The position numbers were made by a program, and so were the translations under genes. From positions 21,576,001 through 21,640,000 of the forward strand of contig OZ038379.1 in assembly GCA_964036045.1 (NCBI GenBank): a stretch of 64,000 nucleotides of DNA. The letters run 5' to 3'. The notes below the pieces were generated by a model that worked only from the letters and a program-made list of their open reading frames with translations, searched no databases and was not told the origin of the DNA. Of the stretch, positions 1 to 64,000 are shown piece after piece. The first letter of the stretch is position 1. Each line of letters begins with the position of its first letter. The stretch comes from Eutreptiella sp. 'Long Island Sound 2002'. Lineage: Eukaryota; Protista; Euglenida.

Positions 1-1
1 C

Positions 2-3000
2 CGTGTGCGTCAGCGGGCCCTCCAGCGTCACGGCGGTGTGCGGGCGCACGGCGACGGTGCCGTTGCTGTGGAAGCCGCGACCGGCCAAGAGATGGTGCGT
101 CGGCTCCAGGAGCGCGACCAGATCCGAGGCCGCGAGCTGCGAGGCGAAGATCACGCTGGCGGCGATGCTGTTGAGGAGGGCGTGCACCCCGGCGCTGACA
201 AGCGGGCCTTCGAAGACGGTGGTGGCCCGTGCGATGGTGACATTGCCGGCGCTGGTCATGCCGCGGGCCCCGACGGTGTGCCGCACACGGAACAAGTCGT
301 CGGCGGCCGAGGAGCCCCCGGTAAAGAGGGCGGCGGCGCCGGCAGATAGCGATAGCAGGCCTTCGCCCCGGTGCCTCAATTCACCATGAAACGCGACCGA
401 AGCACCCGTTTCAATGGTGATGTTGCCCATGGACAGGAAGCCCAGCCCTCCGACGTAGTGCTCTGTGGAGCATCGGTCGCTCACTTGCAGCAGCTGCCGT
501 GCACTGCCCATTTGCAGATCGTCTTCCGTGAATGCAGCAATTTCCTCGGCACAACCGTCATCCACCGAAGAGCCAAACACCACCTTGGCACGGCTGCTCT
601 CCAAGTACGCCTGCACTCCGTAACTCCACAGCGACCCTGCAAATGTGGCCACAGACGTCTGGAACGTGATGTTACCGGCACTCCTCATGCCAAGGGCTGC
701 GATGTGGTGGTGCACAAGGGCTGCCTCATCCGCCATCCAGTTCTTGCCCTCGTCGTATCCAGCGAATGTCGCAACTGCCCCGGCAAACAGGTCGATGATG
801 CCCTGTCCCAGGTGCTTCAGAGGACCTTGGAACGTAGTCGCCGCTCCTGCCTCAATGCTGATGTTACCCATGGACTGGAACCCAAGGCCTCCAACCCAAT
901 GCCTGGTGAAGTCCTCATCACTCATCTGCAACAATCTGCGTGCACCAGACATGTCCTCCTCTGCCCTGCTGGCAAGAGAGACAGCAGCAAGCTCCTCGAT
1001 CCGGTCTTGGCTCAGCATGGAAGCAAACCTCACAACCGCACTGTTGCTGCTCATGTAAGCCTGCTTACCTTCACTCACCAATGGGCCCATGAAGATCGTC
1101 TCAGAGCGGTCGAAGCTCATGTTGCCAGCACTGATCATGCCCAGACCAGAAATGGAGTGCCGCACCAAAGCCATGATGCCCGTCATGAAATCTGGAATTG
1201 AGCCATATGCACCAGTGAACAGCACATGTCCGCCTGCATGCATATCGATCAGACCATCACCAGTATGATTCAGCGGGCCTTCAATCGTTGTATTGGCACC
1301 CTTTGTGATGCTGATGTTGCCCATGGACAGGAAGCCCAGCCCTCCGACGTAGTGCTCTGTGGTGTACTCCTCGGCTACTTGCAGCAGCCGGCGTGCACTG
1401 TCCATCTCCTGGCCATCCTGAGGGGTGTCCACCGAAGAGCCAAACACCACCTTGGCACGGCTGCTCTCCAAGTACGCCTGCACTCCGTAACTCCACAGCG
1501 ACCCTGCAAATGTGGCCACAGACGTCTGGAACGTGATGTTACCGGCACTCCTCATGCCAAGGGCTGCGATGTGGTGGTGCACAAGGGCTGCCTCATCCGC
1601 CATCCAGTTCTTGCCCTCGTCGTATCCAGCGAATGTCGCAACTGCCCCGGCAAACAGGTCGATGATGCCCTGTCCCAGGTGCTTCAGAGGACCTTGGAAC
1701 GTAGTCGCCGCTCCTGCCTCAATGCTGATGTTACCCATGGACTGGAACCCAAGGCCTCCAACCCAATGCCTGGTGAAGTCCTCATCACTCATCTGCAACA
1801 ATCTGCGTGCACCAGACATGTCCTCCTCTGCCCTGCTGGCACGAGAGACAGCAGCAAGCTCCTCGATCCGGTCTTGGCTCAGCATGGAAGCAAACCTCAC
1901 AACCGCACTGTTGCTGCTCATGTAAGCCTGCTTACCTTCACTCACCAATGGGCCCATGAAGATCGTCTCAGAGCGGTCGAAGCTCATGTTGCCAGCACTG
2001 ATCATGCCCAGACCAGAAATGGAGTGCCGCACCAAAGCCATGATGCCCGTCATGAAATCTGGAATTGAGCCATATGCACCAGTGAACAGCACATGTCCGC
2101 CTGCATGCATATCGATCAGACCATCACCAGTATGATTCAGCGGGCCTTCAATCGTTGTATTGGCACCCTTTGTGATGCTGATGTTGCCCATGGACAGGAA
2201 GCCCAGCCCTCCAACGTAGTGCTCTGTGGTGTACTCCTCGGCTACTTGCAGCAGCCGGCGTGCACTGTCCATCTCCTGGCCATCCTGAGGGGTGTCCACC
2301 GAAGAGCCAAACACCACCTTGGCACGGCTGCTCTCCAAGTACGCCTGCACTCCGTAACTCCACAGCGACCCTGCAAATGTGGCCACAGACGTCTGGAACG
2401 TGATGTTACCGGCACTCCTCATGCCAAGGGCTGCGATGTGGTGGTGCACAAGGGCTGCCTCATCCGCCATCCAGTTCTTGCCCTCGTCGTATCCAGCGAA
2501 TGTCGCAACTGCCCCGGCAAACAGGTCGATGATGCCCTGTCCCAGGTGCTTCAGAGGACCTTGGAACGTAGTCGCCGCTCCTGCCTCAATGCTGATGTTA
2601 CCCATGGACTGGAACCCAAGGCCTCCAACCCAATGCCTGGTGAAGTCCTCATCACTCATCTGCAACAATCTGCGTGCACCAGACATGTCCTCCTCTGCCC
2701 TGCTGGCACGAGAGACAGCAGCAAGCTCCTCGATCCGGTCTTGGCTCAGCATGGAAGCAAACCTCACAACCGCACTGTTGCTGCTCATGTAGGCGTCCGT
2801 TCCGTTACTCACCAGGGACCCCAAAAAGATGGTCTCGGACAGCACAAAACTGATGTTGCCCAAGGACCAGAAGCCCAGCCCTGCCACCGAATGCTTAGTA
2901 ACAGCAGCAGGCGACAGAGCCTTGCTGTGCAGCAGCCGTCGGGAAGAGGACGCAGCTTCATCAGGCAGGTCTACGGTAGACGAACCATGGGACGTAAAAA

Positions 3001-6000
3001 TGACTGTGGCATCGGAGCTGTACAACAGGGAGGTCTCGCCATGGCTTTGCAGGGGTCCTTCAAATGAGGTCACGGACCAGTCAAAGCTGATGTTACCCGC
3101 GCTCGTGAGACCCTCCGCAGCAACGCGATGGGGCACGATGTTGTTGCCTGTGAAACGTGCATGTGTACCAGATGTCATGTTAATGATCCCATCACCCTTG
3201 TGGTCCAGCGGGCCCTGGAAGGTGGCAGTGGCCCCTGTCAGAATACTGATATTGCCCATGGAAAGGAACCCGACCCCACCAATTAAGTGGTTGGTGAACG
3301 TCCGGAACATATCAGCACGCTGCTCTGGCATCTGCAACAGTCGGCGGGAACCGAAGGCGTTCTCGTTCGCATGCATCGTAGACAACAGGTCATCGGTCTC
3401 CTGCGGGCTTTGAGTGGCATCAAGAACAATGGTTGCGTTGATACTGTCCATGTATGCTGTCTCACCGTCACTGATAAGAGGAGCTTTGAAGGTCGTGATG
3501 GAAGTGTCGAAGCTGATATTGCCGGCACTCCGCATACCCCGGGATGCAACAAGATGCTTCACCATGGCATCCCTGTCCTTCAGGAAGTCCAGCTGCAGCA
3601 GCTGGCGGCCATTGCCCTGAGATTCCGCAGAGTACTTGCCAGTGAACAGCGCATGCGCTCCAGCAGTCATTGTGATGATCCCACGGCCGGTCTGGTTCAG
3701 TGGCCCCTGGAACGTTGTATCAGCACCGGTCACAATGCTGATGTTGCCCTTGGATTGGAAGCCCAAACCACCAACCAAGTGGTTGGTGAAGTTCTCAAAC
3801 ATGTGTGTGCTTCCGTCCTCCATTTGCAGCAGTCGGCGTTTACCCAGACCTTCGGCTGCCTCTTCAACCGCCTTCACCGTCATCCCAGCTGTTTGCCCAG
3901 AAACACCAGATGCAAACACAACAGTGGCGTTGATGCTGTCCATGATTGCAGTCTCTCCATCGCTCCGCAGGGGTCCCTCAAAGGTGGTCTCAGATACGTC
4001 GAAGCTGATGTTACCCGCACTGGCCATGCCCAACGCTGCAACACGATGCTTCACAAGCTTCGCCTGGTCAATGCCGTCGCCCTCCTGCAGCAGCTGCCGC
4101 CACATGGGGCTGCCAGCATCGCCGTATGATCCTGTAAACAGCGCATGTGCTCCAGCAGTCATGGTGATGATCCCACTGCCGGTGTGGTTCAGTGGTCCCT
4201 GGAACGTCGTATCAGCACCGGTCACAATGCTGACGTTGCCCATGGATAGGAAGCCCAGTCCACCAACCAAGTGGTTGGTGAAGTTCTCAAATATCTTCTT
4301 GCTTCCGTCTTCCATCTGCAGCAAACGGCGGGTGGTGAAGGGACTGTCTCCATCGTTATTCGCCGCGGAAAGAACTCTCGCGGTGTCCTCCGCGCTTTGG
4401 GTTGCATCAAACACAACCGTCGCATTCGTGCTGTCCATGTAGGCCGTCTTTCCGTCGCTCACAAGGGGCCCCTTGAAAGTCGTTACCGATACATCGAAGC
4501 TGATGTTGCCTGCACTGCGCATGCCCATGGCTGCCACTTCGTGCTTGACCATATCACCCCAAGAAGGAATGAATGATGATTCATCAAGCAGGCCACGGCC
4601 TGTTGACCCATACTTGCCAGTAAACAATGCATGTGCACCGGCCGTCATATCAATGATACCCTGGCCGGTGTGGTTCAATGGCCCCTGGAACGTTGTGTCC
4701 GCGCCAGATACGATGCTGATGTTGCCCATGGAAAGGAATCCCAGTCCTCCAACCAAGTGATTGGTGAAATTAGCGAACTTCCCATCCTTCATCTGCAACA
4801 GCCGACGCTTCATCAAAGTGGAATCGAGTGATGAGCTATCGGCAGTGTAAGAGTCATCGTCTAACTCTGTTGCATCGCTGGACGCAAACACAACCGTGGC
4901 ATTGATGCTGTCCATGTATGCTGTCTCACCATCGTTGTGCAGCGGACCTTCGAAGGTGGTCACTGATACATCAAAGCTGATATTGCCCTCACTGGCCATC
5001 CCCCTTGCAGCAACAAGATGCTTCACCAGCTTCTCTTGTCCATCCAACAACTTGAACTGCTGCAACTCCTTTCCGAGGCGCTTCTGAACCTGACCATAGT
5101 CACCAGTGAACAGCGCATGTGCTCCAGCAGTCATTGTGATGATCCCACGGCCGGTGTGGGTCAGTGGCCCCTGGAACGTCGTATCAGCACCAGTCACAAT
5201 GCTGATGTTGCCCTTGGATTGGAAGCCCAGTCCACCAACCAAGTGGTTGGTGAAGTTCTGGTACATTACATACCCTCCATCTTCCAGTTGTAGTAACCGC
5301 CGCATCCCCAGTTCTGTGACGTCATTGTCAGTCTGCACAATGTTAGCCTGAGCGATGATTTTCCCAACGTCTTCCTTGGAGAAGGGTGATGCGAACTCTA
5401 CAGTCGCATTGGCGCTCTTCATGTAGGCTGTCGTACCATCGCTAACCAGAGGACCTTCGAAGGATGTTACGGACCGATCAAAGCTGATATTACCTGCACT
5501 CATCATGCCCTTGGCCGCCACACGGTGGTTCACAAGGCCCTCTTTGTCAAGCATCTGCATCAGACCACGCCCGGCGAGCCCGTCGGGGTAGGCACCAGTG
5601 AACAACGCGTGTGCTCCCTCAGTCATGTCAATGAGGCCCTCACCAGTGTGATGCAATGCTCCCTGGAATGTGGTGTCAGCCCCACTTGTGATACTGATAT
5701 TGCCCATGGAGAGGAACCCAAGGCCTCCCACCAAGTGCCTGGTGAAGTTCTCATACATCATGGAGTCCCCGTCTTCGGTTTGCAGCAGCCTGCGCTTTGT
5801 TAGCGTACTTGGTCTGTCACCTTCGTAGCTCGCCTGGGAAAGGCGTTTCTTCGACGTACCAGAGGAAAACACGACGCTGGCATTGATGCTGTTCATGTAG
5901 GCAGTCTTGCCATCACTCTGAAGACGTGATTCAAAAGTGGTCACCGAGAGGTCGAAGCTAATGTTTCCTGCACTCGTCATCCCGAGGGCCGCAATACGAT

Positions 6001-9000
6001 GCTTCACCATCCCCTCCTGACCTGGCATTTGGAGCAGAGTGCGAGAAATGGTGGCATCGGGGTAGTCACCAGTGAACAATGCATGCGCTCCCTCAGTCAT
6101 GTCAATTAGCCCATCGCCGGTATGAGTCAGTGACCCCTGGAACGTTGTGTCCGCACCGGTCACAATGCTGATGTTGCCCTTGGATTGGAAGCCCAGTCCA
6201 CCGACCAGGTGGTTGGTGAAGTTCTCGTACATTCCAACGCGCTGCCCAGACACTTGGAGGAGACGGCGGGATGAAAAATCAAAACCTTGAGTACCCATGG
6301 AGGCAAGGTCGAGGTAAATTGTTTCTGAGCTTTGGGTTGCATCAAACACAACCGTTGCATTCGTGCTGTCCATGTAGGCCGTCTTTCCGTCGCTCACAAG
6401 GGGCCCCTTGAAAGTCGTTACCGATACATCGAAGCTGATGTTGCCTGCACTGCGCATGCCCATGGCTGCCACTTCGTGCTTGACCATATCATCCCAAGAA
6501 GGAATGAATGATGATTCATCAAGCAGGCCACGGCCTGTTGACCCATACTTGCCAGTAAACAATGTATGTGCACCGGCCGTCATATCAATGATACCCTGGC
6601 CGGTGTGGTTCAATGGCCCCTGGAATGTTGTGTCCGCGCCAGATACGATGCTGATGTTGCCCATGGAAAGGAATCCCAGTCCTCCAACCAAGTGATTGGT
6701 GAAATTAGCGAACTTCCCATCCTTCATCTGCAACAGCCGACGCTTCATCAAAGTGGAATCGAGTGATGAGCTATCGGCCGTAGAGGTGTCACCGGGTGAT
6801 GCTGTGGTATCGCTGGACGCAAACACAACCGTGGCATTGATGCTGTCCATGTATGCTGTCTCACCATCGTTGTGCAGCGGACCTTCGAAGGTGGTCACTG
6901 ATACATCAAAGCTGATATTGCCCTCACTGGCCATCCCCCTTGCAGCAACAAGATGCTTCACCATGGCATCCCTGTCCTTCAGGAAGTCCAGCTGCAGCAG
7001 CTGGCGGCCATTGCCCTGAGATTCCGCAGAGTACTTGCCAGTGAACAGCGCATGCGCTCCAGCAGTCATTGTGATGATCCCACGGCCGGTCTGGTTCAGT
7101 GGCCCCTGGAACGTCGTATCAGCACCGGTCACAATGCTGATGTTGCCCTTGGATTGGAAGCCCAAACCACCAACCAAGTGGTTGGTGAAGTTCTCAAACA
7201 TTTGTGTGCTTCCGTCCTCCATTTGCAGCAGTCGGCGTTTACCCAGACCTTCGGCTGCCTCTTCAACCGCCTTCACCGTCATCCCAGCTGTCTGCCCAGA
7301 AACACCAGATGCAAACACAACAGTGGCGTTGATGCTGTCCATGATTGCAGTCTCTCCATCGCTCCGCAGGGGTCCCTCAAAGGTGGTCTCAGATACGTCG
7401 AAGCTGATGTTACCCGCACTGGCCATGCCCAACGCTGCAACACGATGCTTCACAAGCTTCGCCTGGTCAATGCCGTCGCCCTCCTGCAGCAGCTGCCGCC
7501 ACATGGGGCTGCCAGCATCGCCGTATGATCCTGTAAACAGCGCATGTGCTCCAGCAGTCATCGTGATGATCCCACTGCCGGTGTGGTTCAGTGGTCCCTG
7601 GAACGTCGTATCAGCACCAGTCACAATGCTGACGTTGCCCATGGATAGGAAGCCCAGTCCACCAACCAAGTGGTTGGTGAAGTTCTCAAACATCTTCTTG
7701 CTTCCGTCTTCCATCTGCAACAGTCTGCGCTTCACCAGGCTGGCGTCGATTTCCTCATCCTTCGCCCCGTTGTACTCTCCACTACCAGACAGTTGGGCCA
7801 CTGCGTTTCGCACCTGCTCCTCGCTCATGCTCATGACAGGCGATGAGAACACGACACTCGCATTGGCACTGTCCATGTAAGCCGTCTCCCCATCACTACG
7901 CAGTGGTCCCTCAAAGGTTGTAACCGACAAATCGAAGCTGATGTTTCCTGCACTCTTCATCCCCAAGGCTGCTACACGATGCTTCACAAGATCCTGCTCT
8001 CCATCCATGAAATTCACGGCCAGCATCCTGCGTGCCAAAGAAGCCCCAATGGCATCGCCATACTTGCCAGTAAACAATGCATGTGCACCGGCCGTCATAT
8101 CAATGATACCCTGGCCGGTGTGGTTCAATGGCCCCTGGAATGTTGTGTCCGCGCCAGATACGATGCTGATGTTGCCCATGGAAAGAAATCCCAGTCCTCC
8201 AACCAAGTGATTGGTGAAATTAGCGAACTTCCCATCCTTCATCTGCAACAGCCGACGCTTCATCAAAGTGGAATCGAGTGATGAGCTATCGGCAGTCCCA
8301 TCCGCAGACCATTGCTTCTGTGAGCTAGCCTGCAATGCTGTGGTATCGCTGGACGCAAACACAACCGTGGCATTGATGCTGTCCATGTATGCTGTCTCAC
8401 CATCGTTGTGCAGCGGACCTTCGAAGGTGGTCACTGATACATCAAAGCTGATATTGCCCTCACTGGCCATCCCCCTTGCAGCAACAAGATGCTTCACCAT
8501 GGCATCCCTGTCCTTCAGGAAGTCCAGCTGCAGCAGCTGGCGGCCATTGCCCTGAGATTCCGCAGAGTACTTGCCAGTGAACAGCGCATGCGCTCCAGCA
8601 GTCATTGTGATGATCCCACGGCCGGTCTGGTTCAGTGGCCCCTGGAACGTCGTATCAGCACCGGTCACAATGCTGATGTTGCCCTTGGATTGGAAGCCCA
8701 AACCACCAACCAAGTGGTTGGTGAAGTTCTCAAACATTTGTGTGCTTCCGTCCTCCATTTGCAGCAGTCGGCGTTTACCCAGACCTTCGGCTGCCTCTTC
8801 AACCGCCTTCACCGTCATCCCAGCTGTCTGCCCAGAAACACCAGATGCAAACACAACAGTGGCGTTGATGCTGTCCATGATTGCAGTCTCTCCATCGCTC
8901 CGCAGGGGTCCCTCAAAGGTGGTCTCAGATACGTCGAAGCTGATGTTACCCGCACTGGCCATGCCCAACGCTGCAACACGATGCTTCACAAGCTTCGCCT

Positions 9001-12000
9001 GGTCAATGCCGTCGCCCTCCTGCAGCAGCTGCCGCCACATGGGGCTGCCAGCATCGCCGTATGATCCTGTAAACAGCGCATGTGCTCCAGCAGTCATCGT
9101 GATGATCCCACTGCCGGTGTGGTTCAGTGGTCCCTGGAACGTCGTATCAGCACCAGTCACAATGCTGACGTTGCCCATGGATAGGAAGCCCAGTCCACCA
9201 ACCAAGTGGTTGGTGAAGTTCTCAAACATCTTCTTGCTTCCGTCTTCCATCTGCAACAGTCTGCGCTTCACCAGGCTGGCGTCGATTTCCTCATCCTTCG
9301 CCCCGTTGTATTCTCCACTACCAGACAGTTGGGCCACTGCGTTTCGCACCTGCTCCTCGCTCATGCTCATGACAGGCGATGAGAACACGACACTCGCATT
9401 GGCACTGTCCATGTAAGCCGTCTCCCCATCACTACGCAGTGGTCCCTCAAAGGTTGTAACCGACAAATCGAAGCTGATGTTTCCTGCACTCTTCATCCCC
9501 AAGGCTGCTACACGATGCTTCACAAGATCCTGCTCTCCATCCATGAAATTCACGGCCAGCATCCTGCGTGCCAAAGAAGCCCCAATGGCATCGCCATACT
9601 TGCCAGTAAACAATGCATGTGCACCGGCCGTCATATCAATGATACCCTGGCCGGTGTGGTTCAATGGCCCCTGGAATGTTGTGTCCGCGCCAGATACGAT
9701 GCTGATGTTGCCCATGGAAAGAAATCCCAGTCCTCCAACCAAGTGATTGGTGAAATTAGCGAACTTCCCATCCTTCATCTGCAACAGCCGACGCTTCATC
9801 AAAGTGGAATCGAGTGATGAGCTATCGGCAGTCCCATCCGCAGACCATTGCTTCTGTGAGCTAGCCTGCAATGCTGTGGTATCGCTGGACGCAAACACAA
9901 CCGTGGCATTGATGCTGTCCATGTATGCTGTCTCACCATCGTTGTGCAGCGGACCTTCGAAGGTGGTCACTGATACATCAAAGCTGATATTGCCCTCACT
10001 GGCCATCCCCCTTGCAGCAACAAGATGCTTCACCATGGCATCTTTGTCCTTCAGGAAGTCCAGCTGCAGCAGCTGGCGGCCATTGCCCTGAGATTCCGCA
10101 GAGTACTTGCCAGTGAACAGCGCATGCGCTCCAGCAGTCATTGTGATGATCCCACGGCCGGTCTGGTTCAGTGGCCCCTGGAACGTCGTATCAGCACCGG
10201 TCACAATGCTGATGTTGCCCTTGGATTGGAAGCCCAAACCACCAACCAAGTGGTTGGTGAAGTTCTCAAACATTTGTGTGCTTCCGTCCTCCATTTGCAG
10301 CAGTCGGCGTTTACCCAGACCTTCGGCTGCCTCTTCAACCGCCTTCACCGTCATCCCAGCTGTTTGCCCAGAAACACCAGATGCAAACACAACAGTGGCG
10401 TTGATGCTGTCCATGATTGCAGTCTCTCCATCGCTCCGCAGGGGTCCCTCAAAGGTGGTCTCAGATACGTCGAAGCTGATGTTACCCGCACTGGCCATGC
10501 CCAACGCTGCAACACGATGCTTCACAAGCTTCGCCTGGTCAATGCCGTCGCCCTCCTGCAGCAGCTGCCGCCACATGGGGCTGCCAGCATCGCCGTATGA
10601 TCCTGTAAACAGCGCATGTGCTCCAGCAGTCATGGTGATGATCCCACTGCCGGTGTGGTTCAGTGGTCCCTGGAACGTCGTATCAGCACCAGTCACAATG
10701 CTGACGTTGCCCATGGATAGGAAGCCCAGTCCACCAACCAAGTGGTTGGTGAAGTTCTCAAACATCTTCTTGCTTCCGTCTTCCATCTGCAACAGTCTGC
10801 GCTTCACCAGGCTGGCGTCGATTTCCTCATCCTTCGCCCCGTTGTACTCTCCACTACCAGACAGTTGGGCCACTGCGTTTCGCACCTGCTCCTCGCTCAT
10901 GCTCATGACAGGCGATGAGAACACGACACTCGCATTGGCACTGTCCATGTATGCCGTCTCCCCATCACTACGCAGTGGTCCCTCAAAGGTTGTAACCGAC
11001 AAATCGAAGCTGATGTTTCCTGCACTCTTCATCCCCAAGGCTGCTACACGATGCTTCACAAGATCCTGCTCTCCATCCATGAAATTCACGGCCAGCATCC
11101 TGCGTGCCAAAGAAGCCCCAATGGCATCGCCATACTTGCCAGTAAACAATGCATGTGCACCGGCCGTCATATCAATGATACCCTGGCCGGTGTGGTTCAA
11201 TGGCCCCTGGAATGTTGTGTCCGCGCCAGATACGATGCTGATGTTGCCCATGGAAAGAAATCCCAGTCCTCCAACCAAGTGATTGGTGAAATTAGCGAAC
11301 TTCCCATCCTTCATCTGCAACAGCCGACGCTTCATCAAAGTGGAATCGAGTGATGAGCTGTCGGCAGTCCCATCCGCAGACCATTGCTTCTGGGAGCTAG
11401 CCTGCAATGCTGTGGTATCGCTGGACGCAAACACAACCGTGGCATTGATGCTGTCCATGTATGCTGTCTCACCATCGTTGTGCAGCGGACCTTCGAAGGT
11501 GGTCACTGATACATCAAAGCTGATATTGCCCTCACTGGCCATCCCCCTTGCAGCAACAAGATGCTTCACCATGGCATCTCTGTCCTTCAGGAAGTCCAGC
11601 TGCAGCAGCTGGCGGCCATTGCCCTGAGATTCCGCAGAGTACTTGCCAGTGAACAGCGCATGCGCTCCAGCAGTCATTGTGATGATCCCACGGCCGGTCT
11701 GGTTCAGTGGCCCCTGGAACGTCGTATCAGCACCGGTCACAATGCTGATGTTGCCCTTGGATTGGAAGCCCAAACCACCAACCAAGTGGTTGGTGAAGTT
11801 CTCAAACATTTGTGTGCTTCCGTCCTCCATTTGCAGCAGTCGGCGTTTACCCAGACCTTCGGCTGCCTCTTCAACCGCCTTCACCGTCATCCCAGCTGTC
11901 TGCCCAGAAACACCAGATGCAAACACAACAGTGGCGTTGATGCTGTCCATGATTGCAGTCTCTCCATCGCTCCGCAGGGGTCCCTCAAAGGTGGTCTCAG

Positions 12001-15000
12001 ATACGTCGAAGCTGATGTTACCCGCACTGGCCATGCCCAACGCTGCAACACGATGCTTCACAAGCTTCGCCTGGTCAATGCCGTCGCCCTCCTGCAGCAG
12101 CTGCCGCCACATGGGGCTGCCAGCATCGCCGTATGATCCTGTAAACAGCGCATGTGCTCCAGCAGTCATCGTGATGATCCCACTGCCGGTGTGGTTCAGT
12201 GGTCCCTGGAACGTCGTGTCAGCACCAGTCACAATGCTGACGTTGCCCATGGATAGGAAGCCCAGTCCACCAACCAAGTGGTTGGTGAAGTTCTCAAACA
12301 TCTTCTTGCTTCCGTCTTCCATCTGCAACAGTCTGCGCTTCACCAGGCTGGCGTCGATTTCCTCATCCTTCGCCCCGTTGTACTCTCCACTACCAGACAG
12401 TTGGGCCACTGCGTTTCGCACCTGCTCCTCGCTCATGCTCATGACAGGCGATGAGAACACGACACTCGCATTGGCACTGTCCATATATGCCGTCTCCCCA
12501 TCACTACGCAGTGGTCCCTCAAAGGTCGTAACCGACAAATCGAAGCTGATGTTTCCTGCACTCTTCATCCCCAAGGCTGCTACACGATGCTTCACAAGAT
12601 CCTGCTCTCCATCCATGAAATTCACGGCCAGCATCCTGCGTGCCGGAGCAACCAATGATTCACCGTACTCCGGATATGAGCCAGTAAACAATGCATGTGC
12701 ACCGGCCGTCATATCAATGATACCCTGGCCGGTGTGGTTCAATGGCCCCTGGAACGTTGTGTCCGCGCCAGATACGATGCTGATGTTGCCCATGGAAAGG
12801 AATCCCAGTCCTCCAACCAAGTGATTGGTGAAATTAGCGGACTTCCCATCCTTCATCTGCAACAGCCGACGCTTCATCAAAGTGGAATCGAGTGATGAGC
12901 TATCGGCCGTAGAGGTGTCACCGGGTGATGCTGTGGTATCGCTGGACGCAAACACAACCGTGGCATTGATGCTGTCCATGTATGCTGTCTCACCATCGTT
13001 GTGCAGCGGACCTTCGAAGGTGGTCACTGATACATCAAAGCTGATATTGCCCTCACTGGCCATCCCCCTTGCAGCAACAAGATGCTTCACCATGGCATCT
13101 TTGTCCTTCAGGAAGTCCAGCTGCAGCAGCTGGCGGCCATTGCCCTGAGATTCCGCAGAGTACTTGCCAGTGAACAGTGCATGCGCTCCAGCAGTCATTG
13201 TGATGATCCCACGGCCGGTCTGGTTCAGTGGCCCCTGGAACGTCGTATCAGCACCGGTCACAATGCTGATGTTGCCCTTGGATTGGAAGCCCAAACCACC
13301 AACCAAGTGGTTGGTGAAGTTCTCAAACATTTGTGTGCTTCCGTCCTCCATTTGCAGCAGTCGGCGTTTACCCAGACCTTCGGCTGCCTCTTCAACCGCC
13401 TTCACCGTCATCCCAGCTGTCTGCCCAGAAACACCAGATGCAAACACAACAGTGGCGTTGATGCTGTCCATGATTGCAGTCTCTCCATCGCTCCGCAGGG
13501 GTCCCTCAAAGGTGGTCTCAGATACGTCGAAGCTGATGTTACCCGCACTGGCCATGCCCAACGCTGCAACACGATGCTTCACAAGCTTCGCCTGGTCAAT
13601 GCCGTCGCCCTCCTGCAGCAGCTGCCGCCACATGGGGCTGCCAGCATCGCCGTATGATCCTGTAAACAGCGCATGTGCTCCAGCAGTCATCGTGATGATC
13701 CCACTGCCGGTGTGGTTCAGTGGTCCCTGGAACGTCGTATCAGCACCAGTCACAATGCTGACGTTGCCCATGGATAGGAAGCCCAGTCCACCAACCAAGT
13801 GGTTGGTGAAGTTCTCAAACATCTTCTTGCTTCCGTCTTCCATCTGCAACAGTCTGCGCTTCACCAGGCTGGCGTCGATTTCCTCATCCTTCGCCCCATT
13901 GTACTCTCCACTACCAGACAGTTGGGCCACTGCGTTTCGCACCTGCTCCTCGCTCATGCTCATGACAGGCGATGAGAACACGACACTCGCATTGGCACTG
14001 TCCATGTATGCCGTCTCCCCATCATTACGCAGTGGTCCCTCAAAGGTCGTAACCGACAAATCGAAGCTGATGTTTCCTGCACTCTTCATCCCCAAGGCTG
14101 CTACACGATGCTTCACAAGATCCTGCTCTCCATCCATGAAATTCACGGCCAGCATCTTGCGTGCCAAAGAAGCCCCAACGGCATCGCCATACTTGCCAGT
14201 AAACAATGCATGTGCACCGGCCGTCATATCAATGATACCCTGGCCGGTGTGGTTCAATGGCCCCTGGAATGTTGTGTCCGCGCCAGATACGATGCTGATG
14301 TTGCCCATGGAAAGAAATCCCAGTCCTCCAACCAAGTGATTGGTGAAATTAGCGAACTTCCCATCCTTCATCTGCAACAGCCGACGCTTCATCAAAGTGG
14401 AATCGAGTGATGAGCTGTCGGCAGTCCCATCCGCAGACCATTGCTTCTGGGAGCTAGCCTGCAATGCTGTGGTATCGCTGGACGCAAACACAACCGTGGC
14501 ATTGATGCTGTCCATGTATGCTGTCTCACCATCGTTGTGCAGCGGACCTTCGAAGGTGGTCACTGATACATCAAAGCTGATATTGCCCTCACTGGCCATC
14601 CCCCTTGCAGCAACAAGATGCTTCACCATGGCATCTCTGTCCTTCAGGAAGTCCAGCTGCAGCAGCTGGCGGCCATTGCCCTGAGATTCCGCAGAGTACT
14701 TGCCAGTGAACAGTGCATGCGCTCCAGCAGTCATTGTGATGATCCCACGGCCGGTCTGGTTCAGTGGCCCCTGGAACGTCGTATCAGCACCGGTCACAAT
14801 GCTGATGTTGCCCTTGGATTGGAAGCCCAAACCACCAACCAAGTGGTTGGTGAAGTTCTCAAACATTTGTGTGCTTCCGTCCTCCATTTGCAGCAGTCGG
14901 CGTTTACCCAGACCTTCGGCTGCCTCTTCAACCGCCTTCACCGTCATCCCAGCTGTCTGCCCAGAAACACCAGATGCAAACACAACAGTGGCGTTGATGC

Positions 15001-18000
15001 TGTCCATGATTGCAGTCTCTCCATCGCTCCGCAGGGGTCCCTCAAAGGTGGTCTCAGATACGTCGAAGCTGATGTTACCCGCACTGGCCATGCCCAACGC
15101 TGCAACACGATGCTTCACAAGCTTCGCCTGGTCAATGCCGTCGCCCTCCTGCAGCAGCTGCCGCCACATGGGGCTGCCAGCATCGCCGTATGATCCTGTA
15201 AACAGCGCATGTGCTCCAGCAGTCATGGTGATGATCCCACTGCCGGTGTGGTTCAGTGGTCCCTGGAACGTCGTGTCAGCACCAGTCACAATGCTGACGT
15301 TGCCCATGGATAGGAAGCCCAGTCCACCAACCAAGTGGTTGGTGAAGTTCTCAAACATCTTCTTGCTTCCGTCTTCCATCTGCAACAGTCTGCGCTTCAC
15401 CAGGCTGGCGTCGATTTCCTCATCCTTCGCCCCGTTGTACTCTCCACTACCAGACAGTTGGGCCACTGCGTTTCGCACCTGCTCCTCGCTCATGCTCATG
15501 ACAGGCGATGAGAACACGACACTCGCATTGGCACTGTCCATGTATGCCGTCTCCCCATCACTACGCAGTGGTCCCTCAAAGGTTGTAACCGACAAATCGA
15601 AGCTGATGTTTCCTGCACTCTTCATCCCCAAGGCTGCTACACGATGCTTCACAAGATCCTGCTCTCCATCCATGAAATTCACGGCCAGCATCTTGCGTGC
15701 CAAAGAAGCCCCAATGGCATCGCCATACTTGCCAGTAAACAATGCATGTGCACCGGCCGTCATATCAATGATACCCTGGCCGGTGTGGTTCAATGGCCCC
15801 TGGAACGTTGTGTCCGCGCCAGATACGATGCTGATGTTGCCCATGGAAAGGAATCCCAGTCCTCCAACCAAGTGATTGGTGAAATTAGCGAACTTCCCAT
15901 CCTTCATCTGCAACAGCCGACGCTTCATCAAAGTGGAATCGAGTGATGAGCTATCGGCAGTCCCATCCGCAGACCATTGCTTCTGGGAGCTAGCCTGCAA
16001 TGCTGTGGTATCGCTGGACGCAAACACAACCGTGGCATTGATGCTGTCCATGTATGCTGTCTCACCATCGTTGTGCAGCGGACCTTCGAAGGTGGTCACT
16101 GATACATCAAAGCTGATATTGCCCTCACTGGCCATCCCCCTTGCAGCAACAAGATGCTTCACCATGGCATCCGTGTCCTTCAGGAAGTCCAGCTGCAGCA
16201 GCTGGCGGCCATTGCCCTGAGATTCCGCAGAGTACTTGCCAGTGAACAGCGCATGCGCTCCAGCAGTCATTGTGATGATCCCACGGCCGGTCTGGTTCAG
16301 TGGCCCCTGGAACGTTGTATCAGCACCGGTCACAATGCTGATGTTGCCCTTGGATTGGAAGCCCAAACCACCAACCAAGTGGTTGGTGAAGTTCTCAAAC
16401 ATTTGTGTGCTTCCGTCCTCCATTTGCAGCAGTCGGCGTTTACCCAGACCTTCGGCTGCCTCTTCAACCGCCTTCACCGTCATCCCAGCTGTCTGCCCAG
16501 AAACACCAGATGCAAACACAACAGTGGCGTTGATGCTGTCCATGATTGCAGTCTCTCCATCGCTCCGCAGGGGTCCCTCAAAGGTGGTCTCAGATACGTC
16601 GAAGCTGATGTTACCCGCACTGGCCATGCCCAACGCTGCAACACGATGCTTCACAAGCTTCGCCTGGTCAATGCCGTCGCCCTCCTGCAGCAGCTGCCGC
16701 CACATGGGGCTGCCAGCATCGCCGTATGATCCTGTAAACAGCGCATGTGCTCCAGCAGTCATTGTGATGATCCCACTGCCGGTGTGGTTCAGTGGTCCCT
16801 GGAACGTCGTGTCAGCACCAGTCACAATGCTGACGTTGCCCATGGATAGGAAGCCCAGTCCACCAACCAAGTGGTTGGTGAAGTTCTCAAACATCTTCTT
16901 GCTTCCGTCTTCCATCTGCAACAGTCTGCGCTTCACCAGGCTGGCGTCGATTTCCTCATCCTTCGCCCCGTTGTACTCTCCACTACCAGACAGTTGGGCC
17001 ACTGCGTTTCGCACCTGCTCCTCGCTCATGCTCATGACAGGCGATGAGAACACGACACTCGCATTGGCACTGTCCATGTATGCCGTCTCCCCATCACTAC
17101 GCAGTGGTCCCTCAAAGGTCGTAACCGACAAATCGAAGCTGATGTTTCCTGCACTCTTCATCCCCAAGGCTGCTACACGATGCTTCACAAGATCCTGCTC
17201 TCCATCCATGAAATTCACGGCCAGCATCCTGCGTGCCAAAGAAGCCCCAATGGTATCGCCATACTTGCCAGTAAACAATGCATGTGCACCGGCCGTCATA
17301 TCAATGATACCCTGGCCGGTGTGGTTCAATGGCCCCTGGAACGTTGTGTCCGCGCCAGATACGATGCTGATGTTGCCCATGGAAAGAAATCCCAGTCCTC
17401 CAACCAAGTGATTGGTGAAATTAGCGAACTTCCCATCCTTCATCTGCAACAGCCGACGCTTCATCAAAGTGGAATCGAGTGATGAGCTGTCGGCAGTCCC
17501 ATCCGCAGACCATTGGTTCTGTGAGCTAGCCTGCAATGCTGTGGTATCGCTGGACGCAAACACAACCGTGGCATTGATGCTGTCCATGTATGCTGTCTCA
17601 CCATCGTTGTGCAGCGGACCTTCGAAGGTGGTCACTGATACATCAAAGCTGATATTGCCCTCACTGGCCATCCCCCTTGCAGCAACAAGATGCTTCACCA
17701 TGGCATCTTTGTCCTTCAGGAAGTCCAGCTGCAGCAGCTGGCGGCCATTGCCCTGAGATTCCGCAGAGTACTTGCCAGTGAACAGCGCATGCGCTCTAGC
17801 AGTCATTGTGATGATCCCACGGCCGGTCTGGTTCAGTGGCCCCTGGAACGTCGTATCAGCACCGGTCACAATGCTGATGTTGCCCTTGGATTGGAAGCCC
17901 AAACCACCAACCAAGTGGTTGGTGAAGTTCTCAAACATTTGTGTGCTTCCGTCCTCCATTTGCAGCAGTCGGCGTTTACCCAGACCTTCGGCTGCCTCTT

Positions 18001-21000
18001 CAACCGCCTTCACCGTCATCCCAGCTGTTTGCCCAGAAACACCAGATGCAAACACAACAGTGGCGTTGATGCTGTCCATGATTGCAGTCTCTCCATCGCT
18101 CCGCAGGGGTCCCTCAAAGGTGGTCTCAGATACGTCGAAGCTGATGTTACCCGCACTGGCCATGCCCAACGCTGCAACACGATGCTTCACAAGCTTCGCC
18201 TGGTCAATGCCGTCGCCCTCCTGCAGCAGCTGCCGCCACATGGGGCTGCCAGCATCGCCGTATGATCCTGTAAACAGCGCATGTGCTCCAGCAGTCATTG
18301 TGATAATCCCACTGCCGGTGTGGTTCAGTGGTCCCTGGAACGTCGTATCAGCACCAGTCACAATGCTGACATTGCCCATGGATAGGAAGCCCAGTCCACC
18401 AACCAAGTGGTTGGTGAAGTTCTCAAACATCTTCTTGCTTCCGTCTTCCATCTGCAACAGTCTGCGCTTCACCAGGCTGGCGTCGATTTCCTCATCCTTC
18501 GCCCCGTTGTATTCTCCACTACCAGACAGTTGGGCCACTGCGTTTCGCACCTGCTCCTCGCTCATGCTCATGACAGGCGATGAGAACACGACACTCGCAT
18601 TGGCACTGTCCATGTATGCCGTCTCCCCATCACTACGCAGTGGTCCCTCAAAGGTCGTAACCGACAAATCGAAGCTGATGTTTCCTGCACTCTTCATCCC
18701 CAAGGCTGCTACACGATGCTTCACAAGATCCTGCTCTCCATCCATGAAATTCACGGCCAGCATCCTGCGTGCCAAAGAAGCCCCAATGGCATCGCCATAC
18801 TTGCCAGTAAACAATGCATGTGCACCGGCCGTCATATCAATGATACCCTGGCCGGTGTGGTTCAATGGCCCCTGGAACGTTGTGTCCGCGCCAGATACGA
18901 TGCTGATGTTGCCCATGGAAAGGAATCCCAGTCCTCCAACCAAGTGATTGGTGAAATTAGCGAACTTCCCATCCTTCATCTGCAACAGCCGACGCTTCAT
19001 CAAAGTGGAATCGAGTGATGAGCTATCGGCAGTCCCATCCGCAGACCATTGCTTCTGGGAGCTAGCCTGCAATGCTGTGGTATCGCTGGACGCAAACACA
19101 ACCGTGGCATTGATGCTGTCCATGTATGCTGTCTCACCATCGTTGTGCAGCGGACCTTCGAAGGTGGTCACTGATACATCAAAGCTGATATTGCCCTCAC
19201 TGGCCATCCCCCTTGCAGCAACAAGATGCTTCACCATGGCATCCCTGTCCTTCAGGAAGTCCAGCTGCAGCAGCTGGCGGCCATTGCCCTGAGATTCCGC
19301 AGAGTACTTGCCAGTGAACAGCGCATGCGCTCCAGCAGTCATTGTGATGATCCCATGGCCGGTCTGGTTCAGTGGCCCCTGGAACGTCGTATCAGCACCG
19401 GTCACAATGCTGATGTTGCCCTTGGATTGGAAGCCCAAACCACCAACCAAGTGGTTGGTGAAGTTCTCAAACATTTGTGTGCTTCCGTCCTCCATTTGCA
19501 GCAGTCGGCGTTTACCCAGACCTTCGGCTGCCTCTTCAACCGCCTTCACCGTCATCCCAGCTGTCTGCCCAGAAACACCAGATGCAAACACAACAGTGGC
19601 GTTGATGCTGTCCATGATTGCAGTCTCTCCATCGCTCCGCAGGGGTCCCTCAAAGGTGGTCTCAGATACGTCGAAGCTGATGTTACCCGCACTGGCCATG
19701 CCCAACGCTGCAACACGATGCTTCACAAGCTTCGCCTGGTCAATGCCGTCGCCCTCCTGCAGCAGCTGCCGCCACATGGGGCTGCCAGCATCGCCGTATG
19801 ATCCTGTAAACAGCGCATGTGCTCCAGCAGTCATTGTGATGATCCCACTGCCGGTGTGGTTCAGTGGTCCCTGGAACGTCGTGTCAGCACCAGTCACAAT
19901 GCTGACGTTGCCCATGGATAGGAAGCCCAGTCCACCAACCAAGTGGTTGGTGAAGTTCTCAAACATCTTCTTGCTTCCGTCTTCCATCTGCAACAGTCTG
20001 CGCTTCACCAGGCTGGCGTCGATTTCCTCATCCTTCGCCCCGTTGTATTCTCCACTACCAGACAGTTGGGCCACTGCGTTTCGCACCTGCTCCTCGCTCA
20101 TGCTCATGACAGGCGATGAGAACACGACACTCGCATTGGCACTGTCCATGTATGCCGTCTCCCCATCACTACGCAGTGGTCCCTCAAAGGTCGTAACCGA
20201 CAAATCGAAGCTGATGTTTCCTGCACTCTTCATCCCCAAGGCTGCTACACGATGCTTCACAAGATCCTGCTCTCCATCCATGAAATTCACGGCCAGCATC
20301 CTGCGTGCCAAAGAAGCCCCAATGGCATCGCCATACTTGCCAGTAAACAATGCATGTGCACCGGCCGTCATATCAATGATACCCTGGCCGGTGTGGTTCA
20401 ATGGCCCCTGGAACGTTGTGTCCGCGCCAGATACGATGCTGATGTTGCCCATGGAAAGGAATCCCAGTCCTCCAACCAAGTGATTGGTGAAATTAGCGAA
20501 CTTCCCATCCTTCATCTGCAACAGCCGACGCTTCATCAAAGTGGAATCGAGTGATGAGCTATCGGCAGTCCCATCCGCAGACCATTGCTTCTGGGAGCTA
20601 GCCTGCAATGCTGTGGTATCGCTAGACGCAAACACAACCGTGGCATTGATGCTGTCCATGTATGCTGTCTCACCATCGTTGTGCAGCGGACCTTCGAAGG
20701 TGGTCACTGATACATCAAAGCTGATATTGCCCTCACTGGCCATCCCCCTTGCAGCAACAAGATGCTTCACCATGGCATCTCTGTCCTTCAGGAAGTCCAG
20801 CTGCAGCAGCTGGCGGCCATTGCCCTGAGATTCCGCAGAGTACTTGCCAGTGAACAGCGCATGCGCTCCAGCAGTCATTGTGATGATCCCACGGCCGGTC
20901 TGGTTCAGTGGCCCCTGGAACGTCGTATCAGCACCGGTCACAATGCTGATGTTGCCCTTGGATTGGAAGCCCAAACCACCAACCAAGTGGTTGGTGAAGT

Positions 21001-23374
21001 TCTCAAACATTTGTGTGCTTCCGTCCTCCATTTGCAGCAGTCGGCGTTTACCCAGACCTTCGGCTGCCTCTTCAACCGCCTTCACCGTCATCCCAGCTGT
21101 CTGCCCAGAAACACCAGATGCAAACACAACAGTGGCGTTGATGCTGTCCATGATTGCAGTCTCTCCATCGCTCCGCAGGGGTCCCTCAAAGGTGGTCTCA
21201 GATACGTCGAAGCTGATGTTACCCGCACTGGCCATGCCCAACGCTGCAACACGATGCTTCACAAGCTTCGCCTGGTCAATGCCGTCGCCCTCCTGCAGCA
21301 GCTGCCGCCACATGGGGCTGCCAGCATCGCCGTATGATCCTGTAAACAGCGCATGTGCTCCAGCAGTCATCGTGATGATCCCACTGCCGGTGTGGTTCAG
21401 TGGTCCCTGGAACGTCGTGTCAGCACCAGTCACAATGCTGACGTTGCCCATGGATAGGAAGCCCAGTCCACCAACCAAGTGGTTGGTGAAGTTCTCAAAC
21501 ATCTTCTTGCTTCCGTCTTCCATCTGCAACAGTCTGCGCTTCACCAGGCTGGCGTCGATTTCCTCATCCTTCGCCCCGTTGTATTCTCCACTACCAGACA
21601 GTTGGGCCACTGCGTTTCGCACCTGCTCCTCGCTCATGCTCATGACAGGCGATGAGAACACGACACTCGCATTGGCACTGTCCATGTATGCCGTCTCCCC
21701 ATCATTACGCAGTGGTCCCTCAAAGGTCGTAACCGACAAATCGAAGCTGATGTTTCCTGCACTCTTCATCCCCAAGGCTGCTACACGATGCTTCACAAGA
21801 TCCTGCTCTCCATCCATGAAATTCACGGCCAGCATCCTGCGTGCCAAAGAAGCCCCAATGGCATCGCCATACTTGCCAGTAAACAATGCATGTGCACCGG
21901 CCGTCATATCAATGATACCCTGGCCGGTGTGGTTCAATGGCCCCTGGAACGTTGTGTCCGCGCCAGATACGATGCTGATGTTGCCCATGGAAAGGAATCC
22001 CAGTCCTCCAACCAAGTGATTGGTGAAATTAGCGAACTTCCCATCCTTCATCTGCAACAGCCGACGCTTCATCAAAGTGGAATCGAGTGATGAGCCATCG
22101 GCCGTAGAGGTGTCACCGGGTGATGCTGTGGTATCGCTGGACGCAAACACAACCGTGGCATTGATGCTGTCCATGTATGCTGTCTCACCATCGTTGTGCA
22201 GCGGACCTTCGAAGGTGGTCACTGATACATCAAAGCTGATATTGCCCTCACTGGCCATCCCCCTTGCAGCAACAAGATGCTTCACCATGGCATCCCTGTC
22301 CTTCAGGAAGTCCAGCTGCAGCAGCTGGCGGCCATTGCCCTGAGATTCCGCAGAGTACTTGCCAGTGAACAGCGCATGCGCTCTAGCAGTCATTGTGATG
22401 ATCCCACGGCCGGTCTGGTTCAGTGGCCCCTGGAACGTCGTATCAGCACCGGTCACAATGCTGATGTTGCCCTTGGATTGGAAGCCCAAACCACCAACCA
22501 AGTGGTTGGTGAAGTTCTCAAACATTTGTGTGCTTCCGTCCTCCATTTGCAGCAGTCGGCGTTTACCCAGACCTTCGGCTGCCTCTTCAACCGCCTTCAC
22601 CGTCATCCCAGCTGTTTGCCCAGAAACACCAGATGCAAACACAACAGTGGCGTTGATGCTGTCCATGATTGCAGTCTCTCCATCGCTCCGCAGGGGTCCC
22701 TCAAAGGTGGTCTCAGATACGTCGAAGCTGATGTTACCCGCACTGGCCATGCCCAACGCTGCAACACGATGCTTCACAAGCTTCGCCTGGTCAATGCCGT
22801 CGCCCTCCTGCAGCAGCTGCCGCCACATGGGGCTGCCAGCATCGCCGTATGATCCTGTAAACAGCGCATGTGCACCGGCCGTCATATCGATGATACCCTG
22901 GCCAGTGTGGTTCAGTGGTCCCTGGAACGTCGTATCAGCACCAGTCACAATGCTGACGTTGCCCATGGATAGGAAGCCCAGTCCACCGACCAAGTGGTTG
23001 GTGAAGTTCTCGTAGCTTCCGTCCTCGAGCTGCAGCAGGCGTCGAGTGCCGTATTCCGCACCGGACGCGTCGGACTCCGCTGCAAACACCTTTGAACCGC
23101 CGGGCACACCCGAGGCGAATCGCACGGACGCGTTAACACTCACGAGATTTGCCGTCGCGCCATCGCTCCGCAAGGCCCCCTCGAAAGTGGTAACTGACTT
23201 GTCGAAGCTGATGTTGCCGGCACTGGTCATCCCCAGCGCCGCGACGCGGTGGCTCGTAAGGTTCGCGGGGCCGTCCATGAAAGACTTCAGACTGCGACCC
23301 ATCGTTGGCGTGCCGTCCGCATCATACGCTCCGGTGAACAAGAGATGCGCCCCCTCAGTCATGTTGATGAGACC
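2..23374 (-). CDS. Giant exon (7,791 codons, open at the window edge) of a repetitive, probably secreted glycoprotein/polyprotein built of ~47 RRLLQ-delimited units
   Basis: Manual translation of the minus frame (codons at plus positions = 2 mod 3) gives coherent repeats, e.g. RRLLQ..NFTNHLVGGLGFLSMGNISIVTGADTTFQGPLNHTGSGIITMTAGAHALFTG.Y..LVKHRVAALGMxSAGNISFxxSxTTFEGPLxSDGETAYMxSxNATVVF. The same frame holds at positions 2, 4262 and 22994. The ORF track lists no minus ORF in this frame despite many ATGs, which implies no stop; I did not check every codon. Acceptor ctgcag at 23375-23380, phase 0. Confidence 0.92.
418..2789 (-). repeat. In-frame coding tandem repeat, 867 bp (289 aa, two units) x ~2.7
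   Basis: Identical shadow ORFs start at 645, 1512 and 2379 (period 867); the sequence is near-identical by eye. Confidence 0.93.
6545..22870 (-). repeat. In-frame coding tandem repeat, 1536 bp (512 aa, three units) x ~10.6
   Basis: Shadow ORF starts at 6953, 8489, 10025, 11561, 13082, 14618, 16154, 17690, 19226, 20762 and 22277: spacing 1536 except 1521 and 1515. Confidence 0.96.
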
Positions 23375-23646
23375 CTGCAGGAGTGACAGTTCGGAAGGCG
23401 GTGTCATTTGGTCGGTCCGGCAGGAGATCAGTGTTGCCCTTTGCCTGAGCAGTTTTTGTGGGCTTTTGCCTCTCAGAAGGTGCATGTCAGGGACCAAGAA
23501 AATATGTGCGCACGCACACATGGCTTTTCCCGTGGTCACGGCATCCCGGCCATTGCCTTTTGATAACAACGCCTTCGGCAAACACACACACGTAGAGAAA
23601 GAGAGAGAGAGAGAGACTTGCATGAACCCGCGCATACAACAGATAC

Positions 23647-24206
23647 CTCTCCCGTGTGGTTTAGTGGGCCTTGGATCGTAGCGTCTGCGCCGGACTTCAC
23701 ATTGACGTGTCCCATTGACAAGAACCCTCGCCCACCCACCAAATGCTTCGTGGCGTTGGTCATCATGCCCTTGGTCTGCTGCAACAGCCGCCGCGCGCTC
23801 ATGAGCCCCTCGCCCTCGGCCTCCGACCCATCAGCGTTGCCCGGTGCCTCGACCGACGCAAACTCGACAGTACCGTTGGTGCTCTGGAGGTACGCCCCGG
23901 CGCCGTCGCTCTTCAGGGACCCGGCGAACGTTGTGACGGACAGCGCCACGCTGATGTTGCCCTCGCTGTCCATCCCCAGGGCCGCAATGCGGTGCTTGGT
24001 CAGGCCGTCGCCCTGCTTCCAGTCCGGGGCCTGCAGGACCTGGTGGCCGGTGGAGGTCACGCCTTCCGGATACTTTCCGGTGAACAGCGCCTGCCCCCCG
24101 GCAGTCATTTTGACGAGGCCGGAGCCCGTGTGATTCAGTGGGCCCTGAAATGTGGTGTCGGCTCCGTCAGAGATGCTGATGTTCCCCATGGACAGGAACC
24201 CGAGGC
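23647..24206 (-). CDS. Exon of giant repeat gene (one full unit with RRLLQ)
   Basis: ctctcag|GC CTC GGG TTC ... CAC ACG GGA GAG|gtatct; 560 nt, phase 1->0. It joins to give NHTGE|GLINMTEG, matching the repeat consensus. Confidence 0.9.
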
Positions 24207-24803
24207 CTGAGAGGGGGGCAGAGTGAGCGACGTCCGCGGAGGCGGCAATGGCTGGCAGAGGTCATCCCCCCCCCCGACCACCCACCCACCCCCAGACGCA
24301 CACCGCGTTGCCTTGCAATCAACCCGTCCCCCGAACATCCCATTCCCTGTGAGAGGCCCCAACCCCGACGCCCCGGTGTTTGGTCGGTGTATTGTTCGAT
24401 AGCATGTTGGGTGGTCAGCAACCCCTTGTCCAATGCCCACAATTGTTCTGACGATCCGTTTCGCCGCTACAGCGTTCCACATTGTGTGGGCAGACCCTCC
24501 CAGAGAGGCCACGCCAGGTGTCCTCCCCCCCCCCGGCAGTACGGGATTTGTCTGGGGGTTGAGGCTGTCTATTCCGTGGCTGTACCGTTGTGGAAGGCGG
24601 TGCAGGGCAGCTTATGAGATGGCCGCATGCCGTCCGGGCTGCGGATGGCATTGATGGTGCGGTGGATGCTGACGGCGTACCCCAGTGACTGGTGGAGGGT
24701 TTGCTTTCTTGCCGGTTGCTGCCCCGTGCTCCACCCGCCTTTATGGCAGTACCCCCTCCAGTGTGCCTCTAGCCTCTCCCTAGCACGAAACGGCCAGCCA
24801 GAC

Positions 24804-25226
24804 CTCCGACTAAATGCCTCGTGGCGTTCCTCGTACTGACGTCCAGCTGCAACAACCGCCGCGTCGCAGACAACCCCACGTCCTCTTCGTCAGACGAGGC
24901 CGGGCCCGCATCGGCCGCGTCGCTTGCCCCAAACACGACGGCGGCGTCGCTGCTGTTCATGAAGGCCGTGCCCCCATCGCTCGTCAGCGGCCCTTTGAAG
25001 GTCGTCACGGACAACCCAAAGCTGATGTTGCCGGTGCTCTCCATCCCCAGGCCTTCGATGTTATGCTGCACAAGCGCAGCCCCAGGGGCCATCCAGTCGA
25101 TATTGCTGCTGTACTGCCCAGAGAAGAGGGCATGCCCTCCCTCAGTCATGTTGATCAGGCCCTGCCCCGTGTGATTCAGAGAACCAGAGAAAGTGGTGTC
25201 GGAGCCGGACGTCATGGAGATGTTGC
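24804..25226 (-). CDS. Exon of giant repeat gene
   Basis: accatcag|GC AAC ATC TCC ... CAT TTA GTC GGA G|gtctgg; 423 nt, phase 1->1; contains TRRLLQ. Confidence 0.9.
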
Positions 25227-28200
25227 CTGATGGTGAAGGATGGGAGGGGGCACACCACAGGAGGGGGAAGGGATGGCGCAGGAGGGTGGGGGGGGGGGGG
25301 GGGGCATGGCGCAGCCATGGGGGGTTGCCTGGTCTGAGACAACACCCATGGCAGTAGAAGTGGGCCGAAGGTCCCTCAGGGGGGAAGGGGAGGGTGGAGG
25401 CTGGGCTGGGCTGGTTGTCGTTTGAATTCCCCTTGTATCCTCTTGGTTGCTCCCTCCAGATAGTCCTACCAGCCCAGGCCACTGGTGTGGTTCATTGAAA
25501 ATGTTTCTTGTCCTGACATGGAACAAATGGAGATGCTTTTTCTTGGGAGGGGGGTCCCCAGTCCCCAGCTCCACCATAAAAGATCCCCTGTAGTTGGGGA
25601 AGTAAACGTGTCACTGCATCCTACATTGGTGGGCCAAAATTCTATTGCCTTTGGCAAGGCACCTTGAAGAGAGACGAGTGATGTGGAGGCTGAAACTGCT
25701 TTGCAAAAGTCATACACCACAGGGCGGTCAAGTGTTGCCCACCACAATGCTAACAGTCCCAAAACAGCGCTTCCGGGGCCAAGAAGCACCACTAGGAGGG
25801 CCTAGCTGGTGCTCATGGCTCCCTATGGGTTTGTACGTACTCCCATTGTCACCAAATGATCACCCAACCACGAGGGGGGTCTAATAATTTGCACTTGGCC
25901 ATTTACCCCCATGGGACGCTTGTAGGGGCCATGCGCTATTTTTTGGAGGGGGGGGGGGGAGGAGGAGGAGGAGCTGCCGGCGATCAGCGCAGGTCCCGTG
26001 CCAGCGGTTAGCCGGGTAAGGGTACCCACTCCCCGTGTCTCCACCACATGGATAGGGATGCAAGAGCACAGACTAGACTAGCCACGTCCATCCCGGGTGT
26101 AGGATGAATTGGGCCCGGTCCAGTCTCCAAACCAACATCCTGTGAACACCTATCCAATGGGGACCTGCTTTGGTACACCACCTGCGCTTTGCACGCTTTG
26201 CCCTCTATCACTAAGGTCCACGAATACCTACCGTCGGCGTCCAACGATCAGACAAGTCGCCTAGAGACGCCATGCTGGGCAGGGGCCTCTATGCGTCCGC
26301 TCGACCAGGGTTCCAGCCCCAGGCTGGGTCTGTCGCCGAGGTATCCCGGTTCAGCAAGGGCCTGCCCCACTATCCGCTCGTAGACAGACAAGAGCAAAGC
26401 GTGCAAAGCGTAGATACCGGGGAAAGGTGACAGCGTTCCCGCTTGCTGAGCTAAGGTGGACACGGGCTATCCACCACGAAATCCCCGGTACGTGAAGAGA
26501 GCCCCCGTGCCCGCGACCCGATCGCTCTAGCGCCCAGCATCACGGCGTGGCGGGTGGCCTACCGGGAATTGGCTGAAGATCTGCTGAGCATAGCGGAGCC
26601 GCGGCAGCGAGGCTGCCCCCCTGTTCCGGTCCGTTCGCACTGGGAAGACCCCACCATGCCTCCACACCACGTCAAGGTGCCCGGCCCCAGGGGTTGGAGG
26701 GGGTGGAGGGGGGGGGGGGGTCTCATAATTGGCGCTTGGCCAATTACCCCAATGGGAGGCCTGTAGGGGCCACACGCTAATTATTGGAGGGGTATAGGTG
26801 AGTGGACCACAACCTAGCAACATCCACCGACGGGTCTTCTCCCAGACGCCCTTGCTTGCACTGCCAGAAATAGATTGATGGTCATCCGGACGTTCGTGAG
26901 GCCTACGGTTGTTCTGTGTTCTTAAACCATGCTTGAACTTCTACGAAGATGGTCTCACCACATTGGGCATTATGCCCCAATTTGACTATTCTTCCTCATC
27001 CACAGCCATCCCTGTTTGCATCACCTTCTAAAGCCTTTCCAACCCAAGAGTGTTGTACACAAGCACAGCTCTGTCTTGCATGGAAACCCCTTCTTACTGT
27101 TGTTTTGCATGATTTTGGCGATTTTTGCTCACACACATGGGTACCAACAAGCTGACACACCACAACAACGGCAGACTAGCATGTCTCCAAGCCTAATGGC
27201 CAGCGCAAACCTAACTAGGTTGCCAAGTAGCTCCCTATCACTCCAGGCCCAAACCACCATCACAGTGACAACACAATTTACGCCTTGTTTTTCAAAGCGG
27301 CCTTGGACGAATGCTAGGGATTTATGCCGACCAATAATACGGGGTGTCGCAAGAAATTTTGGTACTAACACTTCATGTAGGGAAAAGCTCTGGTGTCACA
27401 TTTGGAGGCTAAAATTTTTGGCTTGGCAAGTGGCACAAGGTCCAAAATGGGGTCTGTGCTGAATATGACAACAAAACGTAGCAGCTCCCACACCACTCTC
27501 CAAAGTTTGGTTGCCAAGCCCTATATTGCTTAAGGCACGTCACTACAAGTGGGAGGGGGGCATGGTACAAAAGGGCAAGATCCAAATATGGGTGCAAGGG
27601 GGGTAGGTAAGGAGAAGGGCCATTGTTTGGGCCTTTTTTCTACAAGCGCATGTGATGTTTTGTGAGACAAATGGTCCCAAAGCAACGTTCCACGCCTTCT
27701 AGCACCGAAAATGGGACTGGATTGCATCTGTAGGCGGTTTGGTCAACACATAACTCGCGTGCCTCCAACAATTTCACAGATTTGCTCACTCTTGTGGATG
27801 TCTAGGTACATGAGTGTCAAAAGGTACTAGCTGGCATGTTGTTGGGGCCTTGATATTGATTGACGCACAATTTTCATGCTTGGTGACAAAATTTGTGGGT
27901 CCGCCACTGTGTGTCGATTCGAAACCAGGTCCCATTCCACTTTTTTCTTCAACATGAACCCCCTAACCAATGGTTGGGTCTTAGGTGCTGTCTCCCACTT
28001 TCCAAGATCAGCCCCCCCTATGGGGCCTCACCGGCCAAATTGTTGCAGTGCATGCAGTCTTTCCCCGTGCACACCCCTACAAACCCCACATGGGAGGCTA
28101 TGGGCCAACCAAGTCTTGACCCCCAGCCCCTCCCAAGAAAGTGGCACCCAAGCATGGGGGGCTGGAGGGGTCATATTCGAAAAGTTCTTTGGGGGATACT

Positions 28201-29821
28201 TTTCTCCCAAAATGGTGATTCTATAGGGGTTTAAACATCCAATACCACACAGTGGGGTATGGTACACCAATACCTCCAAAATGGGGGGTATGTGGCTGGC
28301 ACGCCCGCGCTTTGATGTAACAACCCTCTTCGAGGTGATTTGTGCCCCGCACCTGGAGGACTTGGGCTTAGTGCACCTCAAACCTCAAACCTGAGCTCCC
28401 CCTCCCCGTGCGCACACACACCCAAAATTGCACACAGCCAGAAGGCACGCCTCTCCAAAACACAATAAAGTGAGTTGAACCAGAGGTACAAAATAGCAAA
28501 TCTACTCCACTTTTACGGTTCACCCCCACCCTCTCCCATCTCCCTGAGTCAATGTTGCCCCTCAAAATGATCACTTTGAAGAGTAATTGTGGTAGTTTCC
28601 CAGGCCTGCTGCACAAGTGCCAAGAGGGTATTCAGGCAACATTCCCGGCCGCATTCCTCAATGGTGAGACACAAGCCCTGAGGAGGAAGTCAGGTATGCA
28701 CACCCCCGGCCAAAGAATTGGCACCAAGAGGGAAACTACTGTTTGGCATATGGGGCAAACAGTGTAGTGCAATAGCACAGTGAACGTGCCGAATAGCCAT
28801 GCAAACGAGCCGGCAAGATCAAATGGTAGTGTCAGATTTACTTTTTGAGGCATAAATGACCAGAAATCGCAGGCTCTCCGAGCCAGCTTGTTGCACGGCA
28901 TTTGCCCACCACCCTAGGGAGAGTGCAGGCTAGGGAAGAGAGTTTCCCTGTGTTTTTTGCTGGGAATCAACGACTTTCACCTTGTTTGCCACTTCTCACT
29001 GTGACTTGACATGTATAAATTGGGGTCCATTTTGGGGAATACGGGCTCACAAGCATGACCCAGGCCCAAAAAGGCTTCAGATTGAGGGGAGGGGTGTGGG
29101 TGCTGGGCCTTGGGGGACCCTTCTCTTTGTGAACAGTTCCTGCAGTGCAAAATTGACACAAGGAAACGTAGCAAAAAAACATAGGAAGTACACCTTTTTG
29201 GTACATCTGGGCACATGAGCAAGCCTGTGAATCAGTTAAAACTGGACCCTACAGAAGATCTTCATGAGGATGCTACTTGAGCTGCTACTGACCAGATGTA
29301 TCAGTGAGGCGCCCAGAGTCCCTCTTCATGGGAACTGTTATGATCTGATTCAGAATTACCCCCACGTGCTCCCCCATACAACAAAAGCCCCATATTACTG
29401 TTGTAGATGCTTTAGAAAGTTGGAGGGGAGGTGGACTATGGGGAGGGGGGTGGGGGGCTTCCCCTTCTTTTCTTTTCGTTCTACAGCATGCCTACCCAGC
29501 CGCCTGTCCCATTCCAACCGGCTCACAAACGTGTCATCATACATCTTTGACCACAAACACTGCAGTAAAAAAAAAAAGACGCAGCCACACGTGCTTCGAC
29601 AAAGCCGTGCCAGGGCAAAAAGGTGAAGTGGGGGGCAGAATGTCTCCTGACGAGGGCCTGCGCGTTGAGCATATGAGCTTGCCACTTCCTGATTGCAGGT
29701 GGCATCGAATGGGCTTTGGGCTTTCCATTCATTGTTTTTGAGGGGGGTCAGCCCCGTTCCCCACCCTCTCACACACTTACACAGCGCAAGGGATCTGCAA
29801 AGAACTGGTCCACAGGGATAC

Positions 29822-30214
29822 CTTTGGACTTGAATCCCAGGCCTCCGACCAAATGCTCCGTCATTCTGTTCACTCGGCCATCGTCGCTCTGCAGCAGCCT
29901 GCGTGCAAACATACTGCCTTCAGAGTCACCCGCAGCTGCCTCCAGGAGCGCTTCAGCCCCAGCACTGGACCCAAACGTAACGCTGGCGTTGACACTCTGC
30001 AAAAGCGCCGTGGAGCCGTTGCTACGGAGGGCACCAGCGAACACAGTCTTGGAGAGCGCGAAGCTGATGTTGCCGGCGCTCTGCATTCCCAAACCGGCAA
30101 CAAAGTGGCTGACAAGGCCCGCAGTGCCAGCCATGAAGTCCAGCGTGTCCTTGTCAGAGTACTTTCCTGTGAACATCGCCCGCGCTCCCGCCGTCATGTT
30201 GATGATGCCCGAGC
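29822..30214 (-). CDS. Exon of giant repeat gene
   Basis: tttttcatctgcag|GC TCG GGC ATC ... AAG TCC AAA G|gtatcc; 393 nt, phase 1->1; contains ARRLLQ; joins FKSKG|NISM. Confidence 0.9.
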
Positions 30215-31202
30215 CTGCAGATGAAAAAGGTGACAAAAATAGACCCACGAGCACACACATGAACGTATTCCTCCACGTAGCATACTAAATGTCGGCGCTC
30301 GCTTCCCGCACCTGCTGTCCATGGCCATGCCAGCCAAATCAGTGCCGGCCTATGGCCTCCACCAACAACGAATGAATGGAAGGTGCGTTGCAGTGTAGCT
30401 TGTGTTGTTTGGGCATTGTGGTGTTGCAGGATCTGACCTCGTGTTGCCTGCTGTGTTGCAGCTGTGTGCTCTTTGTTGTTGGTGTTGTTTGGGTGGCACA
30501 CATACTCAGTACATTTAGATTCCACTCTGCGGCTGTTCCTGTCTGCATGCTGGTCACCACAAACACACAGACACACGCACATACACGCATACTCACACAC
30601 GCACGCACACACGAAAGCACTGAAATCAATTTGTAAACACCCGGCACCACGATTACGAAAAAAACAAACACAACCCGAACTTAGACAAACTTGAGTGCCA
30701 GCAGAACAGCACGACAAAAAACACCGAACAACACCGTGAGTGATCTTACGACAGCAATGCGCACACCCCTGCAACAAAAAGGGGCAGTACAAGAAGTTAC
30801 ATCCCCGACGACGCCCAAACAACCTAATAGCAATGACAGAAAGCACGCAACATGAATGCAGCCGGCATGAGGACGCATGCAGATGACAAGGTGGGGATCG
30901 CAAGAGGAATGGGAGCCTGTATTCCCCGATACTCAACTTGAAGCTGTCCCAAGTCCTGTGGGGCCGCAGCAAAACAACACAGCAAATGGTCAGTTTTCTG
31001 TGGGACCATTTTTGGTTATGTGAATCTGGGGCAAAAGATTGGCACCATGCAGACTGGTGGTACTGGCAAACAGTGGCACATGAAACAAACATGGACCTGT
31101 TGTTAAGTTCCCAAGCAATGCCATGCAATGCCATGCCACTTAGACAGCACAATACGGCAACACAACACATTACATCACAACGCAACACAGCACAGCACAG
31201 CA

Positions 31203-31453
31203 CCTGTGACACCTAGCACCTGTGACACCTGTGACACCTGTGACACCTGTGACACGAGTGGCACTTGTGACACTTGTGGTACCTGTGACACTTGTGCCAC
31301 GTGTCACACTTGTGACACCTTTGACACTTGTGACACTTGTGACACCTTTGACGCTGGTGACACTTGTGACACTTGTGACACTTGTGACACCTGTGACACC
31401 TGTGACACGTCTGACACTTGTGACACATCTGACACTTGTAACACATGTGACAC
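31203..31453. repeat. 9-bp minisatellite (GTGACAC[C/T]T)n
   Basis: Direct reading of tandem gtgacacct/gtgacactt units. Confidence 0.9.
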
Positions 31454-31919
31454 CTCAGCGTGTTCCGAATCAGGCAACTGTGGACTCTCCAGTGGTCAGA
31501 CCCGGTGGGCTGTGAGAGCTTCCTGGCTCTCCGTCAACAATTGCACTGTTTGTGATTCATCAAACCAGACCAATGTGCTTCAATCTGTTAGGGCAAGGGC
31601 GGGGAGTGGTTCTGAGCATGGATAACACCAGCGGGTGCGCGCGTTGTGCGTCTGAGGTGAACTCCACTGGCCCCCGACATGCCGGGGCCCTTCGGCGGGG
31701 GCCAGTGTCTCCGAGCGTCCGCTCACCAGCCTATCAATGACATTGCTTGGTCCAGGCGCCCTCTCATCAGCGCCATGCATGGTGCCACAGCCCTCCTCAC
31801 CTGGGGCTCGTCTCATCGGAGTGTGTGGGTGTGTACCGGCTGGACGTTCTGCCGATGGACGTCCTGGGACGGACCAGCGGACGATGGCTCCAGCACACCA
31901 TGGCATGACATGACATGAC

Positions 31920-32178
31920 ATGTGACACCTGTGACACTTGTGGCACTTGTGACACGTGTGACACTTGTGGCACTTGTGACACGTGTGACACTTGTGATAC
32001 ATGTGACACTATGATACACATGTGATACTTGTGACACCTGTGACACCTGTTATACTTGTGAAACATGTGACACTTGTGACACTTGTTACACTTATGACAC
32101 CTGTGACACCTGCAACACTTGGGACACTTGTGACACCTATGACACTTGTGACACTTGTGACTGACACCCGTGACACCT
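31920..32178. repeat. Second block of the same 9-bp minisatellite, more degenerate
   Basis: gtgacacct/gtgacactt/gtggcactt/gtgatacat units. Confidence 0.88.
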
Positions 32179-32519
32179 GTTTGTCTAGATGGTTTCGGAG
32201 TCACTGAAGGTCTAGCTCGCCCACGCTAACGCTGGAGGAGGCCGCGCGGGGCCACGGGACACTATGGCGTGGGTGTTGCGAGAACTCCAACTGCACCAAC
32301 AGGCAGAGTAGCAAGGAGTCCCAGGGGGGGGGGGGGGGGCTGAACTGAGGCCGCCGTATGAGGGGACAGCTCCTACCCTGTCACAGGTGTGCAACACACC
32401 ACACGCAGCATGCGCTTGGACACACGGCCCTCCCATTTTGCAAGGCATTCTGGGCCATTTCCATTTGGCAACGGCGCCTTCGGCACACCACACCACACCA
32501 CAACACAGCACAACTACTG

Positions 32520-33120
32520 AAAGAGTCCCACTACCCACTGCTGCCCAGAAGTGTGACAGTGTGGCAGTGTATTGAAGGAGTCACGCTGCCCACTACTCCC
32601 CGGTAGTGTGGCAGTTTGCAAAAGGAGCTCCACTGCCCAATGCTCCCCGGCAGTGTGGCAGTGTACAAAAGGAGTCCCACTGCCCACTACTCAAAGGACA
32701 GGAGGAGTTCCACTACCCATTGCCCCAAGGCAGTAAGGCAAAGGCCAAAAAAAAATACACTGCCCATTGCCCCAAGGCAGTGAGGCAGTGTACCGCAGGA
32801 GTTCCACTGCCCACTGTTCCAGGGCAGTGAGGCAAGTGTCCAGCAAGAGTTCCACAGCCCCCCACCCCAAAGCAGTGCGGCAGTGACCAAAAGGAGATCC
32901 ACTACGCATTGCCCCAAGGCAGTAAGACAGTGTACAAAAGGAGATCCACTGCCCACTGCCCGGAGCAGTGCGGTAGTGTACTGAAGGAGTACCATTGCTG
33001 ACTGCCCCACAGCAGTCAAGCAATGTACAACATGAGCTCCACTTCCCACTGCCCCCGGGCAGTGTGGCAGTCTATGGAAGGATCCCCACTGCCCACTGCG
33101 CATTGCAGTGTGGCAGTGTA
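32520..33120. repeat. Degenerate ~50-bp satellite with internal CACTGCC...GGCAGTG inverted motif
   Basis: About 12 diverged units like ggagtcccactgcccactgccccagggcagtgtggcagtgtacaaaa. Confidence 0.75.
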
Positions 33121-34639
33121 CTCAAGGTTCTCAGCCGCCCAAGAGCCAGGCTCAAAACTGCCCGACCAGGGCCCGGAGGTGCATAGGCGGCGAGAATTCC
33201 AGTAGCACCATCAAGTAGAGGGGCAGGGTGTCCCCAAGGCAGCCTTGGAAAGCAGCCGCCCAGCGCCAGAGAGAAGGATGGCCCTCTGCCACAGGTGCAC
33301 AACACACTACACACCGCCGGCCTTTACACACGCAGCCCTCCAGGCTTGCATTTTCCCGCATGCAAGACCATCCCAACCATTGCCTTTTCGTAATAGCACC
33401 TTCGGCACACCACACCACACCACACCACACCACGGCACAGCCTGAGTACTCCCCAGCTCTACCCATGGGCTGGGTGCCGGGTGCGAAGCCCCGGACGACA
33501 GGGCCCGGGCACTGCCAATAGGCGGTGTACTAACAGTGTCGGGTGCGCGCACGTCCCAGTGCCAAGCACCATCCCCAGGGACCCCGCGGCCCCTAGTACC
33601 GGCCGCCTTGGCCCTGGGAACGGTCAGCGACCCCCCGTAGAAGACGGCTGACCAAGCCTCCCCCTCCTCTCTTCCCCTACGCGCCCGCCCACGCACCGGG
33701 CCCAAACCGAAGCCCAGACACGCGCCCCTCCTGGCGCTCCTGCCCCAGCCCCCCCCACGGCCGCCCCTCCGCATGCCCCGTCGGCCCCTCCCCCCTGTGC
33801 TGCCTCCTCTCCTCGCCCCCTGCTGCCTCACCCATCCCAAAACCCTCCCTGACCCTACTCCTCTTGCAGGCTGGCAGCGCCTGAGCGGCGCGCCCCCAGG
33901 GCCCCGCATCGGCGGCCGGCCGCGTGAGGGTGTCAGCCACACCGAGGAGGCCCCTATGCGGGGGCTTCAATGGCGCAGCAGGGTCAACAGGGGTATGATG
34001 GGGGTGTGAGTGGGTGAGATTTTATGAGAGACAGTCTATGAGAATGAGTTTATGAGAAACAGTCCCTGTCGCCGTCCGGCTGGACGCCCCGGTATCGGTA
34101 TCCAACATCCTTTAGGTACGGTATAAGGCCCCCCGGCCACCACCCCGGCGCCAACACCAGGGAGGGCGTCCGGGAGGGGTAACAGCCCCCGATCCCCCAG
34201 AGGCAGCCCCAAAGGTGAGCGCACCACTGGAGGGGCATGTCTGCGGGGTAAACAAATGCGCTGAGTAAAACCCTAATGTAATAATTAGTGCCTACTGCCA
34301 TAAGTAATGCTTAACCGGGTAAAACGGCCCTCTCCCGGTGCCGGTTTAGTGCGCAGCCCCCAGAGCCGGACCCGACCGGCCGTACTGAGGCGAGCCCAGA
34401 AATGGGTATGGCAGGCCAGACTTTAAGTGCTGGTAGCCACGCCTCAGTACACTCCGTGGGCTCATAAGGCCCACGGGGGCCCCAAACACCGTTACGTTCG
34501 GGAGTTAAGCCCCGGCGGTGTTTGGGGTTGTTCCTGGTTAAGAGGACTCACGTTGAGTCCCAGATACTGTTACCCCGGGGTTATGACCCCCGGTACTGCC
34601 TGCTTACTTGCCTGCTGCTGCTAAGAGGTAGGAGGGAGT

Positions 34640-36870
34640 ACCCACGGGTCCTGCCGGAGGCTCCGAACACACCCTGGGCTGGGCTCCCCGTCCCCCCCAG
34701 GCCGGTGCGCCCGGTTCTCCGAAGATACTGGCCCCCCACTGGCCTTGCAGGAGGCTCCGAACACCCCCTGGGCAGGACTCCCCGTCCCCCCCAGGCCGGT
34801 GCGCCCGGTTCTCCGAAGATACTGGCCCCCCACTAGCCTTGCAGGAGGCTCCGAACACCCCCTGGGCAGGACTCCCCGTCCCCCCCGGGCCGGTGCGCCC
34901 GGTTCTCTAAAGAAGATGGCCCCCCATTGGCCTGGCAGGAGGCTCCGAACACCCCCTGGGCAGGACTCCCCGTCCCCCCCAGGCCGGTGCGCCCGGTTCT
35001 CTGAAGAAGATGGCCCCCCATTGGCCTGGCAGGAGGCTCCGAACACCCCCTGGGCAGGACTCCCCGTCCCCCCCGGGCCGGTGCGCCCGGTTCTCTGAAG
35101 AAGATGGCCCCCCATTGGCCTGGCAGGAGGCTCCGAACACCCCCTGGGCAGGACTCCCCGTTCCGCCCAGGCCGGTGCGCCCGGTTCTCTGAAGAAGATG
35201 GCCCCCCACTGGCCGTGCAGGAGGCTCCGAACACCCCCTGGGCAGGACTCCCCGTCCCCCCCGGGCCGGTGCGCCCGGTTCTCTGAAGAAGATGGCCCCC
35301 CATTGGCCTGGCAGGAGGCTCCGAACACCCCCTGGGCAGGACTCCCCGTCCCCCCCAGGCCGGTGCGCCCGGTTCTCTGAAGAAGATGGCCCCCCATTGG
35401 CCTGGCAGGAGGCTCCGAACACCCCCTGGGCAGGACTCCCCGTCCCCCCCGGGCCGGTGCGCCCGGTTCTCTGAAGAAGATGGTCCCCCATTGGCCTGGC
35501 AGGAGGCTCCGAACACCCCCTGGGCAAGACTCCCCGTTCCGCCCAGGCCGGTGCGCCCGGTTCTCTGAGGAAGATGGCCCCCCACTGGCCGTGCAGGAGG
35601 CTCCGAACACCCCCTGGGCAGGACTCCCCGTCCCCCCCGGGCCGGTGCGCCCTGTTCTCTGAAGAAGATGGCCCCCCATTGGCCTGGCAGGAGGCTCCGA
35701 ACACCCCCTGGGCAGGACTCCCCGTCCCCCCCAGGCCGGTGCGCCCTGTTCTCTGAAGAAGATGGCCCCCCATTGGCCTGGCAGGAGGCTCCGAACACCC
35801 CCTGGGCAGGACTCCCCGTCCCCCCCAGGCCGGTGCGCCCGGTTCTCTGAAGAAGATGGCCCCCCACTGGCCGTGCAGGAGGCTCCGAACACCCCCTGGG
35901 CAGGACTCCCCGTTCCGCCCAGGCCGGTGCGCCCGGTTCTCTGAAGAAGATGGCCCCCCACTGGCCGTGCAGGAGGCTCCGAACACCCCCTGGGCAGGAC
36001 TCCCCGTCCCCCCCGGGCCGGTGCGCCCGGTTCTCTGAAGAAGATGGCCCCCCATTGGCCTGGCAGGAGGCTCCGAACACCCCCTGGGCAGGACTCCCCG
36101 TCCCCCCCAGGCCGGTGCGCCCGGTTCTCTGAAGAAGATGGCCCCCCATTGGCCTGGCAGGAGGCTCCGAACACCCCCTGGGCAGGACTCCCCGTCCCCC
36201 CCGGGCCGGTGCGCCCGGTTCTCTGAAGAAGATGGTCCCCCATTGGCCTGGCAGGAGGCTCCGAACACCCCCTGGGCAAGACTCCCCGTTCCGCCCAGGC
36301 CGGTGCGCCCGGTTCTCTGAGGAAGATGGCCCCCCACTGGCCGTGCAGGAGGCTCCGAACACCCCCTGGGCAGGACTCCCCGTCCCCCCCGGGCCGGTGC
36401 GCCCTGTTCTCTGAAGAAGATGGCCCCCCATTGGCCTGGCAGGAGGCTCCGAACACCCCCTGGGCAGGACTCCCCGTCCCCCCCAGGCCGGTGCGCCCGG
36501 TTCTCTGAAGAAGATGGCCCCCCATTGGCCTGGCAGGAGGCTCCGAACACCCCCTGGGCAGGACTCCCCGTCCCCCCCGGGCCGGTGCGCCCGGTTCTCT
36601 GAAGAAGATGGCCCCCCATTGGCCTGGCAGGAGGCTCCGAACACCCCCTGGGCAGGACTCCCCGTTCCGCCCAGGCCGGTGCGCCCGGTTCCCTGAGGAA
36701 GGTGGCCCCCCATTGGCCTTGCAGGAGGCTCCGAACACCCCCTGGGCAGGACTCCCCGTCCCCCCCGGGCCGGTGCGCCCGGTTCTCTGACAACGGCGGA
36801 CTCCCATAGGCCTGGCAGGAGGCTCCGAACACCCCCTGGGCAGGGCTCCCCGTCCCCCCCAGCCAGGTGC
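34640..36870 (+). repeat. 94-bp tandem monomer array (~24 copies) upstream of retrotransposon ORF1
   Basis: Unit ggcaggaggctccgaacaccccctgggcaggactccccgtcccccccaggccggtgcgcccggttctctgaagaagatggccccccattggcct; shadow ORFs are spaced exactly 94 bp apart. Confidence 0.95.
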
Positions 36871-37345
36871 GCCCGGCTTCAGGGGAAACAATGGCTCCCC
36901 ACGAGCCTAGCGGAGGGCTCTAACCACCCCTTGGGCTGGACTCCCCGCCCCCCCAGGCTGGTCTGTAGAGGGTGGCAGCCCCCCCACGGGCCTGGCAGGA
37001 TGCCCCGACCACCCCAGTGGGCTGAGCACCCCCCTGCTCCCCCCGGCCGGGAGTGCCCGGTGGACGTGGAGGCGCAACCCCCCGGCAACACATCTCCCCC
37101 CCCCCCGGACCCAGGTGCCCCAGTGTGCGAGGCAGCAGCCAACGAGTAGCGCGCAGGGGCGCGTTTCCGGATAGATTCTAGTGTACGGGCCCGTAAGGCC
37201 GGCCGCCGTAGGCCACCAACGCGCGAGCGAGAGCAGGTTCCGGCGCCTGAGCACTGGGCGACCCGGAGGAAGGGATACGCAGTGCCCATGCATGGGCTTC
37301 CGGCCTGCGACTCCCTGCCCTTGCTCTGCAGCCCAGTGACACAAC

Positions 37346-40300
37346 ATGTTCCCGTCGACGCCCGCAACTCCTTACATGCAGCGCCCTCCTATCCCCGGAG
37401 GCCCGCCTGCACCACACCCCGCGGGGTCCCCGGCTTTTGCCGCCCCCCCCCTCCCCCACTATACCCACACCCCATACGCGCCCCACCAACGGCTCGTGGA
37501 GGTTCACTCCCAGCCAGCGTACCCCGCCTATTACCTGCGGGAGCCGCGGTATGGGCTTCCCCCGCCCCCCCCGCCGCCCTCGCCGCTCCCGACAGTACCG
37601 CCCCCGGACCACCGTGACCTGGAGTTGGCCTACCTACGGGGCCACGTGGCAGGCCTGGACCGCCGCACCGAGGGGCCTCCGCCCCCTAAGGAGGCGGCGC
37701 AGAGGGCGCCCCCGGCGCCGCAGGCCCCTGCCCCCGACGCGGTCGGCGAGGCGACGCCGGCACTGCTGCTGGCACCGGCGAGGGAGACGGAGCCCAGGCA
37801 AGACCGCCGGCCCCCGGCACCTACGGAGCCGCCACGCCGGCCCCAGGGCGCAACCTACCGGAGGTCCCGCTCCCCCACACGGGACCTACGCGACGATCGC
37901 CGAGACCACGGCCGTACAAGCCCTGGAAGAGGAGGCCGCACGGCCCACCGCCGGCCCTACCGCTCCCCAGAGCGGTACTACCAGCGCCGGTCCGAGGAGC
38001 GCCCCTCCGGACACCGAGCCCCCGCCGCTAGAGGTAGAGACCATACCCCCGACCGCCGGGATAACCGCTCCCGTCGTGACCCGCCCGGATCAGCCCCCGG
38101 GCTGGGCCGGGAGCGACGAGACCCCGACGACCGGCGCGGGTACCGCTCCCCCAGCCCGGATACCGCTAGACGCCTGAGGTATGATGCGCCAGATGCGGGG
38201 CGCCGGCCGCAGTGGGAGCCCCGTACGGCTCCCGACGCCCAACCCCCGCATGTCCCGAGGGACAAGCCCCCGCGCAAGCGGCAGCGCCATAACAAGGAAG
38301 GCAGACAGCCTGCGGCGCAGTCGCCCGCGGGCACCCCGCACAGGCTACCGGTGCACGCTCTGGCGGGGACCCAAACGACGCCGGGCCTCCTGGCCCCTTG
38401 TGCACAGCAGGCACGACTGCCACAGGACGGCGCCCCCCGCACGCCCCAGAAGCACCGTACCGGTGTCACGCAAACCACCCCGGGCCTCCGGGGCCCGGGC
38501 TACGCCTCCCCGAGCGGGGCAATGAAAGCCCCCCAGCAGCCCCGCGCCGCGGACCCTCCGACCGTCCTGCACATCCGGCGCCTCCCCACAGGGTGGTCCC
38601 GCCGTCACCTGGCGGACCGTTTCATGTGGCTGGATGGGGCGGAGGGGGTGGCGGAGGCCTTTTATGGAGGAGAAAACCACGGGTACCTGACCTTCCGCGC
38701 CCACACGCAGGCGCTGGCGGCGTGTGCGGTAGTCAGCGCTGCCCTGGGTACGGTAGCGCCCCCGCCCGGCCGCCTGCCGGCGGCAGTCCATTGTGTCAAC
38801 CGCAGTGTCATCCGGGACCTCACCGTGCACACACAACGGGACGCCCCGGGCGAGGAGCGGCACGACACGCCGTCCGCCGGGGCTGCCCCCCCGCGCATGG
38901 ACCGCCCCTCCCTCACCGAGGATGACGTCCGGCGCCTCATAGCCGATGCCGTGGGCGGAACGCAGCAGGTGGTACATCCAAGGCCGCAGAAGCCCGCCCG
39001 GGCGCCCACAGCCGACGGGGTCGGTGGCGCCGGCCGCCCCCTACCCCGAGGCCCCCCTCCGGCGCAACAGGCGCCCATCTCCCGGGAAAGAGACCCAGCG
39101 TTGCCTGGGGGCGGGGCAGCCCCTGAGCGAAGCCCAGAGGTCACCGCGGCTCGGGTGAGCCCGCCTGCGCGGCCGCGAGCCGCAGCCAAAGGCCGTACCA
39201 GCCAGCTTAGCCGGCGTATCCTGGCGGCTACCGGGACGCCTAGTGACCCCGGCCAACCGGCTGCCGGGCATGCCAGCGCAGGGCCCCCCCGGCCCGGCCC
39301 CTCGGATGTGGCAGCTGAAGGCGTGTCCCAGGACCTCTTGGGCGCAGATTGCCAGGAGGAGGGCCATCAGCAAGCCCTCGCCAGCGCCCCAGAGGCCCCT
39401 GCGGCCCACCCCCAGGCGCCCGCTGGCAATCCCATGACCGCCCAGGCCCACGACGGTGCTGAGGCCTCAGCTCCCCCGACGGGGGGCCACCCCCCGGAGG
39501 GACCCGCCCTGGATTGGTGTACAGTCTGTCGCTTCTGGCGCCCCAGCCCATGCGACCAGTGCCCCCCGCAGGGAGCCCCCCAGGAGGAAGACGAGGCTGC
39601 GGAGCTGGCCCCGGAAGGAGAACGGGAGCTAGGGCCCCGTGAGACCTCGCCCGCTCTCGAAACTCCTACTTCGCACGCGGCGGATGACCCTCCGCCCCCC
39701 CCCATCGATGTGGATGCGTCCCAGGGCACGGCCACCCAGCTGGCTGGCCTCCTGGATGATGAAGCGGGCGCCCTCAGCCCGCTGGAGCCCCTACCGCCGG
39801 CGGTAGAGTTGGATGACGACCCTGCACCGCCGGCAGCCGGCCGCGCCGACAGCCCGCCGGGCGAGCTGGGCCCGCACGAGTCCCGCCTGGCGGCGCTCAT
39901 CGCCGATACTGCCCTGGAGGAGGCGAACCCCTGCAAGGCCCTGGACGTCGCTGTCTTCCTGGACAGCAAACGCCTGTCGGCGGTGGGACGCCGCATGCGG
40001 GCGGCGGGCCAGGACACCACCCCCGTCCCCGGCCCCCATTCCCCGGAGGGAGACGGCCTCCCTCCCCTCCTGGCCCAGTATGCCAAGAGGACCCGCGAGC
40101 TGCTCCAGCTCGTGGGCTATATCCTGGGGGTCCCCTCCTTCTCCCTCTCCAGCTGGGAGGGAGATGCCATCCCGGCTCCTCACCCGCCGGGACTTGGGAT
40201 CACGGTGTATTACGTGATCGAGGGGAGGGTGCAGCTCCGCCTCCCCACCCCCGAGGGCGGCTCGCGCCCTGGGTGGTGGCTCCAGGCCATGGCATATGCG

Positions 40301-40948
40301 TATGCCTGGTCTGCCCCACCCCCGCCCCGGGCGGTCCCCCCGGATACCAGGGCCCTGGTGCTGATATGCCAGAGCTCGGTACATGTCCCCCGGGGCGCGC
40401 CGGCCACCGCCCCCCCCCCCCCCCGGTCCAAAATCTGCGTCAAGCGCGGGGACCGGTACACCCCGGTCGACACGGCGAGCATGGACCTCGGGGACCACAG
40501 GGCCACCCTCACCCCACCCGGAGGCAACCCCCTGGCCATCGCTACGCCCATGGTGGCCAGGGCCACCTACGACAGGGCTCGGGGGGGACTCGTCATCGTC
40601 CCCTCGGCCCTACGGGCCCAGCAGCTCCGCGACGCCGACTGGAAGGGATGGAGCGCCTCGTGGGTCAGCTACGCCCGGGCCCTCCAGCCGGCCAAGCCGG
40701 TCGGCTTCAAGGTCCTGGGGGCGCGGGCCCCGGCCCTACGAGACTGGGTGCTCCCCAGACTCACGGGCGAACGGCCAGCGGGGACTCCCTCCCTGACCAC
40801 GGTGTTTGGCCTCATCGGGCGTGACCTGCGGGCAGCCCAGGAGGCAGCTGGCGGCTCGGCCACACACGCCGACCCCCAGGGCGGGCCCACTTCCTCAGAG
40901 CCGGACCCGGAGCCGGAGCACCCCACTCCCTCACAATCCCAGAATTGA
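37346..40948 (+). CDS. LINE ORF1 (1200 aa): Pro/Arg-rich with an RRM-like domain and a CxxC...CxxC cluster
   Basis: Intact ORF. RNP2-like VLHIRRLP and RNP1-like HGYLTF; WCTVCRFWRPSPCDQCP; lies directly 5' of ORF2. Confidence 0.78.
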   Translation: MFPSTPATPYMQRPPIPGGPPAPHPAGSPAFAAPPLPHYTHTPYAPHQRLVEVHSQPAYPAYYLREPRYGLPPPPPPPSPLPTVPPPDHRDLELAYLRGHVAGLDRRTEGPPPPKEAAQRAPPAPQAPAPDAVGEATPALLLAPARETEPRQDRRPPAPTEPPRRPQGATYRRSRSPTRDLRDDRRDHGRTSPGRGGRTAHRRPYRSPERYYQRRSEERPSGHRAPAARGRDHTPDRRDNRSRRDPPGSAPGLGRERRDPDDRRGYRSPSPDTARRLRYDAPDAGRRPQWEPRTAPDAQPPHVPRDKPPRKRQRHNKEGRQPAAQSPAGTPHRLPVHALAGTQTTPGLLAPCAQQARLPQDGAPRTPQKHRTGVTQTTPGLRGPGYASPSGAMKAPQQPRAADPPTVLHIRRLPTGWSRRHLADRFMWLDGAEGVAEAFYGGENHGYLTFRAHTQALAACAVVSAALGTVAPPPGRLPAAVHCVNRSVIRDLTVHTQRDAPGEERHDTPSAGAAPPRMDRPSLTEDDVRRLIADAVGGTQQVVHPRPQKPARAPTADGVGGAGRPLPRGPPPAQQAPISRERDPALPGGGAAPERSPEVTAARVSPPARPRAAAKGRTSQLSRRILAATGTPSDPGQPAAGHASAGPPRPGPSDVAAEGVSQDLLGADCQEEGHQQALASAPEAPAAHPQAPAGNPMTAQAHDGAEASAPPTGGHPPEGPALDWCTVCRFWRPSPCDQCPPQGAPQEEDEAAELAPEGERELGPRETSPALETPTSHAADDPPPPPIDVDASQGTATQLAGLLDDEAGALSPLEPLPPAVELDDDPAPPAAGRADSPPGELGPHESRLAALIADTALEEANPCKALDVAVFLDSKRLSAVGRRMRAAGQDTTPVPGPHSPEGDGLPPLLAQYAKRTRELLQLVGYILGVPSFSLSSWEGDAIPAPHPPGLGITVYYVIEGRVQLRLPTPEGGSRPGWWLQAMAYAYAWSAPPPPRAVPPDTRALVLICQSSVHVPRGAPATAPPPPRSKICVKRGDRYTPVDTASMDLGDHRATLTPPGGNPLAIATPMVARATYDRARGGLVIVPSALRAQQLRDADWKGWSASWVSYARALQPAKPVGFKVLGARAPALRDWVLPRLTGERPAGTPSLTTVFGLIGRDLRAAQEAAGGSATHADPQGGPTSSEPDPEPEHPTPSQSQN

Positions 40949-43900
40949 GGGCGCCCCGGAGGACGTGCACGCTGTGGGGTACATGTGGCTCAACGTCCGG
41001 GGCCGGTACCTCCGGCAGCGCCTCCTGGCGCAAGCCCTGCACATGGCAGCACGCCGCCCTACCCTCCTCATCCTGGCTGAGGCCCAGTCCCGGGCAGGCC
41101 CCGAGGACCCCCCCTTCCAGGACTACGCCCGTCACGTCGTGCTCCCCGCCCAAGGCAAGACGGGGGCGGGCCTGGAAGTATATGTCCGCACCGGGACAAC
41201 CACCCGGGCTTCCCTCCTCTGGGGCGCGGAGGATGCCAACGCCCTCCTCATGGAGGTCCTCACCCCGTGGGGTCGGCATCATGTGCTGGCAGCCCATGCC
41301 CCCCAGATCAGCATAGGCGTGGAGCCTTACGTGAGATGGTGGGCCGCCGTCTGGAGGGAGGTCACCTGCCTGGTCGACCCGACGACCGTCCTGGTTGTCA
41401 CGGACACCAACTCGGCGGCCCGACCGGCAGATAGAGGGACCCCGCGCCCCGAGGACACGGGCTACCGCACGTTCCTGAGGGCCTTCAACCTCAGGGACTT
41501 AGTGGACCTTCACCCGGTCCCGCAGGACACATACTCCTGCTTCCAGGGAGCCGCGCGCTCCCGCATCGACACAGCCGCCTGCCACAGCGAAGCGCAGTTC
41601 ACCATCGCCTCGACTACTGGGCGAGCACCCTCCTCTCGGACCACCACGTCCCCCTCCTTCTCACCGTCGCCTTCCCGGTGAACCGGCTGGACAAGCCCAG
41701 CCCCCATACGGTCTCCCGCACCCCGGAGTACCACCTGGGCCTAGTGGCCCTGTCCCCGGCCGACACGGCCGATTTCCACAACTCAATACTCCGCAGGAGA
41801 GCCTTGGACCCCCAGCTCGCCCCGAATCGGTGGCTGAAAGGCCTGCAAAGGGCCATCTACGATTGGGCCCACGCCACGGGCAGGGTCCGAGCCCTCCGCT
41901 TCCGGCAGTACCGCCTCAAGACGCGCCCGGCGGAGCGAGCTCCCCCCTCGCGGGCTCCCCAACAGCCCTTCCCAGCGCGCAGCATGCTCCCCACGGTGGG
42001 GCGTTTTACAGTGATGGCCCAGAGCATATTGGGCACCTCAGTGACGGCGGGGCATGCCCTCAAGCGGAGCCTAGTGGCCTTGGGAGAAGCCCAGCGCCAG
42101 CAGAGCCTCCGGGGGGTGAAACGCAGGGCCCTCCGACGCAAGTTGGAAACCCTCAATTTGAAACGCACCCCAGAGCAGTGGAGGGAGGTGCAGCGTCGTA
42201 GCAGGGGCCCCCCGCGCGATGTCTCGGAAATCCCCCTGGACAGCAAGGCGCTCCTCAACCCCAGGGAGACGTTGTCTGCCCTGTACTTGAGCCGCCTGCG
42301 GCTCCAGGGCCATAGCTACCGGATCCGAGATGACCCCGACCGATGGGCCCACTTCCAGAGGTACCTGGGGCTCCTGCCGCAGCATGCCCCGCCAGCCCGC
42401 GGCGACTATGTCCAGCCCCGCCACCTCTGGGAGGTGCAGTCGGGGAAGGCCCGCGGCCCCGACCTCCGCCTACCCGAAGCGGACGTCTGCATCGATATAG
42501 CCTGGCACCGACACCTGACGGAGGCGGACCAGAAGACCCTGTGCACCGTGGTGCGCAGCCCCCCAGTCAGCCGCACGGTGGGCAGGCGGGGGCGGGTTAC
42601 CCTGCTCCTAAAAAACCCGGACCAGCCGGTCCAGGAGGCAAACCTCCGGGGGATAACCATCTCCTCCCACATCTCCAAACTCGAGCCCACGGCCTTCTAT
42701 GCCGTGGCGACGGCCGTCTACGAGCGGGCCCTGGGGGGCCCCTGCCTAGTGGGGGGCATGCGGGGTATATCCCTCCAGGAGGTCGTCCGCACGGTGCACA
42801 TGAAGCCCGACCTGGCCAGGCTTCAAAACCGGATAGTAGACGTCCTGATCACGGATCTCGCGGAATTCTTCGACGTAATCGCGCAGGACATTCACCCTAT
42901 AGTGGGAGCCCGGGTGGGCCTGGGAGAGGCCGACCACCTCGCCACCCATACCGAGGGTTTCTCCTACACCCTGCCCTTGGGCCCCTGGCAGTCCCACACC
43001 CCAACGCAACTCCTGGGTACGCCCCAAGGTACCGTCCAGGGGGTCCATGCGGGGGCGACGGCGGCGCTCCCTTTCTTGCGATACATGGACATCGCATACC
43101 GGTCCTCGGCGGTGGAGCCCTTCCGCTTCCCGGGACTCATGTGGGTGGACGACACGATCGTCCTCTTGGAGCGGGGCGATTCCCACCCCATACAGGGGGT
43201 CCTCTTGGATCAGCGGGTATACTACCAGGGAATCCTGCGGGTGGACGTCCCTGACCGCAAGATCCAGCACGGCTCCACGTCAGACCCACGGCCCCTATGG
43301 TCGCCTACGCCAGCAGCCGTGGCCCGCCACCTAGGCCGCGCGTGGGTGACGAGTACCCCGGACCAGCGGCGGGAGGCACTGGCAGGGGCCCCGGAGATAC
43401 AGCCCTCCAGGGTCCTCCGATATATGGGAACCGACATTTACCTCCAGGGGGCGCCTACGGCCCCCCGCAACCTGCCGGGGGTCAGGGCGGAGCTCTGGAC
43501 ACAGCTCCGCCCCCAGCGGCTCTCCCCGGACGCGGCCATGATGGTACTCATGGCCAAACTCCCGAGCAAGCTGCTCCCCCTGGCCAGCGTGTACCGCCAC
43601 ACGGCCAGGGTACACGCGGCGAACGATGCTCTCATGGTGCGAGCATACAAGCACGTGACAGGCATCTCCCGCCACGCTCATACCGACGCGCTCTGGGGAC
43701 CCTAGGAGCATGGGTGCCAAGGTCTCACTCGGTCAGAGCACTCGTGGCAGGCGGCGGTAGTTCGAGAGTGGGTTCGGCAGGGGGCCTGGGCCAAGCAGGA
43801 GTTCCGGGACTCCCAGGCCTACTCCCTGCAAACGCACCAGGCGCTCAGGGGGGGCTGCCCGGCGGTGCTTACCCCGGGGCAGTACACGCATCACCCCAAG

Positions 43901-46177
43901 TGCCCCCACCTCATAGCCACGCTGCAGCGGGTCGTGGATGAGGTGGCTCTGCCCATGTGGATGCCGGGCCAGTGCTCAGGGACCACCCCCATCGTGGTCC
44001 GAGGTCCCGGTGGGCCGCGATCGGCGGCGGCGGCGGCCCCTGCCCCCCGGGTGGAGGTGTACACAACTCTGTATGGCGCCGTCGCGCAGGTGGTGGTCCC
44101 CCCGACGGTGTACAAGACGGTACAGGCCCTGGGCTACCATCACCTCGGCGACCTCTACACAGGGAATCACCAGGTGCTACCGGAGCGAGCCCTGAAGAGA
44201 CGAGCACCAACCCGCAAGGGGATCCCGGGGCTACGTGCGTGGCTAGCCCGCCACGCTGCGGTACTAGTCTCGCTCTTGAGGGAACCCACGCCGCGATGGC
44301 AAGCGGCACCAAAGGACTGGGTCCCGGGGGCCGTGCCCACCTATCAGGCGGAAGTCATAGTGGGGGGCCGGGCGGCCAAAACCACCCGAATGGAGACGAT
44401 ATACCATAGGGGGCAGCCCCTCCGGATGACCGCGGCCCTGCAGGACACCATGGAGACCGCGGGCTGGGCGCCAGAACCCCGGGTGTGCCAGCAGCCCCCG
44501 GGCACCTTGCCCAGCGACACCAGGCTCCACCGCCTCCTGGTGGCCCTCCTGGATATCCAGGTGCAGGTGGATGCGCCACTGCACACCCAGCTGTGGGGCG
44601 ATCACCGGCAGGAGTCCCTGGCCCAGCTCCAGCGCACTGGGGTCAGGGCGCCCACCGTCGTGTGGACGACAGCCCCCCCGACTGCCGCCTACTAGAACTG
44701 GGCCAGCACATCGCAGGCCCCTCTCGTGACGGTCACCTCGACGCTGCCGCCGTTTCCGTGGATCGCCATAGCCCCGGCGGCGGTGGCGCGCTTCCAATAT
44801 CCAGCGGAGTGCATGGCGCACAAATGCCCGGGGCACCCGCACAAGGGGCCCCTCTATTACTCCCTCGATACGGTGGGGTCAGTGCCGGCGGAGCTTCACC
44901 AGGCCCTGCGCACCCACCTCAGGGAGCACCATGGGGACATGGCCCTCCTGGCGCCACACGGCCGGGCGACCAGCCCCCCGCGAGTGTTGGCCCCTGAGAC
45001 TCGCCCGGGCGTCTGGTTCCATGACCTGCCTGCGCTAGCGACCCTCCGAGGCAGTGTCATGGCGGTGGATGCGGGGGCCACGCAGGCGGGTATGGCCATG
45101 GCCGGGGTCGTCCAGAGCGGGCCTGGGGAGTACCAGGCCCAGGTGGCCTCAGGAGTGGGCACCTCCCAGGAGGCGGAGGCGATGGCCCTCCTCTCGTATG
45201 CCCGCCGGCTGGCGACACAGCCGGGGGTTTACTAGCTGGTGCCGGACTCGGAGGCAGCAGTGGGGGCCCTCCGCACGTACCAGGAAGGAGGGCACTGCGG
45301 AGATGGCATCCACCACCTCTACGCCACTGTCCTGGGAGGGCAGCGCCTCTCCCCGAGGTCTGCCATCAATGTGGTGACCACACCATCGCACTGGATCACG
45401 GACCTCAACGTCCGTGTGGACGCAGCGACGCGGGAGCCGCCGGGGGTAGACCTCACGTGGCTCCTCAGGCGCCCCTACTCATTTATCCCCCCAGTGCCCT
45501 TCCGCGACCAGTGCCAGCTCTCCCCGACGGCGCTGAGTGACTGGTTGCAGGACCGGGCCTCCATACCGGCACAAGGCATCTACGAGGCCCGCTGGGGGGT
45601 AAACTTCATGCCAGGGGGGGGCCTCCCCCTGGACTGGTTCGACCACGACCAGCAGCGCCACATCACGGCGCATCGCATGGACAACGTCCCGACCATGGCC
45701 GTCCTAGCCCACCGTTCCTCCCACCGGGGCACGGTGCTGGATACAACGTGCCTCCTGTGCGGGACACAGCCCGAGACGGCGCCCCACCTGTGGGCCTGCT
45801 CGGCTCAATCGCACGAGTGGGGGCTAGCCCGCCGGCGCCTCGCAGCGTGGCTCGACCAGAAGGTGGGGCCACGGGCGGCCCCAGTGCGTCACCAGCTGTG
45901 GGAACCGACTGTGCTGGAGCAGTGGGCGGCAGCCCTGCGGACCCCCTCCATGCAGCTGGCCCACCTGGAGTGTACGGGGCCCCACTCGCTGGGCACGGAG
46001 TTCTTCCGCCACGTCGTGGAGGAGTCCATACGGATCTGGTACGCCCACGCCAAGGCGCGTGCCACACTGCTGAAGGCCCGCCTGGGCCCGGGCAGCACGA
46101 TGGCGTGGGCGTTGCAGGAGCTGCGCCTGCACCAGCAAGCAGAAAGGGAAGGGGTGCAGCGGGAGCTCCTGGAATAA
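40945..46177 (+). pseudogene. LINE ORF2 pseudogene: APE endonuclease + reverse transcriptase + RNase H + CCHC finger
   Basis: APE motifs WLNVRG, LAEAQ, VTDTNS, SRIDT and LLSDH, with a frameshift at ~41613. RT motifs DLAEFFDVI, GTPQG and WVDD. RNase H motifs VDAG, SQEAEAMA, PDSEAA and SHW..LNVRVD. CLLCGTQPETAPHLWAC finger. In-frame TAG stops at 43703, 44693 and 45233. Confidence 0.92.
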
Positions 46178-46344
46178 GCGCGGTCGCCAGAGGCGAACTC
46201 ACCAGGTCTCCCCGACTCCCCCTCCCCCTGCCGAGGCCTACACACTTACGCACGGCGCGCACACAACACACACAGCCCAGCCCGTTTACCTTTACCCGTG
46301 GGTAGACATCCCGGCCTTTTGCCTTTTGGTAACAGCGCCTTCGG

Positions 46345-46601
46345 CACACCACGGCACAGCGGAGCACAGCACAGCACAGCACAGCACAGCACAGCACAGC
46401 ACAGCACAGCACAACACAACACAGCACAGAACAACACAACACAGCACAGAACAACACAACACAACACAACACAACACAACACAACACAACACAACACAAC
46501 ACAACACAACACAACACAACACAACACAGCACAACACAACACAACACAACACAACACAACACAACACAACACAACACAACACAACACAACACAACACAAC
46601 A
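46345..46601 (+). repeat. (CACAG)n/(CACAA)n microsatellite, 3' tail of the LINE
   Basis: Direct reading; begins ~170 bp after the ORF2 stop. Confidence 0.92.
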
Positions 46602-47235
46602 CGGGCTTGCGGCGTGGCTAGACCACAAACTAGGCAGCCGGGCTGCATCGGTGCCCAACCAGCTGTGGGAGCCGGCGCTTCTAGAGCAGTGGGTGGCTGC
46701 GTTGCGCACGCCCTCCATGCAACGAGCTCACATGGAATACTCTGGGCCCAGACACTGGGGACTGAGTTCCTGAGTTCCTGCGCTACGTCATCAAGGAGTC
46801 CATCAGAATCTGGTACACCAATGCCAAGGCGTGTGCCACGTAGTTGAAGGCCAGCCTGGGCGTGGGTGTTGCCGGAGCTACGCCTGCACCAGTAGGCGGA
46901 ACGAGGGAATCCCGCGGGAGCTCCTGGGCTGACAGCCATCGCCTGGTGGATGGCCTCCAAGTCTCCCCTTTCCCCCGCTTTCCGCCGATGTCAACACACT
47001 TACACACAGTGCGCACGCTACACACACTGCCCTCTTGTTTACTTGTACCCGTGGGTAGACACCCTGGCCATTGCCTTCTGGTAACAGCGCCTTCGGCACA
47101 TCACGACACAACATGACACAACATGACACAACACAACACAACACAACACAACACAACACAACACAACACAACACAACACAACACAACACAACACAACACA
47201 ACACAACACAACACAACACAACACAACACACCACA
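46602..47235 (+). mobile_element. Decayed 3' fragment of the same LINE family with its own (CACAA)n tail
   Basis: LAAWLDHKLGSRAASVPNQLWEPALLEQWVAALRTPSM matches the end of ORF2; the same 3' UTR motif is followed by acaac repeats at 47101-47235. Confidence 0.85.
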
Positions 47236-49331
47236 CCATTGCCCCGGGCCAGTGGACCCACCACCGTCACTACCTCCTCCTACTGCGAGGGCTGCAGTTG
47301 GCGGTGGACCAGGTGGGCCTGCCCATGTGGCTCCCACGGCAATGCCAGGGGACGTCCCCCATCATAGCCCTCGCCCCGACCCCCCCCCCCTAGCGGGGGC
47401 CGGCCCAACAGCGCCCGCCCCAGTAGCCCCGTATGACACGGCGTATGGTGCCAGAACCCTTGTCCACATGCCTCAGGCAGTCTTCACCGCAGCCCTGGCA
47501 CTGGGGTACCACCACGTTGGGGACTTCTACACCCCGGAGGGCACATGTGCAGTGCCAACGACCTACGAGCAGGGGTGCCCTGGGGCCGGACGGTGGACAT
47601 GATCCGGACATGGCTCCGGCAGCACGATGCCGTGTGGCAGCCCCTAGTGGGGGCCCCGGCCCCCCGATGGCAACAAGCCCCCAAGACATGGACGCCAGGC
47701 CCAATACGGCCAGACACCACCACGGCAGTCATCGGCGAGGCCAAAACCACCCCTACCGGGTGGTGTACCAACACTGCACGGCCATACAGGTCACCACGGC
47801 CTGCAAGACGTCATGGCAATCATGGGATGGTCTGTGGTGCTGCCCACCTGTGAGCAGCCACGCTAGGACCTCCCCAGCGACACCCGACAGCACCGACTGG
47901 TGAGCCTATTCGACATCAACACGCAGGCCGAGCCCCCCCTCCATATGTGCTTGCACGACGAGCGGTGGGTAACCACACTCCCGAAGCTGTAGGCCACAGG
48001 CACGGAGGGTCCCACGATGGTGTGGCACCGCAGCCGGCCGGACAGCCCTTACTGGGAGTGGGTGGCTCGTGCACGGCACACAACTCTAACGATCACCCCC
48101 ACCCCGCCGCCGGAGCCGTGGATCGAGCTCCGAACCAAGGCGGTGGCCCTGTTCAAATACCCCACCTGATGCCTTACCCACGAATGCCCACGGCACCTGC
48201 ATCGAGGCCCCCTCTACATGGCGCTGCATGCACTAGGGGCCCTACCGTCGGAGCTAGGCCTAGCACTCCAAACCCACCTACGGGAGCACTTTGGGGGACA
48301 CGCAACGCTCCATCCCCATAAGACCCGACGGCAAGTCCCATGTACCTGCAGGCAGACGTAGCCGGGGATATGGTTCCATGACCAACCCCCGCTGGCCACG
48401 ATCCATCGTGGCCACTGACGCCGGCACCACCCCGGCGGGCATGACGATGGCGCTCACGTATGAGAGAGCACTAGGGGAATACACGACCAAGACAACGGCG
48501 GGGATAGGAACATCCTAAGAAGGAGAGGCCTTGACCCTGGTGCTCTGCATCCGAAGGCTAGAGGTACACCACGGCACCTATTGGGTGGTACCAGACTCGG
48601 AGTCAGCGGTGGGCGCCCTCTGAACGTACCAAGAAGGAGGGAAGTGTGGTGACGGGATACACCACCTGTGAGCACACACCTTGGGGCGGAACACCTATCC
48701 CCGAGGTTCGCGATCAACGTGGTGGTAACCCGCTCCCAGTAGATCACCTCCATCAATGTCCGGGTGGACGTGGCCACCAAGGAGGAGCCACACGTGGATC
48801 TCACATGGATGCTACGGCACCGGTACGCCTACCTCCCCCTGGTACTGTACCGGGACCACTGCCATCTAGCTCCAACGGACGCGCAAAATGGTTGCAAGAG
48901 CAGGCGGCGCTACAAGCACAGGAGGGGACCCCACTACCAACCAGGCCTGGGCCTGCCCCTGGACTGGTTCACCAGCGACCAGCAGCGGCATATAGGGGCC
49001 CACCGCATGCGCAACTTGCCCACCATGACGGTGCTGGCAGAATGCGCACAGCACCGCAACCTGCAGATGCACCAGCAGTGCCTGCTGTGCGATAGTGGCC
49101 GGAGACCGCCCAACATGTGTGGGCCTGCCCGGTGCAGACCCACCAATGGTGCCCATCACACACCCCTGCCCGTTTTCCTATTCCCGTAAGTAAGACATCC
49201 CAGCCATTGCCATATGGTAACAGCGCCTTTAGCACACCACACCACAACACAACACAACACAACACAACACAACACAACACAACACAACACAACACAACAC
49301 AACACAACACAACACAACACAACACAACACA
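47236..49331 (+). mobile_element. Older decayed LINE copy (pre-RNase H region to zinc finger) with (CACAA)n tail
   Basis: Homologous to ~43905-45780 (e.g. VATDAGTTPAGM, GTYWVVPDSESAV, GLPLDWF..DQQRHI.AHRM, CLLC), with many frameshifts; tail at 49241-49331. Confidence 0.85.
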
Positions 49332-49382
49332 AATTCAGCAGCAGTAGCAGTAGCAGCAGCAGCAACAGCAACGTAGACACAC

Positions 49383-49730
49383 CAGTGTGATTCAGAGGGC
49401 CCTGAAATGTGGTATCAGCACCGGAGTCAATGCTCACGTTGCCCTTTGAGGCAAAACCCTCCCCACCGACCAAATGATATGTTGCATTCTGCAGCATTGT
49501 CTGGGCGCCATCTTCTGTCTGTAACAGGCGGCGGATGGCAAACCCAGTGGCCTCGCCATCACCACCATACAGAGACTGAACCTCGTCCCAAGACTGGCCT
49601 GACACACTGGAGGAGAAGGTAACTTTGCCCCCGGTACTGTTCATGAAGGCCCCGTCACCGTCGCTGATCAGGGACCCCTCGAAAACGCTCTCCGACTTCT
49701 CGAAAGAAAGATTGCCCGCACTCATCACAC
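49383..49730 (-). CDS. Exon of giant repeat gene (upstream of the 19.2-kb intron)
   Basis: gccttag|GT GTG ATG AGT GCG GGC AAT ... AAT CAC ACT G|gtgtgt; 348 nt, phase 1->1; contains IRRLLQ; joins PLNHTG|SGIINM across intron 30215-49382. Confidence 0.88.
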
Positions 49731-49939
49731 CTAAGGCATGGCAGGGGTGGGGGGCGAAAAGTGTAAGCACACGGGGAGCCCCTTCCTCCTTGTAAAGGGC
49801 TCAGATATCAGCGGGCCAAAAAGGCCCTGACATCTGAGGCCCCTTTTCAACCCGCCCCTTGCTTCAGGGGGCTCAAGCAACCTTCCTTTTTTCCGTGCCC
49901 AATATTAAGGGTACGACCTGCAGACCACTGGTGATGCCT

Positions 49940-51345
49940 GGTACTTGGTATTTCCTCGGCAAGCATTATGCATGATGCACCAATCCCTTTTCATGATTCA
50001 TTTCTATCTGATTTTAAATTTGTAATACGAAGTGTTGAACAAAACCTTGTTCGACAGTTTTTCTAATTTGTGTGTTTGTTTATATTTTAATTGTTGGTTG
50101 ACTGAAACAATAAGAAGCATAGATTCTAGGGTTCTAGGGAGAGCAACTCATTCCAGTCTAGTTCGCTTACAAAAAGATGGAAATTTTCGCTGTTGTTTTT
50201 TAGTACACGTATTGTTTTTTTCAAATTCAACTATCTTATAAATGCAGAAATTTATCCTTTTGGGGGCACAGTAGAAACCTTTACAAATGTTTCATGTAAA
50301 TGCAAATGTCTAACATGCTGAGTGTTTTATCCATGAATAGAGTTTTCCCCTTTACTTTTCAACATTCTTTTGATTAAATTAGGCTTTGCTTTATCTTTTC
50401 TGGAACCGCAAGTTCAACTAACTTCCTAGGTTGAAAAATCTTTTTGGGGGAAACCCGGTTTTTCGTTAAAACGTTTCTGAATCTAAGATGAAACATTTTT
50501 TTTACTCACATTACTTGTAAAACATGAAGGCACTTTACTTTTTTTTGGTTTATTTTAGGAAATAGTAAGTAAATTCTAAATTCAAAATTCAAAACACCAA
50601 TTGAAAATCAATTGTTTTGACTTCATAATAATGGATTTTTTGTAGGAGTTTCTACAACAATCAGTTTTTAAAAAAATCTAAAAATGAAATTAAAACTTGA
50701 CAATGTGTAGAAAACGCTTTAGCAAAAGCTCATTTCTTCTCAAGTTTTCTTGCATTTCATGAGATTGATTATATGTCTTGCCACTTGAAAAAAATCAATG
50801 ATGATGAGAGGTGTGTTGCTCAAAAAAGAACAACAAATTCTTCGAAAGAGGTTGTCCCTTATTTCAACCCGATGAAGCAAAAATTCAATTTTGGATCTGT
50901 TCGCAGGGGAATTTTCTTTAATCCTCTCGCTTGACTACAATTCTTATCTCTGTTGTGACTTTCACTGTAGTAGGAAAATGCAATCTGATGGTTGCAGAAG
51001 GGTTTCATCAAATAATATTTCACATACCACTCGGGGTAATTTTGCTTCAATTTCCGCAAATGCTTGGTTGAGAGACCTTGTACAGGCTGCACCACAAATC
51101 ATTCACGCGTATGATTTTGCTCTCCCCATTGATGAATATTGTTGGTCTCATCATTTCATTTGGTAGCCGCAGATACGGGAAAGAGTTAATCCAGTCAGTA
51201 TAGATGGATTCAAAACTTTGATGGATATGGAACTTGATTTCTGCTAAATTCAATTTTACTAGAAAGAAGACCCAACAGAATTTTCAATGACGTGTTATTT
51301 CATATTAAGCATCGTGATTTGTGCACTTTCAAAAGCAAAGTCAAA
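49940..51345. other. AT-rich island within host intron 49731-51754; possible decayed foreign or transposon sequence
   Basis: Abrupt compositional shift (visibly about one third GC) and fragmentary minus-strand frames; family not recognised. Confidence 0.6.
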
Positions 51346-51754
51346 CAAAGGATAAGGTGCATTCGGCCAGCCTGCTCAACCACCATAGACTTGTTTGACT
51401 CTCTGCTCATGTGGCCAAATAGCCTTCTGGCGTCTGCCCACACCTTGGCCCATATTTGGGCTTCTCTGCTCGGTTAAGGATGGGTCTAGAGCCAATTGCC
51501 CAGAGACGGACTGAGGAGACTCACCTCCTGGCCTGGTGTCCTGCATGTCCATCAATTCTGCCTCCACCTGGATTATCATGTCTGTGCATGTCGTCTCACA
51601 GCCTGTGTTTGTCTATGAGTTGCGCAAATAATACTTTTGGATGTGAGCGATGCACTTTGATGGACTCTTTTACAAGGCCGCACAAAGGGGGTGATCTTAA
51701 TGGCACGCGCCCAACACTGGAGGGGAAACCATGCTGGTGAGACAGACGGCACAC

Positions 51755-51898
51755 CTGAACCAGCAACAACATGCCGCGTGTCTCCCAAGGCATCATCTGT
51801 GTACACACCACTGAACATCATGTTGGCACCAGATCCCAGGTTGACACGGTTGCCAGTCCCGCTGTGGCTGAGGGGCCCAGACATAGTCACACTTGCAC
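51755..51898 (-). CDS. Exon of giant repeat gene
   Basis: gtgtctgcag|GT GCA AGT GTG ... GCT GGT TCA G|gtgtgc; 144 nt; ASVTMSGPLSHSGTGNRVNLGSGANMMFSGVYTDDALGDTRHVVAGSG. Confidence 0.82.
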
Positions 51899-52476
51899 CT
51901 GCAGACACAGAGTGAGGCTTCAGGGTGCCCTGCGCTTATTCTGCACACGTACCATATATCCCGAGGGCATTGTGCAAATAACACAAGCACCAAAGGTTAC
52001 CGAAACAACACCTCAGCACCACAACAAATCAGGCAAATCCCACTCCAAAGGCAGGAAAACATGCAACAGAAGCAGAAATACAACCATCTCCATTCCAACA
52101 GAATTTGAACTGCAAACCACCGGGGCGGCTGCCTGGCGGAATGTGACCTCAAGGGGTGTCCAACCATTTTAGGGTTGTAGAGGGGGGACCCCCCCCCTTC
52201 GTTGACCCAAACCCAGGGGGTAGGCGGGTTGGGTGGTCAGCCACCTGGGTCCCCTGGGGGGGTCGGTGGGTACCCCAACATACATACCTCAAAATGATCC
52301 CCATGACACGCTGATCATTTTGAACATACACAAGTGGGGTAGAAAAATTTCTCAGAAAAATTTGCCCATGGGCTCAGGCTCCCATCAGCCAAGGTCCGAC
52401 CTGGAGGTCAGGTCGGGGTCAAAATGTTTTTTTCTGTGTTTTTCACCCATTTTTGAATTCTCCACAAAATTTTGAG

Positions 52477-52957
52477 TACAGGGGGGGGGAAAATTCTGTA
52501 CGGGGATTTTTCCGCAGGGGAAAATTCCGCATGGGGAAAATTCCGCACCTGTCCAAAAAATCAAGGGGAAAATTCCGCACCTCCCAAATCTTCAGTGCAT
52601 TGGAAGCAAAAGGGATCCTGGGATTGCGATCCCCAAAAGATCCCGGGAGAAGGCAATGACCATTGTGCCTGAGATCACCTCTGTAGATGGCGTGGCCCGC
52701 CATTCACAAATTATTCGACTTCCTGCCCCCCCTTCCCTGTTGGTTGACAACAACTGCAGAAGAGCGGGAACAAAACAAATGGGAGCGCGCGGCGAAGCAC
52801 AAGGCATACGGTGGTACGGTGGCTTACATGGACAAAATTCCGCACGGGGAAAATTCCGCACCTCCCCTCGAAAAATGAGGGGAAAATTCCGCACCAAGTT
52901 GAAATACGGAATTTTCCCCGCGGAAAAATCCCCCCGCGGAATTTCCCCCCCCCTGTA
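52477..52957. mobile_element. MITE-like non-autonomous DNA element (481 bp) with TIRs and a 7-bp TSD
   Basis: Left end TACAGGGGGGGGGAAAATTC.., right end ..GAATTTCCCCCCCCCTGTA (imperfect ~50-bp inverted repeats). Flanked by TTTTGAG at 52470-52476 and 52958-52964; subterminal GGGGAAAATTCCGCA repeats. Confidence 0.8.
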
Positions 52958-53307
52958 TTTTGAGTATAGACAGATAGGGTGGAATGAAAAAATTCCGCTG
53001 CCGTGTGCGTAAAACAAAATCTCCGGCGCCTCCGGCGCCCACAAAATCCATTGACCCATACAACCATTTTGAGGTCCATAGAGCCCCCCACCCCCCCTCC
53101 CTTGGGGTCGGGTCCTGGCTGGCAGCCCCCCCCCGTGCTGCAAACCCCATGCTTGACGCAAAGCGCGTTAGGACAAGCGTCGTTTTTTCACGTGTCTGCA
53201 AAGAGGGAAGGAGGGGTACACCACATATGCCCGGTGCATGTGCATGCCATACAGTGCACTACAAACTCCAAGCAACGCAGCTGCAACGACCAGAGGTGAT
53301 GAACCAC

Positions 53308-53422
53308 CTGCCGTGACGCTGATGTTCCCTTCAGATCCAAATCCTTTGCCTCCAATTTGATGGGACGTTGTAGTCGACTGCATGAGCCGGCGTTCAGCAC
53401 CCGCCGTCGTCGCCAAAGACCC
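53308..53422 (-). CDS. Exon of giant repeat gene (RRLMQ variant)
   Basis: ttctgcttag|GGG TCT TTG ... GTC ACG GCA G|gtggtt; 115 nt, phase 0->1; GSLATTAGAERRLMQSTTTSHQIGGKGFGSEGNISVTAG. Confidence 0.8.
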
Positions 53423-53827
53423 CTAAGCAGAAATATGGTGCCAGTCATGCACAGCAGAGCCGGACAACGCCGCAAGGGAAGCGAGGTTCCGAAGGCCCAA
53501 AGACGGGGGGGATCTGTCCAACATTGTTTTGGAGGGGATGCTGAGGAGGCGAGGAACCCACCAGTACTCAGTTGCCAGAACTGTGCTTCACAAGTCCCGT
53601 GGTGCACACTCGAGGGTGTGTGGGGGGGTGCGATCAAGGCTGGGGAAGTATGCCGCTTGAGGTGTGTGTTGGGGGGAGGGGGGATGATTGTTTACCTGAA
53701 CCTGCCCACCCTCACGTCTGAAAGGGCGGCCACCAAATCAGATGCACACCCTCCATCGGCAACACAGCCAACCCCTTCAGGGCAGGCGGTCAAGGCACAC
53801 GGTCAGAGGAGATGGTGAGGGCAATAC

Positions 53828-53997
53828 CGCAGATCCTGTGAACGTGACGCGTGCCCCTTTGCTGTCCAGTCGCGCCTGATTGCCGCTGCTTGTCAGGGGG
53901 CCCTGGAAGGTGGCATCTGAACCGGAGAACTTGGTGGTGCCCGCACTGTTCATGCCCGCACCACCGATGGTGTGCACGGTACTGGGCGCTTGGCAGC
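53828..53997 (-). CDS. Exon of giant repeat gene
   Basis: Pyrimidine tract then ccacag|GC TGC CAA ... GGA TCT GCG|gtattg; 170 nt, phase 1->0; HTIGGAGMNSAGTTKFSGSDATFQGPLTSSG. Confidence 0.78.
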
Positions 53998-55044
53998 CTG
54001 TGGCCATGGAGTGGACGTTTGCGAGGGAAGGGGAGCGGGAGGACGGCGGGGACGATATGGATGTGGCGGTCCATGTTGAGGCAAACAGGATGCCAAGGGG
54101 GAGCACAATGGCATCCCTGACGACTCTGCTCACCAGCGGGGCATGGGGGGAGGAGGCAGGGAGGAGCGAGAGGTGGACGGGGCCTGTCCAAGGGGGGGGG
54201 GGGGGGGACAACAGTGCTAATCACAGGCATCGGTGGCGGCAACAGCGGCACACGGTTCAAGGCTCACAAAACTCCTTGATAGGGGTATGAGCAGAGCATT
54301 GGTCTGGCCTTGGTCAACGTCGCTGGTCTGTCTGTGCTGCTGTGCTGGGCTTGGATCATCCAAGCCTATTTTGAGCCTACCTGTGCCCACGCCAACGGGC
54401 ACAGAGCGTACTTTGAATGGCTCACTGCAACTTAAAGTTCAGGGGATGGAGCCATTCGTGCCCCTTTCCCTAACCTCCTCCTCCACAAGGCTCCAACAGC
54501 AGGCGTCCTAAGGCTCCCAAGGCGTTGGAGGGCATTTCCTTGGCACCAAAGCTGACACCGGGGCGGCCACGATCGACGGCGCATTCACTTAAATCTTCCA
54601 ATGGGGATTCTGTTGGGGCCCACGGAAGAAGACCACAAAGGGGAAATGAGTGATTCGCCCTTCGACGTCAGCCCAAGCTTGAACAGGATCCACTCCCACC
54701 ACAGCGATCCGGGTGTTGCGGCTGCATCATGTCCACAGTCCCAGAGCAGGCATGCTGGCACGAGGATGTGCTGGACTGGGCTCTCAAACCAAACGGGGCC
54801 GTCCAGTGACCTGTTCAGCAGCCACACTCCCAGAAGCGCCCAGCGTCTTAAATCAGTCTGTGTTGGGGTGGCGGTTGTGAAGAACCCAACAGTACTTGTC
54901 AGGACCCAACGGTGGTCCTGAGCATGTGCACGAGCACAAGGACGGACGCAGGCACACACAAAAGCACAGTAAACCAGAGGACAGAAGCGGAGGCCTCGGC
55001 CAAGCAGACGCACAGGGGAATGCTGAGGCCTGTGGAAGACAAAC

Positions 55045-55341
55045 CTGTGCACGCGCAGACGCGCGTGGCGTTGGTGTTGTTAGTTACGGCGTCACACGTC
55101 GGGTCGCTGCCATTTGTTTTCATGACCACGACCCCACCCCCTCGAGATGAATCCCACAGACATCCGCTGTCATCGTCGGCAGACTCGCTGGTAAACGTCG
55201 GGTTCATGCCCAGGTCCTCGATGATCTCCTCGCACATTTCGACGGAGCCAGCAGCCGTTTTCAGTGCATCCACGTCACAAGTCCTCTGCTTGGCTGCACA
55301 AGCGGCGCTGCAAGCCTCGCCGGCGGCAGCCATGAAGTAGT
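55045..55341 (-). CDS. Phase-symmetric exon encoding a cysteine-rich module within the giant gene
   Basis: ctgtccag|AC TAC TTC ATG ... TGC GCG TGC ACA G|gtttgt; 297 nt, phase 1->1; DYFMAAAGEACSAACAAKQRTCD...MCEEI...SGCLWD...PTCDAV...TRVCAC; fits the phases of both flanking exons. Confidence 0.75.
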
Positions 55342-57031
55342 CTGGACAGATGCACACGTGGAGCGAATGGCGAAGGCCGTTTGAATATGGGCACACTTTA
55401 GAGCCTCTGCTTTGCAGCACTGCATCTCACACCACACGCGCGGTCCATTCCAGTGGGCATCATTGTCCCACCTGCAAAGCCGCCCTCTGTCTTGTATATA
55501 TACTTCGTTTTTTTTTGAGGGGGGAGGGGGGACCCATCGAAGGTGAAGCAGGTCTGCATTTCCGGTTTCACGCACTTGGGTATGTTTTGTTGGTGTTGGT
55601 GTCGCCTTTTTGCTCCACGCAATCTGTGTGGTTTCAGCGTATAGATCTCCCACCCGCCCTCCCCACCTCCCTGCCCCCACCTCTAGTCCCCCCCCACAAA
55701 ATTGCATCCCCCCCCCTTCCCCCTCCCTTTATACATACAAACTGCCCAAGGCCCAAGGGGTCAAAGGGGGCTATCCATGGTCCGCTCGGCCTTGCAACCA
55801 GACAGTCAAGCATTTCAGCCTCAGTATAGCAGTGTAGGCACAGAGCACGGACGGAGGCGGCAACCTGGGACCCTACTCCCCTAGGAGGCCCCGTTCCGAC
55901 CCCCCCACCCCCCCTCACAGCATCAGCCCAAGCCCCCGAAAACAAGCCAGTGTGCATCAGGATGCACCCGACTTTCCAGCCGGGAAGCCCGTATCTTGAG
56001 GTTCCTGGATCCACTGAAATTGGAGCCAAACTCGGCGCCTCAGGGTCACTTGCAGGGGGGTACAACCTAATACAAGCGACCTGTGCGAAGGTGTAGTGGA
56101 ACCTTTGGGTCGGTCACGGCGGGGGGGGGGGGGGGGACAGGGCACTTTGGAGTAAACCAAGAACGCCCAACAACGTCCTGTGGCCCACACTTCACATACT
56201 GGTCTCACAACCTCTTGGACATGATTTCGACACAGCGTTTTCCACACATAACCATCAGTTATTTCAGGGACATCTCAAAAAAGGCAGCGCGGGGTTGCAG
56301 GAACAGGGCGGTGTCAAAGACCCCAACACGTGATGTACCTTGGGGTATGTAAGAATTGTCGAACAACCGATTGCGCTACAGCCCCGAGGCCCATCAGACA
56401 TGCCGCCCCCCCCCCCACCCCCGCAATGTCTGATACTACCGATTCTGCCTAAATTTGGGATCCTGGAGGGAAAAACGGAGAAATTTGGCCGTTTTTCAGG
56501 CACCTTGTCAAAGGGGGCAATCCACAACGGCTTGAGGGGAAGTCGGTAGAAAACCACAGGTCCCGGTTTGAAGTTGGGGTAGACGTGTCCCGCTGTCAGG
56601 CAAACAGAGTGGACGGAACCTCTGAAAGATTGACCTTGACCTAGTTTCATCAAGGCCCGTCCGCCAGGAGCTTCCGGAACCGGGTCATCCGGAGGCATGC
56701 AACTGTGGCAGGTTGCATTGTGCGTCTGGCACCTCGAGGGATGCTCTAGGAACACTCCAGATTGGGGAGACCCCTCCCCCCCCCACACCCTCAACAAAGC
56801 CTGACTGTCAGCCATCATTCAGTGTTGTAAAACAGGAGAAATTTTGCAAACCCCACCAGCGCTTGTAATCTTGAGCCCAATCCGGCAGACAAATCCATGA
56901 ACGGGCAGTATTGAAAGCGAAACACGTGGTATGCACAAAAGGGCGAGGGATGCGGAGGTCCAGGCGACCCGTTTTGGAAACAGCCTCGGAGCTCTGCACC
57001 GTCCTCCTACAGACTACACAGCTCGGCACAC

Positions 57032-57155
57032 CTGGACAGGCTCCGTTGTCAAAATTGATCTGTCCACCGGATCCCATGCTCACCACATTCCCATTTCCGC
57101 TGTGGCTGAACGGCCCCTTGAATCTCACGGTGCCTTGATCCACACCAACGGTGCC
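57032..57155 (-). CDS. Exon of giant repeat gene
   Basis: tcgcacag|GGC ACC GTT ... GCC TGT CCA G|gtgtgc; 124 nt, phase 0->1; GTVGVDQGTVRFKGPFSHSGNGNVVSMGSGGQINFDNGACP. Confidence 0.75.
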
Positions 57156-57784
57156 CTGTGCGAGCGCACGTGGAATGAGCATCAGAAAATCAGCATTGCT
57201 GAGCGCCTGGGGAACAGATCGACTGTGCACTGCACAACCGATTATGTTTGCCACCGTGCTTGGCCACTCATGCTCACTGTGAAGCAGGCACAGCCCACTC
57301 TGCACGATGCAGGTTTGCCCTCCCGGTGTACTGACGATGGAAAGACCTATCGTATTTTATGCGCTTGGGAGGCCTGGGAGGCACCCGTGCAGGACCGAGG
57401 AGCTGATGCAAGACCACGGTGATGATTGCGGCTCCGAACGTCAGGCGCAGGAACTTTGGTTCGCGGCGCACGTGCGATGCCAAACCACAGCTCTGCGCGT
57501 GTGATGCCAACGCCCAGCCCAGGGAATCGCTTGAAGAGGGGGGGGGGGACCCCCTCCCCCCTCCCCACTGCACTGACTCTACCCCAAAGGCGTTCCCATA
57601 CCCCAAAACCAGCCCCCAACCGCATTCCCAACCGCCAGAAACCGCCTCCCTCAACCGCCTGCACATCCCCCGTGACCGCTCTGCGACCGCCCTGGGACTG
57701 CCCCCAATGGCCCCCCTCCCCTTCAAGCAAAGCCCTGGCCCAGCCTCTGCAGACGTGGGATGACAGGCACTGGGCCCCACACAC

Positions 57785-57975
57785 CTGTGACGTCATGCCC
57801 TGCCCGGAAACACTATGCGTACTGGCCTGGAAATTCATCGAACCACCGGTGAGGGACACATGCGCATTGGGCCCTCGGCTCTTCAGGCTGCCAGTCACAC
57901 TCGTGTCGGCGTTCTCCATCTGTATGGGCCCTCGGCTCTGAACCCCGTCACCACCAAGGTTGTGGGCCGTACGGC
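57785..57975 (-). CDS. Exon of giant repeat gene (divergent units)
   Basis: gctgcttcag|GC CGT ACG GCC ... ACG TCA CAG|gtgtgt; 191 nt, phase 1->0; HNLGGDGVQSRGPIQMENADTSVTGSL...HSVSGQGMTSQ. Confidence 0.75.
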
Positions 57976-59802
57976 CTGAAGCAGCGAAGCGAGGCAAGTC
58001 CCACGAGGTATTTGAGGAGGGAACCAGAGGGGACCGCAGATGTTGCAAAAGCCCTTTGTACATAGATAGTGTCGCGTGGGAAGGACGGGGGGGGAGTGCG
58101 GGAAGGAAAACGGAAAGAATGGGAAAATATATGGGGATCGTGCAAAGAACTTGTTCTGTATGAACGGGTTCAAGGGTAGAGACAAAATGGAAGAAAACGG
58201 CTGGGAAATAAGGGGGGAGATGGGTTTTGCCATTCCCATTCCTCACAGCTACGACAAAATAATGCTGATGCTTCGCCATAAGAACAGGGGCCCCCGTACT
58301 TTCAAAGCGTGGTGGTGTGGTGTGGGGGGGGGGGGGTATACCCCCCTGGCCGCCCCCCCCCCAAGCCCCCTCTTGAGTACCCAATGCCGTGAACGCACAC
58401 TGCTGGCGCACCGCAAATTAAAAATCATGAGCTGACTTGGGAACTGTACGGGCTTGCACTTTTCTGGGCACCATGTACACCTCTTGTGAAGAAAGGCCTA
58501 AAAGGGGACAAACCAATGGAACATCAAAGAACGGCAAAAGGGGGGGTGCAGTTTATGTATTCTGAGATGTGGGCACAACTACCGTCTCGGTGATTTGAGA
58601 TAATTACTCAAGCTGTGCGCCACAGGCGCGGCAGAAAAGGCCCTCACATGGTTTTTGTGTTCAAGATCACATGGCCCCAGTCATTTCTGGCAATGCAACC
58701 ATCGACCATTGACCATTGAACAGAGGGAGGGAGAAAGGGAGGGAGGGGCAGGTAGGGGGGAAGGGTGGGCATTGATTGGAGGGGATTGGATTGGGGGGAA
58801 GGAGGGACGGCGGGAGGAAGGGGGCTTGGGTTTGGGCTTGAGAGTCAGCCATCACAGTTGGCAACGCCATCTGCCTAGGAGTCCGGTGTGATCCCTGTGC
58901 ATCCCCAACGAGTGGCGGAAAGGGCTTTGTGGCTGATCGGTGTCATTTTGCGCATATCTGTGTTGCTGGGGGGCCCACGGCCTCCTGGGCATTGCAAATT
59001 CGGTGGCGGGAAGCTCCCGTTTCGTGGCTGATTGTGGCTATTTTGTGTGCGCTTTGGTTGCTTGTTTGGTCCTGCCACCACTTCCAGGGGCTTATGGCTG
59101 TCACGCCCATAATGAACACCAAGCCTTGGGGTCACCTGAGGAGAGTGGGAGTGTGGGTGGGAGGGAGCATTGTGGTGCAATGGGCCCGGTCAACCGCGTG
59201 ACAATTTGTGAAGGCACACAACAGCGTGACGATGCAACACTCAGTGGACTATGATGTTTCCCGGTGTGATGCCAGAGGGTGGCGACTATCTCTTTCCATG
59301 AGATAAGCGCGACTATCTCATGGAATGAGATAGTCTCCACCATGGAATACCTTGAAAATGCTGCCATGTCCTGGATACACTGGCACCGTCCAACCGGTCA
59401 AATGCAAGGCTGTTGAATGTGCACAACTGCACCTTCCCCCCTCTTGGCAGGAGGTGGCCTTTATGGTTTCTCCAAGTGCTATGGCAGAATGCCCCACAAC
59501 GGTCCCGTCGCCACCAGGAAAACCGCTCCGTGAGGACACACGGGTGGCCAATCATCCAAGGGCACAAAGGTAAAGCAGGTTTCCGCCTACACTACTGCAA
59601 GGCACATCCCGTCACTCTTGGAAAGCTATTCGGGGTACCACAGCAACAGGCTGTGGCCAGGCACATATAGGGTATGTACAGGACTGTCCAGGCATATCTG
59701 GGTATGCATTGTGGGTGATGGATGCATGGTCCGCCCTGGCCCACGAGGTGCTTCAATCACAGCGGTCACATCTCACAGTTTGAGGGCATGAACAAATAGG
59801 AC

Positions 59803-59887
59803 CTTGAGTGCTGGTATCGCTACCCAACTTGAGGGTTCCATCATTGGCGAGGGACCCAGTGCCGCTTTGAGTGAATGGGGCAGTGAC
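59803..59887 (-). CDS. Exon of giant repeat gene (divergent)
   Basis: cctttgtgcag|GTC ACT GCC ... ACT CAA G|gtccta; 85 nt, phase 0->1. The exons from here to 23647 sum to 2850 nt = 950 codons exactly. Confidence 0.65.
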
Positions 59888-60072
59888 CTGCACAAAGGAA
59901 CAGCAGGAGTGCGTACATAGGGCTGCTGGAGAGGTGATTGCGGCGTGAATACCAGGAACAGCAACCACCAGTGTTCACACACGTCTTTGTGCCTGTGCTG
60001 GTGCACGTGGCGTTCTTGTGCACTGATGGTACTGCAATTCATGATGCAACTGCTGGTGCTGGTGAAGCTCAC

Positions 60073-60135
60073 ACCGATGTTGGGACCTGCGCTGGCGCTC
60101 GTGTCGATGCTCATCCTTGAGCCTATGGTGCTCCC
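60073..60135 (-). CDS. Probable small exon of giant repeat gene
   Basis: aaccag|GGG AGC ACC ... ATC GGT|gtgagc; 63 nt, phase 0->0; GSTIGSRMSIDTSASAGPNIG. Only weak match to the consensus, and alternative splice sites exist. Confidence 0.45.
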
Positions 60136-60315
60136 CTGGTTCTCTGGTGCCAGTGCTGGTCAAGGGAAGGTGCAGACCTGCGCTTAAGATGGCTCAGCCC
60201 CTACCCCCGGCTAGTCCTATTGGTTGCCACCGAGCGCTGAATCGACATGCTAAAGGGGCTGGAGCAGTTGGCTAAACGCTGGAGAAAAAGGTCAAAAAAG
60301 GCCCCAGAACAATAC

Positions 60316-60393
60316 CTCCAAAGTCGCTCTGTTACTCATTGAACCGGTGGTCACCAACGAGCCTGACACGTTGCAAGACGTTTCGAACGAGAC
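60316..60393 (-). CDS. Probable small exon of giant repeat gene
   Basis: Pyrimidine tract ...cttgtccacag|GTC TCG TTC GAA ... TTG GAG|gtattg; 78 nt; VSFETSCNVSGSLVTTGSMSNRATLE resembles ISFxxSxTTFxGPL..G....NATV. Confidence 0.55.
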
Positions 60394-62891
60394 CTGTGGA
60401 CAAGTAGCGGCGCAGGACAAGAAAGACCGCAAGAGCCTGGGAGACCTGCTCTGCGGACAGCCCTGCAACCAACGGGGGTCCCCCAGCTGCCCACAAAGAT
60501 TACACATCCGTCGTCGGTCACTGTACAACGGCTGTCGGTCACGCCAATGCCGGGCAAATCGCCCGGGGTGCCCGTCAACCACCGTTTGTTAATCCCCCAA
60601 CGGCCGCCAGCGACATGCCTCGACGAGTACTTGACGTTCTCCGTTGTTTACTGTACCTCCGCTGTGCTTCACTGCACCACTGCAGGTCTCCTGCCAGACA
60701 TCCACCTTCGCTTAGTGTACACCCACCGTCATCTACTGAAGTACTGTCTGCCATCAGTTTGTGTTCAACCGCCTCAGGCTGCATGAATTTCTCAGGTTGA
60801 ATGAAGCTTTGGGTACCGGACAGCAGCTGACAAGCGCCGTTGGTGACTGCACATCACCCGTCAGTCCCTGTACACCCGCCGTTGGTTGCTGTGCGCCAAC
60901 CCGTAAGACCAGCATCCGGTACCCTTGAGCCCTCAGGAAACGTGACACCCATGATCCCAGGCCCGAGCCCCAATGCTGGGGGTATCTCGTCGCGCTCCGG
61001 GAGTAAAGCCGTGACCTCCGAAGTTTCCTGCAGACCTCAAGGTCGAGGGTTCCACAACGCGGGTTGACACGCCGATGGTCGGAAACACGCCAACTGTGTG
61101 CTGGCGTGTCAGCGAGTGGTCCTCCCAGACAGGGCCCATGCCCCGAAATACCCTTGGACCGGTGGCGGTTCCCTCGGGTACTGCACCACTGCCGTCAGCT
61201 GCTCGGCACCCGCTGTCCTGTCCGCTCGGCTTTCCCAAACAACCGCTCAAGAAAGCCCCGGCCACAAGACGTACGAGGGGGTGAAGGTGGACACCAGGGA
61301 ACACCCAACAAAAGGGGCCAGGGCCCCAGACCCCCCCCGAAACAGCCCTTGAACCCAAGAGCCCATGACTGTGAAATCCATAGCCCGGAGTTTCTCAGAG
61401 CCTCAACCGAATCCAACCCTAAGCCCTGGGCCCCGTCGGTTGGCGGAGGTGACCCTTTCCGAAAATACAGCCACCATTTCATACAGGCCGGTGGTGCCAC
61501 TCCAGCCGGCATCAGCACACATGTACCCAGGCTGCCCTCGACCCTCGACCTGCACAAGCCCCCCAGAAAGGTTGTCAAAATTGTTCCTGGTTGTGAGGAT
61601 TGCAGAGGAGTGTGACTTTGGGGTGGTTAGGGGTTGCTGAGATTCATGAGGGTTCATGGCGGTCGAGACAATGCTACACCAGTACTGCCATCCGTTACAG
61701 TACGAGAGCTTCAAGTACAGTTTGTAAAACGTTGGACGGCTGTTAATTGAGTCGATGGTTGATCCCCACACGACGATTGGCAAGCACATCATCAGGCCCT
61801 TATCCAGGTGTCGTAACCCTTCTGCTGTAGTGAGGGATTTGACAGGTCAGACACGCGGGTTCCACAGAAGGGAGTCGCCAACCGAACTCTCAAATTGATG
61901 CTTCGACCCAAGGGTTCTACTGACGAGACCCTTCTGCTGTGGTGAGAGATTGCAGTGGTCACATATGGTTCAACAGAAAAGAATTGCATTGTGGGCCTGC
62001 ACCGGGGCTCGAGCACTCATCTTCGGGCGCACACCCAAGCGTTGTACCAACTAGATCACAACCCTTCTGCTAGCGACACTACTACCACTAGCGCCTGCTA
62101 GCGATGGCTGTTGTTCTAAGTGCTGCTGTGACCAACAACGGTTGGCATTTGATACTGCCAGCTGTGGGTAGTTGGCACTACCCTGGCGGCAGTTGGAATT
62201 TCGTCGTCGCCGTCGGTTCGCCAATTGGCCCCGGCGGTTGGCCTCTTTAGCGGTCATTTGTATGCACCTCACCAGTCCTCAAAACCCGCCAGCCAGCCCA
62301 AAGATAAGCTTGCCCAAAGGAAGTCACAGGAAAGGGTCTCCGGTTTCCTGGTTTCCTTTTACATATACATATATCTCTCTCTGGGACATCCAGAAGGTGC
62401 CAACATGGAGCAAATTCGCATTTCGGCAGGGTTTTCTCAACTTTTGGTCTAATGCACCAAACTGTTGTTACCTCAGGGGGGGGGGGGGGCTGTGTATGCT
62501 TTTTGAAATCTGTGCGAAAAGGCCGTTTCAGAAGTGTATGGGTTGGGGGGGGGGGGGGACGTGGTCACAATTTTGAGCACGGAGCTGTAAACGGGACGAC
62601 GCACAGGCCATGCGACTAATCTGCACCCACTTTTCACCCCCGGAGCGTGCTCTTTTGCGAACCAAAGGCTTCTGCGTTGCATCTGGGGATGCAACAGCAC
62701 GTGGCGAGAATTTGTACGCGAACATGGTGACTGCCTGTTGACAAAATCAGGCAGCCAACAACACAGGCAACATCCAAACAGGACAAAAATCTCCAACATA
62801 CCGTCAGTACAACATGCAGACCCAGGGTGTTCCAAATAGCCCTTTTCAAGGGCTTTTCAAATATACCCCACATACCCCCCCCCCCCTATGG

Positions 62892-63140
62892 AACAGTAGT
62901 GGGCACAAATGAAGTAACAATGACACTGATCCCTGAAAATGCTCCGTGTTGGCAACAGTAGTGGGCACAAATGAAGTAACAATGACACTGATCCCTGAAA
63001 ATGCTCCGTGTTGGCAACAGTAGTGGGCACAAATGAAGTAACAATGACACTGATCCCTGAAAATGCTCCGTGTTGGCAACAGTAGTGGGCACAAATGAAG
63101 TAACAATGACACTGATCCCTGAAAATGCTCCGTGTTGGCA
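62892..63140. repeat. 62-bp tandem repeat x ~4
   Basis: aacagtagtgggcacaaatgaagtaacaatgacactgatccctgaaaatgctccgtgttggc repeated at a 62-bp period. Confidence 0.92.
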
Positions 63141-64000
63141 CCTTCCTTACCGTCCCAGAGGGATATACATACATTGGGCCTGTGCTGAGTAGCAGTAAGG
63201 CGCTCTGGCTGATTGCTCGGTCTCTACACCAGTGCTGCAGAGTACAGTTCAATCGCATGATGACTCATGCGTCCCGTGGGAATAACATGAAGCTGTGTCT
63301 CCGGTCTCCCGATTTCCAGTCACCGGCTGAATCTCAGGTTGGGTCCACTGCCCTCAGTGGGGGGGGAGGGGGGCATGAAAGCGGTTCAACAGCGACACGA
63401 AATGAATGTCTTGTTGCTGGTGCAGGGCGTTCCCATCAGGAGCACTCGGATGCAGGCCACACCTTCCCAGCACTCGTCACCCCTTTGCCGCCGATGGCAT
63501 GCCCCGTGGAGCCTCCGAAGGTGACCTACAGCAAGAAGACAAACACCGAGGGAAATGGCCTTCGCGTCTGCGGTCCCAACACCCAAACCACAGCCGCCAT
63601 GCCACGGAGGTCACAGGAGGACTGGGTCTTACTTGTGATCCATCCCCCAAGCCTCTGACGAAAAGTTGGCGCTGGGGCGCGGCGCGGAGGAAGGGGGCTG
63701 TGGGACGAACTGAGGGGCAATACCAAAGGGTAAAAGGCTGAGACGAGGCTGAGGTGCACGGGGACGTGGCTAAGGGCCATGACTTCACGATCAACACCGA
63801 CACGAGGGTCCTGCCCGCCCAGTAGAGCATGACCCTCGACAAGGACCACACACCACATCATACTTCCGCCCCCTGCAGCTCCCCCAGCCATCCTTGAGAA
63901 AACCGTCCTGCCGCCCCTGTGGCGCTCTGTTTCAAAACTCGGAGACAGGGGGCTCGCGTGCTCGGACCGCCTTCCTCTGACCCAGTCAGGGGGGGGGGAA

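Follow-up and report, generated by a model that had tools for sequence, protein, structure and literature searches.

The question raised by this locus, a window of 64,000 nucleotides from the euglenid Eutreptiella sp. 'Long Island Sound 2002' (contig OZ038379.1), is whether its minus strand carries one very large spliced gene for a protein of a repeat family that could not be recognised, as a preliminary description of the sequence had proposed. In the translation of the reverse complement of the window, one minus-strand frame is open from 2 to 23830 (0 stops over 7,943 codons), as had been claimed for the part from 23374 to the window edge. Over 2-23374, the other two minus frames contain 332-350 stops and the three plus frames 60, 102 and 386. 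The giant exon starts at an AG acceptor at 23374 (CTGCAG acceptor at 23375-23376), and the open frame upstream of this position, to 23830, is intron read-through. The same DNA is present in the ENA assembly ERZ25074135, in which the frame stays open for a further 833 nt outside the window start and in which the ENA gene call is 8,117 aa long, running from window position 23521 and terminating at window position -832. The giant exon therefore comprises at most 8,068 codons plus the stop, of which the last 277 codons fall outside the window; with a length of ~24.2 kb it codes for most of the protein and is among the longest coding exons known to us.

2 to 23374, minus strand: giant exon, 7,791 codons within the window, stop-free, with RNA contigs over 21400-23161.
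4330 to 21538, minus strand: region with a young tandem array, delimited by TRF, copy boundaries and an identity matrix.

The giant frame was missing from the ORF list underlying the preliminary description because ORFs that run off the window go unlisted, and over 1-24 kb the tool lists only plus-strand ORFs. These had been taken for antisense shadows and are: each of the 60 stops in the long plus frame lies opposite a minus-frame codon for Tyr, His or Gln, and the long plus-strand frame fits the antisense shadow of a Tyr-poor gene. Similarly, a prokaryote-style caller applied to the public assembly broke the gene into dozens of nameless ORFs; standard annotation would miss or shred such a gene.

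The array consists of nine copies of a 1,536-bp (512-codon) superunit, each made of three ~170-residue unit pairs, and a tenth segment on its 3' side that is longer and more diverged (~92%). This central array is young and grows by unequal recombination, and as an in-frame array it neatly illustrates how protein length evolves in this manner. A decaying or non-functional repeat could in principle give the same picture, the frame being open only because the array is too young for stops or its length being an assembly artefact. Three observations are in line with this explanation: (i) the nine superunits are mutually 98.0-99.7% identical, (ii) the copy number rests on one assembly, to which both the window and the ENA contig belong, and thus has no independent support, and (iii) RNA contigs collapse at repeat boundaries. 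However, units that have diverged to 54-63% amino acid identity, both within the exon and between paralogues, retain a dN/dS of ~0.2 and no stops, the exon is transcribed and two RNA-covered introns are spliced out, and a second locus maintains a frame of 12,631 codons. Decay thus seems highly improbable. In the minus frame dN/dS is 0.17-0.24 with an excess of third-position differences, and the units are under purifying selection.

Upstream of the giant exon, 11 GT-AG exons were rebuilt independently between 59887 and 23647, each flanked by a YAG acceptor and a GT donor. Their combined length is exactly 2,850 nt, i.e. 950 codons without a stop, and they join the giant exon in phase; across the junctions, where complete repeat units are restored, the unit HMM gives full-length alignments. 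The 950-codon total of the preliminary description was thereby reproduced exactly, and its GT-AG chain with the matching phases and the restored repeat stood, the number of exons being 11 instead of 13. Together with the 7,791 codons of the giant exon the gene model in the window amounts to 8,741 codons, slightly below the at least 8,790 residues claimed, a figure that the gene exceeds once the sequence outside the window is counted. The elements upstream of the giant exon are as follows.

23375 to 23646, minus strand: intron J1, 272 bp, GT..AG, phase 0, predicted from its splice sites; the junction restores a full unit and the paralogue L002 is continuous there.
23647 to 24206, minus strand: exon of 560 nt in the rebuilt chain, RNA contigs over 23818-24205.
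24207 to 24803, minus strand: intron J2, 597 bp, GT..AG, phase 1; joint 24205 to 24803 in an RNA contig of run X5.
24804 to 25226, minus strand: exon of 423 nt in the rebuilt chain, RNA contigs over 24803-25228.
25227 to 29821, minus strand: intron J3, 4,595 bp, GT..AG, phase 1, marked by loose ends of RNA contigs.
29822 to 30214, minus strand: exon of 393 nt in the rebuilt chain.
30215 to 49382, minus strand: intron J4, 19,168 bp, GT..AG, phase 1, predicted from splice sites and restored consensus. The intron contains GC-rich inserted DNA.
49383 to 49730, minus strand: exon of 348 nt in the rebuilt chain, conserved in L002.
51755 to 51898, minus strand: exon of 144 nt in the rebuilt chain, conserved in L002.
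53308 to 53422, minus strand: exon of 115 nt in the rebuilt chain, carrying the linker motif RRLMQ.
53828 to 53997, minus strand: exon of 170 nt in the rebuilt chain, conserved in L002.
55045 to 55341, minus strand: exon of 297 nt (99 codons) with a Cys-rich module, symmetric phase 1, without a repeat unit.
57032 to 57155, minus strand: exon of 124 nt in the rebuilt chain, degenerate unit.
57785 to 57975, minus strand: exon of 191 nt in the rebuilt chain, degenerate unit (HMM E 1e-13).
59803 to 59887, minus strand: exon of 85 nt, the first of the rebuilt 950-codon chain.
63460 to 63507, minus strand: fragment of another repeat exon farther upstream, from HMM hits confined to the minus strand.

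Both transcription and splicing over predicted junctions are seen in RNA. Contigs from estuary metatranscriptomes lie on exons and not on introns, and two joints are shown, 24207-24803 (J2) and 25227-29821 (J3). RNA depth within J2 is zero, and at J3 runs X6 and X8 have contigs with loose ends at 25228 that are an exact match to window positions 29824-29853. These data are assembled environmental contigs of low depth and without strand information, which reach the junctions up to 30.2 kb with the exception of J1; near-identical transcripts occur in four estuary metatranscriptomes and the gene is thus expressed in nature, in an organism that is marine or estuarine. The remaining junctions, i.e. 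J1 (23374/23647), J4 (30214/49383) and all those further upstream, are predicted from sequence logic and paralogue comparison.

This distribution of the RNA evidence bears on whether the window holds one gene or two or more neighbours, with the exons of separate paralogous genes at 49-60 kb (and 63-73 kb) and the giant exon together with the exons at 23.6-30.2 kb forming a gene of its own. RNA contigs cross neither J4 nor the junctions farther upstream than 30.2 kb, J4, at 19.2 kb, is an unusually long intron containing long plus-strand ORFs with a weak reverse-transcriptase signal, and no start was found, all of which would agree with neighbouring genes. Against this, the phases chain stop-free over 950 codons, each junction completes a split unit and no signature of a terminal or initial exon was seen between the exon groups. 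Moreover, the same assembly contains the paralogues L001 and L002 with collinear exons, the latter with an open frame of 12,631 codons (37.9 kb). The exon order from 55357 to 24058 is collinear with L002, in which the same exons lie within 9 kb and the counterpart of J4 is only ~300 bp. Because the paralogue keeps the exon order within 12.5 kb, the long intron most probably sits inside one gene, and we consider separate genes improbable.

The single gene continues beyond the window. The unit HMM finds more repeat exons, on the minus strand only, at 66.7, 68.1-69.1, 70.1, 71.8, 72.7 and ~73.5 kb, so that in window coordinates the repeat exons reach upstream to ~73.6 kb. The exons recovered up to this point yielded no signal peptide, transmembrane segment, N-terminus or start, and the 5' end of the gene lies beyond it. 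Both start and stop are therefore outside the window, in line with the preliminary description, which had placed them beyond what it could resolve. The gene spans at least ~74 kb and the protein has at least ~9,000 residues (estimate ~9,000-10,000), which is a quarter to a third of titin, so that the earlier label "titin-scale" was overstated. In total, RNA, paralogues, dN/dS and the lack of a Pfam match support one very large protein of an unrecognised repeat family, and we are almost certain that the minus strand carries a genuine giant coding gene, nuclear, expressed and intron-containing. In the organisation that we propose, small exons with degenerate units and one Cys-rich module would lead into the single ~24.2-kb exon. 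The Cys-rich module is 47% identical to L002 38-256 and has no Pfam match.

What kind of protein does this gene encode? The protein strings together more than 107 copies of a ~50-residue unit rich in Gly, Ser, Thr and Asn. In a Pfam scan on three 1,000-residue pieces, in which for the few families above the cut-off no single stretch passed the E-value limit alone, and in the PDB, the unit had no real sequence match. The described beta-helix families (Beta_helix/PbH1, Fil_haemagg, Chlam_PMP, Pertactin) gave no meaningful Pfam score (Fil_haemagg_2, E 0.8); by language-model features there is a weak resemblance to Fil_haemagg_2 (score 0.67). A search of 1.84 billion representative proteins yielded only 14 relatives, and the profile search gave 10 hits; most are from this assembly and the remainder are unnamed environmental fragments and two weak, probably spurious matches. 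Judged by these comparisons, the unit is a new sequence family without known sequence relatives.

The fold was predicted from a shallow alignment of 29 rows, all paralogous units. The resulting AF2 model (pTM 0.75) has cores with pLDDT >90, linkers with pLDDT <50 and strand triplets every ~25 residues. VIA-align superposes it, across both unit pairs, over ~200 residues at ~3 A rmsd (Z 13-16.4) on Vag8, pertactin, Ag43, HMW1, EtpA, SRRP and Candida Awp adhesins, and Foldseek alone gave weak matches. We suggest that each unit would form two three-stranded rungs that stack into one continuous right-handed parallel beta-helix. Based on the model we hold this fold to be likely, and the rod would be ~100 nm long. 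As a sequence family it would be new among the beta-helix repeat proteins, and it belongs to a eukaryotic lineage in which hardly any surface proteins have been characterised.

The bacterial beta-helix adhesins (pertactin, Vag8, Ag43; FHA, HMW1, EtpA) resemble the predicted fold in their three-stranded ~25-residue rungs and long rod (Z 13-16, rmsd ~3 A), and like the euglenid protein they are very long, repetitive, Cys-poor and rich in Gly, Asn, Ser and Thr. In contrast to theirs, the euglenid gene is eukaryotic and spliced, and its sequence does not match theirs significantly. The exons available show neither a TPS domain nor a beta-barrel translocator, and the N-terminus lies outside them; the GT-AG introns, two of them spliced in RNA, together with the lack of a TPS domain in these exons, led us to reject membership in the two-partner-secretion/filamentous haemagglutinin proteins. 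The Awp A-domains of Candida glabrata and the binding region of Lactobacillus SRRP likewise use a beta-helix as a surface adhesin domain (Z 15-16), without sequence similarity to the euglenid protein; theirs are single ~300-residue domains followed by other repeats, whereas the euglenid protein repeats the helix more than 100 times. A very long exon of recently expanded, tandem in-frame repeats is shared with the central exons of the mucins MUC16 and MUC19 and with titin. A mucin was rejected given 1.8% Pro in cores and linkers, acidic linkers and no Pro/Thr/Ser tracts. Pfam detected no Ig, FN3 or SEA domains (fn3_2 only at E 0.08, far below cut-off), and the lack of Ig domains and the predicted beta-helix argue against a titin/obscurin type. 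The DGF-1 proteins of Trypanosoma cruzi are large euglenozoan surface proteins; in this sequence comparison no DGF-1 Pfam model was listed at E up to 1.

The units are separated by variable, acidic linkers of 2-111 residues (median 24) that are predicted to loop out and to be disordered, and 90 of 107 carry R-x-[LMIV]-[LM] at a constant spacing of 8-17 residues from the unit that follows, mostly as RRLLQ (n=49) or RQLLQ (n=25). R, L and L never vary, and the flanking R and Q hardly do, amid otherwise unalignable linkers. We know of no counterpart to such regular, looped-out acidic linkers with RRLLQ. RRLL and RRIL are recognition motifs of S1P (PMC2685025), and RRLL and RKLL are processing motifs in plant pro-pectin-methylesterases, SBT6.1 being S1P (bioRxiv 10.1101/2022.07.28.501549). 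An S1P/SKI-1-type motif, R-x-(hydrophobic)-(L/T etc.), is thus found in an exposed segment (pLDDT <50) in these 90 linkers. The substrates of S1P/SKI-1 (plant SBT6.1), such as Lassa GP-C (RRLL), plant pro-pectin-methylesterase (RRLL/RKLL) and RALF23, share the four-residue motif and its exposed position in a presumed secretory protein but have one or two sites, compared to ~90 here. Unlike in these substrates, the euglenid motif also conserves Q at P1' and a following x-x-D-G, which exceeds any S1P consensus, and RQLL deviates from the arenaviral consensus R-(R/K/H)-L-x. We suggest that a Golgi subtilase of the S1P/SBT6.1 type may dock or cut at the RRLL motifs, and cleavage there would nick the rod or release modules. 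The near-invariant RRLL(Q) in looped-out linkers makes mass S1P-type processing outside animals and plants a testable idea. Plant pectin methylesterases are themselves beta-helix proteins.

If every R-x-L-L were cut, by an S1P-like subtilase or by an aspartic protease of the PEXEL/TEXEL type after RRL, the protein would be a giant polyprotein and its products ~50-100 small beta-helical modules of 80-170 residues. Several points favor this: polyprotein precursors are known for plastid proteins in Euglena; within free-running, acidic linkers with predicted disorder, nothing is better conserved than the motif; it corresponds to known S1P sites and keeps a constant distance to the unit that follows; and the array amplifies whole units in frame. 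However, AF2 stacks successive pairs into one continuous helix (pTM 0.75), with the consequence that cutting the looped-out linkers need not separate the modules; an uncapped beta-helix of two to four rungs is a poor stand-alone domain; and many B-type linkers in diverged units no longer have the motif (17 of 107 linkers). We therefore consider a polyprotein unlikely, though by no means negligible. Somewhat less probable still is the far-reaching version in which this gene family would constitute the largest polyprotein factories yet seen, with precursors of 9,000-13,000 residues cut by an S1P-like Golgi protease at ~50-100 RRLL-Q sites into N-glycosylated mini beta-helix modules in stoichiometric amounts (or into a self-assembling rod with many nicks); copy number would be adjusted as the in-frame 1,536-bp array rapidly grows and shrinks.

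In our preferred reading, the giant beta-helix protein would enter the secretory pathway, receive N-glycans at the unit's conserved N-x-S/T positions and act as a fibre or adhesin outside the cell or on its surface. The fibre role, like secretion, glycosylation and cleavage, is put forward tentatively, as a plausible possibility. The reading as a whole, from a giant beta-helix gene to a secreted, N-glycosylated fibre possibly cut at RRLL, we moderately favor, an assessment that blends near certainty about the gene, good confidence in the fold and a more hesitant view of the role. There are 218 N-x-S/T sequons compared to 58 +/- 7 after shuffling; this excess stems from approximately five conserved motif positions repeated many times and is weak evidence for glycosylation, because so few positions are repeated and ladders of Asn and Ser/Thr are also structural in beta-helices. 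The Cys-rich N-terminal module was counted as a further hint of secretion.

The minus strand of positions 2-23830 carries no stop over 7,943 codons; over 2-23374, stops number 332 and 350 in the remaining minus frames and 60, 102 and 386 in the plus frames. The minus-strand part from 23830 to 23375 is without repeat character and overlaps an upstream exon in a different frame. Because a pyrimidine tract and CAG at 23375-23377 provide an acceptor, we place the start of the giant exon at 23374, in agreement with the preliminary description, which had proposed a stop-free frame from there to the window edge. On the ENA contig, a prokaryote-style caller recorded a product of 8,117 residues that starts at 23521 and ends 833 nt past the window start, and from this end point the giant exon comprises at most 8,068 codons (24.2 kb). 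Its stop, or its last donor, lies just beyond the window start.

As had been remarked, the giant exon is absent from the ORF track: the track drops ORFs running off the window and lists over this exon plus-strand ORFs only, including periodic ones of 391 residues. These periodic ORFs are shadows of the minus-strand gene, as suggested before, with each of the 60 stops in their frame lying opposite a minus-frame codon for Tyr, His or Gln. Tyr is scarce in the giant-exon protein (107 of 7,791 residues).

Upstream, a repeat-unit profile built from the giant exon gives minus-strand matches only, at 23.6-25.2, 29.8-30.2, 49.4-49.8, 51.8, 53.3-54.0, 57.0-58.0 and 63.5 kb. Selecting acceptor AG and donor GT sites near these matches, we obtained a chain of 11 exons that is free of stops, amounts to 2,850 nt, i.e. 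exactly the 950 codons reported earlier, and has phases that chain into the giant exon. All acceptors are YAG behind a pyrimidine-rich tract, all donors begin with GT, and in the spliced chain the unit profile aligns end to end over at least six junctions. Thus, the GT-AG exons with chained phases and junctions restoring the repeat consensus are recovered, and the count of 13 exons is replaced by 11. At 55045-55341, the exon codes for a Cys-rich module that lacks a repeat unit and is kept in the paralogue L002.

The DNA of the window is also present in contig ctg10954_42x_l of ENA assembly ERZ25074135; two loci from this assembly (L003 and L006) match it wherever they overlap it, the sole difference being a 1-bp indel in an intronic G run at 54191. 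At least two paralogous loci, L002 and L001, are also present in this assembly, with 64-74% DNA identity to the window. Comparison with L002 supports one gene across both the intron at 30215-49382 (J4; 19,168 bp) and the intron at 23375-23646 (J1) because (i) the window exons between 55357 and 24058 have matches among the upstream exons of L002, with their order unchanged, (ii) these L002 exons are packed within 9 kb with a J4 counterpart of about 300 bp, and (iii) L002 is without an intron at J1, its frame running continuously through the sequence that splicing makes in the window. When diverged units and paralogues are compared, third codon positions differ about twice as often as first or second ones, and dN/dS is 0.17-0.24.

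Behind small exons, L002 carries from position 12567 onward (ENA ctg10392_37x_l) a frame called at 12,631 codons (37.9 kb), 1.5 times as long as that of the window; the part read covers codons 1 to 2,792 of this L002 frame. In L001, the frames measure 911 and 1,515 residues; at 10800-14548 on its plus strand (ENA ctg9098_44x_l) the repeat frame stops mid-unit and continues stop-free into about 1,230 unrelated codons. This tail contains a hydrophobic stretch resembling a membrane span, with basic residues behind it, has no Pfam match, and may be either a C-terminal anchor exon reached by reading through an intron or an inserted gene.

Intron J4 has a GC content of 67-73%. The following features lie in J4 and other introns:

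34656-36962: tandem array of 94 bp x 24.5 (93% matches) in J4, with open frames of 670-760 codons in all three minus frames
37340-46174, plus strand: four ORFs of 1,202, 756, 329 and 313 residues in J4, GC3 about 0.8
31201-33121, 46365-46602, 47097-47235 and 62892-63140: other simple and tandem repeats (9-bp arrays, a 47/93-bp array, two (CACAA)n tracts and a perfect 62-bp x 4 repeat)

None of the four ORFs has a Pfam match. The language-model features of the 756-residue one resemble those of non-LTR reverse transcriptases (0.93), and the insert is probably a GC-rich LINE-like retroelement, the insertion of which would explain why J4 is 60 times longer than its paralogous counterpart. Scanning the window for Rfam families and tRNAs gave no match.

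Over 21400-25400, 33-42% of sampled words are present in four estuary metatranscriptomes, and three of these runs together with one DNA run were mapped to this region. RNA contigs cover the giant exon at 21400-23161 and the exons at 23818-24205 and 24803-25228; the intron bins are without RNA depth and are covered by the DNA run. One RNA contig joins 24205 to 24803, reading CT..AC on the plus strand and thus GT..AG on the minus strand (intron J2, 24207-24803). A 19-base loose end of a contig from the estuary run X6 at 24803 has no whole-length match in the window; its last 13 bases match 24193-24205, in agreement with J2. In two runs, contigs reach 25228 and then carry 30 further letters identical to 29824-29853, which defines a GT-AG intron at 25227-29821 (J3). 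RNA depth in unique sequence is low, at 2-4, and the joints within RNA coverage are J2 and J3, with J1, J4 and the upstream junctions outside it. Because RNA contigs lie on exons only and join across J2 and J3, we conclude that the gene is transcribed and that both introns are spliced as predicted; of what the preliminary description had staked the gene on, transcription and, at J2 and J3, spliced RNA contigs are therefore present. At 22105-22122 and 22874-22904, an in-frame block of 21 nt and a substitution cluster distinguish the RNA contigs, and partly the DNA run, from the window. These differences correspond to alternative linker versions among the 1,536-bp copies and stem from other copies or alleles rather than from editing.

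Both ends of the gene lie outside the window; a span of more than 60 kb had been proposed. Upstream of the window, where L007 continues ctg10954_42x_l, units on the same strand match at 66.7, 68.1-69.1, 70.1, 71.8 and 72.7 kb, and a further upstream exon is probable at about 73.45-73.64 kb. The next 9.7 kb upstream have no unit match, and L007 1-9,700 has no convincing candidate for either a first exon or a signal peptide. In total, the gene occupies about 74 kb or more, and its product has at least about 9,018 residues (950 + 8,068), exons between 60 and 74 kb not counted. We conclude that this is a real gene of unusual size. The preliminary observation and its interpretation hold, with the exon count, the position of the ends and the scale implied by the epithet titin-scale corrected. 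Between two probable upstream exons, a microsatellite with a 15-bp period (L007 10300-10470; window about 73125-72955) would translate in every frame into a repeat of five residues (PHHTT).

The window model comprises 107 units of about 50 residues, rich in Gly, Ser, Thr, Ala and Asn, with a conserved core of the form H-x-V-G-G-x-G-F-x-S-x-G-N-I-S ... T-T-F-x-G-P-L ... G ... A ... F. A and B units form pairs of about 160-176 residues, and three pairs form a 512-residue superunit, nine of which are 98.0-99.7% identical to one another. The linkers between units (median 24 residues, range 2-111) are acidic (D+E 16.7% versus 6.4% in cores) and unalignable except for one motif, whose R, L and L never vary and whose adjoining R and Q hardly do; R-x-[LMIV]-[LM] is found in 90 of 107 linkers, always 8-17 residues ahead of the next unit. 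The R-x-L-x-Q of the linkers also fits the apicomplexan PEXEL pattern, so that more than one class of protease would suit it. N-x-S/T sequons number 218 versus 58 +/- 7 after shuffling, a count that overstates the independent evidence, as each pair contributes them at about five conserved positions.

AlphaFold2, given a two-pair piece with 29 paralogous rows, predicted a strand triplet every ~25 residues (pTM 0.75; pLDDT 90-96 in cores and below 50 in linkers). Foldseek against the PDB and AFDB clusters gave weak matches only (E > 0.03, TM < 0.3), mostly to beta-helix proteins. VIA-align matched the model to Vag8, pertactin, Ag43, HMW1, EtpA, SRRP, tapirin, Candida Awp adhesins, tailspikes and pectate lyases (Z 13-16.4, rmsd about 3 A, about 200 residues). 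Since these alignments span both pairs, we read the model as a single right-handed beta-helix that continues from pair to pair, with the linkers protruding as loops. Given two rungs for each unit and about 4.8 A for each rung, a rod of 107 units would measure about 100 nm.

The sequence family is new and the predicted fold is already known. Pfam gave no real match for three 1,000-residue pieces or the Cys-rich exon, and a PDB sequence search gave none. An exhaustive HMMER scan of 1.84 billion representatives returned 14 proteins, all short fragments, most from ERZ25074135 and none named beyond "hypothetical protein". Outside that assembly, the Logan contig P0001 is apparently genuine; the weak JGI matches P0012 and P0014 (35-36% identity over short stretches) are probably spurious, and P0012 overlaps an NRPS-like gene on the opposite strand. 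A profile search added no members, a homologue search limited to giant proteins found no match although the 12,631-residue paralogue exists and therefore carries no information, and we found no account of such a protein in euglenids in the literature. Judged by sequence, the family appears confined to the Eutreptiella source organism or close kin. Membership in four known families was rejected: mucins (Pro 1.8%; linkers acidic, not Pro/Thr/Ser-rich), titin (no Ig domain, fn3_2 at E 0.08, predicted beta-helix), DGF-1 (no DGF-1 model in Pfam at E up to 1) and the FHA family (no TPS domain in the available exons; GT-AG introns).

For function and processing we offer hypotheses. From three indirect indications, namely the class of fold, the sequons and the presence of a Cys-rich module, the best reading is that the protein may be a secreted or surface-anchored, beta-helical and N-glycosylated fibre. 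The linker motif is identical to RRLL, the recognition sequence of S1P/SKI-1 (PMC2685025), and to RRLL/RKLL, the processing motif of plant pro-pectin-methylesterases, for which the processing subtilases include SBT6.1/S1P (bioRxiv 10.1101/2022.07.28.501549). This identity suggests processing in the Golgi, which would either nick the rod or free modules; the analysis of this idea covered the motif statistics and the predicted exposure of the linkers. Were the protein a polyprotein, this processing would fully release separate modules. Two points speak against such release: stacking is predicted to be continuous across pairs, and the motif is lost in 17 linkers.

Follow-up and report, generated by a model that had tools for sequence, protein, structure and literature searches.

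RRLLQ, an exposed and selected motif of a giant repeat protein in Eutreptiella, as a possible protease tag

Why is one pentapeptide, RRLLQ, kept at the head of nearly every unit of a giant repeat protein, and what might read it? The locus lies in a 64,000-nt stretch of contig OZ038379.1 of Eutreptiella sp. 'Long Island Sound 2002' (positions 21,576,001 to 21,640,000), which we call the window, and a first-pass annotation had proposed that the motif marks sites at which a secreted precursor is cut into building blocks. Frame by frame, the minus strand proved to be the coding strand of the repeat gene, and all features below lie on that strand. The giant exon of RRLLQ-led units occupies positions 2–23374, with at least 7791 codons and approximately 23.4 kb without a stop codon, and exits the window start; position 480, formerly given as the end, is not one, since the frame stays open as far as position 2 and leaves the window. 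Given this orientation, the diverged low-coordinate units previously regarded as 5' are C-terminal instead. The open frame itself covers 2–23830, and its first 152 residues are intron read-through; the true exon start at 23374 follows a CAG acceptor just above it.

Upstream of the giant exon, an exon with RRLLQ at 23779–23793 was assigned to 23647–24205 from HMM matches, translation and a GT donor, and its boundary at 24205 was found in RNA: the adjoining GT..AG intron (24206–24802) is removed in a metatranscriptome contig of X1, which joins 24205 to 24803. HMM matches, translation and RNA support the exons at 24803–25228 (RRLLQ at 24847–24861) and 29824–30239 (RRLLQ at 29889–29903), and the intron of approximately 4.6 kb between them (25229–29823), having GT and AG sites, is removed in RNA contigs of X2 and X3, which stop at 25228 and continue with 30 letters exactly matching 29824–29853. 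A putative intron of approximately 19 kb (30240–49374), containing a block of 67–73% G+C, was placed on the basis of composition and of finding no unit-like coding sequence between the flanking exons. Three exons with approximate boundaries come next, namely 49375–49760 (RRLLQ at 49519–49533; HMM matches and splice sites), 51765–51935 (a plain solenoid repeat without the motif; HMM matches) and 53300–53410 (RRLMQ at 53378–53392; motif scan). Another motif-less plain solenoid repeat was found by HMM matches at 53830–54000, and two degenerate repeat exons with neither motif nor sequons (57051–57161 and 57806–57967) lie within 57051–57967; the gene probably extends beyond 63460 and past the end of the window. 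In three estuary metatranscriptomes, RNA covered exons only, and two splices were seen. The window yielded neither an N-terminus nor a signal peptide. The apparent signal peptide of P0003 is intron read-through. When the sister locus of the same genome, L001, 7.3 Mb distant, was walked 18 kb upstream, the repeats went on and were followed by a reverse-transcriptase element and a CA microsatellite, with no signal-peptide start.

None of the three plus-strand frames contains RRLLQ. The minus strand has 45 copies in one frame (first codons from 23044 down to 940), three in a second (23793, 24861 and 49533) and one in the third (29903), and the first codon of RRLMQ is at 53392; every RRLLQ and RRLMQ is in register with unit-like coding sequence. 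The expectation by chance, estimated from amino-acid composition, is approximately 0.003 copies of RRLLQ in 7943 aa. The four upstream copies and RRLMQ had been noted in the first-pass annotation, and its count of about 47 in the giant exon is corrected to 45, besides one RRLLH and one RQLLQ. These 45 motifs, one per unit start, lie within 926–23044 at spacings of 164 aa (13 cases), 176 aa (nine), 172 aa (eight) and 165 aa (four), the rest ranging over 138–224 aa. The units measure 138–178 aa, close to the 140–175 aa reported before, except for one 224-aa composite, within which the motif scan located RRLLH (2927–2941). Tandem Repeats Finder and the unit order define a tandem array at 3638–23011, with a period of approximately 492 nt; its units, of three types (164, 172 and 176 aa), are organised in a 1536-nt super-repeat, and the array copies are mostly near-identical. 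Two candidates were set aside: a "CRLLQ" variant at L003 was intron read-through and no real variant, and L002 was an array copy that has decayed and is joined to unrelated sequence.

Among 40 distinct linker contexts from three loci, the five motif positions are R in all 40, R in 39 and Q in one, L in all, L in all, and Q in 39 and A in one, whereas neighbouring linker positions vary freely, bearing out the earlier view that the motif is conserved where linkers diverge. Because RRLLQ is invariant in these contexts and yet is encoded by 11 different codon combinations in the window and by 13 at L001, this comparison of coding sequences demonstrates selection at the amino-acid level, and the motif is retained in paralogues of 50–60% identity with unrelated linkers. 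Residues 1–3 (RRL) are almost constant, and variation falls on residues 4 and 5 (RRLMQ, RRLLH, RRLLA). Around the motif we found a semi-conserved E-D-G after RRLLQ, a hydrophobic residue at −3 and K or R before R-R in 16 of the 40 contexts; M follows Q in only 13. Homologous loops in the middle of the units carry a decayed R-x-L-L-Q, with RRL in one of 37 distinct versions and the motif wholly absent in about one-third, and since these loops let the motif decay, the fold does not need RRLLQ.

An AlphaFold model was made of two units with three RRLLQ copies (pTM 0.67). Its four solenoid halves have pLDDT above 90, and the motifs at model residues 26–30, 184–188 and 348–352 are all in stretches below 50, where a low value means no confident model and is not proof of disorder. 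RRLLQ is thus predicted to sit in floppy loops, outside the strands, and burial of RRLL in a strand, an outcome that had been considered beforehand, was seen for none of the three copies; each linker has a predicted short helix. The modelled units form a single continuous beta-helix, of which approximately 200 residues across model residues 43–377 superpose on single beta-helix domains at approximately 3 Å, and at the fold level the DSSP strand pattern and VIA-align Z of 12–15.6 are those of a right-handed parallel beta-helix, so that model and superposition favour the former guess of a beta-helix or solenoid. Foldseek against the PDB and AlphaFold clusters gave beta-helix matches, none significant, and the fold was visible only by VIA-align. 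The structures sharing it over this length and with these scores, namely the A-domains of Candida glabrata Awp1 and Awp3b, tapirins, and the Ag43 and EspP passengers, are likewise long surface rods, but identity is 6–12%, no Pfam match links them and they are without periodic fixed-pentapeptide loops; resemblance in fold is no sign of common descent. A continuous beta-helix of the predicted kind argues against bead-like subunits, and such a rod would work uncut. Because the modelled units make one continuous helix, cutting need not release separate blocks of approximately 15–18 kDa; the model equally suggests a nicked rod.

The richness in N-glycosylation sequons was confirmed: 214 N-x-S/T were observed against 56 ± 7 in shuffles, an approximately fourfold excess at conserved positions, and they are absent from the motif-less N-terminal repeats. 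In the last motif loop of the window (472–555), RQLLQ (485–499) is bracketed as C-x22-RQLLQ-x4-C by two cysteines, the repeat region having no others, and the bracket C-x(17-22)-motif-x4-C recurs in two of three motif loops in L003 and in some in L001. A spaced cysteine pair around a loop is the layout of disulfide-held protease loops. Sequons and cysteine bracket, as features of the translated sequence, fit a secretory route, and the giant protein is probably secreted or on the cell surface.

Database searches returned few relatives. When Pfam was searched with the giant protein (three stretches) and with five further ORFs from the window, no family exceeded the curated cut-off (Chlam_PMP, Fil_haemagg and DUF2807 being among the families named). 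A phmmer search against 1.84 billion representatives gave 14 matches and a profile search against 5.8 billion proteins gave eight, nearly all of them ORF fragments of one ENA assembly, which belongs to the same species because some matches are identical to the window's own exons. The sequences available for comparison are thus almost entirely paralogues within a single species, which leaves little cross-species conservation to rely on. No relative was found in the JGI metagenome contigs scanned, a protein atlas gave only weak look-alikes among bacterial adhesins and S-layer proteins (scores up to 0.68), and a literature search (RRLLQ; RRLL with dinoflagellates; trichocyst proteomics; dinoflagellate beta-helix proteins) found no such protein described. 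The protein is expressed in estuarine populations and, in these searches, has so far been seen only in this species and one other sample.

The reading that we consider best, with about as much doubt as confidence, is that RRLLQ is a protease tag in an exposed loop, at which a secretory-pathway endoprotease makes one cut in each unit of the precursor; the cutting, the enzyme and the secretory routing are what we infer from the features above. The repeats of a protein of more than 8000 aa would stack into one long right-handed beta-helix rod, and an acidic loop of 35–45 residues would leave the rod about every fourth coil and display RRLLQ as a short linear motif to the enzyme. What results may be a nicked rod that its beta-sheet keeps in one piece, with the help of a disulfide at loops flanked by cysteines, or else separate fragments of 15–19 kDa. 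A comparable system is known in the silica-protein precursors of diatoms, where the repeats R1–R7 of the silaffin Sil1p end in RRIL or RRNL, which are removed on maturation, one secretory endopeptidase being thought responsible, and where silacidins and cingulins are further cases (PMC4557024). As in these precursors, there are many repeat units here, each with an RRxL-type motif; the diatom units, from another lineage, are short, unstructured and Lys/Ser-rich or acidic, whereas those described here are folded beta-helix segments, and cutting is demonstrated there while the present case is known from sequence and model.

For the enzyme, two types fit about equally. S1P-type subtilases generally recognize R-x-hydrophobic-L, which is present in all unit-boundary loops (pLDDT below 50 in the model), and would cut RRLL|Q, giving an N-terminal Gln that could cyclise. 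In plants, pectin methylesterases are processed at RRLL and RKLL, and the subtilase S1P (SBT6.1) processes pro-proteins (10.1101/2022.07.28.501549). The tetrapeptide RRLL is shared with these enzymes, and Golgi passage is probable for our protein; theirs, however, are one or two sites between pro-region and enzyme, and the S1P rule leaves the invariance of the second R and of Q unexplained and would extend to roughly half of the mid-unit motifs that have decayed. Proteases of the ASP5/plasmepsin V type, which are aspartyl proteases, would cut RRL|LQ. ASP5 requires exactly R-R-L and cuts after L, at internal sites too, with tolerance at the next two positions, and the TEXEL may lie far from the N-terminus, for example in MYR1 (PMC4764566). 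RRLLQ satisfies both RRLxx (TEXEL) and RxLxE/Q/D (PEXEL), and the variation found here falls nearly all at positions 4 and 5, the mid-unit loops that keep R-x-L-L-Q having almost always lost the second R, so that by this comparison the strict RRL rule fits at least as well as that of S1P, and S1P, formerly proposed as the enzyme, is not singled out. The approximately 50 internal sites differ from the classic PEXEL layout of one site soon after the signal peptide; internal TEXELs exist, and thus only the classic class is barred. The known ASP5 and plasmepsin V substrates are single-site and serve export into a host cell, in contrast to this free-living alga without a host, and the literature search found no paper linking enzymes of this type to dinoflagellates, the sister lineage of apicomplexans. 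Cutting after R-R-L by such a protease would mean that the apicomplexan pair of export element and enzyme goes back to an older system of secretory maturation, which in this alga would act at about 50 sites of a single giant beta-helix precursor of wall, mucilage or extrusome, an explanation that we judge unlikely.

Two further polyprotein systems bear on the comparison. In fungal repeat proteins processed by Kex2 (alpha-factor, Ustilago Rep1), dibasic sites separate the units and cleavage takes place in the Golgi, and R-R here is often preceded by K or R, as counted above; a dibasic rule, however, leaves the invariant L-L-Q unexplained, and the fungal products are small peptides. Dinoflagellate and euglenid polyproteins (light-harvesting proteins, form II RuBisCO) are reported to comprise many mature units encoded in one frame, much as proposed here, and to be cut apart (PMC3480386, PMC3747160); as there described, they are well-known plastid-targeted proteins with other linkers, whereas our protein is a predicted beta-helix with signs of a secretory route.

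It is possible, with a clearly lower probability than cutting, that RRLLQ is bound or modified and never cut, serving to dock a sorting receptor, a chaperone or a partner protein, or to donate glutamine for cross-linking, so that one chain would bear about 50 evenly spaced attachment points. The same data for an exposed, selected motif (amino-acid-level selection and predicted placement in floppy loops) apply here, a continuous beta-helix suits a scaffold with periodic handles, and L-L-Q beside a flexible acidic stretch resembles transglutaminase Q-tags. The invariant Q is moreover unneeded for cutting by S1P or ASP5, P2' being dispensable for the latter (PMC4764566). Two arginines followed by two leucines nevertheless closely match known protease rules, and opening of the loop would more readily account for the cysteine brackets. 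We know of no binding partner or cross-linking enzyme here.

A purely structural part for RRLLQ, as a cap, hinge or packing element at unit boundaries with no outside reader, could draw on its invariance together with the neighbouring E-D-G and hydrophobic −3 residue, and on the short helix predicted per linker, but we think it improbable: pLDDT is below 50 at all three copies, in the model, homologous junctions within the units fold with no RRLLQ present, about one-third of their distinct versions carry no motif at all, and the N-terminal repeats stack without RRLLQ. That the motif has no meaning at the protein level, and reflects recent array copying, a DNA or RNA signal such as a CAG acceptor with ATG for leader trans-splicing, or units that are separate genes, would accord with the near-identity of most array copies and with CAG ATG at the motif end in many units. 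This we find scarcely credible, because the motif persists in paralogues with unrelated linkers, the last codon is CAA rather than CAG in 17 of the 45 motifs, and M follows Q in only about one-third of contexts (13 of 40). The long stop-free frame, the variety of codons and one RNA contig that crosses a unit boundary directly, without a leader, also tell against it, and separate trans-spliced genes were rejected.

If the loops are cut, as in the protease-tag reading, the approximately 50 identical sites would offer a clean natural substrate with which the alga's secretory endoprotease could be sought, and the protein would be, to our knowledge, the largest known repeat polyprotein built from folded units. 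The register of the cut, after RRLL, RRL or RR, would point to a subtilase, an ASP5-like aspartyl protease or a dibasic convertase, respectively. If the loops are uncut, the protein would be an unusual rod, estimated at approximately 0.1 micrometre, with evenly spaced handles. The ASP5 outcome, if true, would bear on the origin of the apicomplexan export motif.

RRLLQ was found in no forward frame of the whole window; the minus strand carries 45 copies that share one frame, three more in a second frame, a single copy in the third, and one RRLMQ. The frame with the 45 copies is open from 23830 to 2, where it leaves the window, and the true start of this giant exon is at 23374, behind a CAG acceptor, the open frame above this position being intron read-through. 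Splitting the translation at RRLLQ gave units of 138–178 aa and one 224-aa composite containing RRLLH, and the most frequent unit spacings (164, 172 and 176 aa) make up a 1536-nt super-repeat. A profile built for the unit detected further unit-like coding on the same strand but in different frames upstream of the giant exon, at approximately 23.6–24.2, 24.8–25.2, 29.8–30.2, 49.4–49.8, 51.8, 53.3, 53.8–54.0 and 57.0–58.0 kb, among them the places at which the first-pass annotation had put motif sites beyond that exon. GT and AG were present on the minus strand at all inspected junctions.

RNA contigs from three estuary metatranscriptomes cover exons only, and a DNA run covers the introns evenly. 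One RNA contig links 24205 directly to 24803, which removes 597 nt bounded by GT..AG on the minus strand. In two others the match breaks off at 25228 and is followed by 30 nt identical to 29824–29853, revealing a 4.6-kb intron. A unit boundary within the array is crossed uninterrupted by one RNA contig. On the basis of these splices and the uninterrupted contig, the gene is genuine and expressed: a single spliced transcript contains the giant exon as well as the upstream ones, and the units are not individual messages.

Several other features lie in the window. Within an inferred 19-kb intron there is a block of 67–73% G+C (34000–46000), which contains a 94-nt unit repeated 24.5 times (34656–36962) and long open frames on the forward strand, one rich in Pro, Ala and Arg (37340–40945) and one whose G+C at the three codon positions (0.70/0.50/0.81) resembles that of coding sequence (41435–43702); the open frames of this block had no Pfam match, and the block may be some kind of inserted element or gene. 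An open stretch on the minus strand between repeat exons (54950–55426) carries a Cys-rich module unlike the repeats and also without a Pfam match. Simple repeats, namely CACAA ×47 and ×28, two 9-nt arrays and a perfect 62-nt unit ×4, are located at 46365–46602, 47097–47235, 31201–31455, 31921–32161 and 62892–63140. In the DNA sequencing run X5, word depth on the array at 22500–23019 is about 450 versus about 27 on adjoining single-copy exons and introns (approximately 16–17 fold), and this unit type occurs about 13 times in the window; the assembly may understate the length of the array somewhat, or the array may vary between cells, and the extra depth may come partly from sister loci.

Of three segments of the giant protein, none matched a Pfam family, and none of the papers searched described such a protein. 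Among public proteins, an exhaustive search gave 14 matches and a profile search eight, mostly ORF fragments of one ENA assembly, which represents the same species because some fragments are identical to exons of the window. In this assembly, at least one sister locus shares the RRLLQ architecture, in an open frame of 12631 aa, and a decayed copy of the array leads into an unrelated open frame of about 1200 aa (L002:10860–14548). The motif also occurs in a JGI protein (P0023) and in a Logan contig from a different public run (L003; 2034 nt, with a lower G+C of 50%), whose intron splits the motif between its two arginines and which could be from another species; JGI metagenome contigs gave no further relatives.

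Each unit contains a pair of related halves, each about 48 aa long, that share the consensus H-L-V-G-G-L-G-F-x-S-x-G-N-I-S ... T-T-F-x-G-P-L ..., joined by a short loop, and successive units are joined by an acidic, Ser-rich loop of 35–45 aa with RRLLQ close to its end. An AlphaFold model of a two-unit piece, computed with 29 aligned two-unit stretches of this locus and its paralogues, had pLDDT above 90 in all four halves and below 50 in the stretches with the three RRLLQ motifs (pTM 0.67); the model does not put the motif in a structured strand. VIA-align superposed about 200 residues, across model residues 43–377, on single right-handed beta-helix domains at about 3 Å (Z up to 15.6), including those of Candida Awp1/Awp3b, tapirins, Ag43, EspP and pectate lyases, and a solenoid fold guessed from the sequence pattern therefore agrees with the model. 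According to this superposition, the halves of both units form one continuous rod in the model, with the motif loops hanging off it.

We compared the linkers of the window, the sister locus L001 and L003, which offer 40 distinct contexts. The five motif positions were R40, R39/Q1, L40, L40 and Q39/A1; the linker positions N-terminal of the motif vary freely, and a semi-conserved hydrophobic residue, then E/D, D/E and G, follow it. The short loop within the unit occupies the homologous place ahead of the second half and is frequently still R-x-L-L-Q, but RRL is present in only one of 37 distinct versions and about a third have no motif. No such loop is present in the N-terminal repeats of either this gene or its paralogue, which stack without it. 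RRLLQ is under selection; it is dispensable for the fold and is read by something outside the fold, at unit boundaries only. A purely structural role is accordingly quite unlikely, and that the motif has no meaning at the protein level is highly improbable, because 11 codon combinations in the window and 13 in L001 write RRLLQ, which excludes both a signal in the DNA and simple recent copying as the cause.

Signs of a secretory route were found in the units themselves. As the first-pass annotation had noticed, they are rich in N-x-S/T sequons (214 versus 56 ± 7 in shuffles), which occupy five conserved places per unit; the motif-less N-terminal repeats have different residues at these places, and the asparagines are therefore not simply a requirement of the fold. 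Just two cysteines exist in the 7681 aa of the repeat region, and they bracket the last motif loop of the window (C-x22-RQLLQ-x4-C). The bracket is found again in L001 and around two of L003's three motif loops, its second cysteine always four residues beyond the Q; an RRLLA variant in L003 lacks the second cysteine. A disulfide that bridges an exposed loop suggests an oxidising compartment, and it is the usual layout of cut loops whose two chains remain linked. The true N-terminus lies beyond the window, and an 18-kb upstream walk along the paralogous locus did not reach it; neither stretch yielded a signal peptide. Directly upstream of the first detectable repeat exon of that locus are a reverse-transcriptase ORF (RVT_1) and a CA microsatellite (L005:1–2100).

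Of the proposal of a polyprotein cut at RRLLQ, the data support a linear motif that is exposed, under selection and specific to unit boundaries, in a protein that is probably secreted. Putative cutting by some secretory endoprotease has, in our judgement, about an even chance. As the first-pass annotation stated, RRLL serves as a processing motif in plant pectin methylesterases, and S1P (SBT6.1) is a plant subtilase that processes pro-proteins (10.1101/2022.07.28.501549). Apicomplexan ASP5 cuts after R-R-L, with these three positions intolerant and the next two very tolerant, and plasmepsin V cuts R-x-L-x-E/Q/D, with RRLAE cut well (PMC4764566). Nearly all variants of the motif are at positions 4 and 5 (RRLMQ, RRLLH, RRLLA), the sole change inside RRL being the RQLLQ of the last Cys-bracketed loop, and in most of the decayed mid-unit motifs the second R is gone; a strict RRL rule matches this pattern no less well than the R-x-hydrophobic-L rule of S1P, which about half of the mid-unit loops still satisfy. 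Cleavage before Q would leave an N-terminal Gln able to cyclise, and cleavage after RRL would make Q the fifth PEXEL position; either would account for the invariant Q. The nearest repeat-precursor precedent is diatom Sil1p, whose repeats end in RRIL/RRNL, missing from the mature peptides (PMC4557024).

Within the cutting reading, the exact version first proposed, S1P releasing free building blocks, is rather unlikely. The continuous beta-helix rod of the model could also function uncut, and it is possible, if doubtful, that RRLLQ is bound or cross-linked without cleavage. If cutting by a secretory endoprotease does occur, it could, given this continuity, leave a nicked rod rather than free 15–18 kDa blocks. 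At about four coils per unit, approximately 50 units would form a rod with a length on the order of 0.1 micrometre.
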